This document shows positions 1-50,850 of a DNA stretch of 50,850 nucleotides, piece after piece. The translations under genes and the position numbers were made by a program. Each line of letters starts with the position of its first letter. Within the stretch, counting starts at the first letter, position 1. The stretch comes from Minisyncoccia bacterium (GTDB taxonomy: Bacteria > Patescibacteriota > Minisyncoccia > UBA6257 > JAAZHW01). Where the stretch lies: positions 1 to 50,850 of the forward strand of contig JBFEPE010000004.1 of the NCBI GenBank assembly GCA_041550235.1, read 5' to 3'. The notes under the pieces were generated by a model, which saw only the letters and a list, made by a program, of their open reading frames with translations, was not told the origin of the DNA and did no database searches.

Positions 1-356
1 AGAAGGGAAAACTACTCATATATATTCCGAGCAGTATCAAATATCATCAACTTGAGAATGGCAACAAATTAAATATTTATTACTATTCTTAAATTGGGGA
101 TCGTATTGACTCATGAACTGCTATTTTGAAATACATCCATGGATCCCGTTAAAGCCATATGCCGAAATTCTTGAATTTCTTATGGCTTGATTCAAAAACT
201 CTCTCCCTTAATTTCAGTAAGAAACAGGGGGAGAGTGTTTTTATTATGTTAATAATTAGTTTAATTATAAACTTCCTCGCCAAAAATTAAATCTAATTCT
301 ATAAGAAAAAATGTCCATATCACCCCCGCGGAGCGGGGGTGATTAGTTTGATTATT

Positions 357-1097
357 TTAATTATAAACTTCTCGCCATAGATTAAATCTAATCTTAATTG
401 TATCAAGCAAAGACTTAAAATAAGACTTAATACCAAACCTTGAATCTGGATCATCCTCCCACCTCACACCTATCTCCTTAATCCTATATTCCAATAATTT
501 AGCAATTGCCAAAATCTCAACATCAAATATCCCACTTCTTATTCTTGCTCTTGGAAATATATCCTCAGCTGCCTTTTCTGAAAATGCCTTAAATCCGCAT
601 TGAGTATCCCTTATTCTTGGAATAACTAATATTCTTGTAAATAAATTTCCTAATTTGCCAGATATTTGTTTCCATAATGGTTGCCTTATTGGAATTTCTG
701 AGCCCTTCGCCGTCCTTGACCCAATAACTACATTAAATCCTTTTTCAAAAAATGGCAAAAATTTTTCTATTTCATTAATTTTTGTTGAATTATCAGAATC
801 CATAAATAATCTAATTTCCCCTTTGGCCGATAACATCCCTAACTTTACTGCCTCGCCCTTTCCTCTATTTTTTTCATAGCCAATAATTTTTAATTTTTTT
901 ATTGGTCCTTCGGCTAATTTATTTACTATTTCCTCCGTCTTATCTGATGAGCCATCATTGACAACTATTATTTCATAAGAAAAATCAGCCACTGATAAGT
1001 AGCGATCTATATCAAATAATGTTGGGGCAATCCTTCCCGCTTCATTATATGCAGGAATTATTATTGACAAAAATGGTTTCTTGGGCATATAGCCCAT
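357..1097 (-). CDS. Family 2 glycosyltransferase (polyprenyl-phosphate sugar transferase-like)
   Basis: 246 aa ORF with GT-A signatures LSIIIPAYNE, VVNDGSSDKT, FMDSDNS (DxD) and TQCGFKAF. Confidence 0.85.
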   Translation of the reverse strand: MGYMPKKPFLSIIIPAYNEAGRIAPTLFDIDRYLSVADFSYEIIVVNDGSSDKTEEIVNKLAEGPIKKLKIIGYEKNRGKGEAVKLGMLSAKGEIRLFMDSDNSTKINEIEKFLPFFEKGFNVVIGSRTAKGSEIPIRQPLWKQISGKLGNLFTRILVIPRIRDTQCGFKAFSEKAAEDIFPRARIRSGIFDVEILAIAKLLEYRIKEIGVRWEDDPDSRFGIKSYFKSLLDTIKIRFNLWREVYN

Positions 1098-1120
1098 TAT
1101 ATCAAACTTTCTTTATTCTT

Positions 1121-1157
1121 AAAAATAAAAATCCAGTGAGAGAAAATCTCCCACTGG
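1121..1157 (-). terminator. Intrinsic terminator after the small membrane protein gene
   Basis: Hairpin CCAGTGAGAG-aaaat-CTCCCACTGG (1 mismatch). The plus-strand A-run at 1121-1132 gives a U-tract on the minus strand. Confidence 0.55.
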
Positions 1158-1262
1158 GGTTTTTACGAGGGCGGAGGTGACCCTCGTTAGTAGTTCTTAT
1201 CTATTTTATATTTAAACCAAATTTTATTTTTTGTCAACCCTAAAAATCAAAAAATTGTCTAT

Positions 1263-1517
1263 CTATTTTCTTGTTTTTAAAAAATAGACAATCACATCTT
1301 TTAGTGAAAAAATAGCCCAAACAAGGTTTAATGCTAAAAATGGCCAACTTTTAATGATTGATGAATAAACAACCATTAATAAGCCACCAATTAAATTGCC
1401 GAAATCATAAATAAAACTACCCTTATTCAATTTTCCAATTTGATTTAAGATAAATAATATCAGGAGAATAATCGTCCCCAATATCCCAATAATCAAATCC
1501 ATTTTAATTATATCCAT
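1263..1517 (-). CDS. Small integral membrane protein, function unknown
   Basis: Hydrophobic 84 aa with 2-3 predicted TM helices. Start moved to the internal Met (MDIIKMDLII...) because the longer ORF would overlap the Fic gene 3' end. Confidence 0.5.
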   Translation of the reverse strand: MDIIKMDLIIGILGTIILLILFILNQIGKLNKGSFIYDFGNLIGGLLMVVYSSIIKSWPFLALNLVWAIFSLKDVIVYFLKTRK

Positions 1518-1542
1518 AATTTTTCTATTTCGCAATTCAAGG

Positions 1543-2688
1543 TTATTTATCTTTAAATAATTTGATATAACTATCCATTCCAAAAAGTCTATTTCTTGAA
1601 AAGCCAGTCCTCTCAATCAAAATGCCGAGATTAACAAAATCAGACACCAATCTATTGGCGGTAGGATAATTAACATTAAGATGCTTTGAAACATCATCAA
1701 TCTTAACGACCGGATTAGAAAATAGATATTCTAAAAGAATTCTACCCCTTTGATTCTTTTTGCCTAATTTAGAAACTTTATCTTCGAAATCCTTTCTTAA
1801 TTTTATAATTTTTTCAAAAACCATTTTTGATTTTTTCGCTGTCTCTATAACCGCCTCCAAGAAAAATATAATCCATTGCTCTAAATTATTTGTAGTCCTA
1901 ACATTATTTAATGAATCATAATATGATTGCCTATTTTTCTCAAAAAAGTTAGAAATATATAAAATTGGGTATTTCAAAAATCCCCTCTCTATCAACTGGA
2001 GAACTATGAGCAATCTGCCAATTCTACCATTTCCATCTAAAAAAGGGTGGATTGTTTCAAATTGATAATGACCTATTGCTATTTTTATCAGAGTAGGAAC
2101 AAGAATATTTTCATTATGCCAAAATTTTTCCCAATCAGAAAGTAAATCTGATAAATGGCTGTGATGAGGGGGAATAAATTGAGCGGTATCAATTGAAGAA
2201 CCGCCTATCCAATTTTGACTTTTCCTTATTTCTCCAGGGCTCTTATTTTCTCCCCTTGCTTCTGAAAGTAAAATCTTGTGAGTATTTTTAATAAGCCGTA
2301 TTGAGACCGGCAATTGCCCTAAACCAGAAATAGATTCATTCATTGCTTTAATATAATTTTTTACCTCCAACCAATCATCTCTTTTTTCTGGATCAATTTC
2401 TTCTTCGGATAAGATTACCTCATCTAATTCTGTTTTTGTTCCTTCTATTTTTGAGGAACTCACCGCCTCAGAAGCAACATGCATCATTATAAAAAAATTA
2501 ATATCAGGAATTAAATCTCCATAAGAATTTAATTCGCCCAAAAGTCTTGCCGCATTTTCAAGATAGATAAATATTTTATCATTTTTAATGTCAAAGCCCT
2601 TATTTATAAGCGATGGCAAAAAATACTCATATTTTGAGAGTTTTTTGTTATCAATCGCTTCTTTTTTTCCTGCTATATATTTATCCAT
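1543..2688 (-). CDS. Fic family protein (AMPylase-type), class II with N-terminal inhibitory motif and C-terminal winged-helix domain
   Basis: Canonical Fic motif HPFLDGNGRIGR. Upstream SSKIEG fits the inhibitory helix motif (S/T)xxxE(G/N). The C-terminal segment ILLEYLFSNPVVKIDDVSKHLNVNYPTANRLVSDFVNLGIL looks like a wHTH. Confidence 0.9.
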   Translation of the reverse strand: MDKYIAGKKEAIDNKKLSKYEYFLPSLINKGFDIKNDKIFIYLENAARLLGELNSYGDLIPDINFFIMMHVASEAVSSSKIEGTKTELDEVILSEEEIDPEKRDDWLEVKNYIKAMNESISGLGQLPVSIRLIKNTHKILLSEARGENKSPGEIRKSQNWIGGSSIDTAQFIPPHHSHLSDLLSDWEKFWHNENILVPTLIKIAIGHYQFETIHPFLDGNGRIGRLLIVLQLIERGFLKYPILYISNFFEKNRQSYYDSLNNVRTTNNLEQWIIFFLEAVIETAKKSKMVFEKIIKLRKDFEDKVSKLGKKNQRGRILLEYLFSNPVVKIDDVSKHLNVNYPTANRLVSDFVNLGILIERTGFSRNRLFGMDSYIKLFKDK

Positions 2689-2694
2689 GTCTAT

Positions 2695-2703
2695 ATTATA
2701 TCA
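2695..2703 (-). promoter_or_regulatory. Extended -10 promoter (TGaTATAAT) only 6 nt upstream of the Fic ATG; implies a leaderless mRNA
   Basis: Minus strand reads atgaTATAATatagacATG, with no Shine-Dalgarno between the -10 and the ATG. Confidence 0.45.
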
Positions 2704-2820
2704 TATTATCATTTAATCGCCTAAATGATAATAAGAGAATCTATATTATCATTTAATCGCCTAAATGATAATAAGGGAATCTATATTATCATTTGAGTCC
2801 CCAAATGATAATATAAGAGG
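2701..2820. repeat. Three tandem 40-bp units, each containing the palindrome TATTATCATTT-N8-AAATGATAATA
   Basis: Palindromes at 2704-2733, 2744-2773 and 2784-2813. Units 1 and 2 are almost identical; unit 3 differs only in the 8-nt spacer. Confidence 0.9.
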
Positions 2821-2934
2821 GCAAAATTCCTATTTTTCCCCTCTTTTTCTTGCAAGATAAACAATAACATCATTACCCCGCTCTTTTTAATATTAATCTT
2901 ATTCTATCACAGCATTATCAAAAATACTATTTCT

Positions 2935-2972
2935 AAAAAATGCCCAGCGAATCCTCGCCGGGCATTTTATTT
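2935..2972. terminator. Terminator hairpin downstream of the methyltransferase gene, with A- and T-runs on either side
   Basis: ATGCCCaGCGAatccTCGCcGGGCAT flanked by an A-run and a T-run. Confidence 0.6.
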
Positions 2973-2980
2973 TTTTATTG

Positions 2981-3754
2981 CTAATTTTTTCTGGCCGACA
3001 TTAATACATATATTGGTTTTTCTCTGAATTTTTTCCAAAAATCCTCGCCATATTTTTCTATTCCAGCCGGGGATACGGAAGAATGAATAATTTGGGTATC
3101 CTCAAACCCACTTTCCCTCATTAGTTCCAAATATGTTTCAATTCGCCAAAAATAATTTGTGAATTGGCAAAACTTATTTCCATTGAAATCACACAAGGTT
3201 GTTTTGATTATAGATCCCTCCCCTGTTTCACCCGCCTTATTTTTTAAAGGTTCTATTATCACTCCATAATTATTATAGCCATCCCTCATTATTTCTGGGT
3301 TTGGAATTGCCAATATAAAAACTCCTTTTTTTGATAATCCATTATAGACATTAGAAAATATTTTTAAAAGTTGATTCTTGGATGAGCAATAATGGAGCAT
3401 CATCAAGGCAGTTATTAAATCAAATTTACCATTTACACCCAAATTTTTCCTCACATCGGCGACATGATATACCACTCTCTGAGATAAATTTTGGAGCAAT
3501 GATTTTCTCGCCAATTCTATCTGCCCCTCAGAAATATCAATTCCAATTACTCTATTAGCACCCCAATTTAAAAATAGTGAAGTGAAATATCCATTACCGC
3601 ATGCTAAATCCAAAACATTTACTCCCGTCACCAGACATCGAGCCGTTTTTTCAAGGGTATAGTCTAATGTCATTACTCTCAAATCCCTTTTTGATGATTG
3701 TTGATGTCCAATGGCTATTTCATTGTATTCTTTTGCCACTCTATCTTTTTTCAT
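2981..3754 (-). CDS. Class I SAM-dependent methyltransferase
   Basis: Motif I VLDLACGNGYFT, followed by the acidic loop GIDISE. Confidence 0.8.
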   Translation of the reverse strand: MKKDRVAKEYNEIAIGHQQSSKRDLRVMTLDYTLEKTARCLVTGVNVLDLACGNGYFTSLFLNWGANRVIGIDISEGQIELARKSLLQNLSQRVVYHVADVRKNLGVNGKFDLITALMMLHYCSSKNQLLKIFSNVYNGLSKKGVFILAIPNPEIMRDGYNNYGVIIEPLKNKAGETGEGSIIKTTLCDFNGNKFCQFTNYFWRIETYLELMRESGFEDTQIIHSSVSPAGIEKYGEDFWKKFREKPIYVLMSARKN

Positions 3755-3810
3755 TTTTTCCTCCTATCACAAACAATAGCATAATAATTATTATAAGTCA
3801 ATAATATTAA

Positions 3811-3838
3811 TTGACAAAAATATAATTTGTGATAATGT
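3811..3838 (+). promoter_or_regulatory. Sigma70-type promoter for the secreted-protein gene
   Basis: TTGACA-N16-TAATGT with TGTGA immediately upstream of the -10. A strong RBS (AAAGGAGGAataaacaATG) follows. Confidence 0.5.
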
Positions 3839-3894
3839 GAGGTTGATGTTTAAAAAATTAAAATGATTGAAAAAAAGAAAAGGAGGAATAAACA

Positions 3895-4809
3895 ATGAAA
3901 AGAAAAATCTTTTTTAAAGTCTTGGTTGTGATGACGATTTGTCTGTCTTTTGCAACAAGCATATTCGCGGATGTAAAGAAAGAAGGGTTGTTTGATTGGT
4001 ATATCAATCTCCAAATTGAATTAGATTCAAAAAATCTAACTCCCGATTGGGAATATCAAGAGAGCATGTTTTCTTTTAATTCGGGCGATTTTGAATTCCG
4101 CCTTCGTGTCACTAATAATGGTGCGATAAAAATTAATAATGCGATGGTAACATGGAAGGGATTTTTATCATTTGGAAGGATAGATAATACTTTCATGTAT
4201 TTTAACCCCCCACCCGCCCACCGCCTGTTTAACGACTATTCATTCTGTGAGATAATCCCATTTTTTGATGACTTTGGAGTTGCATTGAAATTGGTTAATG
4301 CCAAGTGGTTGAAATTAGATGTCTCGGGATTTAAGAGTGAGACGAATCAATCCTTGGTCACCTATGTCAAAGCAAATCCATTTGACTGGGTGGAGCTAAG
4401 AGGATGCTGGCAATGGAATGAGAGGAAAGATGATGGCAAAATTACTGCCACTCAAGAGGCATATTGGTGGCAAGTTAGATTAATGCCGATTGATGATTTT
4501 GAAATCAGAGGAATGTATATTTCAAGAAAAGACGAGGCCCCCGAAGAATCTCAAATTGCCCCAATTTATCCCAAAAGAAACGGATTTTTAGCTCAAGGCT
4601 TTTATTATGGGGAAAGACACACCATTACCGCTGAATATTATGCCGGGTATTCACCGCCATTGAAATATCAAGAAAAATTGACCATTGGGGTGGTTATAGG
4701 GTGGGGAAATTATTTAACTATCTATCTAAATCTATCCCGAGATTTTTTCGCCGAGAAAAACCCAACAGAGGTCTCACTGATATTGAGATTCCATATTGGC
4801 AACGAATAA
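3895..4809 (+). CDS. Secreted hypothetical protein, aromatic/beta-rich
   Basis: N-terminal signal peptide MKRKIFFKVLVVMTICLSFATSIFA|D. Strong RBS. No recognisable catalytic motif. Confidence 0.6.
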   Translation: MKRKIFFKVLVVMTICLSFATSIFADVKKEGLFDWYINLQIELDSKNLTPDWEYQESMFSFNSGDFEFRLRVTNNGAIKINNAMVTWKGFLSFGRIDNTFMYFNPPPAHRLFNDYSFCEIIPFFDDFGVALKLVNAKWLKLDVSGFKSETNQSLVTYVKANPFDWVELRGCWQWNERKDDGKITATQEAYWWQVRLMPIDDFEIRGMYISRKDEAPEESQIAPIYPKRNGFLAQGFYYGERHTITAEYYAGYSPPLKYQEKLTIGVVIGWGNYLTIYLNLSRDFFAEKNPTEVSLILRFHIGNE

Positions 4810-4850
4810 TAACTTGATTGATAAGTTATTGATAAGTTATTTAATAACCG

Positions 4851-4893
4851 CAATCCCCTATTAGCTATCAAAAGCGAAAAGGGATTGTTTTTT
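4851..4893 (+). terminator. Intrinsic terminator
   Basis: CAATCCC-23 nt-GGGATTG followed by TTTTTT. Confidence 0.45.
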
Positions 4894-4914
4894 ATTTCCC
4901 AAAAAATTGCTATC

Positions 4915-7296
4915 TCAACTCAAATACCTCTCACGGATCATCTTCTCAATATCTTGGCGGTTTGCTCCGTATCTTTGTCTTGACATCTCCTTCATTTCTT
5001 GAGCAATGGCGGGATTTCCGGATTCTCTCACCATTGTTTGGAAGCTAAATGGTCTAATTGGTTGATTCTTTGCTAGCATTCTTATTACTGCATTGAAATT
5101 ATCTAAATTCATTAAATCTTGCTTGCTAAATACAGGGGCAAAATGATTCTCTAAAAATTCAGCATCCTTGCTTCCAACTCTGAAAGAAGACATTGTCCCA
5201 ACATTACCGAAAACCGCCTCTCTTATCTTATCGTCTAATTGAGCGATAAATTGATGAGCTAAAATTAAACATAATCTATATTTTCTTGCCTCTGATAAAA
5301 TGACTGATATACTTGGAGTGGAAAAGTTTTGAAACTCATCAATATATAAGTAAAAGTCATTTCTTTCATCCTCGGGAGTGTCGGTTCTTGAAAGAGCGGC
5401 GATTTGAAGTCTGCCTACACAAATAAGACCCAAAAGAGAAGCATTGATATCCCCTATTCTGCCTTTTGATAAATTAATCAATAATATTTTTTTATTATCC
5501 ATCACCTCTCTAAAATTAAAGGCCGATTTCTTTTGGGCAATAATTGGCCTCATATAATCATTAGAAACAAATGTATTAAATTTACTTGTTATATATGGAG
5601 TGATATTTTGCAAGCTTTGCTCTCCTGATGTAATCTTGGCCGCTTCTTTTTTCCAAAACTCAACAACCGTTGGGTCGGGACATTTTCTTAATTTCGCCTC
5701 ACGATAATCATCATTTGTGAAAACTCTCTGAACATCAAGAAGAGTTGCTGGGTCATCTTTGTCCGCCATTATCAAACCAAGGGCATTTCTTAAATACTGC
5801 TCAAACATCGGTCCGCCGGTTGCTTTCAAATCATAAAGCTTGTCAAAAATATTTATCAATTCGTTTATAATAAATGTTTTTTGTTCTGGACGATTATAAT
5901 CATACTCAAGCATATTTAATCCAAGTGGTCTTTCCAAATCACCAGGATTAAAAACTATAACGTCGTCTCTCCTTTCATCGGGGATATATCCTAAAATATC
6001 GTCTACTAAATCTCCATGAGGGTCAATAATGCCTACCCCATCTCCATTTTTAATATCGTGAATAGCCATATTTGTTGCCATATATGATTTTCCTGTTCCG
6101 GTCTGTCCGATGATATAGAAATGTCTTCGGCGATCGCTTTTCTCCATATATATTGTTTTTCTTTCTCCTCTAAAAACACTTTCGCCCAAAATAACCCCTT
6201 GGGTTGGCAGTTCTACTGGTGGGGCGGATTGCTTAAATTTAGACCATTGTGCTTGAGGGGATGCCTCTTGAGCAACTGGGAAGTGCCAAAAACTGGCTAT
6301 CTCTTCTGCATTTAAAATATTCTGTTGCTTATCATTGAATAATCTAAAAACATAATTGAATATAAATTTTTTAATTCGTGATGGCTTTATTCCAATGAAA
6401 CTATTTTTTGTTGGCGAGCCGAATTGCTGAAATGAGCCCAAAAAAGTGCTAATAATATCATCTGCTCTTTCCTTCGTTTTTGCTGATGATATTGCTCTAA
6501 GATTTACTGAAAACAATGGCTTTGATGATTTAAATTGAATTGATTTAATTGCTTCATCATCTATCGGCGACTTCTCCTTCTTTTCATCCTTTTCGCTTGT
6601 TGGACTAATTGCTAATTTGAAACTTTCTGCTAAAATTTTTGAACTTGTTTTTCCGCCCAGCACATCGCCCATTGATTCCCCCTTTCTTAATTTTGAGATT
6701 ATATCTTCTAATTGCCCCTTAATTGTTTTTGGGGCGGGTGAGATAACTATTTGGAAAACAAGCCCTTCCCCGTCTTGTTTGATTTTTGAAAATGAACTTA
6801 ATATTGGAGCAATTGTATCTGCTCCCAATTCAGAATATGTTTTTATGGGCATCGCCCAGTTTTCTTTTTGTTTCAAGAAGACTGCTTTGGCAACACCGCT
6901 TGGATTGAATATGTTATAGTCCTCTACTTTTTCTACTGATATTCCGGGATATAATCCGACTAATTGGTTTTCTATAAAGTCGGCTGATTCCGTGCTTGTT
7001 GCTAAATAAAATTGGACTTCGGAACCGATATTTTCTTGAGCGATTTCTAATATTATTGGTTTTTCTAATCCTGATAATGATGCGATAAATTGTTCGGCAA
7101 CGGCTATTTTTTCTTTAAGTGGTTTTTTTGATTCTTCTGATTTTGGGTCAAATGATGGTATTTTTATTAAGAAAAGAGATGATTTAAATGATGATTTAAT
7201 TAATTTTTTGAAACTTCTTTTTTTGAAAAATAATAATCCACCTGCTACAAGCAGGGCTAATGCTATCAAAATTATCACGATTATAGTTATAGACAT
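4915..7296 (-). CDS. Membrane-anchored P-loop ATPase resembling type IV secretion coupling proteins (VirD4/TraG/TrwB-like)
   Basis: N-terminal TM helix, Walker A GQTGTGKS, IIDPHGDL, Walker B YLYIDEFQNF and ARKYRLCLILAHQ. The N-terminal ~380 aa are unassigned. Confidence 0.55.
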   Translation of the reverse strand: MSITIIVIILIALALLVAGGLLFFKKRSFKKLIKSSFKSSLFLIKIPSFDPKSEESKKPLKEKIAVAEQFIASLSGLEKPIILEIAQENIGSEVQFYLATSTESADFIENQLVGLYPGISVEKVEDYNIFNPSGVAKAVFLKQKENWAMPIKTYSELGADTIAPILSSFSKIKQDGEGLVFQIVISPAPKTIKGQLEDIISKLRKGESMGDVLGGKTSSKILAESFKLAISPTSEKDEKKEKSPIDDEAIKSIQFKSSKPLFSVNLRAISSAKTKERADDIISTFLGSFQQFGSPTKNSFIGIKPSRIKKFIFNYVFRLFNDKQQNILNAEEIASFWHFPVAQEASPQAQWSKFKQSAPPVELPTQGVILGESVFRGERKTIYMEKSDRRRHFYIIGQTGTGKSYMATNMAIHDIKNGDGVGIIDPHGDLVDDILGYIPDERRDDVIVFNPGDLERPLGLNMLEYDYNRPEQKTFIINELINIFDKLYDLKATGGPMFEQYLRNALGLIMADKDDPATLLDVQRVFTNDDYREAKLRKCPDPTVVEFWKKEAAKITSGEQSLQNITPYITSKFNTFVSNDYMRPIIAQKKSAFNFREVMDNKKILLINLSKGRIGDINASLLGLICVGRLQIAALSRTDTPEDERNDFYLYIDEFQNFSTPSISVILSEARKYRLCLILAHQFIAQLDDKIREAVFGNVGTMSSFRVGSKDAEFLENHFAPVFSKQDLMNLDNFNAVIRMLAKNQPIRPFSFQTMVRESGNPAIAQEMKEMSRQRYGANRQDIEKMIRERYLS

Positions 7297-7310
7297 ATTT
7301 AAATTTACTG

Positions 7311-7347
7311 ATATCTTCCCCCGCCCCGAAGGGGCGGGGGAAGATAT
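7311..7347. repeat. GC-core perfect palindrome (17-bp arms)
   Basis: ATATCTTCCCCCGCCCC-gaa-GGGGCGGGGGAAGATAT. Confidence 0.9.
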
Positions 7348-7411
7348 ATTATTTCATTTCAATAATCCAAAGCACATTATCATTATAATCATTTTTAAAA
7401 AAATGAGAAAT

Positions 7412-7449
7412 AAAAAAAAGTGCCGCCCGAAAGCAACACCACTTTTTTT
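7412..7449 (-). terminator. Intrinsic terminator of ORF 7467-7796
   Basis: On the minus strand GUGUUGC-uuucgg-GCGGCAC pairs fully (two G-U wobbles) and is followed by a U-tract. Pairing is worse on the plus strand. Confidence 0.55.
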
Positions 7450-7466
7450 AAAAAGCTGTCTCAACC

Positions 7467-7796
7467 TCAATCCATTTTTACTGATGGAATCTTTACCCAT
7501 CTATCGCTATAAGATGGCATAATATGACTTTGTGAAAAACCATCAACTGCTACATAAATTGATAAGCCATGACTGAATGATTTATCATTTAAGCAAATTA
7601 TAGTTATTTGCCCCACCACATAAGAATCTTCATCTTTTTCATCTAACAAAAAAGAAAATTTTCTTCCTTCTTTCGCCATGGACAAGACCCATTTTTCAAA
7701 TTTAGCTATTCCCATATAAAAAGAATTATCCCCTTTGAAGTTAATTACAATTTCAACCTTTACAACTGACGACTGACAATTTTGTGAATTACACAT
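7467..7796 (-). CDS. Hypothetical protein
   Basis: 109 aa ORF with RBS GGAGGTGtaattATG; no recognised motif. Confidence 0.5.
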   Translation of the reverse strand: MCNSQNCQSSVVKVEIVINFKGDNSFYMGIAKFEKWVLSMAKEGRKFSFLLDEKDEDSYVVGQITIICLNDKSFSHGLSIYVAVDGFSQSHIMPSYSDRWVKIPSVKMD

Positions 7797-8025
7797 AATT
7801 ACACCTCCAATATCTTGATTTTATATCTTATTTTTTAAATTTGCCGGTTTTAAAAAAACCATTAAACCTGCTTACATATAATCATAATATTAAATCATTG
7901 TCAAGGATTATTATTTAGGGGGATTATAATATTATAAATAATCAAATATAAGGATATAGATTCTATCAAGTCGTGAGTTGCGAAATATTTAAGAAATTAA
8001 GAATTGTAAGAATTGAGAGATATTA

Positions 8026-8058
8026 CCACTCCTCCCCGCCAAAGGCGGGGAGGAGTGG
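8026..8058. repeat. GC-core perfect palindrome (15-bp arms)
   Basis: CCACTCCTCCCCGCC-aaa-GGCGGGGAGGAGTGG. Confidence 0.9.
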
Positions 8059-8100
8059 TGGAATAATTCATTTCGTGATTTAAAAATATAGATAAAAAAT

Positions 8101-8490
8101 ATGAAAGGATATATAAAAAATATTGAAAAGGAGACGATAGAAAATGATAACTTTCGCAAAGTCCTCTATACTGGAAATTATAGTCAATTAGTAGTAATGA
8201 GTTTAGAGCCAAATCAAGACATTGGCGATGAAATTCATGGATTGGACCAATTTATAAGAATTGAGCAAGGAGAAGGAATGGCTATTCTTGACGGAGTAGA
8301 AACAAAAATTGAGGACAATTTTGCAATCGTCATTCCCGCTGGAACAAAACATAATATAATCAATACATCTGACAAAGAAAAAATGAAATTATATAGCATC
8401 TATTCCCCGCCGGGACATAAGCATGGCACAATCCATAAGACAAAGAAAATGGTTAAAGAGGAGCATTTTGATGGCGAAATAAGTGAGTAA
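8101..8490 (+). CDS. Cupin domain protein
   Basis: Cupin motifs GDEIHGLDQF...E and IPAGTKHN. Confidence 0.75.
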   Translation: MKGYIKNIEKETIENDNFRKVLYTGNYSQLVVMSLEPNQDIGDEIHGLDQFIRIEQGEGMAILDGVETKIEDNFAIVIPAGTKHNIINTSDKEKMKLYSIYSPPGHKHGTIHKTKKMVKEEHFDGEISE

Positions 8491-8495
8491 TCCAT

Positions 8496-8520
8496 AAAAA
8501 ATCCCCAATGGGGATTTTTT
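8496..8520. terminator. Bidirectional terminator between convergent cupin and rseP genes
   Basis: AAAAAATCCCC-aat-GGGGATTTTTT. Confidence 0.7.
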
Positions 8521-8530
8521 TATTTGTTTG

Positions 8531-9628
8531 TTAAAATAATCTGATTACATCTCTTATTGTGATGAAAATTAACAAGCCAATCATTGCCAAAAAACCACTG
8601 GCATGAAAAATACCCTCTATTTTTGATGAAATAGCTCTTCCCTTTATTTTTTCCAAAAGAGCAAAAAGAATTCTGCTTCCATCAAGAGCAGGAAAAGGAA
8701 TAAGATTAAGGGCCGCTAAATTGATAGACAAAATAGCCAAAAATTGTAGCAAATACCCAATACCTAACTCTACACTTTGACCACCCATCACAGCAATTCC
8801 AACAGGACCCAATAATTGACCGACAACACCACTTTCTCTAAAAAGCCCAGCAATCAAGAAATAGATTGCCTTAAAGGTATTAATAAAAGTAATGCTTGCC
8901 CCTCTTATTCCTCTCCATATTGAATTAAAAAATCCATATTTTGCTATTCCAACCTCGCCAATTGCGACTCCCATTGCTCCCTTGCCATTTGGTGGGTTTT
9001 CTCTCGCTAGCACAGACAACTCTAAATCATCCCCTCCCGGACGACTCACTAATAAACTTATCTTCTCTCCTCTGTGATTATCAACAAAATTCTTAAAGGC
9101 ATCAACTGAAATTGGGCTTTCTAATATGTCATCTCCGACTTTGCTTTGAATGATTATATCGCCCGGCTTCAATCCCGATTCTTCTGCGGGAGAATCATTA
9201 TCTACTGCCAATATGGAAAGTTGAGCATCTTTTATATCAAGTGATTCATCAGAAACTGATGGTAGCCCCACCATAAAGCCAGCGGAAAGAAAAATTGCTC
9301 CTGCTAAAAAATTTATAAACACTCCTGCGAAAAGAATTGAGAATTTCTTATAAAATTTTTGATAGCGAAAATTTTTTGATTTTTCTTCATCTTCTTCGCC
9401 TTCTTTTTTAATATCCTCGCCTAATATTTTTACAAACCCGCCAAAAGGCAAAAGATTGATTGAATAGATTGTTCCCTTCACTTCTTTTTTCCAAATTCTT
9501 GGTGGGTAGCCAATACCAAATTCCTCAACTTTTACTCCAAACCATTTGGCAACAAAAAAGTGTCCTGCTTCATGCAGAAATAATATTATCCCCAAAAATA
9601 TCACAAATATTATTATCTCTATAATCAT
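8531..9628 (-). CDS. rseP: Site-2 protease, M50 family zinc metalloprotease with PDZ domain
   Basis: HEAGHFFVAK (HExxH) in the first TM helix, a central PDZ-like segment, and C-terminal NLIPFPALDGSRI. Confidence 0.85.
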   Translation of the reverse strand: MIIEIIIFVIFLGIILFLHEAGHFFVAKWFGVKVEEFGIGYPPRIWKKEVKGTIYSINLLPFGGFVKILGEDIKKEGEEDEEKSKNFRYQKFYKKFSILFAGVFINFLAGAIFLSAGFMVGLPSVSDESLDIKDAQLSILAVDNDSPAEESGLKPGDIIIQSKVGDDILESPISVDAFKNFVDNHRGEKISLLVSRPGGDDLELSVLARENPPNGKGAMGVAIGEVGIAKYGFFNSIWRGIRGASITFINTFKAIYFLIAGLFRESGVVGQLLGPVGIAVMGGQSVELGIGYLLQFLAILSINLAALNLIPFPALDGSRILFALLEKIKGRAISSKIEGIFHASGFLAMIGLLIFITIRDVIRLF

Positions 9629-9641
9629 ATTTTTTATTTAT

Positions 9642-10472
9642 TTAAAATAATTTTCCATTAACTCCTGATAAGTTATGCCTATTAAAATTATTGGGAATAT
9701 TCAATTTATATTTTTCATCAATAAAACCATCTTTTTTTATTCTATCTTTTATCATTTTAAAATATTCATTATGAATTTCACAAGAAATAAAGTTTCTGTT
9801 TAATTCTTTGCACTTTATTATTTCTGATCCACTTCCACCAAAAAGAATGAAAACCAAATCGTCCTCTTTTGTCGATGCTTTTATAATTTTTTCTACTAAT
9901 TGCAATGGGATTTGACAAGCATGAAATGTTTTGTCTTTTGAAACATTTTTTACTAAATCATAATAAAACCAAGAATAAGGCATTCTGCCCTTGCTACCAT
10001 TTTTTATTCTTTCCAAAATCCTCCTGTCGGTCGGATTTTGATATTCTTCAGCGACTTGGTCTTTGTAAAAATTATTATTTTTTGATTTTACTGCATGAAG
10101 TATTGAGCGATGAGCGGTAGTGAACTTACTTTTACTATGACCGACATTTGTATTATAAACCCAAACATAATCATGAACATTGAAAGAATTGTCGTCCAAA
10201 TATTTAACTCTTAAATGAGCATTTTGCTTCGGATAATTCATTGTGAAAAGATTTCCATCTTCTTTCAAAACCCTCATTGATTCTTTAATAAGATTAATAT
10301 ACCAATTAATATAATTATCCCACTTTGTAGTATAATTCTTGCCAGAATAATTTATCCCAACATTATAATCAGGATCAGCATAAACCATATCAACCGAATT
10401 ATCCGGCAATTCTTTTAAAACCTCTAAAACATCCTTATTAAAAACCTGATTTTTAAAATTATTTATACTCAT
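9642..10472 (-). CDS. DNA methyltransferase, N6-adenine/N4-cytosine beta class (Type II R-M modification subunit)
   Basis: Motif IV-like ADPDYN precedes the motif I-like FGGSGSE at the C-terminus, which is the beta-class order. Overlaps the upstream endonuclease-like ORF by 14 nt. Confidence 0.8.
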   Translation of the reverse strand: MSINNFKNQVFNKDVLEVLKELPDNSVDMVYADPDYNVGINYSGKNYTTKWDNYINWYINLIKESMRVLKEDGNLFTMNYPKQNAHLRVKYLDDNSFNVHDYVWVYNTNVGHSKSKFTTAHRSILHAVKSKNNNFYKDQVAEEYQNPTDRRILERIKNGSKGRMPYSWFYYDLVKNVSKDKTFHACQIPLQLVEKIIKASTKEDDLVFILFGGSGSEIIKCKELNRNFISCEIHNEYFKMIKDRIKKDGFIDEKYKLNIPNNFNRHNLSGVNGKLF

Positions 10473-11295
10473 TTTTATTAATTAATTCATAAGATGCCGA
10501 CTTTAAAAATTTTATAGAAGTCAAATCAAATGGATCAGAAAATCTATATGCCCACAACTTTAAAATATTGTCGCCATCTTTTTTATTTCTAACTAAATAC
10601 ACACATTTAATATTTTTTATCCCCCCATTTATTTCTGGTTTTTGTTTAGCATTAAAATAGTACAAAAAAGGATGATATAGTTGATAAATATTAAAATTTT
10701 CTGCTGACCCATTTTTTGCTTCAAAAATTCCTACATCTCCTCCAAATTCAATAGTTAAATCAATTTCAATTTGTATTTTTTCTAAATCAACATCTATATT
10801 GTCGCCTATTTTATATTGAAAATGAGTTTTGGTGCGATGAGGAAAATATGTTTTCGGTCTTTTTACTATATCAACATCATTAAATTCTTTATCCTCGCCA
10901 AATAAAAAATGGTGTAATATTCTTTGATTATTCGCGACAGACAATAAATTGGATTCGCTGGAATTATATTGATTGAGAAGCGATTTTCTATAAGGCCACT
11001 CTATTTCTTCTTCAATATCCTCAAAAGAATGGTAAATCTTATCTATCCCCTTAATAAATCTATGCCTACCATTTCCGAGGTGGATTAAGGCATAATCATT
11101 TTTTAACAAAATATCAGGTAATTTTCTTTTGTCGTCTAATTTTGTGGCATCAAAATGGTTCTGAAATCCTATTTTTTTTGAAATATCTTTGAGTAAATTA
11201 TTATCAAAAACAAAGTCATTATTTTTCTGACATATTTTGAAAACTTTTTCTAGCACCTTCTTTTTATTGCCTTGTTTGTTTGTTTTTTTAGCCAT
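10459..11295 (-). CDS. Putative Type II restriction endonuclease (PD-(D/E)XK-like)
   Basis: Translationally coupled to the methyltransferase. IEIDLTIEFGGDVGIFEAK fits D...ExK. No other assignment. Confidence 0.5.
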   Translation of the reverse strand: MAKKTNKQGNKKKVLEKVFKICQKNNDFVFDNNLLKDISKKIGFQNHFDATKLDDKRKLPDILLKNDYALIHLGNGRHRFIKGIDKIYHSFEDIEEEIEWPYRKSLLNQYNSSESNLLSVANNQRILHHFLFGEDKEFNDVDIVKRPKTYFPHRTKTHFQYKIGDNIDVDLEKIQIEIDLTIEFGGDVGIFEAKNGSAENFNIYQLYHPFLYYFNAKQKPEINGGIKNIKCVYLVRNKKDGDNILKLWAYRFSDPFDLTSIKFLKSASYELINKNEYK

Positions 11296-11304
11296 ATTTA
11301 AAAC

Positions 11305-11856
11305 CTATTGACTTAACTCACCTTCCTTTGCCTTGACCAACTCATCAATTTTTTTGTTAAAATTATCAATCTCTTTTTGGATATCATCTTGAATCTTGAA
11401 CTTATCATCCTCCCCTATTTCCTTTGAATCAAATATTTTCTGAACTTCTTTTCTTGCATCGTCTCTCAATCTTCTTGAATGGACTTTTGACTCCTCAGAT
11501 TTCTTATGAGCCAATTTAACTAATTCCTGTCGCCTCTCAGCAGATAATGTTGGCAATATAACTCTAATATGAGAGCCCTCGTTGGCAGTACTCACCCCTA
11601 AATTAGCGGAGATAATTGCATTTTCACAAGCAGGCAACGAACTCTTATCCCATGGCTGAACTAATAAGGAATTTGGCTGATTCACTGAAATTGTTGCCAT
11701 TTGTTTTAAGGGCATTAATGAGCCCGAATAATCAACTTTGATATTTTCTAATAAGCCAGAATGAGGCCTATTAGACCTTATGCCTGACATTTCTTCTTGG
11801 AAAAATGATAAGATTTTCTCAATCTCATCTTTTAAATTTGTTATTATTTGATGCAT
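11305..11856 (-). CDS. frr: Ribosome recycling factor
   Basis: 183 aa; IRVILPTLSAERRQELVKLAHKKSEESKVHSRRLRDDARKE is typical of RRF. Confidence 0.95.
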   Translation of the reverse strand: MHQIITNLKDEIEKILSFFQEEMSGIRSNRPHSGLLENIKVDYSGSLMPLKQMATISVNQPNSLLVQPWDKSSLPACENAIISANLGVSTANEGSHIRVILPTLSAERRQELVKLAHKKSEESKVHSRRLRDDARKEVQKIFDSKEIGEDDKFKIQDDIQKEIDNFNKKIDELVKAKEGELSQ

Positions 11857-11888
11857 ATTTTTTATATTTTTGAATTACGAAAGGGTCC

Positions 11889-11917
11889 ATCCCTCCCCGC
11901 CACAGGCGGGGAGGGAT
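11889..11917. repeat. GC-core perfect palindrome (13-bp arms)
   Basis: ATCCCTCCCCGCC-aca-GGCGGGGAGGGAT. Confidence 0.9.
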
Positions 11918-12115
11918 AATCTTTATTATCTTATTTAGCATTCCGCAACTCAAAATATATCTTAATTATTAAAAATAATAGCAAGGAAATATAATTTCTC
12001 TTGCCCTTATTATATACCAAAATCAAAAAATTCAAAAAAAATTTTTTTAAATAAAAAAGGCAGGGATATCTCATCCCCGCTTTTTGCCTTCTTCTTTGTG
12101 CAAGGGGGCAATTAA

Positions 12116-12526
12116 TTACTCAACCCACACAATCTCAATGTGGGGGATTCTGGTTATTGATCCGGTATTAACCACCCTGTAAATCAGGGTGAATTTGCCA
12201 TCCTTGTCCCACATTTTTTTAATCATTTGGGAATTGAGATTTGTAGGAAAAACAAATCTTGATTCTACCGACTTTCCTTCGCCTCCAAATGTCTGATATT
12301 CCCAAGACATTCTCTCTGTCAGACAGAGCATTCCGTCTTTAACATCTGGTTTTGAAGACAACTCCGCCATGACAGAGCATTGAATCTTGCCATTTGGCAG
12401 GTCTCTTATCGCTTCTTTTTGGTAGAAAAGAGCAACAATAATTAACATTACCACAACACCTATTATTATTGATAGGTTAAAGATGATGGACAGACCATCT
12501 TTCAAAGAATCCCAAAACTTACTCAT
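12116..12526 (-). CDS. Membrane-anchored hypothetical protein
   Basis: Start set at MSKFWD, preceded by AAAGGAGGAAGGGAA. One N-terminal TM helix. The long ORF-track version lacks an RBS. Confidence 0.55.
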   Translation of the reverse strand: MSKFWDSLKDGLSIIFNLSIIIGVVVMLIIVALFYQKEAIRDLPNGKIQCSVMAELSSKPDVKDGMLCLTERMSWEYQTFGGEGKSVESRFVFPTNLNSQMIKKMWDKDGKFTLIYRVVNTGSITRIPHIEIVWVE

Positions 12527-12610
12527 TTCCCTTCCTCCTTTTTTCTTTACTTCTTTTATATTTTTTAAATTTTTAACTCGGACTATAACCACCACTTGAA
12601 GTCCGAGGGT

Positions 12611-12639
12611 ATTATATCACATATTTATAAAAATGTCAA
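12611..12639 (-). promoter_or_regulatory. Sigma70-type promoter with extended -10
   Basis: Minus strand TTGACA-N17-TATAAT with TGTGA before the -10. The leader contains hairpin CTCGGACT-15 nt-AGTCCGAG (12573-12603). Confidence 0.55.
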
Positions 12640-12695
12640 TACTCCTGCTAAAAGCGGGTGGAGTAGATATTGAAAATTATTTATTTATTCAAGAA

Positions 12696-13901
12696 TCAAA
12701 TGATTTGCCTGCGAATGCTGGGGGATATTTTGCATAGAATCTCGTAGGGGATTGTTTCGCATATCTTTGCGACATTAAGAATGGAATTTGCTTGATTAAT
12801 ATCATCAGAAAAAATCTCCACCTCATCTTCTATATTTATATTTTCAATATCTGAAATATCAACTGCCATTAAATTCATACTTATCTTTCCTAATATTCTC
12901 AATAAATTATTATTGAATCTAACAAGGCCCGAATTACTTGAACGAATTGGCACCCCTTCAAAATATCCGCAAGGAAGAATCGCCACCCTCAAATCATCCT
13001 TCGCCTTAAAAACAAATCCATAACCTATCCCCTCCCCCTTCTTTAAATTCTTAATATTTATAATTTTTGCCCTCCATGATAAGACTGGCTTTAAATCCAA
13101 AAAATCTGGCGAAAAAGAAAGAGCAGATATTTCATCCTTATTTTTATTAAAAATTTGTGGATTAAATCCATACAATCCAATACCTAATCTTATCAGATTC
13201 CCCTCTGATTCTCCCAAATACTTTGTTCCTGCTGTGGCAGAAAAACTGAATATCCCATCTTGCGAAACAACTTTTTTATATATCGCCATTGCCTCTCGCC
13301 ATTTCTTTAATTGAACCAATGATGAGATTGATTTTTCATTATCAGCATCTGCTAAATGAGTGATCATTCCTTTTATTTTTATATTATTATTTTCTTTCAA
13401 TAGGCAAACCGCAGGGGATAATTCACCTATCATCATTCCTTGTCTTCTCATTCCTGTATCTATTTTTAATAAGACATCTAAAGAAAAATCTATTTTCTTG
13501 CTTAATATCTCTGCCTGCTCTAATGAATTTACCACTAAAATTATTTTCTTTAATTTTTTTAATTCAAATAAGAGTGCTGTTGGAACATACCCTAATATTA
13601 TTATTTCCTTCTTAATCCCCCACCCTCTTAATAATTTTGCCTCTATTAAATTATCAACAATAAAGTGGCTAATGTCATTATTGCTATCCAATAATTCGCC
13701 TATTTCCCTTAATCCATGCCCATAAGCATTGCCCTTTAAGACGGCTGATAGATTATGATTTGGAAATTTATCTTTGAATTGAGCGATATTAGAAATTAGG
13801 TTTTGAGAATTTAATTCTATTCTTAATAAGTGATTGGCTGGATTATTATTCTTATTATTAAATTTTTCTTTATATTTTCTTAATATATTTAAAATCCGCA
13901 T
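12696..13901 (-). CDS. alr: Alanine racemase
   Basis: PLP-lysine motif AVLKGNAYGHG; length is typical; ends with TGA. Confidence 0.9.
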   Translation of the reverse strand: MRILNILRKYKEKFNNKNNNPANHLLRIELNSQNLISNIAQFKDKFPNHNLSAVLKGNAYGHGLREIGELLDSNNDISHFIVDNLIEAKLLRGWGIKKEIIILGYVPTALLFELKKLKKIILVVNSLEQAEILSKKIDFSLDVLLKIDTGMRRQGMMIGELSPAVCLLKENNNIKIKGMITHLADADNEKSISSLVQLKKWREAMAIYKKVVSQDGIFSFSATAGTKYLGESEGNLIRLGIGLYGFNPQIFNKNKDEISALSFSPDFLDLKPVLSWRAKIINIKNLKKGEGIGYGFVFKAKDDLRVAILPCGYFEGVPIRSSNSGLVRFNNNLLRILGKISMNLMAVDISDIENINIEDEVEIFSDDINQANSILNVAKICETIPYEILCKISPSIRRQII

Positions 13902-14000
13902 ATTTATAATTCTATCAGATATTTATTTATTTTATAGATGAATCCCCCGCCTTTTTAATATATATAATTTCTGTTAAGATAAAAGAATAAAAACAAATAT

Positions 14001-14363
14001 ATGTATCTTGAGGAAATAAAATTTGAAGAAATAAAAAATCTTGATATTGAAGATATTGATAAAATAGTAGTTGAAGAGGGAAGATGGGCGATTATAATCA
14101 TAAAAGAATGTTGTAAAAATATTGGTCTAGTTGGAATTATAAAAGATAAATTTTTTCAAATCATAATAAAAGAGGAATTTAGAGGGAGGGATTATTTAAG
14201 AAAGATAATTGATTTGATAATCACTGAGTGGAATTTAAATGAATTGTATGCAACAATAGATAGAAATAATTTAAGAAGTATGAGGGCATTTGCCAAATTG
14301 GATTATGGGCAAGTATTTGAAGGAAAAATACCAAAAAACAGTGTAAGATTAAAGATTAAATAA
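14001..14363 (+). CDS. Small GNAT-like acetyltransferase domain protein
   Basis: C-terminal NNLRSMRAFAKLDY resembles the GNAT motif B region; weak. Confidence 0.4.
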   Translation: MYLEEIKFEEIKNLDIEDIDKIVVEEGRWAIIIIKECCKNIGLVGIIKDKFFQIIIKEEFRGRDYLRKIIDLIITEWNLNELYATIDRNNLRSMRAFAKLDYGQVFEGKIPKNSVRLKIK

Positions 14364-14372
14364 TCATCACAC

Positions 14373-14401
14373 ATACCCCCGCCCCTTCGGGGCGGGGGTA
14401 T
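14373..14401. repeat. GC-core perfect palindrome (13-bp arms)
   Basis: ATACCCCCGCCCC-ttc-GGGGCGGGGGTAT. The core is the reverse complement of the cores at 7311 and 49716. Confidence 0.9.
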
Positions 14402-14513
14402 TATTAAATTATTTTTTTAATAATAAGAGGGTTTAAAGCCATTCTATAGAAATAAAATATTCTTGAAATAAAAAAGGGGCGGGCGACTGAATTGCCCGAC
14501 CACTTTTATTTTT

Positions 14514-15320
14514 TCATGCTCCCAATATCTTCGCTGCATTTCTGAAAAAAATATTTTCCCAATCTTCTTCGGACAAATCCAATTCCTTATATTTATTAAA
14601 ACAAAATGGATTTTTAATGAATGGGGCATCTGATCCCCAAATCAACCTTGAACCAACAATATCAATTGCCATTTTCAATATTTCCATATCCTCTATTGCT
14701 GATATGTCAAAAAATATTGTTGAATATTCTTTCAGGGCAGTGAGAGTTTCTTTTACTTGACCCAACCTTGGTTTGAAATTATTGTTCTCTGGAAAGTCGG
14801 CACCTAAGTGAGCTAAGATTATTAACAAATTTGGTGTGTCCTTCATGATGTCTTTTTTAATTCTATCAACCCTATTTTCTCCACCATGAAGAATTAACGG
14901 CAAGCCATATTTTTCTAAAACCTCATAAGACTTCTTAAATCCTTGATAAAAACATGGTTTTCCGTCTTTCCCCCGATATACTTTTTGTAAATAGTCATGC
15001 TCTTTAAAACCCCTTGCTCCTGCTCCTATCCAATATTTCGGTTTATCGTCTATTATCGTAAATGGTATTAGATTTGGGTTGTTTTTAGCAAGAGAGATAA
15101 CACCCTCATTTGCTTTATTAATATTAACATGTCCGGATGCGGGAATTGGAAATATCACCGAATGACTAATCCCAGCAATATTCATATTGCTTAAAACATC
15201 TCGCCCATCATGATTAACTCCACAATGCCTGACAATATAATCACTGCCATCAATTTTTGACGAGTTCCAATTTGTTTGATGAATATGGTGGTGGATATCA
15301 ATTATTTGCTTGTCTTTCAT
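14514..15320 (-). CDS. Amidohydrolase-family (TIM-barrel metal-dependent hydrolase) protein
   Basis: IDIHHHIH at the N-terminus, then ILHGG, AHLG and WGSDAPF. Confidence 0.7.
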   Translation of the reverse strand: MKDKQIIDIHHHIHQTNWNSSKIDGSDYIVRHCGVNHDGRDVLSNMNIAGISHSVIFPIPASGHVNINKANEGVISLAKNNPNLIPFTIIDDKPKYWIGAGARGFKEHDYLQKVYRGKDGKPCFYQGFKKSYEVLEKYGLPLILHGGENRVDRIKKDIMKDTPNLLIILAHLGADFPENNNFKPRLGQVKETLTALKEYSTIFFDISAIEDMEILKMAIDIVGSRLIWGSDAPFIKNPFCFNKYKELDLSEEDWENIFFRNAAKILGA

Positions 15321-15453
15321 TTTAACACCTCCCTTTTTTTAATTTTTAATGTTATTTTAGATTTAAATTAATTCTTATAAATCTTAACAAATCATATCAT
15401 ATATCAAATATAATGTCAAGTAGCAACTAATAATTCTGATATAATACCTCTAT

Positions 15454-15936
15454 ATGATAGCGACGATTCACTTAATAACTGGGGCGATGATTGGGAAAAA
15501 AATACCATCGCCAATCGCGGCATGGATATTATCTTTTTTTTCTCACTTTCTACTTGATGCAATTCCTCATAGCGAATATAGTTCAGGAAGATATTGGATA
15601 ATACTATTGATTGCAGATATTTCTATTGGATTATTAGCAGTTTTTTGGTTGATGAGAAATGAGCCTAAGAAAAATAAGATAATCATTTTGATTTCCTCTC
15701 TATTATCTACCCTGCCAGATTTCCTTAATTTTGCCTACCTTCTATTTCTCCCTCAGATTTCTTCTTTGCCAACAATAGGAGATTTTCTCGCTTCATTATC
15801 AGAAAGATTTTATGAATTTCATTTATTCCCTCATGCCGACTCACCATTCAATTTCTTAACCGGAACCATAAATCAAATTCTATTCCTAATCCTAGCCTTC
15901 TACCTTTTCGTCAAAAATCCGAATTTAAAACAGTAA
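15454..15936 (+). CDS. Polytopic membrane protein, YdjM/DUF457-like
   Basis: Four or more TM helices; the HFLLDAIPH motif is typical of membrane-bound metal-dependent hydrolase-like proteins. Confidence 0.45.
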   Translation: MIATIHLITGAMIGKKIPSPIAAWILSFFSHFLLDAIPHSEYSSGRYWIILLIADISIGLLAVFWLMRNEPKKNKIIILISSLLSTLPDFLNFAYLLFLPQISSLPTIGDFLASLSERFYEFHLFPHADSPFNFLTGTINQILFLILAFYLFVKNPNLKQ

Positions 15937-15952
15937 TGGATTGTTTTTTCTT

Positions 15953-16035
15953 TTATTCTGTCATCAAGGGTTGGGCTATTTTTTTAAGAGTATAGTCTAA
16001 TGTCATTACCCCTGAATCTTTCCTCATTGATTTCA
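15953..16035 (-). pseudogene. Relic of a methyltransferase 5' end, paralogous to ORF 2981-3754
   Basis: 15990-16009 is identical to 3657-3676 (gtatagtctaatgtcattac), with weaker flanking similarity. It translates to VMTLDYTLKK versus VMTLDYTLEK in the intact gene and is truncated after 24 codons. Confidence 0.4.
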
Positions 16036-16116
16036 GGTTTTATTTCCAAAATGATGATTTTTCTGCTATTATATTGGTGTGATTATATCATATATTTTGA
16101 TGAATAATGAGAATGC

Positions 16117-16173
16117 ATCACACCCCCCGCCGAAGGTGGCACATCCGCCTCTGGCGGGCGGGGGGGGTGTGAT
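16117..16173. repeat. Nested GC-rich element: outer palindrome ATCACACCCCCC/GGGGGGTGTGAT enclosing a 28-nt module
   Basis: The inner module at 16134-16161 is identical to 19176-19203. Confidence 0.85.
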
Positions 16174-16210
16174 GATGATATTATTTCAACACTATTTATT
16201 ATAAACAAAC

Positions 16211-17302
16211 ATGTCATTAGCAATATATAGAAAATATCGTCCTCAAAAATTTGATGATGTAGTTGGTCAAAAGCCAATCATACAAATTATTCAAAACTCA
16301 TTAAAATTAGGCAGGATATCCCATGCCTATCTTTTGGTTGGGCAAAGAGGGACAGGCAAAACAACTATCGCCCGACTATTATCAAAAGCAATCAATTGCT
16401 TAGACTCAAAAGATTTAAGTGAGCCATGTGGAGAATGTCAAAATTGTCGCGAGATACAAAATAATCAATTCCTTGATTTAGTAGAAATAGACGGAGCATC
16501 CAATAGGGGTATAGACGAAATAAGGGATTTGAAAGAAGGAATAAAGTTTTCACCAGTCAAGGGGAAATATAAAATATTTATAATTGACGAAGTTCATATG
16601 CTCACGAAAGAGGCATTTAATGCTCTTTTAAAAACATTGGAGGAGCCACCCGCTCATGCCATTTTTATATTAGCAACAACTGAGCCACAAAAACTGCCTG
16701 AAACAATAATTTCCCGAACTCAAAGATTTGATTTTAAGAGAATTTCTGCTGATGATATCACTGACAGATTGATGAAAATCGCTGAGTTGGAAAAAGTCAA
16801 AATGGGTTCTGATGTGGCAAGAGAAATAGCCATTTTGGCTGAGGGTAGCTTAAGAGATGCGGAATCAAATTTAGATCAATTAATTTCTCTCGGGCATAAA
16901 GAGATAACGAGTGAAATTTTAGAGCAAATTTTAGGAAGAGTTAATTTTGAATCAATTATGGAATTTTGCTCTCTCTTGTCTGAAAAAGAAACAAAAAAAG
17001 CAATTGATAAGGTGGGTCAATTTCAAAATATGGGAGTGGATATGATGGTTTTATCGGTTCAAATATTAAATATTATTAGACAAATTATTTTATTAAAAAT
17101 CTCGCCGGAGACAGAGGAAATTTTTGCTAAAGAATTATCTGATAATCAATTAGAGAAAATCAAGGAAATTTCTAATAAATTTGAGGTTTCTCATTTGAAA
17201 AAGTTGTTGGATTTATTTATTAAGGCAAAAGAAATGATTAAGAATTCCCCCATCCCCACCCTCCCCCTTGAGATAATAATCATTGAAAATCATAATTTTT
17301 AG
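16211..17302 (+). CDS. dnaX: DNA polymerase III subunit gamma/tau (short form)
   Basis: YRPQKFDDVVGQ, Walker A GQRGTGKTT, zinc module CGECQNC, FIIDEVHML and SRTQRF. Confidence 0.9.
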   Translation: MSLAIYRKYRPQKFDDVVGQKPIIQIIQNSLKLGRISHAYLLVGQRGTGKTTIARLLSKAINCLDSKDLSEPCGECQNCREIQNNQFLDLVEIDGASNRGIDEIRDLKEGIKFSPVKGKYKIFIIDEVHMLTKEAFNALLKTLEEPPAHAIFILATTEPQKLPETIISRTQRFDFKRISADDITDRLMKIAELEKVKMGSDVAREIAILAEGSLRDAESNLDQLISLGHKEITSEILEQILGRVNFESIMEFCSLLSEKETKKAIDKVGQFQNMGVDMMVLSVQILNIIRQIILLKISPETEEIFAKELSDNQLEKIKEISNKFEVSHLKKLLDLFIKAKEMIKNSPIPTLPLEIIIIENHNF

Positions 17303-17339
17303 TGTAGGTAGATAGATGTTTAAAGTTTAGGATGATACA

Positions 17340-17365
17340 ATACCCCCGCCTTCGGCGGGGGGTAT
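17340..17365. repeat. GC-core palindrome
   Basis: ATACCCCCGCC-ttc-GGCGGGGGGTAT (one extra G). Confidence 0.85.
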
Positions 17366-17396
17366 GAGCAATAATAAATAATCATAATTTATAATC

Positions 17397-17999
17397 ATGG
17401 ATAAAAATAGGGATGAATTATTGAAAAAAATAAAGGATGAAATTCTTGATTTGAAAGAGTCGCCTCTTTATGAGGAGAGAATTAATAGCAAATCATTTCC
17501 AGTGATTGGAGAAGGCAATCACTTTGCTGAAATAATGCTTATTGGCGAAGCGCCGGGGAAAAATGAGGCAAAAACAGGAAGACCTTTTTGTGGGCAATCT
17601 GGAAAAATACTGGACGAACTATTAAAAGGAATTTCTATGGACAGAAAGGATGTATATATTACAAATATCGTAAAGGACCGACCACCATCAAATCGCGACC
17701 CCAATTCAGAGGAGATTTCCATATACTCTCCTTTTTTAGATAGGCAAATAAATATTATCCAACCAAAAATTATTGCCACATTAGGAAGATACTCAATGAA
17801 GTATATTTTGGATAAATTTTGGGTTGAATCATCCTCCCCCATCAGTGAAGTTCATGGAAAGATTTTTGAGGGAGAAGCAGAATATGGAACAATTAAAATA
17901 ATTCCTCTATATCATCCCGCCGTCGCCCTTTATAATAGGAAAAATCTGAATACAATGATTGATGATTTTAAGATTTTAAGAAAGTACAGACATATTTAA
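17397..17999 (+). CDS. Uracil-DNA glycosylase, family 4-like
   Basis: [20 protein letters not shown], and HPA near the C-terminus. Confidence 0.8.
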
Positions 18000-18046
18000 G
18001 GCCCTTCCTCTTGATTTTTGATAGATATAATATAATATATCAATAT

Positions 18047-18418
18047 ATGAAAAAAGATATTCATCCAAAATATTATAATAATGCTAAGGTAAAATGTGCT
18101 TGTGGCAACTCCTTTGAGGTTGGTGCTACTTTAGAGAAAATTGAAGTAGAAATATGCTCAGCATGTCACCCATTCTATACCGGTCAAGAAAAAATAATTG
18201 ACACTGCTGGAAGAGTTGAGAAATTCAAAAAGAAAGTAGCCAAGCAAGAAGCATTGAAGAAAACCACTTCTTCTAAGAAGAGAATAGCGGTAAAGCAAAA
18301 GAATAATGAAGAGGTGGTAAAAAAGACAAAAAAAGTAGAAAAGAAAGAAACAAAAGAGGATAAAAAAGATAAGAAAACTGGCGACAAAGATAAGTTGTCC
18401 AAAGAGTCTGATAAGTAA
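18047..18418 (+). CDS. rpmE: Ribosomal protein L31 with lysine-rich C-terminal extension
   Basis: MKKDIHPKY start, CxC...[10 protein letters not shown] zinc motif. The start was moved to the internal ATG that matches the L31 N-terminus. Confidence 0.85.
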
Positions 18419-18422
18419 AAAT

Positions 18423-19142
18423 ATGGAAAAAAATCAAGTGATTATGGAAATAAGGTCCGGGGCTGGCGGAAACGAAGCCTCTCTTTTTGCTGGCGACTTA
18501 TTAAGAATGTATCAAAGATTTGCCCAAACAAAGGAATGGAAAACGACCATCTTATCAATAAGCGAAACGGATGTCGGAGGAATCAAAGAAGCATCTATTG
18601 AAATAGTTGGAATAGGGGCAGGCATCTTAAAAAATGAAGCGGGAGTCCATAGAGTCCAAAGAGTGCCAAAGACAGAAAAAGCAGGAAGAGTTCATACCTC
18701 AACGGCATCAGTTGCTGTATTAGAAAAACCAAAAGATATCAAAATTGAAATAAATCCAAGTGATTTGGAAATAAGTTTTTTTCGCTCATCTGGTGCTGGT
18801 GGGCAAAATGTTAATAAGGTAGAGACTGCTGTGAGAATTGCCCACAAGCCAAGTGGTATTGTTGTTTCTTGTCAAAGCGAACGATCGCAATTAAATAATA
18901 GAGAAAAAGCAATGGAAATTTTAAAAGCCAAAATTTATTCTGCAAATTGGAATTCTAGTCAAGGGAAAATTTCTGAAGAAAGGAGGGCTCAAATTGGGAC
19001 GGGTGAGAGGTCTGAGAAAATAAAGACATATAATTTTCAGCAAGATAGACTTACTGACCATCGTATCAACAAAAAATTTCATGGATTAGAAAAAATACTT
19101 GATGGCGATTTAAATAAGGTTTTAAGTTTTTCAAAGAAATAG
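18423..19142 (+). CDS. prfA: Peptide chain release factor 1 lacking N-terminal domain 1
   Basis: [17 protein letters not shown] (PxT tripeptide, RF1 type) and [18 protein letters not shown] (GGQ). Only 239 aa. Confidence 0.85.
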
Positions 19143-19175
19143 TCTGATATTTTATTGACTATATTTCCCCACTAG

Positions 19176-19203
19176 AGGTGGCACATCCGCCTCTGGCGGG
19201 CGG
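19176..19203. repeat. 28-nt GC-rich module AGGTGGCACATCCGCCTCTGGCGGGCGG
   Basis: Identical to 16134-16161. Lies between convergent prfA and rsmA. Confidence 0.85.
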
Positions 19204-19216
19204 ACACCCCCCCTTA

Positions 19217-19987
19217 TTAATAAAGGGCATTGCTTAAGACGAGCCAGTCTTCTCTTCTTAAATCTTCAGCACGGACTTTCTTATTCCAACTAATATCCTC
19301 AAAAACTTTTTCTAAAAAATCATTATCATATTCGCTTCTCAAATTATTAAAAATAGTCTTCCTCGGATGACGAAATCCCAACTTGATTAAATCAATAATC
19401 TCATCCTCATTCTTTTCTCTCTTTTTTTTTGGGATTACTTCTAATCTTAATATAGCAGAATCAACTTTTGGTTTTGGAGAAAAAGAATCCCTGCGAATTT
19501 TAGAGACAATCTTTGGCTTTGCCCAAAGAGAAATAATCATTGCTAATTGATTTTTGTTTTCTTTATTGCCCACAGAAATCCTTGAGGCAACTTCTTTTTG
19601 CACTACAAAGACGATTGATTTTGGCGGATTTTTTAATTTTTGAATCAATCTAAAAATATATCCTGTAAGATAATATGGAATATTGCCTATTATTTTATAA
19701 TTCTTTATATTTTTCGTGATACTTTCTAATATATCTCTTATATCCCCTTCTATCACTTTAAATTTTTTACTTGGCGATAATTTTTTTAAATCATTGATTA
19801 GGCGAGAATCTTTTTCAACAATAATTAAGTCATCCGTCTTCTTTAATATCTCTTTTGTTATAATACCCTTTCCGGGTCCAATCTCTAATATAGTGTCTCC
19901 TTTTTGAATATCCAAAGAAGAGATAATTTTTGATATCACTCTTTTATCTGTCAAGAAGTTTTGTCCCAATTTTTTAATCGCTCTCAT
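19217..19987 (-). CDS. rsmA: 16S rRNA (adenine1518/1519-N6)-dimethyltransferase
   Basis: KKLGQNFL, EIGPGKGIIT and GNIPYY. Confidence 0.9.
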   Translation of the reverse strand: MRAIKKLGQNFLTDKRVISKIISSLDIQKGDTILEIGPGKGIITKEILKKTDDLIIVEKDSRLINDLKKLSPSKKFKVIEGDIRDILESITKNIKNYKIIGNIPYYLTGYIFRLIQKLKNPPKSIVFVVQKEVASRISVGNKENKNQLAMIISLWAKPKIVSKIRRDSFSPKPKVDSAILRLEVIPKKKREKNEDEIIDLIKLGFRHPRKTIFNNLRSEYDNDFLEKVFEDISWNKKVRAEDLRREDWLVLSNALY

Positions 19988-20029
19988 TATATAAAAGATA
20001 ACAAATACAAAATAGCCCCTAAGGAAAAA

Positions 20030-21556
20030 CTACGGCAGACTATCTATCTTGAAGCTTAGGGTAAATTCTACACCATTTGCCTGCTTGATTATTGATTGAA
20101 TTGGCACTTCTGCTTCGGAGAAAAACTCACTCTTATTAATATTATTCTTGAAATCAATCATTCTCTGCTCAGTATTTGTCCAACCTCTGAATTGAATAAC
20201 CGAATCAGCCGAAGAAATACTCAACTTATTTATTCCAATCTCACTTGCCTGCTCCTGCCAAAACTTAAAAAACCCAGTCCAATCTCTTGTCCTATCACTC
20301 ACTGAAACTGCCCCGCTAATCAATTTATTAGATTCTTGGGCTACATTTTTTAATTCTTGAAATTGCTCATTATCAATTCTTAAATTTAAATTATTTAAAT
20401 CATTTCTAAAATTATTTTCTGAAACATTGAAAAATAGCCAAATTCCAAAAGAAGCAGCCATCATTAGAGAAAAAATCAAAATAACCATCTTGTTCCAAAA
20501 TGAGAAAAAACTCAAATATCTTCTTCTGCGATATTCCTCCTCTGTTCCCACCTCCATCAAACTAATTGAAACATCATCCACTCTATTGATTGCCCCTCTT
20601 ATGGCGGCTCCAGAAGCAGCAAAAAATCCGGGGCTAAAATCAAAACTTATTGGCTTTTTTGATACTGGTAAATTAAATTGCTTGGCTACTACCTGCTCCA
20701 ATGCCTCGCCATAAGCAGGAGAAAATAGATAAAAGCAGGACAATTTTCCTGAAAAACGATTGACGAAAAAACTAAAAACTTTTCTTGCTTCTTCATTTAA
20801 GACTTTAAAAAATTGCTCTCGGCTCAATTCTCCTTCTGATATGCCTTCTCCAATTGATGCCCTAACCGCCTTTTTCCATTCTTGAAAATAATTGAATTGA
20901 AGCCCATTCTTATTCATTGCACTAAAATCAATTCCCTCTGATGTGATTAATACGATTAGGCAACTATCTCCATTCTTATCAGGAATCAATCCTCCGTCAT
21001 TGAATAGTCGCCAAACACTCATTGCACTGAACTCAACAACCAGTGGGAAAAATCCACTTTCTTTTAATACTCTTAAAAATGGATCAACTACTTCTTTTTT
21101 AGCAAACACAGCAGAAATTTTATAATCTAATCCATTTTCCTTATCTGCTTGAAGTAGTTCCCAATCAAAGTATGACTCCTCAAATTTTATAGGAGATATC
21201 ATTTTTATATTTAATTCTACGGCTGTAGAAAAATCTTGAGAGGATACTGCTGGCAAACTAAATGTTTTGTGATAAACTGAACCGCTTGCCAGTGATAAAA
21301 CGGCATTCATTTGTTTAAATTTTGATAATTCAGGGGAATTTCTCAATGATACTAATACTTCTCTCAATTCATCGGGTTTTTTTAATAATCCATCCTCAAT
21401 AATTCCATCCTCCAATTCTGCTTCTAACTTTATTTTTACTTTCTTGTCTTTATCGTTGTTATCAAAAAGAACTATTTTTACATCGTTATCGCTTATTGAT
21501 ATCCCAGAAATTATTTCTTTCGGAGTTAAATATTTTATTATTTTTTTCCAATCCAT
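20030..21556 (-). CDS. Possible type IV pilus assembly protein (PilM-like actin-fold N-terminus, TM helix, PilN-like tail)
   Basis: Architecture only: cytoplasmic ~350 aa, then TM helix MVILIFSLMMAASFGIWLFF, then a periplasmic-type tail. No strict motif. Confidence 0.35.
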   Translation of the reverse strand: MDWKKIIKYLTPKEIISGISISDNDVKIVLFDNNDKDKKVKIKLEAELEDGIIEDGLLKKPDELREVLVSLRNSPELSKFKQMNAVLSLASGSVYHKTFSLPAVSSQDFSTAVELNIKMISPIKFEESYFDWELLQADKENGLDYKISAVFAKKEVVDPFLRVLKESGFFPLVVEFSAMSVWRLFNDGGLIPDKNGDSCLIVLITSEGIDFSAMNKNGLQFNYFQEWKKAVRASIGEGISEGELSREQFFKVLNEEARKVFSFFVNRFSGKLSCFYLFSPAYGEALEQVVAKQFNLPVSKKPISFDFSPGFFAASGAAIRGAINRVDDVSISLMEVGTEEEYRRRRYLSFFSFWNKMVILIFSLMMAASFGIWLFFNVSENNFRNDLNNLNLRIDNEQFQELKNVAQESNKLISGAVSVSDRTRDWTGFFKFWQEQASEIGINKLSISSADSVIQFRGWTNTEQRMIDFKNNINKSEFFSEAEVPIQSIIKQANGVEFTLSFKIDSLP

Positions 21557-21653
21557 ATTTCTTATTATACCCCAATTTTAAAAAATCAAAAACCTTAAAT
21601 TGTAGAATGCTTTTCAAGACCGCTATCTTTACCGCTATCTTTTTAAATAAAAT

Positions 21654-21700
21654 AAAAAAAAGATGGGTGGCTAATAGGTCTCTGTGCCTATTAGCCACCC
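21654..21700 (-). terminator. Intrinsic terminator of ORF 21725-22129
   Basis: GGGTGGCTAATAGG-8 nt-CCTATTAGCCACCC with a U-tract on the minus strand. Confidence 0.7.
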
Positions 21701-21724
21701 ACAAAAAAATTATTTTGTTTCATT

Positions 21725-22129
21725 CTAATGTCTTTTTTTAATCTTTGCGGCTACTTTGCTCTTTATCCAATCAATGTCATCTTCCGGTCTCATTGTAATT
21801 TCATTTCTAAAAATTGAAAATTTTACAGGATATCCAGTTTCCTTTGCTATTTGCCACAAAGCCTCAACTTCATCAAGAGAAACATCTCCATAATATTCAA
21901 TTTCAGTGAGGCTATTTTTTCCCCCTATCACTTCAAAATAACTCGCCTCATCCCTTGTATTGGGGTCAATCCATCCATACTCTGATAGCACCCCTCTTAT
22001 CCTTTCTATGGATGATGCCTCCCTTAATTCTTCAACAAACCCCCTGCATTCTTTCCGAAGTTCTGCATCTTCTAACTTCTCAATACATCCCATAACATCA
22101 ATAATCTTCATAAATTGTCTAAAGTTCAT
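21725..22129 (-). CDS. Hypothetical protein
   Basis: 134 aa ORF; no recognised motif. Confidence 0.5.
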   Translation of the reverse strand: MNFRQFMKIIDVMGCIEKLEDAELRKECRGFVEELREASSIERIRGVLSEYGWIDPNTRDEASYFEVIGGKNSLTEIEYYGDVSLDEVEALWQIAKETGYPVKFSIFRNEITMRPEDDIDWIKSKVAAKIKKRH

Positions 22130-22208
22130 CTTATTTCTCCTTTATTCATATTTTTTTACAAAAACCAACTATCTCTATAATGACAAATAAAATCACAATT
22201 GTCAAATT

Positions 22209-22313
22209 TTAGTCAAATAAAGATTTTGCCAAAAACTTATCAATATCCTCATCAACATCTTTCCAAACCCCCTTAAAATTCTTGATTAAGTCCTTATGCT
22301 CGGGATAACTCAT
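22209..22313 (-). CDS. Possible 34-aa ORF (MSYPEHKDLIKNFKGVWKDVDEDIDKFLAKSLFD)
   Basis: Fills the gap between two minus-strand genes. Below the ORF-track size cutoff; no RBS evident. Confidence 0.2.
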   Translation of the reverse strand: MSYPEHKDLIKNFKGVWKDVDEDIDKFLAKSLFD

Positions 22314-22329
22314 TGTCTTTTGATTAAAA

Positions 22330-22971
22330 TTATTTAAATTTTCTTGGCTTCAATAATGTAAAAATCTGCCCCTTTTTAATGTCGCTTATTTTAAATCCAT
22401 TATCATTTAGAATTTTTTCTATTTCATTTTTAGAAAATTGTTCTGATATGACCCCTAAATCCTCTACTAGAACAGTCCCCCTTTCTCTATCTTTAATAGT
22501 AAATTTGACAACTTGATCATACATTCTCACTCTTTCTTCTAATGCATTTTCGTTATAAATGCTTATAACCAACAATCCATCATCTTTTATAATTCTTTTT
22601 ATTTCTGAAAGAATACTATCTTTTGTTTCTCCAAAGTTCCCTAATGAATTAGTAAAAACAATATCAAAATAATTATCCTCAAAAGTCATTTTTTCAGCAT
22701 CTTCAAAGATTACTTCCACATTATTAAATTTTTTTAAATTTTTTCTTGAAGAATCTACTGCCACTTGATCATTATCTATTCCAAAAGCCTTTTTTACCAA
22801 GGGAGCCACCACCCTCAAAGTTCTTCCCATTCCGCAACCAATATCAAGAAAAATAGTATCCTTATTCATTCTTTCAATCAAAAATTTATCCTCCGCCTCA
22901 AAGAACTCTTTGAATGCCTCTGATGGATTTTTGGTTATATCATCCCAAGGTTGTGCTGTTTTACTTTTCAT
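22330..22971 (-). CDS. Class I SAM-dependent methyltransferase
   Basis: FLDIGCGMGR (motif I), GIDND, DIVF. Confidence 0.8.
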   Translation of the reverse strand: MKSKTAQPWDDITKNPSEAFKEFFEAEDKFLIERMNKDTIFLDIGCGMGRTLRVVAPLVKKAFGIDNDQVAVDSSRKNLKKFNNVEVIFEDAEKMTFEDNYFDIVFTNSLGNFGETKDSILSEIKRIIKDDGLLVISIYNENALEERVRMYDQVVKFTIKDRERGTVLVEDLGVISEQFSKNEIEKILNDNGFKISDIKKGQIFTLLKPRKFK

Positions 22972-23128
22972 ATTATTGTTTTTTTATTAAATAATTTATC
23001 GCTATCCACAGACAACATTTGACAACCGACCGCTTGATGATATATTATAAAGATGATGAGTAATTTCCTTATATGTGGGTCTCCGGAATGGTTACTCGTA
23101 AATAGCATATAGGGTTTTATCTTTTTTC

Positions 23129-23767
23129 TTATGGAAATAGCGGATTTTCTTCGGCTATTTTTTCTTTTATTAGATTGTAATATCCCTCATCATTATGCTC
23201 ATATTTTTTGAAAATTGCCCAACTTACAAAATCAACCGCTTGCAAAGATTTCTCTTGATAAGGTGTCTTTATTTCTATACTAATATCCACCTTATGATTA
23301 TTTGCTATTTGATTAGATAAATAGTTTTTAAAATTCTGATTCAAAAATTTATTAGTATCTTTTCTTGATGCTATCAAATTTATTTTTTCATTTGTGTTTA
23401 TTAGTTTTTTAGAATAAATCCTATCAAGCAATATATTGACAACAAAATTATAAAGAATATCTTTTTCATTTTGAAGATGAGTGAAAACCTTTTCTTTATT
23501 TAAATAAATCGTCATTACCGAACAATCCTTGTTATTTAATTGCTTTAATAACCTTTCTTTAGTTATTGGTTTTTCCTTAAAACAATGTAAAACCCCACCT
23601 CTCTTTTTATGGATTTTCTTTAATCCTTTGTGAGTATTAGAAACTACTTTTTCTATTGGCCTTTTCTTGGAAACAAAAAGGCAGGTTATTAAAAAATATC
23701 TTGATGTTTTCTTTTTTGAAAAATCAAATCCTAAATCTCCACTTTCATCTAAAAATATGTATGGCAT
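23129..23767 (-). CDS. DUF3800-like protein
   Basis: N-terminal MPYIFLDESGDLGF, and QAVDFVSWAIFKKYE near the C-terminus. Confidence 0.6.
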   Translation of the reverse strand: MPYIFLDESGDLGFDFSKKKTSRYFLITCLFVSKKRPIEKVVSNTHKGLKKIHKKRGGVLHCFKEKPITKERLLKQLNNKDCSVMTIYLNKEKVFTHLQNEKDILYNFVVNILLDRIYSKKLINTNEKINLIASRKDTNKFLNQNFKNYLSNQIANNHKVDISIEIKTPYQEKSLQAVDFVSWAIFKKYEHNDEGYYNLIKEKIAEENPLFP

Positions 23768-23914
23768 AAATTATTTATATTTCAAAGATTAAAACCAAGA
23801 AATGGGGATCTTGTCCTCTAAATATTTATATATTTTAACAAATAGATTATAACATATTTATTTTTTCTTCGCCCCGCCTTCAAATAAAAAAGCAGGAGCC
23901 ACTACCCCCGCTTA

Positions 23915-24397
23915 TTAATCCAACTCATCCACTTCCTCAATAAATTTATCAATTATCTCATCGTTCTTATCGAAACAAAATCTACATTTCAGTTTCTTAT
24001 TTTGCAAAACCAATGGAAGCCAAAACTTATCATCCTCCCACATCTTATCATAAGGAATATTTTTAATATCAAACCATTGAGGTCTCATTTCCTCTGTTTC
24101 CACTGGCTCGCCCTCCCATTCATCAACTATAAAAAGGTGAACTTGCTGGTCAAATTCTTTTTCTTTTGGAACTTCTGGAAAAAAGAAATCCATAATAGCA
24201 AGTTTTTTAGGATTTTTTATCCTCACTCCTATCTCTTCTTCTGTCTCTCTATATGCCGAATCTAAAACCGACTCTCCTTTTTCTTTATCAGGTTTTCCGC
24301 CAACACCATTCCATCTGCCTTTACCAAATCCTCTTTTTTTCATTGCTAAAAGAATTTTATTTCCCCTTTTTAAAATTATAAGTGATGCTTGTCTCAT
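23915..24397 (-). CDS. NUDIX hydrolase (MutT-like)
   Basis: Nudix box GGKPDKEKGESVLDSAYRETEEEIGV. Confidence 0.85.
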   Translation of the reverse strand: MRQASLIILKRGNKILLAMKKRGFGKGRWNGVGGKPDKEKGESVLDSAYRETEEEIGVRIKNPKKLAIMDFFFPEVPKEKEFDQQVHLFIVDEWEGEPVETEEMRPQWFDIKNIPYDKMWEDDKFWLPLVLQNKKLKCRFCFDKNDEIIDKFIEEVDELD

Positions 24398-24489
24398 AAT
24401 TACCTCCTCTTATTCTTATTTTACTCATCTAATTATCAAATACAAATCATTGCCTTGCTTTATTTCGATTTTTTAAAAACATAAAATCA

Positions 24490-25812
24490 TCACTTATCAC
24501 TGCCATCATCATCTACAAGTTGGATATCAACTCCTATTTTCTGAAGTCTTTTTTCTAATTTCTCATACCCCCTATGAATTGAATAAACATCCCTGAGGAC
24601 TGATTTGCCTTCTGCCCCTATCATTGCAACTAAAATGATTGCAGAAGGACGAAGGGCGGGTGGGCAAATAATCTCTCCTGCCCTCAATTTCGTTGGACCT
24701 TCAATAATAACTCTATGAGGATCCATTAAGGTAATGTCTGCCCCGAGACGATTTAATTCAGAAAAATATATAGCTCTTTTCTCCCATGCCCAATCATGAA
24801 TAAGAGTTCGCCCCTTTGCTTGAGTTGCGATTGGGACAAAAAATGGAAGATTGTCTTGATTTAATCCCGGAAAAGGAAGTGCATGAATCTTGTCTTCCAA
24901 AGCAACTAATTTTCCCTTAGAGGGACGAGTAAAAATATCAACTAAATCAGTTCTTTTATTTTTTGACTTATATTTTTTACTTATTTCATATTGAAATCCC
25001 ATCTTCTTTAATTTTAATAATTCCAATTCTAAAAATTCAATTGGGGCCCTCTTTATTTTTATTGATGAATTTGTGACAATAGAAGTCGCCAAAAAAAACA
25101 TCGCTTCAATAGGATCTTCACTTATTTCATATTCTATATTTTTTTTGATATTTTCCTTGCCGATTATTTCAATAGTTGTCGTTCCAATTCCTTTAATTTT
25201 TACTCCTAATTTTTCTAAGAAAAAGCACAAGTCTTGAACTTGATAATTTGCACTTGCCATTTTTATGACTGATTTTTTAGAAATTTGAGCCGCCATCATC
25301 AAGGCATTTTCTGTTACGGTGTCGCCTGTCTCATAAAGGACAAACTCGGATGGATTTAATTTTTCTCTCTCTATTAAATATTCATCTTTTTTTGTTTTTA
25401 TTTTTATTCCAAAATTTTCTAATGCAAAAAGATGGGGCTTAACTGTTCGACTTCCCATTCGACATCCGCCTGCCTGTGGAATAGAAAACTTTTTTAATCT
25501 CCCTGCTACTGCTCCAATAGTTAAGATAATCGCCCTTGTTTTTTTTGCTGCTACCTTATCTATATCCTCCATTCTTAATTTCTTTGGCGGATTTATAATA
25601 ATATCCCGCCCCTTTTTCTGTATTTTCACTCCTATGCTTTCTATTACTTCTAATAATCTATATATTTCCTCTATTTGAGGGACATTTTTTAAAGTGGTTT
25701 GTCCTTGATTTATTAGTGAGCCAATCAAAACGGCAACGGCTGCATTTTTTGAGCTATTAACTGATATTTCTCCTTTTAATTTTTTTCCTCCATGTATTAT
25801 AAATTTCGGCAT
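24490..25812 (-). CDS. murA: UDP-N-acetylglucosamine 1-carboxyvinyltransferase
   Basis: 440 aa; GGCRMGSRTVKPH with the catalytic Cys loop; typical N- and C-termini. Confidence 0.93.
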   Translation of the reverse strand: MPKFIIHGGKKLKGEISVNSSKNAAVAVLIGSLINQGQTTLKNVPQIEEIYRLLEVIESIGVKIQKKGRDIIINPPKKLRMEDIDKVAAKKTRAIILTIGAVAGRLKKFSIPQAGGCRMGSRTVKPHLFALENFGIKIKTKKDEYLIEREKLNPSEFVLYETGDTVTENALMMAAQISKKSVIKMASANYQVQDLCFFLEKLGVKIKGIGTTTIEIIGKENIKKNIEYEISEDPIEAMFFLATSIVTNSSIKIKRAPIEFLELELLKLKKMGFQYEISKKYKSKNKRTDLVDIFTRPSKGKLVALEDKIHALPFPGLNQDNLPFFVPIATQAKGRTLIHDWAWEKRAIYFSELNRLGADITLMDPHRVIIEGPTKLRAGEIICPPALRPSAIILVAMIGAEGKSVLRDVYSIHRGYEKLEKRLQKIGVDIQLVDDDGSDK

Positions 25813-25823
25813 ATTTATTACTT

Positions 25824-25908
25824 CGCCCGCCGAAGTTTTAACGAAGGCAGGTCTTATATTATTCCCCTCTAATAGAGGGGTGGTCAGCCTTTGGCTGGAC
25901 GGGGTGTT
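25824..25908. repeat. Mosaic GC-rich element (module E plus composite hairpin element, copy 1)
   Basis: 25824-25851 is CGCCCGCCGAAGTTTTAACGAAGGCAGG. 25864-25880 is CCCCTCTaatAGAGGGG. 25885-25897 is CAGCCtttGGCTG. 25898-25908 is GACGGGGTGTT. Confidence 0.85.
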
Positions 25909-25962
25909 TTTTTGCTTACTGCACCTTATTGTGCCACATTATACCACAACTTATCATTATAT

Positions 25963-25991
25963 AAAAAAGGATGTCGCCCGAAAGCGACATC
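25963..25991 (-). terminator. Intrinsic terminator of ruvX
   Basis: GATGTCGC-tttcgg-GCGACATC followed by a U-tract on the minus strand. Confidence 0.7.
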
Positions 25992-26012
25992 AATTGCCAA
26001 ATATCAATATTC

Positions 26013-26438
26013 TTAAAACTTATCTGATAAATAATTATCTAATATAATGGCGGCGGAGTGGCTATCTAAATACTCCCCCACCCCTTTTATATTATCTCCT
26101 CCCAAACTATCAATCAATGATTGGCGGTCCATTCTCGCCTGAGAAGAAGAAAATGCCTCGCTTATAAATTCAATTGGCAAATCTATTTTCTCACCTAATT
26201 TTTTTCCAAAAACCTCAGCTGACAGAGATGATTCAGTTGGCTCGCCCTCATTAGAAAGAGGAAGTCCAATAATTATTTTCTCTATTTTCTCGTTCTGACA
26301 AATATCCTTGATTTTATTTAAGACAAGTTCTTCTTTTTTATATTTTAGCACATCATAAGGAGCAGATATTTTTGAATCACTATCAGCCATCGCCAACCCA
26401 ATTTTCCTTTTTCCATAATCAATCCCCAATAATTTCAT
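26013..26438 (-). CDS. ruvX: Putative pre-16S rRNA nuclease / Holliday junction resolvase-like YqgF
   Basis: MKLLGIDYGKRKIGLAMAD; 141 aa. Confidence 0.85.
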   Translation of the reverse strand: MKLLGIDYGKRKIGLAMADSDSKISAPYDVLKYKKEELVLNKIKDICQNEKIEKIIIGLPLSNEGEPTESSLSAEVFGKKLGEKIDLPIEFISEAFSSSQARMDRQSLIDSLGGDNIKGVGEYLDSHSAAIILDNYLSDKF

Positions 26439-26448
26439 ATCTTTAATA

Positions 26449-27024
26449 TTATCTTAAAATAACTTCTAATAATTCAGGGAATTTATTTGTTCCCATATCC
26501 CCCTCCGTATAATGCCCATGATTTTCAAGTTCAATTATTTCTCCATCTAAAAATTGATGAAAAATTTTTATACTCTCTTTGCCTCCCTCTCCCTCATCAT
26601 CAGAAGTAAACATTATTATTTTTTCCACCCTTTCCTTGATTGTTTCATCAATTTGAAAATTATAAAATTTTCTTTTTATCTCATTATCCCCACTTGCTAT
26701 TTTCCAAGGAGCAACAAGAATTAATTTATTTATTTTTCTTTTTGTTTCTCCAAGCCAACGAACTAAAAAAGAGCATCCACAACTATGACCAATTAAAATC
26801 GTATTTTCATTAACCTCGTATTTCTCAAATTCATTTTTGAACTTATCATAATTTGGCTCCCATGGATCTGGCATAAGAGGAGTTTCTGCCTTTATTTCTT
26901 TTTCAGTAAGTTCTTTTTTAATCCAAGGAATCCAGTGCTTATCGTAAGTTCTTGTTTCAGGATTTAATGCTCTTTCTTTATTTGATGGGCATCCATGAAT
27001 AATTATACAATTTTGATTTTTCAT
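26449..27024 (-). CDS. Alpha/beta serine hydrolase, YdeN/RBBP9-like
   Basis: IIIHGCPS, nucleophile elbow GHSCG, C-terminal HGHY. Confidence 0.6.
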   Translation of the reverse strand: MKNQNCIIIHGCPSNKERALNPETRTYDKHWIPWIKKELTEKEIKAETPLMPDPWEPNYDKFKNEFEKYEVNENTILIGHSCGCSFLVRWLGETKRKINKLILVAPWKIASGDNEIKRKFYNFQIDETIKERVEKIIMFTSDDEGEGGKESIKIFHQFLDGEIIELENHGHYTEGDMGTNKFPELLEVILR

Positions 27025-27035
27025 ATATATTATCT

Positions 27036-27299
27036 TTATTCTGAAACAGCCATTATTACTTCATTGGCGATATCAGAAACATTAGAAATATCAACTTTCT
27101 CACTGCCATATTTCCCCCTTAGTCCTTGTAATAACTCATCAGCATAAGAAGGGGTCAATACTTCCACTCCTGAAAAGTCTAAAATCACATTGTCTTTCTC
27201 GGCAGATCCATTAACAATTTGAGCGATTCGTAAAAAATCCTCCCTGCCCGCAGGTCGGCCATTAAGAACAGTATTGAATTTTGACATTTGAATAATCAT
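27036..27299 (-). CDS. STAS-like (DUF4325-like) small protein
   Basis: ILDFSGVEVLTPSYADELL is typical of DUF4325. Confidence 0.5.
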   Translation of the reverse strand: MIIQMSKFNTVLNGRPAGREDFLRIAQIVNGSAEKDNVILDFSGVEVLTPSYADELLQGLRGKYGSEKVDISNVSDIANEVIMAVSE

Positions 27300-27344
27300 A
27301 TTTTAATAAGTTTTTTGTTTTAATTACAAATTTAATATCGCCGA

Positions 27345-28166
27345 CTAATTTGATATACTGCTTTCTCTTCTATATAGAGAAGAAAGGGATTTTGGGAGGC
27401 TGGTGCTACCAATTCCATCTCTTGAAATTCCTCCGTGGAAATAATCAACTGGCACACTTGAAAATCCCTTTGCTGAAACAACAATATGGTCTAATAAATC
27501 AATCCCTAAAATCTTTCCTGCTTGAACCAACTGAGCGGTGATTCCAATATCTTCTGATGTTGGCTTGGAATTGCCCGATGGATGATTATGGGCAATAATC
27601 ACAGCAACTGCAGAATACTCAAAAGCAGGTCTAAAAACTTCTCTTGGGTGAACGATATTAGTTGTGAGGGTTCCGACAGATATCACCTCATCATGAACTA
27701 ATTGATAACGACTATTAAGATAGAGCCCTCTTAATTGTTCCTTGGGCATTTCTCTCATATCACTTAAATAATTATAAACTTGCTTAGCATTCCTAATGAT
27801 TGTTTGCCTGCCATTTTTCTTTTGAAAAAATCTTCTTCCCAATTCAAAAGTGGCAACTATTTGACAAGCCTTTGATTCAGAAATATTCAATTCCTTTTCT
27901 AATGTTTTTGGATTTTTCTCATTACAAATATTTTTCTCGCCATATTCCTTTAATATTCGTGATGACATAGCTAAGACATCTTCCTTTTTTGTCCCAACAC
28001 CCAAAATAATAGCCAAAAGTTCCTGAGAGCATAAGCCCTCCGGACCGCCCTTGATGAGCCTTTCCCTTGGTCTATCGCTTGTCTCAATATCCTTCATAGA
28101 CAAAGAATAATCTTTATCTGATTTATCAACAACTAAAACATTTTCCTTTATTTGATATTTTTTCAT
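27345..28166 (-). CDS. radC: RadC-family JAB-domain protein
   Basis: HhH-like N-terminus and the JAMM motif IIAHNHPSG. ATG start MKKYQIK is preferred over the TTG of the ORF track. Confidence 0.85.
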   Translation of the reverse strand: MKKYQIKENVLVVDKSDKDYSLSMKDIETSDRPRERLIKGGPEGLCSQELLAIILGVGTKKEDVLAMSSRILKEYGEKNICNEKNPKTLEKELNISESKACQIVATFELGRRFFQKKNGRQTIIRNAKQVYNYLSDMREMPKEQLRGLYLNSRYQLVHDEVISVGTLTTNIVHPREVFRPAFEYSAVAVIIAHNHPSGNSKPTSEDIGITAQLVQAGKILGIDLLDHIVVSAKGFSSVPVDYFHGGISRDGIGSTSLPKSLSSLYRRESSISN

Positions 28167-28404
28167 ATTAATAAATAACTTTAAATATAAGAAGGGGTAA
28201 TAGTAATAACTCAATATTTCTTAATTTAAAGTAAAAAATTAAATAATTTCCTGTATAGGAAAATTATTTATGAATATCGACATTAAATTTGAGATTATAT
28301 CCCTCAAAAAGCCAAATCCAATAATTAGTCATATATTGGCACTTTTGAAAAAAAAATCAAGTTCAAGCATTTGACTGCTTAAATTTATTCTCAGTAGAAG
28401 ACCC

Positions 28405-28641
28405 TCAAGTCTTATTGTCGCCTCCAGATTCTAATTCACTTGCATCATCTCCCTTACTCATTCCCGAACCATAATCGTAAGATCCTTTTTGGTCTGAGAG
28501 GTTTCTGAATGTCTGCTCGTGGAATTCAAACATATTAAATTGCTTGCAATTGCGACACTTTATTTCAATAAGACCATTTTTTAAATTGCCCTTGAAAAAA
28601 AGTTTGTTGCAATATTTGCATCTGTAATCTTGTAGATCCAT
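28405..28641 (-). CDS. Com-like zinc-finger protein
   Basis: RCKYCNKLFFKG...IEIKCRNCKQFN matches the phage Mu Com-type CxxC...CxxC finger. Confidence 0.55.
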   Translation of the reverse strand: MDLQDYRCKYCNKLFFKGNLKNGLIEIKCRNCKQFNMFEFHEQTFRNLSDQKGSYDYGSGMSKGDDASELESGGDNKT

Positions 28642-28695
28642 ATTTTTTCTAATTAAAACTGCGGGATAGATTATTTTTTAATCTCCTCTATTATC

Positions 28696-28797
28696 TTTTG
28701 CTTTTAGCCCTTTATTACTATTTCAGCCCCTCTACCCCCCCCCCGCCGAAGGCGGGGGGGGTAGTATTATTTGATTTTTTTGCTTTTAGCCCTTTAT
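28696..28797. repeat. GC palindrome (28732-28764) bracketed by a perfect 21-bp direct repeat
   Basis: TTTTGCTTTTAGCCCTTTATT occurs at 28696-28716 and 28777-28797. The palindrome is CTAC(C10)GCC-gaa-GGC(G8)TAG. Confidence 0.9.
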
Positions 28798-28967
28798 TTA
28801 ATTATACCAAACCCTCATAAAGATTTTATCAATTTTCCATAAATTTCTCATCAACTTTTTATTTCAAAAAAATATAATGCCTATGCATGCCTCCCTCAAA
28901 TTACAACTTTACCTTTTTATCTCTTGCATCAAATTAAATGGAAAACAAAAAAGCATCATAAAAGCAA

Positions 28968-29016
28968 ACCTCCCCCGCCTAGCCCCTGACTTGCAGGGAA
29001 CTGGGCGGGGGGGGGT
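28968..29016. repeat. Nested GC element downstream of pnp
   Basis: CCTCCCCCGCC...GGCGGGGGGGG encloses the inner hairpin CCCTGacttgCAGGG. Confidence 0.85.
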
Positions 29017-29081
29017 TGTTTTATTCTAAACGATTCTAAATCAAAGTGATAAATCAAAATTAATCTATCTAAAAACTTAAA

Positions 29082-31244
29082 CTAAAAATTCTTGAATTTT
29101 CTATCACTTCTCTTATTCCTCCTCTTTAAATCAACAACTTCAGCAGAACCATTATTCTCTATCATCGCCTTCATTGAAAGAGACAATCTGCCATCTTCAA
29201 CACGAATAACTTTTACCTTCACTTTCTGCCCAACCTTCAATGCATCCTCAACTTTTTCCGTCCGACTATGAGATATCTCAGAAATATGAACCATCCCATC
29301 TTGATATGGGTCCAATTGAACAAATGCCCCGAAGTCCATTATCTTCACAACTTCCCCTTCAACAATATCACCCACCTTATATTCCTTCGTCATATCCTCA
29401 ATCATTTTAATTGCCCTATCAACTCCCTCACTTTCTAACCCGGTAACAAAGATTGAGCCATCATCATCAATATCAATTTCTGTTTTTGTTTTTTCCATAA
29501 TATCCTTGATTGTTTTTCCACCCGAACCAATCACCATCCCAATCTTATCAGGATCAATTTTTGTAGAAGATATTTTTGGAGCAAAAGGAGATAATTCCTT
29601 TCTTGGCTCCTTTATCGTCTCTTCTATTTTTTCAATAATTTTTAATCTAGCATTTTTCGCTTGCTCTAATGTCTTCTCAATCATTTCCAATGTAATGCCC
29701 TTTATCTTAACATCTAATTGACAAGCAGTTATTCCATCTCTCGTCCCAGCAATCTTCAAATCCATATCGCCATAGTGATCTTCTGGTCCTTGAATATCAG
29801 TGAGAACCTTATATTCATCATTTTTTCCCAATATCAACCCCATCGCAATTCCAGCGACTGGCTTTTTAATAGGCACACCAGCATCCATAAGAGCCAAAAC
29901 AGAACCGCAAGCGGATGCCATTGATGACGAACCATTTGATGATAAAATTTCGGAAACAACCCGAATTGTATAAGGAAATTCGCTCTTATTAGGAATGATT
30001 GGCAAAAGCGCTTTCTCTGCCAATGCTCCATGTCCAATCTCTCTTCTGCCGGGACCCCTCATTGGCCTTGCTTCTCCAACTGAAAATGGAGGAAAGTTGT
30101 AATGATGAATAAAGTTTTTCTCTCCGGAAAATTCAATATTTTCAATAGTCAATCCCCTCCCCGGCGAAGCAAGGGTGATGTTTGATAAGGCATGAGTGAG
30201 TCCTCTCATAAATAATCCTGACCCATGAACCCTCTTTGGCAAAACATCTACCTCGCAATATATCTCCCTTATCTCATCCAATTTTCTTCCATCAGGTCTT
30301 TTCTCAGATTCCAATATATTTTTTGAAACAATTTTCCCAATTTCTTCTTCCATAATATTCATTGCATCCTTTATCAAATCACTTTTTTCTTGTCCAACGA
30401 GCCACTCCTTCAATTCAAATTCTACATCCCTTAAGTCGTCTTTCATTTTTTGTTTTTGCCCAGCATATATTGCTTTTTCTAATCCCTTTTCTTTCAAAAA
30501 ATTAATCACTTCGTTTTTAAATCCTACATTCTCAACTATATTAATTTCTTTTTTATCTATTCCTATTTCGGAAACGATTTTTCTTTGCCATTCATTTATT
30601 TTTTCCGCTTCATTTATCGCCATTTCCATTGATTCCACTATTTCTTTTTCAATTGCCTCATCCGTTCCAACCTCTATCATATTTATTCTTTTATCAATCA
30701 CACTGGCAAAAACATCAAAATTATTTTTTTCTCTCTCTTCATAAGTAGAATTCACTTTCAACTGATTATTCTCATCTTTCCCAATTCTTAATCCTGAAAT
30801 AGGACCACCCCAAGGGATGTCTGATGTTGCCAACGCTAATGAAGCGGCCGTTAGTGCCACAAAATCTGGATCATTAGCATCATCAATTGATAAGACAGAG
30901 AGGACTATTTGAACCTCACTTCTTAATCTGTCATCAAACAGAGGACGAAGAGTTCGGTCTATCAATCGCCCTGTGAGAATGGCATTATCAGTTGGACGAT
31001 TTTCTCTTCTAATAAATCTACTGCCTAATATTTTTCCAACGGCATAAAATTTCTCAGAGTATTCAACTGTGAGAGGGAAATAATCAAGCCCTTCTCTTTC
31101 CTCTCCCATTGTTGCAGTTGCTAAAACGGTGGTTTCTCCATATTGAACTAATACGGAGCCATTTGTTTGAGGTGCTAAATCAGAAAAAGTTGCCTTTAAC
31201 TGTCGCCCACCTACCTCAATAGTATATTCTTTTTCTTTTTTCAT
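29082..31244 (-). CDS. pnp: Polyribonucleotide nucleotidyltransferase (PNPase)
   Basis: Two RNase PH domains plus KH and S1 (GDIVEGEVVKIMDFGAFV). Start set at MKKEKEY because the longer ORF runs through the GC palindrome at 31281-31309. Confidence 0.95.
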   Translation of the reverse strand: MKKEKEYTIEVGGRQLKATFSDLAPQTNGSVLVQYGETTVLATATMGEEREGLDYFPLTVEYSEKFYAVGKILGSRFIRRENRPTDNAILTGRLIDRTLRPLFDDRLRSEVQIVLSVLSIDDANDPDFVALTAASLALATSDIPWGGPISGLRIGKDENNQLKVNSTYEEREKNNFDVFASVIDKRINMIEVGTDEAIEKEIVESMEMAINEAEKINEWQRKIVSEIGIDKKEINIVENVGFKNEVINFLKEKGLEKAIYAGQKQKMKDDLRDVEFELKEWLVGQEKSDLIKDAMNIMEEEIGKIVSKNILESEKRPDGRKLDEIREIYCEVDVLPKRVHGSGLFMRGLTHALSNITLASPGRGLTIENIEFSGEKNFIHHYNFPPFSVGEARPMRGPGRREIGHGALAEKALLPIIPNKSEFPYTIRVVSEILSSNGSSSMASACGSVLALMDAGVPIKKPVAGIAMGLILGKNDEYKVLTDIQGPEDHYGDMDLKIAGTRDGITACQLDVKIKGITLEMIEKTLEQAKNARLKIIEKIEETIKEPRKELSPFAPKISSTKIDPDKIGMVIGSGGKTIKDIMEKTKTEIDIDDDGSIFVTGLESEGVDRAIKMIEDMTKEYKVGDIVEGEVVKIMDFGAFVQLDPYQDGMVHISEISHSRTEKVEDALKVGQKVKVKVIRVEDGRLSLSMKAMIENNGSAEVVDLKRRNKRSDRKFKNF

Positions 31245-31280
31245 ATTTTTTATATTTATATTTATATTTTTGTCGTGCCT

Positions 31281-31309
31281 ATCCTCCCCCGCCGTAGGCG
31301 GGGGAGGAT
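31281..31309. repeat. GC-core perfect palindrome (13-bp arms)
   Basis: ATCCTCCCCCGCC-gta-GGCGGGGGAGGAT. Confidence 0.9.
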
Positions 31310-31467
31310 TCATGATTAAATATTCTATATATCTATATTCTATTTTTTTATATCAAAAAGTCAAAGATTATTAAATTCATTTACATTATTTTTTGAAAAT
31401 AAAAAAAGACCTGCGCAATCACTTTCTGCAATTGGAGGTCTTAATCAATAGACGATCATCCGCTCTT

Positions 31468-32112
31468 TTATTGTTTTTTTACCAACCTCTTAACTTTGTC
31501 AAGGCCAAACCTCTCCCAAAAAATCTCATCGGAGCCGGGAAAGGCGACAGCGGGAGGAAAATTAACTACCCATAGTTCCTTAAAATTTTTCCCTAAAAAT
31601 GGATTAATTTCAGAAATCCAACCGAGAATATTTTTGATTAAAACACCGACTCTCATCCGCTTATTGCTTATTACCCTCTGCTCAAACCCATGGATAATAT
31701 GAGGGCAATGCCCAAGAAGCTCAGAATAATCTTCAGGGAAACATTTAAAATCTTTGAGGTCATATCTAGATAAATAATCTGCAGAATCATCCTTATCCGT
31801 CATCCTCCCTGGCGCCTCATCTTCCTTGTGCTGAATATAAAGATTTATATACCAATTTACTCGCACCTCCTCGCTAACATAATAATCGTCTTCGCATAAA
31901 GTCATTTTGACAATTAGACTTTTTTCTTTTAGACGAAAAAATAATGATGTAATTCTACCAATTGTAACCGGAATATAATAATCTTTCCCTTCTTCAGTAC
32001 TTATTTGAACCATGGCAATAAATTCAAACCCATTCCCTATCATTTTCTCCTTGACTTTTTCAAAATACTTTTTGCCCGTTAATTGTTTTAATGTTTTTTT
32101 GCTTGCCATCAT
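31468..32112 (-). CDS. Hypothetical protein
   Basis: 214 aa ORF with strong RBS TAGGAGGTattATG; no recognised motif. Confidence 0.55.
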   Translation of the reverse strand: MMASKKTLKQLTGKKYFEKVKEKMIGNGFEFIAMVQISTEEGKDYYIPVTIGRITSLFFRLKEKSLIVKMTLCEDDYYVSEEVRVNWYINLYIQHKEDEAPGRMTDKDDSADYLSRYDLKDFKCFPEDYSELLGHCPHIIHGFEQRVISNKRMRVGVLIKNILGWISEINPFLGKNFKELWVVNFPPAVAFPGSDEIFWERFGLDKVKRLVKKQ

Positions 32113-32188
32113 AATACCTCCTAAAATTATTTTTATTATATTTTCTTTTTTTAATTCAGGGTGAATTTACCATCCGAAATCCAAATAC

Positions 32189-32217
32189 ATCATATCACAC
32201 ATCTTTACAGATGTCAA
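32189..32217 (-). promoter_or_regulatory. Sigma70-type promoter with TGTGA-extended -10
   Basis: Minus strand TTGACA-N17-TATGAT. Confidence 0.5.
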
Positions 32218-32313
32218 TAGTGATGCGGGAGACACGAATATTGATTAAAATTAAAATTGTGGTATTATTGGGATATTGATTTTTGAATAAATAAATATAT
32301 AATCAAATAAACT

Positions 32314-32502
32314 ATGAAAATTGCGAAATTAAGTTCTTTTTTAAAAGAAGTGAGAGTTGAATTCAAGCATGTAAATTGGCTCACAAAAAAGGAAGTAACA
32401 AATTACACAATTATCGTGATTGTTTTCTCATTAGCATTAGCCCTATTCTTAGGATTGTTTGACTTTATATTCAACTTCGCATTAGTAGAATTTGTGTTTT
32501 AA
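32314..32502 (+). CDS. secE: Preprotein translocase subunit SecE
   Basis: 62 aa with EVRVEFKHVNWLTKKEV followed by a single TM helix. Located upstream of nusG. Confidence 0.8.
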   Translation: MKIAKLSSFLKEVRVEFKHVNWLTKKEVTNYTIIVIVFSLALALFLGLFDFIFNFALVEFVF

Positions 32503-32526
32503 TATAATAAAAACTTTCTCCGGCAA

Positions 32527-32568
32527 CCTGTCCGCCTTTGGCGGACTTTGGCGGACGGGAATGACAGG
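32527..32568. repeat. GC-rich element with one left arm and two tandem right arms
   Basis: GTCCGCC-tttg-GCGGAC-tttg-GCGGAC, plus an outer CCTGTC/GACAGG pair. Confidence 0.8.
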
Positions 32569-32609
32569 AAAAAAACAAATATCTTATTTCATAATAAAAA
32601 CAAAAAAAT

Positions 32610-33182
32610 ATGGAAGAAAAAAATAATAAAAATGATGAAAAAAAAGAATTGCCAGCAGGTAAATACTGGTATGCAATTCACACCTATTCCGGCTATGAAG
32701 ATGCCGTCGCAAGATACTTGAAACAAAGAGTAGAATCTTTGGATATGGGCGACAAAATTTTCAATGTAATAGTTCCAAAAGAAAAGAAAATCAAAATAAA
32801 GGGTGGTAAAAAACATACCATTGAGGAAAAAATATACCCCGGCTATGTTATGGTAGAAATGATATTGGCAGAAGATTCATGGTATGTCGTCCGAAACACC
32901 CCTCATGTTACCGGCTTTATTGGAGCAGACTCAACAATGCCATCACCACTTGGAGATGCTGAAGTAGATGAATTATTGGGAAAGATGAAGCCAGAAGAAC
33001 CAAAATATCTGATTGATTTGGAAGTGGGCGATATTATAAAGATAACGGATGGTCCATTCAAAGACCATGATGGTAAGGTGAGTGAAATGGATGAAGCAAA
33101 TTCAAAAGTAAAGGTCTTAGTCACGATCTTTGGAAGAGAAACCCCCGTGGAATTAGATTTCTTTCAAGTAAAGAAGATATAG
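32610..33182 (+). CDS. nusG: Transcription termination/antitermination factor NusG
   Basis: WYAIHTYSGYE (NGN domain), C-terminal KOW GDIIKITDGPFKDHDGKV. Confidence 0.9.
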   Translation: MEEKNNKNDEKKELPAGKYWYAIHTYSGYEDAVARYLKQRVESLDMGDKIFNVIVPKEKKIKIKGGKKHTIEEKIYPGYVMVEMILAEDSWYVVRNTPHVTGFIGADSTMPSPLGDAEVDELLGKMKPEEPKYLIDLEVGDIIKITDGPFKDHDGKVSEMDEANSKVKVLVTIFGRETPVELDFFQVKKI

Positions 33183-33199
33183 TAAATAAGACAATGCTA

Positions 33200-33230
33200 T
33201 CAGCCCCCCCGCCTACGGCGGGGGGGCTGA
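33200..33230. repeat. GC-core perfect palindrome (14-bp arms) between nusG and rplK
   Basis: TCAGCCCCCCCGCC-tac-GGCGGGGGGGCTGA. Confidence 0.9.
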
Positions 33231-33270
33231 AGATAAACTATTCACAATCCAAAAAAATATACTTAAAAAT

Positions 33271-33690
33271 ATGAAACCAGTAAAATCAATGATAAAACTT
33301 CAAATTCCTGCAGGAAAAGCAAATCCTGCTCCACCAGTTGGCCCAGCACTTGGTCAGCACGGAGTTAATATTGGCGATTTCGTTAATAAGTTTAATGATG
33401 CTACAAAAGATAAGATGGGCAGTATTATCCCCGTAGAAATAACCGTTTATGAGGATAGATCATTTGATTTCAAATTAAAAACTCCCCCTGCCTCAGACTT
33501 ATTGAGAAAAGCTGCTGGTATAGAGAAGGGTTCCGGTGTCCCAAATAGAAGCAAGGTTGGGAAAATAAGCAAATCTCAGTTAAGAGAAATTGCAGAGAAA
33601 AAAATAGATGATTTAAATACAGATGATATTGAGATGGCAATGAGAATTATTGGTGGCACAGCCAAAAATATGGGCATAGAGATAGAGTAG
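33271..33690 (+). CDS. rplK: Ribosomal protein L11
   Basis: [27 protein letters not shown]. Confidence 0.95.
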
Positions 33691-33722
33691 AAATTTATCC
33701 ATTTAAATATCTTTTTCAAAAA

Positions 33723-33748
33723 ATAGCCAAAGATTAATCTTTGGCTAT
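33723..33748. terminator. Bidirectional terminator between rplK and the convergent peptidase gene
   Basis: ATAGCCAAAGAT-ta-ATCTTTGGCTAT flanked by an A-run and a T-run. Confidence 0.75.
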
Positions 33749-33769
33749 TTTTTATTATTTGCCTCACAA

Positions 33770-34390
33770 TCATATCTTAATATGCTTAATATTATTATTC
33801 TTAATAATCACCACTTCCCCATCTCTTAATTCCTTAATCTCATAATCTACTCTATCTTTATAAGGTTTCAAAATTTTTTCTTCCTCTTCTACATAATGAG
33901 GAGAATAAACGACATCAATCAAATCCAATCCCATTGTGTCTTTAAGATTGGTTATTGATTTATCATCCCAAGGCTCGGCTATTTCTATATCAGGGCCAAC
34001 AAGAACCGTCCCAGCACTCACCCCGACATATACACCCATATCCCTATCAAGATATTCTCTAATTGCCTTATCAAATCCACTTTCTCGGACTTTTTCTAAA
34101 AGATAGAAGGTATTTCCGCCATCTACAAAAATAACATCAAAATCCATCAGGTCATTAAAAGAAATTGGCTTATCTAAATTCAAATCAGTTATATTATTAG
34201 CCAAAATCCCCATTTCTTCTAATTCTTTTCTGTCCGTAAGCATAAATGATTTATCTTTTTCGGGAATAGAGGCGGTAGGAATAAAAGCCACTCTTATCTC
34301 ATTCGGCTTTTTGCCAACAAAATCTAAAAATTCTTCTCTTATTTTTTGGCTTTCTTTTGGAAAAGCATTTGATGTTAAAAATAGTCTCAT
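33770..34390 (-). CDS. Peptidase S51 (dipeptidase E-like)
   Basis: FVDGGNTFYLL and the nucleophile motif GVSAGT. Confidence 0.7.
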   Translation of the reverse strand: MRLFLTSNAFPKESQKIREEFLDFVGKKPNEIRVAFIPTASIPEKDKSFMLTDRKELEEMGILANNITDLNLDKPISFNDLMDFDVIFVDGGNTFYLLEKVRESGFDKAIREYLDRDMGVYVGVSAGTVLVGPDIEIAEPWDDKSITNLKDTMGLDLIDVVYSPHYVEEEEKILKPYKDRVDYEIKELRDGEVVIIKNNNIKHIKI

Positions 34391-34428
34391 ATATTTACAT
34401 TATATCCATAATTTAATTACAATAATTC

Positions 34429-34995
34429 TCACATTGATTTAGCGACAATAGATTTGCCCTTCTTATACTCTTTTCTCGCCTCTTTGATAGATTTCTGAAG
34501 TTCATCAGAAGAAATCAAATCTTTATCTAATTCAATTTTCTTTGACATATAAACATCATGATGATTGCCATGCTTCTTAATTCTATCCACTTTAAAACCC
34601 AACTTCTTATAATATTCCGGCAAACTCTTTTCTTTGGCACAATCCAACAATAATTTTTTAAATTTTTTCTTTTTAGCTATTTTCTCAACCTCATCTATAA
34701 GCGATTTAGCAATTCCCTTATTTCTATATTTTTTAGAGACTACCAATTTATAAATATATAGATTATTGCCCTCTAATATCCTATATCTAATAACCCCAAT
34801 TATCCTATTATTATGCTCGGCAATTAAAACAAAAAATCCCTTGTTTTTAAATATTTCTTCAACATTTTTAGGTTCCCCTGATTTTGTAATCAAGCCACCT
34901 TCTTTATATGGCACCTCATAAGCCCTTTTTGTAAGAGAAATAATTTTCTTCAAATCTTCAATTTTCCCCCGCCTTATTTTATATTCCATAATCAC
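34429..34995 (-). CDS. GNAT family N-acetyltransferase
   Basis: VVSKKYRNKGIAKSLI (motif A Q/RxxGxG/A-like), YKKLGF. Confidence 0.8.
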   Translation of the reverse strand: MIMEYKIRRGKIEDLKKIISLTKRAYEVPYKEGGLITKSGEPKNVEEIFKNKGFFVLIAEHNNRIIGVIRYRILEGNNLYIYKLVVSKKYRNKGIAKSLIDEVEKIAKKKKFKKLLLDCAKEKSLPEYYKKLGFKVDRIKKHGNHHDVYMSKKIELDKDLISSDELQKSIKEARKEYKKGKSIVAKSM

Positions 34996-35097
34996 GACTT
35001 AATATGTTTAATTACTATTCATATCTATATAATATATCTCATATTTATCTATCGTCAAATATTAAATCATAAAAATCTTGCTCGCCATTATCTACTC

Positions 35098-35125
35098 TTG
35101 ACAAATTCTTTATTTGTGATATAAT
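35098..35125 (+). promoter_or_regulatory. Sigma70-type promoter with perfect extended -10
   Basis: TTGACA-N16-TATAAT with TGa immediately upstream (tgtgaTATAAT). Confidence 0.6.
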
Positions 35126-35151
35126 GTAAGCAGAAATTGAAAAACGGTTAT

Positions 35152-35203
35152 CCGTGGGAAAGTGATTTTTGGGGAAAAATCGCCAACAATCACTTTCTCA
35201 TGG
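35152..35203 (+). promoter_or_regulatory. Long stem-loop in the ~127-nt 5' leader of ORF 35259
   Basis: CCGUGGGAAAGUGAUU-20 nt-AAUCACUUUCUCAUGG gives 16 bp, including two G-U pairs that form only in the plus-strand RNA. Confidence 0.5.
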
Positions 35204-35258
35204 AACTCTCACCTGCTCTTGAGTGGGGAGAAAAAGACCAGAGAAAAGGAGGTAGTCA

Positions 35259-35672
35259 ATGAAAACATCGACTACAAAAGCGGTAAGGCCGATCAGTAGA
35301 GCACTGGTGTTATACAAGTGTCAGGAATGTGGAAAAACTTTTTCCACTTGGACTCCGGTTGAGAAATTAATCCTCTCAGGTGATGGTTGTTGGATAACAG
35401 GGACGAAAGAAGGAAAGCCTTGTTATGCCTGCGGTAATTCAACTCATGAAAACTGCCGCTGGTATTCAGGGTTTTCAAGTGAGTGGGATGATTCTGTTCC
35501 AGCAGCCAGATTCTTAAAAGTTCTTGATGTAAATTATAAACAGCATGTTTATGATCCGAGTTGGGGGAATGACGGAAAAGGGGCTTACTACTTGAAATTC
35601 CAACAGCAATCTGACGGAAAGTGGAAATGGACACAAGAGGGTCCATTCAAAGGCAGACCTGCATGGATGTAA
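35259..35672 (+). CDS. Cysteine-rich hypothetical protein (putative zinc ribbon at N-terminus)
   Basis: RBS AAAGGAGGtagtcaATG; CQECGK...CYACGN...C. Visibly higher G+C than its neighbours. Confidence 0.6.
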   Translation: MKTSTTKAVRPISRALVLYKCQECGKTFSTWTPVEKLILSGDGCWITGTKEGKPCYACGNSTHENCRWYSGFSSEWDDSVPAARFLKVLDVNYKQHVYDPSWGNDGKGAYYLKFQQQSDGKWKWTQEGPFKGRPAWM

Positions 35673-35696
35673 ATCCATGATGGCATAGTAATAAAA

Positions 35697-35730
35697 AAGG
35701 CAATCACCACCAAAGGAGATTGCCTTTTTT
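35697..35730 (+). terminator. Intrinsic terminator
   Basis: AAGGCAATC-12 nt-GATTGCCTT followed by TTTT. Confidence 0.75.
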
Positions 35731-35774
35731 CGTTATCAATTAATTTTATTCATGTTCATAATATTCTCATGCGA

Positions 35775-37310
35775 TTATGCAGCCAATGGCAATTCTTCGT
35801 CATCTCTTAGGGGATTTTCTTCTAAGTATTCCCTTAATCTTATTTGGTCGCCAACCTGACCATCTTTATAACTTGAATCCAAATCAATCCATTTATTTTC
35901 ATCATCTTTTCCTAATTCATTTTCTCTGTAAATGTTATACTTATTCCTTATATAAAACTCTCCGAAACGAAGATATTTCCTTATTATCCATCTTCCTAAT
36001 TCAACAGGAGATTGTTTCCCCCCAAATTTGAATTCAGGATATTTCTTTTTAAATCCTTCAACAAATTCAACCGAGCTATTTGCTTCTGTTTGCTCCATTT
36101 TTTTAGCTGCAACAAATATATTGCTAATAATATTTTCTTGATTTTCCTTACCTAATGCACTTCTAATCAAAACACCCCAATAATATCCTAAATCAATTTG
36201 AGCATTTTCGGCTGGCAATTCAAAATATTTTGCCTTACCAAAAGACCACTGCTTCAAAGCCCTATATATTGGCCCAGCGGCAAAAAACTCCTTATCTCCA
36301 ACGGAAAAATACTCTTTCCCGCCATAAAGATTGATTTGATTTTTATTTTTTACCAAACTCACTCTCAAATTTAAAATATCATTCTTTGCCTCAGGGGTAA
36401 AAACAAACCCTTTGTCTTTACTTAAAAATAATTGATTATTATGGGTATCTTTCTCGCCTATTTCCTCTATTATTTCCTTATCTGAAAAATTATTTATTGA
36501 TTCTACATCTTCTGGATGAATTTCAATTTTCTTTTCTTTTTTTCCTTTTTTATCAATCAAGTCAATCTTAATGTTTTGCACTTTATCTAATGCCTCGTCT
36601 TTATTATTAGATTTATCTAATACCACATCTATATCACTGAAATTATCTATTTCAGCCATCAAGCATTCATCATATTCCTTAATCATATTTTCCGGCACTT
36701 GGTCTCTAAAAAATATTTTAGCCATCAATCTTAATCCGCCACCTTTTATTCCTGCTCCATCTATTTCTAACACCTGCTTAAAGCCATCAAGAATTCTTTT
36801 GCCATTCTCGCTTTCTAATGAGTTTTCAAATAAATTAATTTTCTTTTGTAAATCCTCAAAAGATACTTTTTCTATATTTATTTCCTCGGCTTTTTCTATT
36901 GATTCTTTATTTACATATTCTTCTTGGGCTTTAGCGGCCAATTTAGCATCCTCCGACATTAACAAAGTCAAATCTTCGCCTTCCATTTTTTCAACATCTA
37001 AATCTTTATCCATTCTGTCTTGAATAATACTCTCATAAGAATTTATCAAAAGCATTTTAATATCTCTGAGAATATTATTCGGAAGTCTTTCTCCTTGTTT
37101 TTCTTTTTCGTCTCGTATTTCATGCTCTATCGCCAAAGCGACAAATTTGAACATTTTTGGCAGACTATCAGCATTTTCTAATTTATCAGAGACATTATAT
37201 CTAAATTGTCTCAAAAGCTCTAATGCTTTTTCATTAGGCATTTCTATAAGAGGATTTATTTCTTTTTCTTCTCCCTCAACCCTTAATGCCTCTATATTAT
37301 TTTTTTTCAT
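35775..37310 (-). CDS. Hypothetical 511-aa protein, possible divergent nucleotidyltransferase fold
   Basis: IKGGGLRL...FSDIDVVLD...EKDTHNNQL loosely parallels the GGxVRD / DxD / RRDxTxNAL order of class II nucleotidyltransferases, but with a ~25 aa insertion. Confidence 0.55.
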   Translation of the reverse strand: MKKNNIEALRVEGEEKEINPLIEMPNEKALELLRQFRYNVSDKLENADSLPKMFKFVALAIEHEIRDEKEKQGERLPNNILRDIKMLLINSYESIIQDRMDKDLDVEKMEGEDLTLLMSEDAKLAAKAQEEYVNKESIEKAEEINIEKVSFEDLQKKINLFENSLESENGKRILDGFKQVLEIDGAGIKGGGLRLMAKIFFRDQVPENMIKEYDECLMAEIDNFSDIDVVLDKSNNKDEALDKVQNIKIDLIDKKGKKEKKIEIHPEDVESINNFSDKEIIEEIGEKDTHNNQLFLSKDKGFVFTPEAKNDILNLRVSLVKNKNQINLYGGKEYFSVGDKEFFAAGPIYRALKQWSFGKAKYFELPAENAQIDLGYYWGVLIRSALGKENQENIISNIFVAAKKMEQTEANSSVEFVEGFKKKYPEFKFGGKQSPVELGRWIIRKYLRFGEFYIRNKYNIYRENELGKDDENKWIDLDSSYKDGQVGDQIRLREYLEENPLRDDEELPLAA

Positions 37311-37435
37311 AATATTAAATATTTATTAAATAAAAAACGACTTTAAAATATTAAAATAACAAAAATCAAAAGTCAAATGAAGTAAATAAAAGCCGGACTA
37401 CATATGCATCTATATTTCAATTTTTTAACCAAGCC

Positions 37436-39781
37436 CTAATCCTTATCTTCTTTCAAAAATTCTTTCGCCTGCCTTATTTTGTCTAATAATTTTTCCTTAA
37501 GAGTTCCCGGCATCATCTTATCTAAATCATCTTCTTTTTCTAAAAACTCTTCAGCATCATCAACAAAATCACCCAACATCTCTTTCTTCCTATCATCTGT
37601 TTTTAATTGGGCTTTAGAAAATGTATTCAAAAGATAATCAAAATTTGATTTATAGTTGAAGAAATCATCATTAGAAATATTTAAATCATCCTCTAATTTT
37701 TTTATACTAATATTTGTATTGTGTAGCAACTCATTTCTTTCTTCATCACTCAAAGAACTATTATTGTTTTCAGTATCTCTTCGTAAATACTCGGTAAATT
37801 TGTGATAATAATATAATGCTTCTTTCTTATCATCAGCCCCACCTCTTTTTGAAAGATTTTTAGCAAATCCATCAAAAGAAAAAAGTAGATTTCCATTGAG
37901 CGGTCTAAATGGTATATCCATTGCCTCTCTATAAATTCCTATTGCCTCATCCTTTTTATCCAAAAATGACAAAACCTCCGCTAATCTAAATATTGCATGT
38001 GGATCATTTTTGTCTAATTTTAATGATTTTTTTAAATATTTAATACCCATCTCCTTATTTAACCCCTTGTCTTCCTTGTCTTCAGTCTTTTCATAATTTA
38101 CAAAATGCAAGTCAGCCAAAATATGCATAGCATCAACATTATTTCCATCAATTCTCAATGAATATTTTAATAACTCATCAATCTCATTTGCCAATGCCTT
38201 ACTATACTCTCTTTTTAAATCATCCAACAACCTCCGTGCCGAGTTGCTCAAAAGCCTCGTGAGTGCCCCATTTTCTAAATTATTAATTCTAAATCTTGGG
38301 GAATCACTAAAAAGAAATTGCTTCTCAATTCCATAAAAATCATGACTATTTTTGGCCGCTGGCTTTAATCCAACTATTAAACTCCCATCAAAATCGCCAC
38401 TCATTGCATCAATTAAATCTTGTATTTTTATATCCCCACCATCACTATTTTTCCCCTCTAAATCTTCGTTTTTTACCAAATATCCAAAGTCAGAACCCCC
38501 GTCCCTTAAGTCGTTCCAGTAAAAATTATTCTCACTATCAGCCCAGCAACTTAAAACATGTCCCTTGATATTTATAATCCCATTAGATAATCCAGCTTCC
38601 TGATATAATCTACCTCCGACTTCAGCAAAACCGAGGCAATTCATCTCTTCGTCTTCTACTATTTTGGAAGGATTATCCCATGATGATTTATAACCATAAG
38701 AACTAACCGCCTTCTTTATTTTGCTCGCAATTTCTTTTTCTCTTTCATTTATTTCCTCTATTTTTCCCCTCTCTCTAATCTCAGCCAATTCTTTTTTTAA
38801 ATCTTCTATCCCAACAATATCCCTTAATTTCAAATATCCATTCTCTATTTTATTTTTAAATTCTTCTATTTCTCTTAATTTCTGTCTCACCTCTGGTCTG
38901 CTGGCCTCAAGATTATTATTTAGCAATTCTAATCCTCTTTGAAAAATTGACCTTATCATTTCTTCTTTCGGTTTTTCTATTTTAGAAATAAGTGATTCCC
39001 TAATATTTTCCAAAAATTTAGAATGAATAGGAGTGGAATCCATTAGAGGATTCGCTGGAATATTTTCTTTTAATTCCTTTTTCTCTAATTCAAATGATTT
39101 CTGGGCTACTCTAAAAAACTGGTTCAATGTTTTTTCTCTTATTTTCTTTATCTCTTCCTCATCTTCAACTTTTCCAAATCGAGAGTTATAAAGATTTTCT
39201 CCAAAAATAAATTTTTCCACTTTTTCAATTTCTTCTTCTGAAAGATCTTTTTCTTTCAAGTCTTTCATTTCGTCTTCCTTCTTTATTCTTGAAAAATATT
39301 TTTCTCCATAATCTTCACACATTTGAGACATTGATTGTGCTATCATTCTTCCATTTTTTTCATCAATATTCCCCATTTCCATTTCTAAATATTTATTTAT
39401 ATCAAAGAAAAAATCTCCTGATTTTTCAATCAATTCTTTTTTTCCTTCAATTATTTCCGGATTATTTTTGAAAGCATCATTATCAATTTCCTCTGTTATT
39501 CCTATAATATCCCATAATCTCATCTCTGAGGGAACTTTTAAGCACCCCCTTCTCTGACCATCAACATCCTCCTCCCAATTTAGTAAAAAACTTTCCCCTT
39601 CGGGGATCTCTTCATTAGGAACTCTCTCTAATGTTATATGGTCATTTACACTCATCCAATTCTCAATAAGTTCATTTCCTAAAATATTCTGATTTAGAAC
39701 CTCATCAATGCCTAATTCTTCAATATAATATCCACTCTCCATCTTCTTTTTTTCCATCGATTCTAAATTATTTTTTTTCAT
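37436..39781 (-). CDS. Hypothetical 781-aa protein with transglutaminase-like Cys-His-Asp core and TPR-like C-terminal region
   Basis: MNCLGFAEVGGRLYQEAGL...KGHVLSCW...WNDLRD (C382, H408, D424/427), then TPR-like repeats (GIKYLKKSLKLDKNDPHAIFRLAEVLSFLDKKDEAIGIYREAM). Confidence 0.6.
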   Translation of the reverse strand: MKKNNLESMEKKKMESGYYIEELGIDEVLNQNILGNELIENWMSVNDHITLERVPNEEIPEGESFLLNWEEDVDGQRRGCLKVPSEMRLWDIIGITEEIDNDAFKNNPEIIEGKKELIEKSGDFFFDINKYLEMEMGNIDEKNGRMIAQSMSQMCEDYGEKYFSRIKKEDEMKDLKEKDLSEEEIEKVEKFIFGENLYNSRFGKVEDEEEIKKIREKTLNQFFRVAQKSFELEKKELKENIPANPLMDSTPIHSKFLENIRESLISKIEKPKEEMIRSIFQRGLELLNNNLEASRPEVRQKLREIEEFKNKIENGYLKLRDIVGIEDLKKELAEIRERGKIEEINEREKEIASKIKKAVSSYGYKSSWDNPSKIVEDEEMNCLGFAEVGGRLYQEAGLSNGIINIKGHVLSCWADSENNFYWNDLRDGGSDFGYLVKNEDLEGKNSDGGDIKIQDLIDAMSGDFDGSLIVGLKPAAKNSHDFYGIEKQFLFSDSPRFRINNLENGALTRLLSNSARRLLDDLKREYSKALANEIDELLKYSLRIDGNNVDAMHILADLHFVNYEKTEDKEDKGLNKEMGIKYLKKSLKLDKNDPHAIFRLAEVLSFLDKKDEAIGIYREAMDIPFRPLNGNLLFSFDGFAKNLSKRGGADDKKEALYYYHKFTEYLRRDTENNNSSLSDEERNELLHNTNISIKKLEDDLNISNDDFFNYKSNFDYLLNTFSKAQLKTDDRKKEMLGDFVDDAEEFLEKEDDLDKMMPGTLKEKLLDKIRQAKEFLKEDKD

Positions 39782-39801
39782 AATTTATAATAAAAAAATA
39801 A

Positions 39802-42039
39802 TTAAACATTCAATTTTTCTTTAAAAAATTGGGAAAATTCTTTCTTATAATATTCAGTATCCCCCTCCTTATTCTCCTCCAATTTACCTAATTCAAAAGA
39901 CTTATTTAATGTCTCCTCAAATATTTTAATTAATTTCGCATTCAATCCATTAATACTGCCCCCCGCTTCATTTTTAGAAAATTTCTCAAAAGCTAAATCA
40001 CAAAACAATTTAAAATGCTCAACCGCCTCAAGACTTTTTGAGACTATATCTTCTTCAGCTAATTTGCTAATCATCCTCTCGGCCTCCATATAATTTTTAT
40101 CCCCAGCATCTCCGTAAGATGCAAGCATATTTTCTCTTATCTTTCTGTGAGCGGCAAAGAATAGACTTTCCCCTAAACCTTTGGCATCCATATTATCAAT
40201 TCCATATTTAGAAAAATCAAAATTTACACCAAGCATTTCTTTTTTTGATTGATTTTCCCTCTTTAATTCCTTTTTATATTTTTTATCTTTAAAATAATCT
40301 ATGGTCTTTGAGAAAATATTTCTTTCCCTCTTTTTTTCTACATATTTTTCAAGATTATTAACCTCTTTACCTAATGTTTTAAATTGAATTGGAGCGAGGC
40401 GGTCAATTCCCCAATCATCTAATAGGTTTTCCAAGACCTCATCTTTGTATTCCCCACCCTCTTTTTGTTTTTCCATGCTTGAAGCCTCAAAACCCCTTCC
40501 TTCTACCTCTTTTTCCCTCCTTTTAATTTCTTTTTCCCTCTTGTCAAGATTACCCTCTCTTTCAACCAACTCTTTATTTTTTTTCTCTAATCCCTCTAAT
40601 GCTTTTTCCTCCCTTCTTTTTAACTCTTCTTTTATTCCCTCAATAAATTTAAGGAGTTCATTTTTTATTTCAAAAATTCTCTGCTCTTGTGTCTTTTCAT
40701 TTTCTGTTTCTTTTTTATTTGATGAATCTCCCCTATCTCCCTTAAACCCTTCAGTATTTTTCTGTGTTGTCTCCTCGCTCCCCCTATTATCGGTTTTTTC
40801 ATAATTATTAATTGAACTTAACCCTTCCTCTATTTGCCTTTCTATTCTTTCTAATTCGTCAAAGTTTATTTTTTCCTGTTCTTGTTGTTGGGCTTTTTCT
40901 CGTTGGGATTCTTCTTCTTTAATTTTAACTGACTCCCCAATGCTATTTTCGCCCTCTTTTTTTTCTTTTTCTACACCCCCTCCTTGTCTTTTTTCTTTTT
41001 CTATACTCTCTTCTTGTCTTTTTTTTACGTCATCATCCTCTTCTTTTACTACTTCCAAACTATTTCCTACCTCAACATCATTTCCCTCTTTTTTTACCAC
41101 CCTTTCCACCCCGACATTATTTTCTATTTTCTTATCTTCATTTCCATCAAAAACATTTGAAACTTCTTTTTCTGCCAAATTACCACCATCCTTAACCAAA
41201 TCACCTTCTACAACCACCCCATCAATTATTTGGGTATTACCCTTTCCTATTTGGAAATTTTGAGTATTTATTGTTTTGCCACTTATTATATTATTGTTGC
41301 CGGTATTATCATTGTCGCTCTCGCCTTCTTTATCTTCAATATCACCCCCTTCTTTAACATCATCAAAAACATCAAATTTCTTATCAAATTCTTTGTCAAA
41401 TTTTTTATCCCATTTGTCTTCTTCTCCGTCGTCTATTCCTTCATTCTTTCCCCTTCCCTCCTTATTATTGCCACCCGCTACCACCCCGTTTATTTCCAAT
41501 TTATTACCATCTCCAACACTGATTCTACCCTTAATACTACTATTCTTAATGACATTTTTATTTTGAAGATTATCTGTTTCGCCATTGCCCTTATCCCTTT
41601 CACCTTCTTTATCCTTGACTCTCTCAACTCTGTATTTGCTATAATCTCTTTCTTCCTCAAATTCAACTTTACCATTTATAATATTAAAATTGCCAGGATC
41701 CTCTCCTGGTTTAAAATGATACTCCTCTTTACTTGTTTTAATTATTGTTCCCTCCCCATCGCTTATAACTTCGTTGTTGTCTCCGATGATAACACTGCTA
41801 CCCGGATTAATTTCGCTATTTTGAATACTCATTATTTTTTCTTTCCCCTCGCCCTCTTTTTCCCTTCTTTCAATAGTCATCGTCCCTCCTCCTAATTCAA
41901 CTTTTACTTCCCCTTCTTTTTCTATTTTGATTTTACTTTTTTCACCTGAATTTTCCTCAATTAAAAGATCGTCATCTAGCATGGCGATTTTAGTTTTATC
42001 TATATTCGCTCCATCTATCTCAAGTTTTTCATAACTCAT
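39802..42039 (-). CDS. Hypothetical 745-aa E/K-rich protein (repeat-rich N-terminus, central coiled coil, globular C-terminus)
   Basis: Repeated I-x-N/G-S-x-I-x-G...IGDGN-type segments in the N-terminal third. Long charged heptad-like centre. Only 20 nt upstream of the 781-aa gene. Confidence 0.55.
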   Translation of the reverse strand: MSYEKLEIDGANIDKTKIAMLDDDLLIEENSGEKSKIKIEKEGEVKVELGGGTMTIERREKEGEGKEKIMSIQNSEINPGSSVIIGDNNEVISDGEGTIIKTSKEEYHFKPGEDPGNFNIINGKVEFEEERDYSKYRVERVKDKEGERDKGNGETDNLQNKNVIKNSSIKGRISVGDGNKLEINGVVAGGNNKEGRGKNEGIDDGEEDKWDKKFDKEFDKKFDVFDDVKEGGDIEDKEGESDNDNTGNNNIISGKTINTQNFQIGKGNTQIIDGVVVEGDLVKDGGNLAEKEVSNVFDGNEDKKIENNVGVERVVKKEGNDVEVGNSLEVVKEEDDDVKKRQEESIEKEKRQGGGVEKEKKEGENSIGESVKIKEEESQREKAQQQEQEKINFDELERIERQIEEGLSSINNYEKTDNRGSEETTQKNTEGFKGDRGDSSNKKETENEKTQEQRIFEIKNELLKFIEGIKEELKRREEKALEGLEKKNKELVEREGNLDKREKEIKRREKEVEGRGFEASSMEKQKEGGEYKDEVLENLLDDWGIDRLAPIQFKTLGKEVNNLEKYVEKKRERNIFSKTIDYFKDKKYKKELKRENQSKKEMLGVNFDFSKYGIDNMDAKGLGESLFFAAHRKIRENMLASYGDAGDKNYMEAERMISKLAEEDIVSKSLEAVEHFKLFCDLAFEKFSKNEAGGSINGLNAKLIKIFEETLNKSFELGKLEENKEGDTEYYKKEFSQFFKEKLNV

Positions 42040-42124
42040 ATTCTTGATATTGTTTAATTATTTTATTTTGCTTAAAAAATGAAAAAAGTCAAATTTTATT
42101 ATCAAGATTTTATAAACAAAATTC

Positions 42125-42886
42125 CTACTCATGGGAATGGACTTCTCGGACGGCTTTTCTGTAGGCACAAAAATCGCAATTTGGATTGGCGGATGGAATT
42201 GAATTACCATCCAAACATTTTTTGGCATTCATAAGAACCTGCTCCACCCACGAATCATCTCCATCATAAGGAATTAATTTAACGACAAACTCTAATTTGC
42301 CATCAAATGCCTCCTTATCTAATTTTCCATTGCAATAAACAAAATATCCTGTTTTTGAAACAGGGAATCCATTTTTTCTAAAAAGCCATTGATAAATTTC
42401 CATCTGCCTCTTATATGCTATTTGCCATTCAGCATCAATTCCGACATCACCGTCTTTGGCAGTCGCCTTATAATCAACAATTATCAATTCCCCATCCTTA
42501 TTTTTCCAAATATCATCAATCCCACCTGTGATGAAAAAATTGGTTGGCTTGTGTAAATGAGTAATACCTCCCCGCAAGGCATCTCTCCACTCATCCATCT
42601 TCTCATGCTCAAATGGAACTGCCTCAATTCCATAATTTTCCATCAGGGGGTGGGCATCTCCTTTTGCTCTATGAATATCAAATTCTTTTTTTAATAATAA
42701 ATCTACTGCTGAATTTAAGGCAAATGGGAATCCGGGCGGTTGGGATATTCCCAATCGCCTATCTAAATAGAAGCATCTTGGGCAATTCAAAAATTGATCA
42801 ATTTTTGACCTGCTTAATCTAAATGGTTCTTTTGATGAGGGATTATATATATTCCTCATTCTTCTTGGATTATAATATTGAGACAT
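42125..42886 (-). CDS. PD-(D/E)XK nuclease family protein (Cas4/RecB-like, with Cys cluster)
   Basis: GGIDDIW...IIVDYKA (D...DxK), N-terminal CPRC plus C-terminal CDFC cysteines, and QMEIYQW (QxxxY). Confidence 0.7.
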   Translation of the reverse strand: MSQYYNPRRMRNIYNPSSKEPFRLSRSKIDQFLNCPRCFYLDRRLGISQPPGFPFALNSAVDLLLKKEFDIHRAKGDAHPLMENYGIEAVPFEHEKMDEWRDALRGGITHLHKPTNFFITGGIDDIWKNKDGELIIVDYKATAKDGDVGIDAEWQIAYKRQMEIYQWLFRKNGFPVSKTGYFVYCNGKLDKEAFDGKLEFVVKLIPYDGDDSWVEQVLMNAKKCLDGNSIPSANPNCDFCAYRKAVREVHSHE

Positions 42887-42934
42887 ATTTTTTTGTTTAT
42901 TATATCACAACTTTAATTATTGCCTATGAAAGGA

Positions 42935-42969
42935 AACCCGCCTTCGTCAAGACTTCGGCGAGGCAAAGC
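42935..42969. repeat. Module E (reverse orientation)
   Basis: The reverse complement GCCTCGCCGAAGTCTTGACGAAGGCGGG matches 50054-81 at 26/28 positions. Confidence 0.8.
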
Positions 42970-43010
42970 AAAAATAGGGCTTGCTTCTTTGATGATTAGC
43001 TCGCCCTATT
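42969..43010 (-). terminator. Intrinsic terminator of the DUF2769-like gene
   Basis: AATAGGGC-22 nt-GCCCTATT with a U-tract on the minus strand. Confidence 0.5.
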
Positions 43011-43034
43011 TTATTACTCAAAAAAATCCATTTC

Positions 43035-43262
43035 CTATTCTTCTTCTGCCCCTACCTCGCAATAATATCCAGAAGTTAGATTGCTTTTCTTATGGACAGG
43101 ACAACCTCCGCAAATACAACCCATTTTCTTGAAGTCGCAAGATGATTTTCCCTTTGCACAATAGAGGCCTTCGCCTCCACCCCTCATACACTCATCAAAT
43201 GAAGGGCATCCCGGGCAAGCACAATTGCTTAGATTCTCCTGATTATCTTCAACTTTATTCAT
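43035..43262 (-). CDS. Small cysteine-rich protein (DUF2769-like)
   Basis: 75 aa with 12 Cys, including CACPGCPSFDEC and CICGGCPVH. Confidence 0.5.
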   Translation of the reverse strand: MNKVEDNQENLSNCACPGCPSFDECMRGGGEGLYCAKGKSSCDFKKMGCICGGCPVHKKSNLTSGYYCEVGAEEE

Positions 43263-43359
43263 AAATTATATATCATCGTCGGGCGATTCTATATTAAGCC
43301 GACAATATCATTTTACACTATTATTTATAAATAACAAAATTAAAAATTGCCAATACAAG

Positions 43360-43383
43360 ACAACCACCCCGCGGGGTGGTTGT
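43360..43383. repeat. GC-core perfect palindrome (12-bp arms, no spacer)
   Basis: ACAACCACCCCG/CGGGGTGGTTGT. Confidence 0.9.
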
Positions 43384-43417
43384 CAGAGTATTATCTTAAA
43401 TCACTAATAGCAAAATA

Positions 43418-44155
43418 TTATTTTAATTCTGATTCTTTTTCTTTATCATCTTCTTTTTTATCATTATCATTATCATTATCATTATCATTCTCTACTTCTA
43501 CATCTTCTTTTTCAGCCACCACCTCCTCTTTCTCTGCTTCTGCATTTTCTTTCTCCACTACATCATCACTGGCATTATCGCCATTGCCATCCCCTTCTTT
43601 TTCGTCTTCACTGATTTCAGCATCATCTACTTTTAATTCCTCGCCGTTATCATTCTTTGATTCTTCATCGGAATTATTTTCTACCACATCTTCTGACTTT
43701 TCCACGGTATTATCTGCGACATCATCATCAGCAGTCAAAGATTCATCTTTTACCTCCTCTGTCTCCACCTCAATCTTTGGCTCAACAATAGGAGAAATAA
43801 CTTCTTTGAAGACGGATAATTTTCTCTTGATTTTCTTTGGAGAAAGATTTCTCAAGAAATAAAGTTTGGCTCGCCTCACCTTGGATGCACGAACAATCTC
43901 AATTTTTGAAATCTTTGGTGAATGAATTGGCCATATTTTCTCTACTCCAACTCCTGCAATTACTGCCCTTACCGTCATTGTAGCAGGAAGATTTTTGCCG
44001 TGCTTTATCGCCAAAACAATTCCTTCAAAAACCTGGATTCTTTCTTTATCTCCTTCTTTTATTCTCTCATGAACCCTTATCTTCATTCCGGGTCTTATTT
44101 CGGGAATATCATCCTTCTGCTGCCTCTTATTAAATTCAATTATAGTGTTATTCAT
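43418..44155 (-). CDS. rplS: Ribosomal protein L19 with ~130-aa acidic C-terminal extension
   Basis: RPGMKIRVHERIKEGDKERIQVFEGIVLAIKH is typical of L19. The tail is D/E-rich and includes DNDNDNDND. Confidence 0.9.
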   Translation of the reverse strand: MNNTIIEFNKRQQKDDIPEIRPGMKIRVHERIKEGDKERIQVFEGIVLAIKHGKNLPATMTVRAVIAGVGVEKIWPIHSPKISKIEIVRASKVRRAKLYFLRNLSPKKIKRKLSVFKEVISPIVEPKIEVETEEVKDESLTADDDVADNTVEKSEDVVENNSDEESKNDNGEELKVDDAEISEDEKEGDGNGDNASDDVVEKENAEAEKEEVVAEKEDVEVENDNDNDNDNDKKEDDKEKESELK

Positions 44156-44220
44156 AATAATACTACTATACTAATAGAAAAATATTATTTAGCAATAGTG
44201 AGATTATAGTATTTTGTTTT

Positions 44221-46125
44221 TTACTCGCCTTTATCATTGCCAGCATTATTCTCCCCCTTATTTTCTTCTGATGGACTATTGTCGCTATCGCCTTGTGAAG
44301 GAGACTCGTTATTACTACCACCCGCCTGCTTATACATTTTCTCTCCAATCTTTGAAATCGCCTGTGAAAGAGATTCCTTTCTTTCCTTAATTTTATTAGA
44401 ATCATCACCATTAAGTGCATCCTTCAAATCATTTATTTTTGTCTCAATATCTTGTCTATCTTCGGCAACAATCTTATCTCCCCCATCCCTCATCGTCTTT
44501 TCCGCCAAATATAATAACTGCTCTGATTGATTTTTTACCTCAATCAACTCCTTCTTTTTCTCATCCTCACTAGCATGAATTTCTGCATCCTTTTTCATCT
44601 TTTCTATTTCCTCGTTTGAAAGACCAGTAGATGCTTCTATCCTCACGGACTGCTCCTTTCCGCTTGCCTTATCCTTTGCAGAAACATTTAAAATTCCATT
44701 AGCATCAATATCAAAAACAACCTCCACCTGAGGAACTCCTCTTGGTGCCGGAGGAAGCCCATCTAAAATAAATCTCGCTAGTGTTTTGTTATCACTCGCC
44801 ATCTGCCTTTCTCCTTGAAGAATATGAATTTCTACTTGTGTTTGATTATCAGCCGCAGTAGAAAACACCTGGCTTTTTGAAGCTGGAATAGTAGTATTTT
44901 TTTCAATCAACTTTGTCGCCACTCCTCCCAATGTCTCAATTCCCAATGATAATGGAGTCACATCCAAAAGAAGAACATCTTTCACATCTCCTTGCAAAAC
45001 ACCCCCTTGGATGGCTGCCCCCATAGAAACAACCTCATCAGGATTAATTTCCTTATTTGGCTCTTTTCCAAAAAATTCCTTAACTGCATTTATAATAGCC
45101 GGCATCCTTGTTTGCCCCCCAATCAAAATAATCTCATTTATATCCGATTTTGAAAATCCTTTTTCCTTTATTGTTTCTTCCATCAACTTTATTGAGCGAT
45201 CAATCAAATCTTTTGTGATGTCTTCTAATTTTGCTCGGCTAAGTTTCATTTCAAAGTGCTTTGGACCAGAAGAATCTGATGTGATGAATGGCAAATTAAT
45301 TTCCGCCTCCATCATTGTAGAAAGCTCATGCTTCGCCCTCTCGGCTGAATCTCTTAATCTCTGAATTGCCAAAGAATCCTCTGATAAATCTATCCCCTGA
45401 GACTTTTTAAATTCAGAAATTAAATAATCCATTATTCTTTGATTGAAGTCATCTCCTCCCAAATGCATATCACCACCCGTTGCCTTCACCTCAACGGTAT
45501 CTTCAGAAATTTCCAAAACAGAAATATCAAATGTTCCCCCTCCAAAATCATAAACAACCACCCTTTCATCTTTTTTCTTATTCAAGCCATAAGACAAGGC
45601 GGCCGCAGTTGGCTCATTTATTATTCTCTTCACCTTAAATCCCGCGATTTCGCCGGCATTTTTGGTTGCCTGCCTTTGGCTATCATCAAAGTATGCTGGA
45701 ACGGTGATGATTGCCTCCTCTATTTTTTCTCCTAACTTTTCTTCGGCATCTAACTTTAATTTTTGAAGAATCATTGCAGAAATTTCCTCTGGCTTCTTCC
45801 AATCCTCGCCCATTTTCACCTCAATACCTCCTGTTGATGATTTTCTTGTCTCAAATGGAAATGATTTTATATCTTTCTGAACATCTTCATCATCAAATCT
45901 TTGCCCAATAAATCTCTTTACTGAATATATTGTATTTTTTGGATTTGTTACTGATTGTCTTTTTGCTAAAACACCGGCTAATCTTTCGCCATTTTTTGCT
46001 ATTGCGACAACAGAAGGAGTTGTCCTTTCTCCCTCTTTATTTTCAATTATTTTTGCTTCACCAGAAATAACAGCCGCCATTGCTGAATTAGTTGTCCCCA
46101 AATCAATTCCTAATATTTTACTCAT
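44221..46125 (-). CDS. dnaK: Molecular chaperone DnaK (Hsp70)
   Basis: [17 protein letters not shown] and 634 aa. Confidence 0.97.
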
Positions 46126-46188
46126 AATTTTTATTTATTTCGCCCAATCCCCTCTTTTTAAATAATAAAAAGCGAGGAAAAAACTTTT

Positions 46189-46410
46189 TTATTTTTCATT
46201 ATGATCTTTAAAATTATCAACTTCTAATTTCTGCTCTCTGTCCATTCTCGCCCTATCTCTTCTTTGCAAAAATATTCCCAGCAATCCAAAAACAAATGAT
46301 ACAAGCAGGGTTATTAAAAATTGATAATTATTTTTTATAAATTCTATTATTGCATTATCCATATTTTTTAAATATATAGGCTTATATATGAGATAAGTTG
46401 ACTTTATCAC
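46189..46410 (-). CDS. Small membrane protein between grpE and dnaK
   Basis: One TM helix FLITLLVSFVFGLLGIFL; start uncertain. Confidence 0.35.
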   Translation of the reverse strand: MIKSTYLIYKPIYLKNMDNAIIEFIKNNYQFLITLLVSFVFGLLGIFLQRRDRARMDREQKLEVDNFKDHNEK

Positions 46411-46502
46411 CCCCCCCGCCTTCGGCGGCGGGGGATTATTCCCCTCTTATAGAGGGGTGGTCCAGCCCCTGTCCGCAGGGGCTGGGACGGGGTGTTCCTC
46501 TC
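46406..46502. repeat. GC palindrome plus composite hairpin element (copy 2)
   Basis: 46406-46437 is CCCCCCCGCC-ttc-GGCGGCGGGGG. 46441-46502 is CCCCTCTtatAGAGGGG TGG TCCAGCCCCtgtccgcaGGGGCTGG GACGGGGTGTTCC. Confidence 0.85.
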
Positions 46503-46503
46503 T

Positions 46504-46980
46504 TTATAATTCCCTAACCTCAACTCTTGATGGCCTTATTATTTTCCCATTTAATTTATATCCCTTTTGTATTTCTCTTCCTATAATATCTCCTGAGCCC
46601 GCCATTGCCTCATGTATTTCTGGATTAAAATCGCTTCCTTCTTCTACCTTTATTTCCTCCAATCCTTTTTGCCTCAAAACATTTTCAATCTGAGACTTTA
46701 TCATTTTTATACCCTTTATTATATCGTCTTTTTTTGAATCATCCCCTTCCCCTATCTTAGATAAAGATTCTATTGCCATATCAAAACTATCTAAAACGGA
46801 AAGCATTTCAAATATTAATTCTTCATTGGCAAATTTTAAAATTTGCTCTATTCTCTTATCTGATTCTTTTTGATGATTTATAAAGTCTGCTTTTTGTCTT
46901 TTCCAGCCATCTAAATAATCATCTCTTTCTTTTTTTAATTCAGTTATCTCTTTTTTTAGTTTTTTTATTTCGTTTTTCAT
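46504..46980 (-). CDS. grpE: Nucleotide exchange factor GrpE
   Basis: Coiled-coil N-terminus, RQKADFINHQK, C-terminal GYKLNGKIIRPSRV. Confidence 0.9.
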   Translation of the reverse strand: MKNEIKKLKKEITELKKERDDYLDGWKRQKADFINHQKESDKRIEQILKFANEELIFEMLSVLDSFDMAIESLSKIGEGDDSKKDDIIKGIKMIKSQIENVLRQKGLEEIKVEEGSDFNPEIHEAMAGSGDIIGREIQKGYKLNGKIIRPSRVEVREL

Positions 46981-46993
46981 GTTTTTTTACTTT

Positions 46994-47053
46994 GCCTCGC
47001 CACGTAAAAAATTGCTTCGCAATTTCAACGTGGCTGGGACGGGGTGTTCTCCT
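46994..47053. repeat. Composite hairpin element (copy 3) abutting the hrcA stop codon
   Basis: GCCACGT-22 nt (inner AATTGCttcGCAATT)-ACGTGGC then TGGGACGGGGTGTTCTCCTC. Confidence 0.85.
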
Positions 47054-47755
47054 CTAATCAATCATTAAATCAGAAAGTGCTTCTAATACTGCCAAATTTC
47101 TATCGTAGAGCATATTCTTTGGTCCCAACAATAGAAAAACCCCTCTTCTTTTTGGCAATGAATAAAATCTTGAGACTAAACTCAAATTCTCGCTTTTCGT
47201 GATAGGACTTTCCTTACCAATAAAGACAATTCTCTCAAATTCGCCGAAATCATCAAAGAAATTTTCTAATTGATTGTCTAAAAACTCAATATCATCAAAA
47301 ACTTTCTTTATCTCTTTTTTTTCTAAATCCGGCAAGCCAAAAAACAAACTACTCATTCCTGATTTTGAAATTCCTGTATCAAAATCATAATAAACACCTA
47401 ATCCCCTACAAAATCTTGAAATAATTTCACTCGGCTCAAAATTTGATACTTCATTTTTTTCCCTTATCTTTTCCGACCACCTACTTGATTCCTTATTTAA
47501 TTTCCCTTCGTTTTCAATAAATCTATTTACAAACCAGCGATATGCTTTATCAGTAGGAATCCTGCCCGCCGAAGTATGAGGTTGCTCTAAATAGTCAGAA
47601 TTTGATAAAAGAGATAGCTCGCTTCTTATTGTTGCTGGGCTTAATTCCGAAAATAATTTTTCAGCTAATTCTAATGAGCCAATAGGCCGTTCATTTTTGG
47701 CGAATTCTCTTATAATAAATTCTAATATTTTATTTTGTCTTTCTGATAATTCCAT
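47054..47755 (-). CDS. hrcA: Heat-inducible transcription repressor HrcA (short form)
   Basis: MELSERQNKILEFIIREFAKNERPIGS wHTH N-terminus; operon position; CIRCE upstream. Confidence 0.8.
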   Translation of the reverse strand: MELSERQNKILEFIIREFAKNERPIGSLELAEKLFSELSPATIRSELSLLSNSDYLEQPHTSAGRIPTDKAYRWFVNRFIENEGKLNKESSRWSEKIREKNEVSNFEPSEIISRFCRGLGVYYDFDTGISKSGMSSLFFGLPDLEKKEIKKVFDDIEFLDNQLENFFDDFGEFERIVFIGKESPITKSENLSLVSRFYSLPKRRGVFLLLGPKNMLYDRNLAVLEALSDLMID

Positions 47756-47778
47756 ATCTTCTATTCCATATTACAAAA

Positions 47779-47805
47779 TTAGCACTCCCTCGTCAAGAGT
47801 GCTAA
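47779..47805. promoter_or_regulatory. CIRCE operator (HrcA binding site)
   Basis: Perfect TTAGCACTC-N9-GAGTGCTAA, 24 nt upstream of the hrcA start. Confidence 0.92.
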
Positions 47806-47847
47806 TTTTTTTTAATAAGCAACAAAAATCACAATAAATAAATTCTC

Positions 47848-48957
47848 CTACTTCTTTTTTCTAAGAAAGGCGGGGATATCTAAACTATCATCCTTATTAT
47901 TATTACCATCATCCGAAATCGAAATAGAAGGATGCCCCCCATTATTATCACCATTTGAATCGCCCAAAAATGTTTGCTGTTTCTCAACTGACTTATATCC
48001 AGAAAATCCTGCCGCCACAATCAAAACCCTTATCTCCCCCTTCTTTATCTTAGAATCCTCAGAAATACCGGGTATAATCTTAGCATGGGGATCAACCATC
48101 TCCCCAATCATCTTGGCCGCTTCATTTATCTCAACCATTTTCAAATCACCATCCTTCCCACTAAAAGACAGCAATATCCCCCTCGCTCCTTGTGGAGATA
48201 TTTCAAACAGCGGAGAATTAACTGCTTTTTGAAGGGCATCCACTGCTCTATCTTCGCCCTCAGAAACCCCAATTCCGATGATTGCCATTCCGGCATCTTT
48301 CAGTACTGCTTTAATATCAGCAAAATCGGTGTTAATAATTCCCGGCTTATTTATCAAATCCGCTAATCCCCTCACAGACTGGGTTAATATCTCATCAATT
48401 GCCAAAAATGCGGCTTGAAGAGTTGTGTCTTTTTCAATAATATTAAAAATTCTATCATTTGGAATTATGATATATGAATCAACTTGTCCCTGAAGTTTGG
48501 CAAGTCCCTCTTCGGCAATTTCCATTCTCCTACTCCCCTCAAATAAAAATGGTTTTGTAACAACAGAAACGGTAAGAATGCCCAAATTTCTAGCAATTTC
48601 GGCAACAACTGAAATTGCCCCTGTTCCTGTGCCACCACCCATTCCCGCTGCCAAGAATATCATATCTGCACCTTTAAGGGCTTCCTCTATTTGAGCCCTT
48701 GATTCTTCAGCTGCCTGACGACCAACTTCCGGGTCCATTCCGGCACCCAATCCTTTTGATATATTTTTGCCAATATGAATTTTATTCCTCACTCCTGTCT
48801 TATGAAGGTCTTGAACATCTGTATTCAGTGCAATTAATTCAACTCCTCGCATTTGATTGCGATTCATACGAGCTAAGATATTGCCTCCCGCTCCTCCAAT
48901 TCCGACTACTTTAATTTTGGCAAAGCTTTCCAATGTTGGACTTTTTACTTTTGGCAT
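47848..48957 (-). CDS. ftsZ: Cell division protein FtsZ
   Basis: GGGTGTG tubulin signature, VVGIGGAGGN. Confidence 0.97.
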   Translation of the reverse strand: MPKVKSPTLESFAKIKVVGIGGAGGNILARMNRNQMRGVELIALNTDVQDLHKTGVRNKIHIGKNISKGLGAGMDPEVGRQAAEESRAQIEEALKGADMIFLAAGMGGGTGTGAISVVAEIARNLGILTVSVVTKPFLFEGSRRMEIAEEGLAKLQGQVDSYIIIPNDRIFNIIEKDTTLQAAFLAIDEILTQSVRGLADLINKPGIINTDFADIKAVLKDAGMAIIGIGVSEGEDRAVDALQKAVNSPLFEISPQGARGILLSFSGKDGDLKMVEINEAAKMIGEMVDPHAKIIPGISEDSKIKKGEIRVLIVAAGFSGYKSVEKQQTFLGDSNGDNNGGHPSISISDDGNNNKDDSLDIPAFLRKKK

Positions 48958-49019
48958 ATTTATATTTTCTTTAATTTAAAAATTTATGATGACTTTGACC
49001 GCAAAATAAATTGTATCAT

Positions 49020-49045
49020 TGCCCCCCCGCCTACGGCGGGGGGCA
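49020..49045. repeat. GC-core palindrome in the ftsZ leader
   Basis: TGCCCCCCCGCC-tac-GGCGGGGGGCA. Confidence 0.85.
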
Positions 49046-49091
49046 GAAAAATTATTAACACATCAAAGCAATTATCAGATAATTCTATCTT

Positions 49092-49120
49092 ATCATAATC
49101 TTTTAATCCACTATTGACAA
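49092..49120 (-). promoter_or_regulatory. Candidate ftsZ promoter
   Basis: Minus strand TTGTCA-N17-TATGAT. Confidence 0.4.
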
Positions 49121-49187
49121 TTTTGTCTGATTATGATGTTTTAATTTAACAGGTGTTATTTTTTATTTCAAAAACATGTTCATAGTC

Positions 49188-49234
49188 AAAAATAATATCC
49201 CCCCGCCCACAATGGGCGGGGGGATATTATTTTG
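49188..49234. repeat. GC-core perfect palindrome with 21-bp arms extending into AT-rich flanks
   Basis: AAAATAATATCCCCCCGCCCA-caa-TGGGCGGGGGGATATTATTTT. Confidence 0.9.
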
Positions 49235-49260
49235 TGTAAATTTAAAAAAATGTATCAAAT

Positions 49261-49668
49261 CTATTTCTCATCTGTCGTCTCATCAGAAGGAGCCATCTCA
49301 TTATTTTCTAAATCATCGCCCTCTTTTTTCTTGTCTTTCTCATCAACATCAGCATCAACGCTAACATCAACACTCAAATTCTTATTGGGCAAATCCAACT
49401 CTTCGCCTGTCTCCACTTTCTTGATAATGCTTTCCAACTTCCATTTCTTATCCTTTGATATTGGGCGGGATTGTGAAATCTCAACGAAGTCGCCAATTCT
49501 TGCCTCATTTTTCTCATCATGAGCTTTAAATTTTTTACTAATCCTCACTCTTTTCTTATATCGTGGATGTTCTGCTAATCTATCAACCTTAATAACGATG
49601 GTCTTATCCATCTTGTCGGAGACTACTACTCCCTTTAATTTCTTAATTGTCTTTCGCTTATTTTCCAT
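49261..49668 (-). CDS. rpsQ: Ribosomal protein S17 with acidic C-terminal extension
   Basis: [20 protein letters not shown]...[19 protein letters not shown]. Start placed at MENKRK; an alternative ATG lies at 49686. Confidence 0.85.
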
Positions 49669-49715
49669 ATTGATAGTATATAACATTATGTTTAATTAAT
49701 ATATAATTTTTCTCT

Positions 49716-49746
49716 CATACCCCCGCCCCGAAGGGGCGGGGGTATG
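49716..49746. repeat. GC-core perfect palindrome (14-bp arms) between rpmC and rpsQ
   Basis: CATACCCCCGCCCC-gaa-GGGGCGGGGGTATG. Confidence 0.9.
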
Positions 49747-49766
49747 TTTGCTTAATTTATTTATTA

Positions 49767-49946
49767 TTAACCTCTCATAGCAGTTAAGATTCTTGCAATC
49801 TTTTTCTTCAAGAATCTAATCTGCCTCACATTCTTTATCTTGCCAAAAGCCAAATCAAAACGAAGACCGCGAAGTTCTTTGCGACTATCTTCTAAGTCCC
49901 GTGCCAACTCATCACTTTGTTTATTTTTCACATCATCTTTCTTCAT
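49767..49946 (-). CDS. rpmC: Ribosomal protein L29 (59 aa, below the ORF-track cutoff)
   Basis: Hand translation: MKKDDVKNKQSDELARDLEDSRKELRGLRFDLAFGKIKNVRQIRFLKKKIARILTAMRG. Position is immediately upstream of rpsQ. Confidence 0.8.
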   Translation of the reverse strand: MKKDDVKNKQSDELARDLEDSRKELRGLRFDLAFGKIKNVRQIRFLKKKIARILTAMRG

Positions 49947-50053
49947 GTTTATATAGTTAATTATAGTTTATTTATTTATTAATATTTTGCAATATGTATC
50001 TGGCATTATGCATATAATCTCCGCAAATCAATTCCTACCAATATCACTCCCTC

Positions 50054-50081
50054 GCCTCGCCGAAGTTTTAACGAAGGCGGG
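50054..50081. repeat. Module E
   Basis: GCCTCGCCGAAGTTTTAACGAAGGCGGG; also present at 25824-25851 and, reversed, at 42935-42969. Confidence 0.8.
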
Positions 50082-50086
50082 CACCC

Positions 50087-50114
50087 TTGACAAATTATTT
50101 TTATATTTTATAAT
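50087..50114 (+). promoter_or_regulatory. Sigma70-type promoter
   Basis: TTGACA-N16-TATAAT, then AGGAGGtgaaaATG. Confidence 0.6.
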
Positions 50115-50131
50115 CTTGGAAGGAGGTGAAA

Positions 50132-50443
50132 ATGAAAACAACAAGTGCAAGTAATTGGAAATTCAGAGATTATTGGGAATTATTTATCGTTCACAGGGAC
50201 TTTTTTGAGTCCAAGCATGACCTTAAATTTCCCCTTGGTAAGGACGATCAAAAAATAAGAGAATCTTATTGGACATACGGGGAATGTATCAAAAGATTCA
50301 AAGAGTTAAAACATTTTATTGCAACAAACAACCGAATAATCCTAAATGCCTATGTACTTACCCCCAAAATGAAAGAAATAAACATTTTAAAAGTTGGGGT
50401 CGTTAAAAGGGTTTTAAGATTTGTAAGATTCATTTTCTGCTAA
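50132..50443 (+). CDS. Hypothetical protein
   Basis: ATG 5 nt after AGGAGG. 103 aa; no recognised motif. Confidence 0.55.
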   Translation: MKTTSASNWKFRDYWELFIVHRDFFESKHDLKFPLGKDDQKIRESYWTYGECIKRFKELKHFIATNNRIILNAYVLTPKMKEINILKVGVVKRVLRFVRFIFC

Positions 50444-50457
50444 TTAACTAATGCCAA

Positions 50458-50506
50458 AGACGGTCGCTTTGCTTGATTTAAAAGCAAGGTGGCTGTCTCT
50501 TTTTTA
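50458..50506 (+). terminator. Intrinsic terminator (plus-strand specific)
   Basis: 17-bp stem AGACGGUCGCUUUGCUU/AAGCAAGGUGGCUGUCU with four G-U pairs that form only in the plus-strand RNA, then CUUUUUU. Confidence 0.7.
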
Positions 50507-50544
50507 TTTATTATTTTTAATGTTGCAGAAAAACGGAGATTTTG

Positions 50545-50684
50545 CCTTTGGCAAACCCGCCTTCGCCAAGGCAGAATGTCCGCCTATGGCGGGCTACGGC
50601 GGGCGAGGAAAAACACCCCGTCTCAGCCACGTTGAAATTGCGAAGCAATTTCTTTCGTGGAGAGCCACCCCTCTATTAGAGGGG
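50545..50684. repeat. Array of GC-rich modules, including composite hairpin element copy 4
   Basis: TTGCCtttGGCAA; ACCCGCCTTCGCCAAGGCAG; GTCCGCCtatgGCGGGCtacgGCGGGC; GAGGAAAAACACCCCGTCTCAGCCACG...CGTGGAGAGCCACCCCTCTattAGAGGGG. Confidence 0.85.
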
Positions 50685-50850
50685 AATTGTAAGACAAGAT
50701 TAACAACTCCCAAAGAAAATCAAAATTTCGAATATCTAGAGAGTAAATAGAAACAAATTAAGGAATGGGGAGCGATGATCTATATATTCAAATGTTTGAG
50801 TTTTGCCGACTTTCAAATAGAGGCAAAACGAGTTTTTTCCAGCCAGAGGC

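Follow-up and report, generated by a model that had tools for sequence, protein, structure and literature searches.

REP/REPIN elements share with the palindromes described here a short (25-45 bp), GC-rich palindromic form, a location only in intergenic DNA, subfamilies inside one genome, and a location and copy number that vary between strains. REP elements are frequently transcribed within mRNAs and are able to stabilise or terminate them (PMC3733652, PMC2817692), and Patescibacteria are not among the phyla listed for GTAG or CGTC repeats (PMC3733652). The GC clusters of yeast mitochondria and the hairpin elements of sponge and fungal mitochondria are likewise GC-rich palindromes in the spacers of a very AT-rich compact genome. 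As is true of the palindromes, they occur sporadically in close relatives with fast turnover, form composite clusters by merger, and have substitutions biased to the loops, and a dedicated transposase is not known for them (PMC4478555, PMC2800124). Rho-independent terminators resemble the palindromes in having a GC-rich stem whose 5' arm is C-rich and whose 3' arm is G-rich, and GC-rich phage genomes commonly contain the same 17-nt core with T runs after it. Pairs of Neisseria DUS or Pasteurellaceae USS and Correia-type MITEs also present an over-represented short motif, sometimes as inverted pairs forming terminator-like spacer hairpins.

Different from REP elements, whose stems are mostly 6-9 bp, the stems here are perfect over 11-21 bp without G-T pairs. 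No unpaired GTAG or CGTC tag is found at either end, the palindromes are mostly singletons and not head-to-head or tail-to-tail dimers or BIMEs, and the RAYT transposase proposed earlier as a search target was not seen in ~95 kb of lineage DNA. Since tag, dimer arrangement and visible RAYT are all missing, the palindromes are REP-like in behaviour but are not REP members. The earlier suggestion of REP/BIME-like elements is supported as regards dispersal, multiple copies, strain-specific loci and presence or absence at orthologous sites, but not as regards family membership. The mitochondrial elements belong to organelles and are unrelated to the palindromes in sequence; yeast GC clusters make an AG target duplication, whereas no consistent duplication is seen here, and the palindromes sit in a free bacterial chromosome whose sigma-70-type promoters and terminators are of the ordinary kind. 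Unlike Correia-type MITEs, the palindromes have neither terminal inverted repeats around a longer body nor a TA-type duplication. We consider it probable that they form a family specific to this lineage, made up of dispersed, REP-like miniature palindromic repeats that are either selfish or spread by recombination.

Sixteen intergenic palindromes

The window is a whole contig of 50,850 nucleotides from an uncultured marine/estuarine bacterium of the Patescibacteria (CPR) with a GC content of 33%. All 16 palindromes named in an earlier note on this DNA were recovered at the coordinates given there. They are listed below by window coordinates, without strand, together with a related sequence at 19167.

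319..343: palindrome ATCACCCCCGC-gga-GCGGGGGTGAT, 11 bp, -20.9 kcal/mol; 13 nt past the stop of a glycosyltransferase gene (357-1097, -), with a separate bidirectional terminator hairpin at 194-242
7311..7347: 17-bp palindrome with core CCCCCGCCCC-gaa-GGGGCGGGGG; 14 nt ahead of a TrwB/VirD4-like gene start (-), downstream of a T-tract terminator (7440-7419) and a promoter-like sequence (7409-7382)
8025..8059: palindrome, 16 bp, CTCCTCCCCGCC-aaa-; divergent spacer, cupin gene start (+) 41 nt further on
11889..11917: palindrome, 13 bp, 3' motif TTTCGTAATTCAAA common with the 8025 copy; 32 nt ahead of the frr start (-), downstream of a T-tract terminator (12080-12060) and a promoter-like sequence (11953-11925)
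14373..14401: palindrome ATACCCCCGCCCC-ttc-GGGGCGGGGGTAT, 13 bp; convergent spacer, 9 nt past a stop codon, separate terminator at 14464-14516
16117..16173: composite with the D7 insert GGTGGCACATCCGCCTCTGGCGG between arms ATCACACCCCCCGCC / GGCGGGGGGGGTGTGAT; 37 nt ahead of the dnaX start (+)
17340..17365: palindrome ATACCCCCGCC-ttc-GGCGGGGGGTAT, one extra G; dnaX stop 37 nt before, udg start 31 nt after
19167..19203: second D7 insert copy, 89% identical to 16125-16161, a relative within the GC-rich repeat population; convergent prfB-like/rsmA spacer
28732..28764: palindrome CTAC(10)GCC-gaa-GGCG(8)TAG; 90 nt ahead of a 78-aa gene start (-)
28968..29016: composite with an inner CCCTG...CAGGG hairpin between arms CCCCCGCC / GGCGGGGG; 65 nt past the pnp stop, sense-strand tail U-rich
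31281..31309: 13-bp palindrome ATCCTCCCCCGCC-gta-; pnp 5' leader, with the start (31244) 36 nt further on and promoter-like TTGACT-16-TAGAAT (31364-31337) 28 nt before
33200..33230: 14-bp palindrome TCAGCCCCCCCGCC-tac-; nusG-rplK spacer
43359..43384: palindrome GACAACCACCC-cgcg-GGGTGGTTGTC; 33 nt past the rplS stop, U-rich tail
46406..46437: imperfect member with a C-C mismatch; between grpE and a 57-aa ORF / dnaK, adjoining a hairpin of a second repeat family (46441-46500)
49020..49045: palindrome TGCCCCCCCGCC-tac-; ftsZ 5' leader, with the ftsZ start 62 nt further on and promoter-like TTGTCA-17-TATGAT (49120-49092) 46 nt before
49189..49233: palindrome, 21 bp, outer arms rich in A/T (AAAATAATAT...ATATTATTTT); 27 nt past the rpsQ stop
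49716..49746: palindrome CATACCCCCGCCCC-gaa-GGGGCGGGGGTATG; between rpmC (49767-49946, -) and rpsQ

Non-coding DNA makes up 16.5% of the window and contains all 16 palindromes, and 13 of the 45 spacers of at least 20 nt (29%) hold at least one. The 31281 palindrome is counted as intergenic because pnp starts at 31244, matching the 720-aa gene calls in two other strains; it overlaps a spurious N-terminal ORF extension only. When perfect hairpins are defined by a stem of at least 9, at least 7 GC pairs and a loop of 3-5, the window has 13, while 100 dinucleotide shuffles gave 0.01 on average and never more than 1, so the comparison with a null model proposed earlier comes out as strong enrichment. 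Beyond the listed sites, the 7-mer CCCCGCC/GGCGGGG has three copies in the coding 83% of the window and two lone intergenic half-sites, which had been noticed before (13944-13951 and 23870-23878). Logan contigs frequently break at palindromes and some sites have C/G runs of unequal length on the two arms, as might be expected of assembly or sequencing artefacts. That source was tested and has a negligible chance of being correct, as the same palindromes are carried by independent assemblies, namely two MAGs from NCBI and Logan contigs that span several studies and years.

Architecture and subfamilies

Twelve of the 16 sites have a perfect stem of 11-21 bp closed by a 3-nt loop, and the loop of 43359 has 4 nt. 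The 17340 and 49020 sites combine 8-9 perfect bp with a one-base mismatch in C/G-run length, 46406 has 8 perfect bp broken by its mismatch, and 16117 and 28968 keep the same arms around a 24-25-nt insert in place of the 3-nt loop; composite and nested forms occur. The majority core is CCCC(C)GCC / GGCG(G)GGG. Variants are found at 319 (CCCCCGC-gga-GCGGGGG), 49189 (CCCCCCGCCCA-caa-) and 43359 (CCACCCCGCGGGGTGG), the last being the most divergent family member. Polarity is fixed, with the C-rich arm 5' and the G-rich arm 3' in 16/16, and no opposite-polarity hairpin was found in the window. The outer arms had been described as different at every locus; instead, they are shared within subfamilies, namely ATA- (14373, 17340, 49716), ATCA(CA)- (319, 16117, 46406) and ATCC(C)T- (11889, 31281, 8025-like). 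The 14373 and 49716 copies are 97% identical over 34 nt, and the 8025 and 11889 copies are 89% identical over 28 nt and have a common 3' flank motif. As RNA, the hairpins are predicted to fold with energies of -18 to -38 kcal/mol.

Terminators and transcript ends

The earlier conclusion that ordinary termination does not explain the palindromes stands, and so does the existence of a separate T-tract terminator class in the window. In five spacers (after GT2, hyp109-TrwB, hyp159-frr, GNAT/amidohydrolase, and rpsQ-ftsZ) a palindrome is accompanied by a distinct T-tract terminator or bidirectional terminator hairpin. One palindrome (8025) lies in a divergent spacer, at least five lie downstream of promoter-like boxes in 5' leaders, and most have no U tract. 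About four members (28968, 43359, 49189 and 14373) do lie behind a gene with a U-rich tail; 43359 looks like a terminator, and 49189 has the form of a bidirectional intrinsic terminator.

A wider RNA role would make the palindromes primarily functional hairpins that evolved in place and mark transcript ends, acting as protective 5' stem-loops or as 3'/intercistronic stabilisers or terminators that counter PNPase-type and 5'-end-dependent RNases. Selection for maximal stability, together with gene conversion between copies, would then account for the similar cores in place of transposition. The strictly intergenic location agrees with this, as does the use of the same core as a terminator stem in phages. 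The pnp and ftsZ leaders have their hairpins behind promoter-like boxes that are kept between strains, and 8/12 palindromes are 31-47 nt away from the next start codon. Among the 12 sites that have a 3-nt loop and whose sense strand can be assigned, the sense-strand loop is pyrimidine-rich at 10. Tails are purine-rich and poor in U at leader and operon copies, and U-rich at several 3' copies. Start-codon distances and tails also speak for a constraint on transcripts within the favoured reading of dispersed repeats, and so does an ATAAT box, located at most 14 nt upstream (sense orientation) at 8/16 sites against a background of 0.08. Against hairpins evolved in place, G-U pairs, which the ordinary terminators of the same window do use, are wholly missing from the perfect stems.

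Presence, absence and change between strains

Four orthologous spacers (nusG-rplK, rpmC-rpsQ, the ftsZ leader and 7311) have a palindrome-free allele in strains whose flanking DNA is 90-98% identical, so the positional conservation without insertion polymorphism that the earlier note had considered is not what is found. The nusG-rplK spacer has 88 nt in the window and 8 nt in L081, which misses the whole 80-nt segment; a third allele in X6 and X7 has a different hairpin, ..CCGCC-TAT-GGCGG... L087 lacks the rpmC-rpsQ segment (86 nt), and so does an X7 contig (94 nt, with a 4-nt AATA repeat at its flanks). The ftsZ-leader hairpin is perfect in L087, composite in L208/L209 and missing in an X6 contig, with at most one base difference in the promoter-like box among four sequences. 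At 7311, strain X7 has 24 nt in place of the 65 nt containing the palindrome. Aside from these spacers, the 28968 composite is kept and perfectly complementary in L081 and missing in L082, where another gene follows pnp, and a 166-aa gene takes the place of the 49189 segment in L087. The pnp leader keeps its promoter-like box and palindrome in three strains with upstream genes all different.

Copies also appear at unrelated positions. The 7311 palindrome is found at other loci in X3 and X6, the 8025 palindrome at another locus in X2 and X7, and the 8026-8058 and 7314-7345 palindromes occur within contigs with unrelated flanks. In four other metagenomes, contig depth over 16097-16190 is 8-15x that of adjacent DNA, and the sequence is therefore multi-copy. 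Depth over the 49716 31-mer is ~4x adjacent, with other flanks. Stem changes are compensated at two sites, 8030 T>C with 8054 A>G in X3, and 28735 C>T with 28761 G>A in X2 and X7, where C-run lengths also differ. X2 has the 28732 loop flipped from GAA to TTC.

The compensated changes and the alternative hairpins that other strains have in two of the four spacers accord with functional RNA hairpins; a different hairpin at the same place fits either selection for 'a hairpin here' or a hot spot. The hairpin-free alleles in such close strains, the flipped loop tolerated by one strain, and identical 31-34-nt copies at unrelated, strain-dependent loci, which indicate copying, argue against hairpins evolved in place. 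So does the lineage distribution. The family is present in L081, L082, L087, L208 and L089 (~65% PNPase identity) and was found in none of 82 other related loci (80 related genome-contig loci plus L083 and L088). Among the loci compared, it was found in this species and one relative at ~65% identity. Relatives at 63-64% identity have no palindromes, and therefore no gene needs one. We regard a primarily RNA-level origin as possible but rather unlikely.

Rearrangement and DNA uptake

Gene-cassette shuffling is evident between strains. It is improbable that the palindromes are DNA-level protein or recombination sites, for example cruciform or hairpin sites for a nucleoid protein, topoisomerase or site-specific recombinase that act as cassette-shuffling hot spots. 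Perfect DNA symmetry, the conserved core and fixed polarity would suit such sites, and synteny breakpoints lie within ~100 nt of a palindrome at 31369/31405, 29083, 49175-49259 and 49120. REP/BIMEs bind IHF and gyrase, which may offer an analogy. So may the GC clusters of yeast mitochondria, which are recombination hot spots (PMC4478555). Nevertheless, 5/9 breakpoints in palindrome spacers is a weak excess, given that breakpoints are confined to spacers anyway and 29% of these have a palindrome. A candidate binding protein or recombinase was not found encoded nearby, and the variable stem length and outer arms suit a structure better than a sequence-specific duplex site.

DNA uptake signals of the Neisseria or Pasteurellaceae type, paired as inverted repeats by chance, had been proposed as well and are very improbable. 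Patescibacteria rely on imported nucleotides, the window encodes PilM/PilN-like and TrwB-like proteins, and there is strong over-representation of the short core. Known uptake sequences are frequently found alone and within genes, whereas here ~30 arms are paired against only ~5 lone sites, and the 7-mer is nearly missing from coding DNA. The arms are always paired around a 3-nt loop, with complementarity running past the core.

Proposed spread and possible consequences for transcripts

Dispersed REP-like repeats remain the reading we favour. Near-identical copies occupy unrelated intergenic loci that differ between strains, orthologous spacers have the palindrome present, absent or replaced, and perfect symmetry is retained at the DNA level, as seen also in the missing G-T pairs, the flipped loop and the two compensated stem changes. 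Some observations count against this reading. The window encodes no transposase of any kind, none appears in the gene tables for ~46 kb of contigs from the same lineage, and target-site duplications are not clear at any site, the AATA repeat being the only candidate. The outer arms are partly locus-specific, unlike the prediction for a simple copy-and-paste element. The missing segments measure 65-117 nt, include unique AT-rich flanks and are not clean excisions of the palindrome alone, and therefore either insertion or deletion is possible.

We infer that the family spreads by a DNA-level process. A putative transposase that acts on hairpin DNA may drive it, or copies may exchange sequence through ectopic recombination/gene conversion and template switching. 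Copies would survive only where they are harmless, i.e. in spacers. Dispersed GC-rich hairpin repeats of this kind seem not to have been described before in Patescibacteria. Because the spacers of this compact genome are probably transcribed, each copy is expected to fold in mRNA to a very stable stem-loop. Judged from sequence, an mRNA-stabilising or processing role is plausible. Copies behind a gene and followed by U-rich sequence (28968, 43359, 49189 and partly 14373) probably terminate or protect 3' ends. The 5'-leader and intra-operon copies, which have no U tails, would be tolerated and may have been co-opted as 5'-proximal or intercistronic stabilising hairpins ~30-47 nt before the start codon.

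A family of GC-rich palindromes in intergenic spacers

All 16 palindromes listed for the window in the earlier note are present, each at its proposed position. Twelve of them, named here by start coordinate, have perfect stems of 11-21 bp closed by a 3-nt loop (4 nt at 43359). At 17340 and 49020 the arms are unequal by one base in the length of the C- or G-run, the stem of 46406 contains a C-C mismatch, and at 16117 and 28968 the same arms enclose an insert of 24-25 nt. The C-rich arm is 5' at every site, and the window has no hairpin of opposite polarity. Thirteen perfect GC hairpins were observed versus 0.01 expected from 100 dinucleotide shuffles of the window. The 16 palindromes all lie within the non-coding part (16.5%) of the window, at one per 3.2 kb (16 copies in 50.85 kb) and in 13 of the 45 spacers (about 29%). 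The 42 kb of coding DNA contain three copies of the core 7-mer. The predicted RNA folding energies range from -18 to -38 kcal/mol. The outer arms, which had been thought to differ at every locus, form ATA-, ATCA(CA)- and ATCC(C)T- subfamilies. Specifically, 14373 and 49716 are 97% identical over 34 nt, and 8025 and 11889 are 89% identical and share the downstream motif TTTCGT(A/G)ATT(C/T)AAA. A larger element defined by flank homology was considered and rejected, since most of the flank similarity is accounted for by the genome-wide start context AAAAAT-ATG. The only flank features left after discounting it are ATAAT upstream and TTTCGTAATTCAAA downstream, the latter at 8025 and 11889.

The palindromes do not correspond to a known RNA family. 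Rfam 15 gave no match at gathering score in the window and four related loci, and an E-value threshold gave chance-level matches only. No tRNA or tmRNA matched, nor did SRP RNA at 16117-16173 upstream of dnaX. Reading the ttc loops as UUCG tetraloops was rejected from the sequence: this register shifts the stem by one base and disrupts it at the G within the C run. In viral contigs a generic 17-nt core occurs at more than 118 loci with a median GC of 62%; inspected loci proved to be stems of ordinary terminators with T runs directly behind them, and three AT-rich matches were without a family. The 17-nt core alone is nothing special; it is common in GC-rich viral genomes.

The window is a complete contig of 50,850 bp with a GC content of 33.3% and a coding share of about 83%.

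Genes of the window
Housekeeping genes: frr, alr, dnaX, udg, rpmE, murA, ruvX, radC, pnp, secE-nusG-rplK, rplS
Further housekeeping genes: hrcA-grpE-dnaK, ftsZ, rpmC-rpsQ
Other genes: TrwB/VirD4-like ATPase, PilM/N, methylase with DUF6996/6997 partner, hypothetical proteins

Its PNPase (29082-31244) is at most 53% identical to that of any GTDB species representative, with Patescibacteria/CPR MAGs as top matches, and the closest named relatives by PNPase are Paceibacterota, Azambacteria and Moranbacteria (49-57% identity). A larger protein collection contains two PNPases at 98% identity and the next neighbour at only 65%. Assemblies GCA_041559835.1 and GCA_041548905.1 represent other strains of the lineage. 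Window DNA was detected in marine, estuary and sediment metagenomes, so thermophily was rejected as the cause of the GC-rich stems. The organism was found in no RNA run. A wider census of the palindromes in the JGI metagenomes returned zero matches for two specific patterns, hence the lineage is not in that collection. Gene starts throughout the window mostly lack a Shine-Dalgarno site and share the context AAAAAT-ATG. Several genes have a TGnTATAAT box just 6-10 nt 5' of the ATG (for example at 2688, 15454, 21556, 34390 and 42886), which suggests leaderless or very short-leader mRNAs.

Relation to terminators and leaders

The palindromes had been described as something other than ordinary terminators, next to a separate class of hairpin-plus-T-tract terminators. 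Both statements hold, the former by the separate terminators in the same spacers, the leader positions and the few U tails.

Hairpin-plus-T-tract terminators of the window
1157, 7440, 8496, 12080, 21702, 23913, 25991, 33718, 35693, 50458

Five spacers carry a palindrome together with a separate T-tract terminator or bidirectional terminator hairpin. From 7467 to 7296 and from 12116 to 11856 the order is stop codon, T-tract terminator, promoter-like box, palindrome and start codon. On the 3' side of the glycosyltransferase gene, a bidirectional terminator hairpin (194-242) comes after, and is distinct from, palindrome 319-343, and the convergent spacer 14363-14514 contains a palindrome plus a terminator. 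The 8025 palindrome lies in a divergent spacer. Nine palindromes are within 70 nt 3' of a stop codon, and five are located behind promoter-like boxes in leaders. About four of the 16 have U-rich tails on the sense strand (28968, 43359, 49189 and partly 14373); all are directly 3' of genes and are probably functional terminators. The leader and operon copies are followed on the sense strand by purine-rich sequence (AGGCAC, GGACCC, AGAGAA and others). A terminator consensus scan flagged some palindromes on the antisense strand only. Antisense-strand terminators (the scan's + strand flags) were rejected, as the weak T-rich tail is the ATAAT box of the sense strand and the position has no evident use.

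Placement and sequence context show signs of constraint from transcription. The distance from palindrome to next start is 31-47 nt in eight of 12 cases, and the promoter-like boxes are 8-46 nt upstream of the five leader copies. The pnp palindrome is 28 nt downstream of TTGACT-16-TAGAAT, and box and palindrome are kept in three strains whose upstream genes all differ. The ftsZ palindrome is 46 nt downstream of TTGTCA-17-TATGAT, a box in which four sequences, 92-98% identical elsewhere, show no more than one base difference. An ATAAT box in the orientation of the neighbouring genes occurs at most 14 nt upstream of eight of the 16 sites versus a background of 0.08, the motif having been picked after inspection of the flanks. 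Of the 12 sites that combine a 3-nt loop with an assignable sense strand, 10 have a loop that is pyrimidine-rich on that strand. It is known that in E. coli ompA mRNA, and in several mRNAs of B. subtilis, a 5'-proximal stem-loop confers stability, and that 3' stem-loops block PNPase-type exonucleases. The placement fits hairpins near the mRNA 5' end, distant enough from the start codon to leave initiation free. It fits equally well with purifying selection removing insertions that terminate transcription or occlude initiation.

Dispersal and turnover between strains

The same element occurs at other loci in other strains and is present or absent at orthologous sites, as is characteristic of mobile DNA. 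Three independent data types, namely alleles of orthologous spacers, palindromes at other loci and a narrow phylogenetic range, concur in depicting an unstable, dispersed repeat. The nusG-rplK spacer is 88 nt long in the window, including 33200-33230, versus 8 nt in the same-lineage contig L081 (93-97% identical). In contigs of two metagenome runs (X6 and X7) another hairpin, AATATTC(T)CCGCC-TAT-GGCGGAGAATATT, is found directly before rplK. A segment of 86-94 nt including 49716-49746 is missing in L087, which belongs to a different NCBI MAG and is 90-98% identical to the window in the flanks of this locus, and in an X7 contig. In both, rpsQ directly follows rpmC, the usual order in most bacteria. 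In the ftsZ leader, 117 nt including 49020-49045 are missing in an X6 contig, and this very place is taken by a composite element in two further same-lineage contigs (L208 and L209). In X7, 65 nt including 7311-7347 are swapped for 24 unrelated bases.

Identical palindromes also appear with unrelated flanks: 8026-8058 inside a 6.7-kb contig of run X2 and in an X7 contig, and 7314-7345 in contigs of X6 and of a fourth run, X3. The 31-mer of 49716 has about four times the depth of adjacent DNA in X2; for the composite 16124-16164, which has many different flanks, the factor is 8-15 in all four metagenomes. Comparison of filled and empty sites gave unconvincing target-site duplications, namely imperfect 8/11 and 10/14 similarities and one 4-nt AATA repeat. 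The family is found in all same-species contigs, L081, L082, L087 and L208 among them, and the relative L089 (about 65% identity) has two clear members. The family is absent from the equally AT-rich contigs L083 and L088 (63-64% PNPase identity) and from 80 related loci of other CPR or other bacteria. The palindromes break short-read assemblies of the lineage, and they are good strain markers.

Gene order near pnp and ftsZ is strongly variable between strains. We compared 28849-34971 with L081 and L082, 47064-49858 with L087, and 47828-49120 with L208; shared genes are 92-98% identical, and the upstream and downstream genes differ. L087 has an extra 166-aa gene between rpsQ and ftsZ. Several of the junctions lie less than 100 nt from a palindrome.

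Fine-scale evolution of the stems

Strains differ by two compensated stem changes: X2 and X7 combine 28735 C>T with 28761 G>A, and X3 has 8030 T>C together with 8054 A>G. A further three changes, all of outermost pairs, lack compensation. In X2 the loop of 28732-28764 is TTC for GAA, its reverse complement, which reads as the signature of a hairpin flip. The lengths of C- and G-runs differ among strains and between the two arms. The perfect symmetry, loop flips and compensated changes would be the expected products of template switching or of palindrome-templated repair. Compensated changes would also arise if selection acted on an RNA stem, but such selection would tolerate G-U pairs, whereas the palindrome stems contain no G-T pair; the ordinary terminators of the window use G-U pairs. 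The symmetry therefore suggests a DNA-level process or young copies.

Neighbouring repeats and putative regulatory sites

Other repeats accompany the palindromes. A second GC-rich intergenic family consists of a hairpin CCCCTCT-ATW-AGAGGGG adjoining TGGTC(C)AGCC..GGCTGGGACGGGGTGTT; two of its copies form a 56-nt inverted pair (46993-47048 / 50612-50667, 91% complementary). The insert between the arms of 16117-16173, termed D7, has the motif GGTGGCACATCCGCCT(C/T)(T/A)GGCGGGCG and occurs within palindrome arms or on its own. Its depth of 8-15 times that of adjacent DNA in four metagenomes marks it as a high-copy repeat in its own right. A conserved two-hairpin element, ACCCCCGC-GAAG-GCGGGGGT ... 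ATGCCCGC-CTTC-GCGGGCAT-GACAAAG ... TTTCGTAATTCAAA, could represent either a further repeat family or a small structured RNA.

Copies of the neighbouring repeats
Second GC-rich family: window 25856-25917, 46441-46500, 46989-47048, 50612-50690; L081 2481; L208 8327
D7: window 16125-16161, 19167-19203, 50560-50596; L082 1837; L208 9913
Two-hairpin element (lineage and 65%-identity relative): L082 905-1000, 1700-1940; L208 8264; L089 12191-12254
Repeat GCCTCGCCGAAGTTTTAACGAAGGCGGGC: window 50054-50088, 42930-42964, about 25826

A perfect consensus promoter, TTGACA-16-TATAAT (50087-50114), immediately follows the GCCTCGCCGAAGTTTTAACGAAGGCGGGC copy at 50054. ORF 50126-50443, located behind this promoter and a GGAGG site, has an uncharacteristic predicted product; ORF 50451-50750 sits in a mosaic of these side repeats and is probably not a real gene. 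Between secE (32314-32502) and nusG there is a GC-rich tandem hairpin, GTCCGCC-TTT-GGCGGAC-TTT-GGCGGAC (32519-32569).

Three putative regulatory regions were also noted. Directly 5' of a Fic-domain gene (1543-2688, minus strand), at 2703-2822, a 40-nt unit, itself an inverted repeat TATTATCATTTA-N6-TAAATGATAATA, stands three times in tandem, an array that resembles operators of a dimeric repressor. A CIRCE element, TTAGCACTC-N9-GAGTGCTAA, is located at 47779-47805 upstream of hrcA, in keeping with control of an hrcA-grpE-dnaK operon by HrcA. The leader of a small Zn-ribbon protein gene (35259-35672) has a consensus promoter at 35098-35125 and then a -33 kcal/mol hairpin at 35151-35204; this region (35098-35258) has no Rfam family match and could be a cis-regulatory leader.

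Comparison with known repeats

As 20-40 bp intergenic palindromic repeats, with 16 copies in 50.85 kb and more in L081, L082, L087, L089 and L208, the palindromes resemble and behave like REP elements (PMC3733652, PMC2817692). The suggestion that they are REP/BIME-like stands in that they are short, intergenic, dispersed and variable between strains; it fails on the tag, the dimers and the G-T pairs. REP elements reach tens to thousands of copies per genome; here the density is one palindrome per 3.2 kb of the window, and the composite subfamily has 8-15 times the depth of adjacent DNA. One end of a REP element of the GTAG/CGTC superfamilies carries an unpaired tetranucleotide, GTAG or CGTC (PMC3733652). 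Reading the flanks of the 16 sites on both strands revealed no such tag, the sole GTAG (28761-28764) being within a paired stem. The head-to-head and tail-to-tail dimers of REPINs and BIMEs are absent, and the window palindromes are singletons, the closest pairs (28732/28968 and 49020/49189) being 143-236 nt apart. REP elements are associated with a RAYT, an IS200/IS605-type Y1 transposase whose gene the repeats flank. Among 20 unassigned window proteins a Pfam scan found neither Y1_Tnp nor any other transposase, the remaining genes having evident housekeeping identities, and no transposase or RAYT is listed in the gene tables for about 46 kb of same-lineage contigs. MITE features, i.e. terminal inverted repeats around a body plus a target-site duplication, are missing: comparison of filled and empty sites revealed no terminal repeats apart from the palindrome itself, and just one 4-nt AATA repeat at a single site. 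DNA uptake sequences are enriched as single copies, also inside genes, whereas the arms here are mostly paired and intergenic. The proposed uptake-signal-like motifs find no support in about five lone sites versus about 30 paired arms, nor in the scarcity of the core 7-mer in genes.

A closer match in behaviour than REP is provided by the GC clusters of yeast mitochondria, which are palindromic, and by repetitive hairpin-forming elements described from other mitochondria. Like the palindromes here, both are GC-rich, palindromic and placed in spacers of a compact AT-rich genome; they are sporadically distributed, turn over rapidly, merge into composites and have no known dedicated enzyme (PMC4478555, PMC2800124). 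A full-text search found no paper connecting Patescibacteria/CPR with REP or RAYT, a lack of match that is not proof of novelty.

Overall reading

The palindromes are real and striking, and we favour reading them as dispersed repeats, which we consider fairly probable. The description that seems to suit them best is that of a new palindromic repeat family, untagged and REP-like or GC-cluster-like, in a marine lineage of Patescibacteria. Some copies, a minority, are probably terminators, and the others are predicted to be very stable hairpins in leaders and operon spacers. We hold any specific spread mechanism or RNA function with less confidence than dispersal itself. A fuller account would make the family a new tagless, RAYT-less bacterial hairpin element, spread or homogenised by hairpin-templated DNA synthesis, ectopic conversion or an unknown nuclease. 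Its copies would also act as transcript punctuation, with a stem-loop about 30-47 nt before starts and after stops in a largely Shine-Dalgarno-less, streamlined genome, and as hot spots of cassette shuffling. Taken jointly, these propositions seem unlikely to us.

The genomes of Patescibacteria, about 1 Mb in size, are regarded as stripped of dispensable DNA. Despite this streamlining, a fast-evolving GC-rich palindrome occupies more than a quarter of the spacers here. If mobile, the family would be a REP-like system outside the known GTAG/CGTC-RAYT scheme and would parallel, in bacteria, the GC clusters of mitochondria, for which no mechanism of spread is known to us. If used by the cell, it would show how mRNAs may be protected or delimited with few Shine-Dalgarno sites and short leaders.

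Follow-up and report, generated by a model that had tools for sequence, protein, structure and literature searches.

A hairpin repeat family of many phyla with REP-like features and a candidate DUF559 nuclease partner

Introduction

A 50,850-nucleotide stretch of DNA from a Minisyncoccia bacterium (contig JBFEPE010000004.1; hereafter the window) carries four copies of a short composite element, in which conserved flanks enclose a hairpin of variable sequence. A preliminary description of this DNA favored a 3'-UTR RNA element or a small mobile RNA-level module, raising the questions of whether the element acts as RNA or as DNA, and of which protein might act upon it. Here, we describe the element, its distribution, and its association with genes of the DUF559 family; we found no paper describing this repeat or its DUF559 pairing.

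Results

Four copies of a composite element in the window

The 5' module AACACCCCGTC has exactly four exact matches in the window, compared to 0.11 expected and with 0 of 100 shuffles reaching four, while CCCCTCTnnnAGAGGGG, corresponding to hairpin 2, has three exact matches compared to 0 expected (Table 1). A covariance model applied to the whole window with filters off revealed nothing beyond these four copies. Together, the exact-match counts, shuffles, and covariance model confirm the four-copy element of the preliminary description, with an architecture of ACACCCCGTC-(variable stem-loop)-CCACCCCTCT-nnn-AGAGGGGAAT, and bear out the reported lack of the 3' module (hairpin 2) in copy 3. The same four sites stand with their limits corrected to those in Table 1; copies 2 and 3, previously placed 1–3 nt past a stop codon, actually begin at distances of 7 and 5 nt. 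The sequence CCCCGTC is read in all four copies, and the CCA tail in copies 1, 2, and 4. Folded as single-stranded DNA, every window copy forms the proposed hairpins (z –4.1 to –7.0). Copy 1 is flanked by genes assigned by Pfam to RuvX and an EPSP_synthase-family (MurA-like) protein, copy 2 is situated between the stop codon of grpE and a small conserved ORF upstream of dnaK, and copy 3 takes up most of the hrcA–grpE spacer. The hairpin module that follows copy 2 belongs to a second repeat family (D1, D18), which is represented at least 12 times in the window.

Table 1. Coordinates of the repeat copies and neighboring features in the window
Feature	Position	Strand	Parts	R1 score and fold
Copy 1, full unit	25861..25908	-	AACACCCCGTC 25908-25898; hairpin 1 CAGCC-aaa-GGCTG(A) 25897-25884; CCA 25883-25881; hairpin 2 CCCCTCT-att-AGAGGGG 25880-25864; AAT 25863-25861	R1 59.7 bits, E = 1e-12; DNA fold -11 kcal/mol, z = -4.4
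Copy 2, full unit	46438..46496	-	AACACCCCGTC 46496-46486; hairpin 1 CCAGCCCC-tgcggaca-GGGGCTGG(A) 46485-46461; CCA 46460-46458; hairpin 2 46457-46441; AAT 46440-46438	R1 52.8 bits; fold z = -5.8
Copy 3, truncated (5' module and long hairpin 1)	46996..47048	-	AACACCCCGTC 47048-47038; hairpin 1 47037-46996; hairpin 2 missing	R1 only 15.3 bits
Copy 4, full unit, long hairpin 1	50612..50687	+	AACACCCCGTC 50612-50622; hairpin 1 50623-50664, inner stem AAATTGC-gaa-GCAATTT; CCA 50665-50667; hairpin 2 50668-50684; AAT 50685-50687	R1 37.3 bits (3' part); fold z = -6.95
Exact matches to CCCCTCTnnnAGAGGGG	25864-25880, 46441-46457, 50668-50684			
Unrelated GC-rich hairpin module, directly 3' of copy 2	46406..46433	-	CCCCCGCCGCC-gaag-GGCGGGGGGGG	
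ruvX intrinsic terminator, between ruvX and copy 1	25991-25970 and T-run	-		
Promoter-like site (extended -10), between ruvX and copy 1	25965-25938	-	TTTATA-16-TATAAT, TG preceding	
Terminator of ORF 50126-50443, upstream of copy 4	50458..50498	+	17-pair hairpin and T-run	

The middle stem is conserved as structure

The consensus unit comprises (A)ACACCCCG-TC, hairpin 1 (any sequence, always paired), (G)CCA, hairpin 2 (CCCCTCY-loop-RGAGGGG), and AAT. With the exception of hairpin 1, the unit is nearly sequence-invariant over many phyla; hairpin 2 hardly varies across copies, CCA is invariant in the covariance-model seed alignment, and the CGTC head occurs in 259 of 497 model matches, the remainder possessing variants such as CGCC and CGGT. 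Within hairpin 1, three pairs show all four Watson–Crick types and are unpaired in 0 of 32 sequences, and the same outcome was obtained for an independent set of 120 distinct copies, upholding the earlier view that this stem is kept as structure rather than as sequence. Stem lengths range from 1 to 8 bp (mostly 2–6 bp, most commonly 5 bp), 102 of the 120 copies have a 3-nt loop, and the second pair is AU in 49 copies, CG in 45, UA in 14, and GC in 8. The overall length of hairpin 1 (8–58 nt) is not limited to multiples of 3, which rules out a coding constraint. Among ~1320 stem positions, G·T occurs 5 times and A·C 11 times, such that wobble pairs are no commoner than mismatches. Such a pattern, in which G·T pairs are nearly absent, is more in keeping with a DNA palindrome than with an RNA transcribed from one strand.

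Turnover among close relatives

Copies in the window's lineage sit in spacers that are mosaics of GC-rich hairpin modules, where they have been gained, lost, or truncated between close relatives. In a close relative with 92% identical GrpE, the matching spacer lacks copy 2. At the position of copy 3 (relative L196) there is a full unit, with a hairpin 1 different from that of the window, followed by ~130 nt of other GC-rich modules that end in GGCGAG-GCAAAG. The window junction of CGTGGCGAG with GCAAAG is therefore compatible with loss of the DNA between two GGCGAG repeats, by which copy 3 may have been truncated. At the site matching copy 4 (relative L005), near-identical downstream DNA is combined with yet another hairpin 1, entirely different in sequence, and with upstream DNA that is unrelated. 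Hairpin 1 covaries strongly, and its stem is swapped at matching sites of close relatives by replacement of the whole hairpin and not by stepwise compensatory changes. The alternative suggestion of the preliminary description is supported in that the element behaves as a small mobile or recombining module.

Distribution across phyla

Exact matches to the 3' module number >115 loci, spread over species-representative genomes from many phyla, compared to ~1 by our estimate of chance. These include Verrucomicrobiota, Planctomycetota, Bacteroidota (with cultured Pedobacter, Flavobacterium, Chryseobacterium, and Cloacibacterium), Patescibacteria, Bacillota, Cloacimonadota, Fibrobacterota, and others, and the 5' module CACCCCG lies just upstream in 128 of 138 3'-module matches. 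Approximately half of the family copies are inverted doublets inside one spacer; solo copies and occasional intragenic copies also occur. Pairs within 150 nt are arranged head-to-head (38), tail-to-tail (28), or in tandem (7). The genes flanking the repeat are functionally unrelated across loci.

A DUF559 gene bracketed by inverted copies

DUF559 (Pfam PF04480) is the sole ORF family that recurs across taxa between inverted copies. A survey of recurrent ORFs near the repeats returned no Y1 transposase or other recurrent enzyme, and no GIY-YIG-like ORF emerged when 1.08 Mb of loci were searched with a crude motif. The bracketed gene encodes ~125 aa with a Vsr-like PD-(D/E)XK nuclease fold, and characteristically has one inverted pair around it. 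For the reverse test, 80 metagenome loci were fetched by peptide patterns within the DUF559 domain (DUF559 protein alignment), and a model match was present in 80 of 80. In 59 of these 80 loci, the gene has an antisense copy immediately upstream (median gap 29 nt) and a sense copy immediately downstream (median gap 19 nt), a proportion that applies to the repeat-associated subfamily and not to all PF04480 because the query was built from element-associated proteins. A few cassettes are tail-to-tail instead (e.g. L057). In one Bacillota MAG, empty doublets with spacers of 22–31 nt are common, and a DUF559 ORF fills exactly that spacer beside secA.

The predicted structure of DUF559 (pLDDT 90) matches PDB 3HRL, with Foldseek probabilities of 1.00 to 3R3P (I-Bth0305I catalytic domain) and 0.96 to 1VSR (Vsr); the residues E, D, H, K, and D are invariant, and the subfamily comprises 1965 protein clusters at E ≤ 1e-25. 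The GC content of the gene (0.25–0.54) is usually below that of its host (27–64% GC), suggesting horizontal transfer. Both arms of a cassette carry the same hairpin 2 variant in 23 of 32 cases (11.4 on average and at most 20 in shuffles), and the variant weakly tracks DUF559 protein similarity, with the observed value reached in 14 of 2000 permutations. The DUF559 gene was not found in the window or in ~90 kb from close Patescibacteria relatives, and DUF559 therefore stays a candidate partner for this lineage.

Discussion

In our assessment, the window copies are probably REP-like short interspersed DNA palindromes, belonging to a family of many phyla that is coupled to a DUF559 nuclease; by analogy, we infer nuclease action of DUF559 on the repeat. 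The unit would act as folded single-stranded DNA, exposed in replication, repair, or DNA uptake. DUF559 would recognize it via the conserved GTC head, CCA tail, and hairpin 2, and would nick nearby, which may promote copying or recombination of the repeat together with DUF559's own cassette. Templates for such a mechanism are the GIY-YIG Ssn nucleases acting on NTS/SRM hairpins and the RAYT transposases acting on REPs. Under this view, the copies in the window would be orphan substrates, with the nuclease gene located elsewhere in the genome or lost, and any effects on the murA, grpE, and dnaK mRNAs, through hairpins in their leaders or in operon spacers, would be incidental. More tentatively, proteins of this DUF559 (PF04480) subfamily may be nucleases with both site and structure specificity, whose substrate is the repeat folded as single-stranded DNA. 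They could then represent a second nuclease fold that has been paired with CGTC-type hairpin repeats and is unrelated to GIY-YIG, and could provide part of the CGTC REP superfamily with the enzyme it has lacked, in a cassette that moves horizontally between phyla ranging from Patescibacteria to Bacteroidota.

If DUF559 were instead a free-standing homing-type selfish gene that targets the spacer of inverted doublets already in place, spread of the repeats would be due to other activity or recombination, and there would be no action on solo copies such as those of the window. Insertion into existing doublets explains the bracketing equally well; in addition, the gene occupies the exact spacer of empty doublets (22–36 nt), the fold matches a homing endonuclease catalytic domain, and the usually low GC content relative to the host suggests horizontal transfer. 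However, no further recurrent enzyme was observed near the repeats, flank variant and protein co-vary, albeit weakly, and the non-palindromic GTC, CCA, and hairpin 2 sequence is so extremely conserved across phyla as to require a conserved reader, for which DUF559 is the sole candidate found. We consider this explanation unlikely. Movement of a classical MITE by a conventional DDE transposase encoded elsewhere is very improbable: although the element is short, is scattered in multiple copies, and is present in some relatives but not in others, terminal inverted repeats are lacking in a single unit (its ends, AACACC... and ...GGGAAT, are not mutually inverted), the DNA flanking the window copies contains no target-site duplication, with no direct repeat around copies 1, 2, or 4, and no transposase recurs near the copies.

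A structured cis-acting RNA, transcribed with the neighboring gene and controlling 3'-end formation, mRNA stability, or translation, would be compatible with the stable hairpins and the covariation of hairpin 1, and REPs elsewhere have been reported as mRNA stabilizers (PMC3733652). In the window, each of the four copies shares its orientation with flanking genes, including the upstream ORF as originally described, and insofar as this follows local transcription an RNA-level effect may remain. However, copies 1 and 4 are cut off from the upstream gene by canonical terminators and therefore lie outside its 3' UTR; copy 1 additionally follows the promoter-like site. Nor does orientation show the expected bias in Patescibacteria (CPR) relatives, where crude ORF calls give 7 copies in the same and 6 in the opposite orientation to the upstream ORF. 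Together with the frequent inverted doublets and the replacement of whole hairpins, these observations leave the proposed 3'-UTR RNA element unsupported. Further arguments against a cis-acting RNA are that Rfam 15 gave no match at gathering score in the window, and no relevant match even at E up to 1–10 for the window end and five related loci; that G·T is not favored over A·C; that presence varies at matching sites of close relatives beside essential chaperone genes; and that neighboring genes are functionally unrelated between loci. Overall, a cis-acting RNA appears distinctly improbable.

If DNA palindromes coupled to DUF559 are the correct explanation, a function and a defined substrate would be assigned to a large family of unknown function, and a second nuclease fold would be added to the recently discovered pairs of hairpin repeats and single-stranded DNA nucleases, a class of interest as ssDNA-cutting tools. 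The statement of Di Nocera et al. (2013) on CGTC-type REPs without a dedicated enzyme (PMC3733652) would also be addressed. For annotation, the pairing would explain why DUF559 ORFs are called as running through the upstream repeat, and why small Patescibacteria genomes contain mosaic spacers whose makeup varies from one close relative to another and at which gene order is broken.

Comparison with known systems

The catalytic fold of DUF559, as predicted, is common to I-Bth0305I and Vsr, whose substrates are duplex DNA with an intron homing site and a T:G mismatch, respectively. We know of no hairpin repeats flanking I-Bth0305I or Vsr, whereas such repeats flank DUF559. REP/REPIN elements carry a GTAG head and flank an HUH tyrosine transposase (RAYT, TnpA-REP). 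They resemble the present family as interspersed extragenic palindromes, often in inverted doublets, with a single-copy enzyme gene between inverted repeats, and action on folded single-stranded DNA is proposed for both. In contrast, the head described here is CGTC, there is no HUH/Y1 transposase, and the bracketed protein has a hydrolytic nuclease fold without known strand-transfer chemistry.

The CGTC-tagged REP superfamily, which includes Neisseria dRS3 and Rickettsia RPE-4/6 and whose members 'apparently lack a dedicated transposase', is characterized by a CGTC (or TGTC/CCTC) head directly 5' of the palindrome, a stem of 8–9 bp starting with A/T pairs, and a loop of 4–5 nt (Di Nocera et al. 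2013, PMC3733652). Like that superfamily, the present repeats have an unpaired CGTC head, a palindromic stem-loop, a 3-nt CCA tail, occasional intragenic copies, and a predominance of head-to-head dimers with negligible tandem pairs. They differ in their stems of mostly 2–6 bp without A/T preference at the base, their 3-nt loops, their extra conserved hairpin 2 and 5' leader, and their tail-to-tail pairs, which are commoner than reported (28 compared to 38 head-to-head).

SsnA is a GIY-YIG single-stranded DNA nuclease with NTS/Ssn-related motifs (SRM), which binds and cuts its repeat solely as single-stranded DNA (Chenal et al. 2025, PMC11893778). In both systems, the repeat forms a hairpin that is preceded by an unpaired (C)GTC head and followed immediately after the palindrome by a C; it occurs in many copies, brackets a small single-domain nuclease gene (repeat-nuclease-repeat), and is distributed across phyla. 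The partner here is DUF559, with a Vsr-like PD-(D/E)XK fold and not GIY-YIG, and the unit adds a second near-invariant hairpin and a conserved ACACCC leader. Moreover, 0 of 497 copies match the SRM pattern HGTCWYN(0-2)YYVSBRHN(0-5)WNVSBRGN(0-2)RNCYNB, whereas the NTS control does. Two-sided bracketing is commoner for DUF559 loci (59/80) than the 42% reported for SsnA genes (PMC11893778).

Copies in the window and distribution of the element

The element, a unit of a 5' module, a variable but paired hairpin 1, CCA, a hairpin 2 (CCCCTCY-loop-RGAGGGG) and AAT, is a two-hairpin repeat conserved across phyla. Within the window, the four-copy composite element of the preliminary description was borne out: the 11-mer AACACCCCGTC occurs four times (0.11 expected) and the palindrome CCCCTCTnnnAGAGGGG three times (0 expected), and the predicted fold was confirmed for each copy, with z-scores of -4.1 to -7.0. 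Copy 3 indeed lacks the second hairpin, as had been described, and the covariance model found no extra copies in the window with filters off. By Pfam, the neighbours are ruvX and a MurA-like gene for copy 1, and hrcA, grpE and dnaK for copies 3 and 2; copy 4 adjoins an orphan ORF. The window has a G+C content of ~33%, and its spacers also hold many other GC-rich hairpin modules.

Coordinates of element copies, cassettes and neighbouring features
Feature	Source	Position	Strand	Basis
Copy 1, full unit	window	25908-25861	minus	sequence reading
Copy 2, full unit	window	46496-46438	minus	sequence reading
Copy 3, truncated unit without hairpin 2	window	47048-46996	minus	sequence reading
Copy 4, full unit	window	50612-50687	plus	sequence reading
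Conserved stretch downstream of copy 4	window	50688-50840	plus	
Small ORF between grpE and dnaK	window	about 46187-46362	minus	
Small ORF between grpE and dnaK	L196	6524-6715		
Tandem 40-nt units	window	2703-2822		
Hairpins of the CCCCCGCC-GAAG-GGCGGGGG type	window	7313, 8026, 11887, 14367, 28733, 31279, 33199, 46406, 49017, 49715, others		
GC-rich module CCGCCTTCGxxAAxxCTTCGGCGxGGC	window	25826-25850, 42930-42964, 50054-50088		
GC-rich module CCCCGCCGAAGGTGGCACATCCGCCTCTGGCGGGCGG	window	16125-16161, 19167-19203, 50560-50596		
Antisense copy, after the secA stop	WRCD01	2884-2927		
DUF559 gene	WRCD01	2923-3303		
Sense copy	WRCD01	3312-3351		
Entire cassette within a longer ORF	L094	3001-3528		
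DUF559 ORF extended through the antisense copy	L197	6001-6441		

One genome per species (596 Gb) was scanned for the 3' module by itself, CCACCCCTCTNNNAGAGGGGAAT with 20 specified bases, yielding at least 115 loci against an estimated chance expectation of ~1. Cultured hosts are Pedobacter, Flavobacterium, Chryseobacterium and Cloacibacterium, with Pedobacter psychrotolerans, Flavobacterium sufflavum and Cloacibacterium rupense among the species; further hosts include Verrucomicrobiales, Planctomycetia, Paceibacteria, a termite-gut Bacillota MAG, Cloacimonadota, Aminicenantes, Fibrobacteria, Ignavibacteria and others. In 128 of the 138 matches listed, CACCCCG stands just 5' of the module, then a hairpin of 8-58 nt. 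Because these hairpin 1 lengths are not multiples of three, coding constraint was ruled out as the cause of conservation; a repeated peptide (NTPS..HPSxRGE and SPLxEGW..DGV recur inside ORFs) was rejected on the same ground and because both orientations occur. Viral contigs gave only 3 matches, so phages are no obvious vector.

A DUF559 gene between inverted copies

Copies of the element form inverted doublets and bracket a DUF559 nuclease gene. Among 253 copies (genome loci from the matches listed, plus the window), 122 are solo; of the adjacent pairs no more than 150 nt apart, 38 are head-to-head, 28 tail-to-tail and 7 tandem, the head-to-head gaps being mostly 25-36 nt. When all ORFs of the 3' module loci were clustered, one family was recurrent across unrelated taxa and, in the loci from matches listed, always lay between inverted copies. 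Pfam assigns this family to DUF559 (PF04480; E down to 1e-31), and NCBIfam names it only 'DUF559 domain-containing protein'; one example is the cassette of the Bacillota MAG WRCD01, and others are in locus L060 and in Facilibium subflavum. For a reverse test, metagenome contigs were scanned with a seven-protein DUF559 alignment, using peptide patterns inside the DUF559 domain. The covariance model of the unit (R1) had hits in all 80 of the 80 DUF559 loci returned (244 hits across 252 kb); in 59 of the 80, a figure valid for the query DUF559 subfamily, the gene is directly flanked by an antisense copy on its upstream side and a sense copy on its downstream side (median gaps 29 and 19 nt).

Host backgrounds of the cassettes range from 27% to 64% G+C, and the DUF559 gene usually has a higher A+T content than the host around it. 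The two arms usually differ in hairpin 1, which is identical in sequence in only 4 of 32 cassettes; left and right arms show a tendency only, with median hairpin 1 lengths of 13 versus 9 nt. Acidic, His and Lys residues of the protein are invariant. The window and the fetched Patescibacteria (CPR) contigs yielded no DUF559 gene, and the window and the loci of CPR relatives no GIY-YIG gene; a search of open-access text returned no paper linking DUF559 to repeats.

In one fetched locus (L094), a 1261-aa ORF that resembles a type IIG restriction-modification enzyme contains an entire cassette in frame, comprising two antisense copies, the DUF559 gene and two sense copies; the element there has no stop codons and reads as SPLxEGW..DGV or TPS..HPSxRGE. 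In another locus (L197) and in many other proteins, gene callers have carried the DUF559 ORF too far upstream, across the antisense copy, which is why annotated lengths reach 145-200 aa for a domain of ~125 aa. Two Hainich groundwater contigs (L122 and L130) represent two alleles of one locus with the same DUF559 gene, around which the copy number and placement of the element differ.

Turnover in close relatives

The nearest relative on record is the Paceibacteria MAG JBFFCO01, whose GrpE is 92% identical to that of the window. Its hrcA-grpE spacer starts like the window's (...tagaggagAACACCCCGTC); after that, hairpin 1 is a different one, hairpin 2 is intact and other modules fill ~130 nt up to the end GGCGAG-GCAAAGTAAAAAAACATG; the copy 3 junction in the window, between CGTGGCGAG and GCAAAG, would be the product expected from deletion between two GGCGAG repeats. 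The grpE-dnaK spacer of JBFFCO01 holds no element copy, another GC-rich module taking its place. At the site matching copy 4 in the relative (locus L005), ~150 nt downstream are nearly identical, hairpin 1 is entirely different and the upstream sequence is unrelated. Copies are thus gained, lost and hairpin-swapped between close relatives, in keeping with the earlier suggestion of a small mobile module, and the element marks breaks in gene order.

The conserved stretch downstream of copy 4, present on the L005 reverse strand, ends in a hairpin (gttttgcc...ggcaaaac) and a T-run and has no Rfam match; its near-identity and this ending would fit a small RNA gene or a conserved leader. A small ORF between grpE and dnaK (~58 aa, with a hydrophobic stretch) is conserved in the window and in the close relative L196, and had gone unlisted as it falls below the 80-aa ORF cut-off. 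More generally, the spacers are mosaics of GC-rich modules that vary between close relatives, and the two modules tabulated often adjoin the studied element. In this genome of 33% GC, at least 12 very GC-rich hairpins of the CCCCCGCC-GAAG-GGCGGGGG type stand at the ends of genes; they are probably terminators, many of them with no clear T-run. Three tandem 40-nt units, each with an inverted repeat TATTATCATTTA...TAAATGATAATA, occupy a spacer between two minus-strand genes and look like an operator or iteron array.

Structure, mechanism and rival explanations

R1 was built from a 32-sequence seed alignment, and its E-values are rough. In this seed, three hairpin 1 pairs occur as all four Watson-Crick types with zero unpaired cases, the covariation score is 0.33 versus 0.06 in shuffles, and slid registers fall to ~50% paired. 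The same result was obtained for hairpin 1 in 120 distinct copies gathered via the neighbouring protein gene and not by the element's own sequence. In that alignment, which was fitted to the model and so favours structure somewhat, the outer five pairs of hairpin 2 are essentially invariant, and its two inner pairs alternate between C-G and U-A, with pairing lost in 0-2 cases. Covariation of the middle stem, proposed from the window alone, therefore stands across the family; what resembled covariation among the four window copies is, given the swapped hairpin 1 at relatives' matching sites, replacement of the whole hairpin. A hammerhead-like three-way junction around GUC was rejected by sequence reading: in place of CUGAUGA and GAAA the junctions read CCA and AAU, and a conserved closing stem is lacking.

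The least supported explanation is that the element is primarily an RNA regulator, akin to the preliminary description of a structured 3'-UTR element co-oriented with the upstream gene. Over ~1320 stem positions, 5 G·T pairs against 11 A·C mismatches show no excess of wobble pairing. The stems are Watson-Crick whichever strand is read, a pattern that fits a DNA palindrome and not an RNA under selection on a single strand. Gathering and permissive Rfam scans gave no matching family. Local context also argues against a 3' UTR: the ruvX-copy 1 interval contains a canonical hairpin and T-run terminator plus an extended -10 promoter-like site, making it more likely that copy 1 lies in the leader of the downstream gene, and a strong terminator precedes copy 4. 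Nor did co-orientation hold in Patescibacteria relatives, where crude, heuristic ORF calls gave 7 copies in the same and 6 in the opposite orientation to the upstream ORF.

We favour a DNA-level mechanism, in which the unit would fold while the DNA is transiently single-stranded and DUF559 would recognise its invariant parts (GTC, CCA and hairpin 2), then nick nearby; such nicks would lead the repeats, and the nuclease's own cassette, to be copied or to recombine. On this view the copies in the window would be orphan substrates, with at most secondary effects on transcripts of murA or the chaperone genes. The main rival holds that DUF559 is merely a homing-type passenger of pre-existing doublets. 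Its predicted structure (pLDDT 90) matches PDB 3HRL, the I-Bth0305I homing endonuclease catalytic domain, and Vsr, and WRCD01 also carries many empty doublets with spacers of 22-31 nt. Beside these observations, the hairpin 2 variant of one cassette arm agrees with that of the other in 23 of 32 cassettes, against a mean of 11.4 and a maximum of 20 in shuffles, and this variant tracks DUF559 protein similarity weakly (14 of 2000 permutations).

Comparison with known repeat systems

Literature searches with the element's sequence strings returned unrelated primers only, and a separate search found no follow-up work on Ssn; DUF559 is unmentioned in both papers considered here. In CGTC-tagged REPs, a stem-loop stands between an unpaired CGTC head and a CCA tail; these repeats occur mostly as head-to-head dimers and were noted as being without a dedicated transposase (Di Nocera et al. 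2013, PMC3733652). Hairpin 1 shares their head, tail and dimer habit, but has shorter stems and loops and sits in a larger conserved unit. The GIY-YIG nuclease SsnA is flanked by the Neisseria NTS, a CGTC followed by a hairpin, and by related SRM repeats; SsnA binds this hairpin in ssDNA form alone and cuts just 5' of it, and the C following the palindrome and the three bases ahead of it are critical (Chenal et al. 2025, PMC11893778). The architecture of that system equals the repeat-DUF559-repeat arrangement described here, but the published SRM pattern fits 0 of 497 copies of the present element and DUF559 has a different fold from the GIY-YIG partner.
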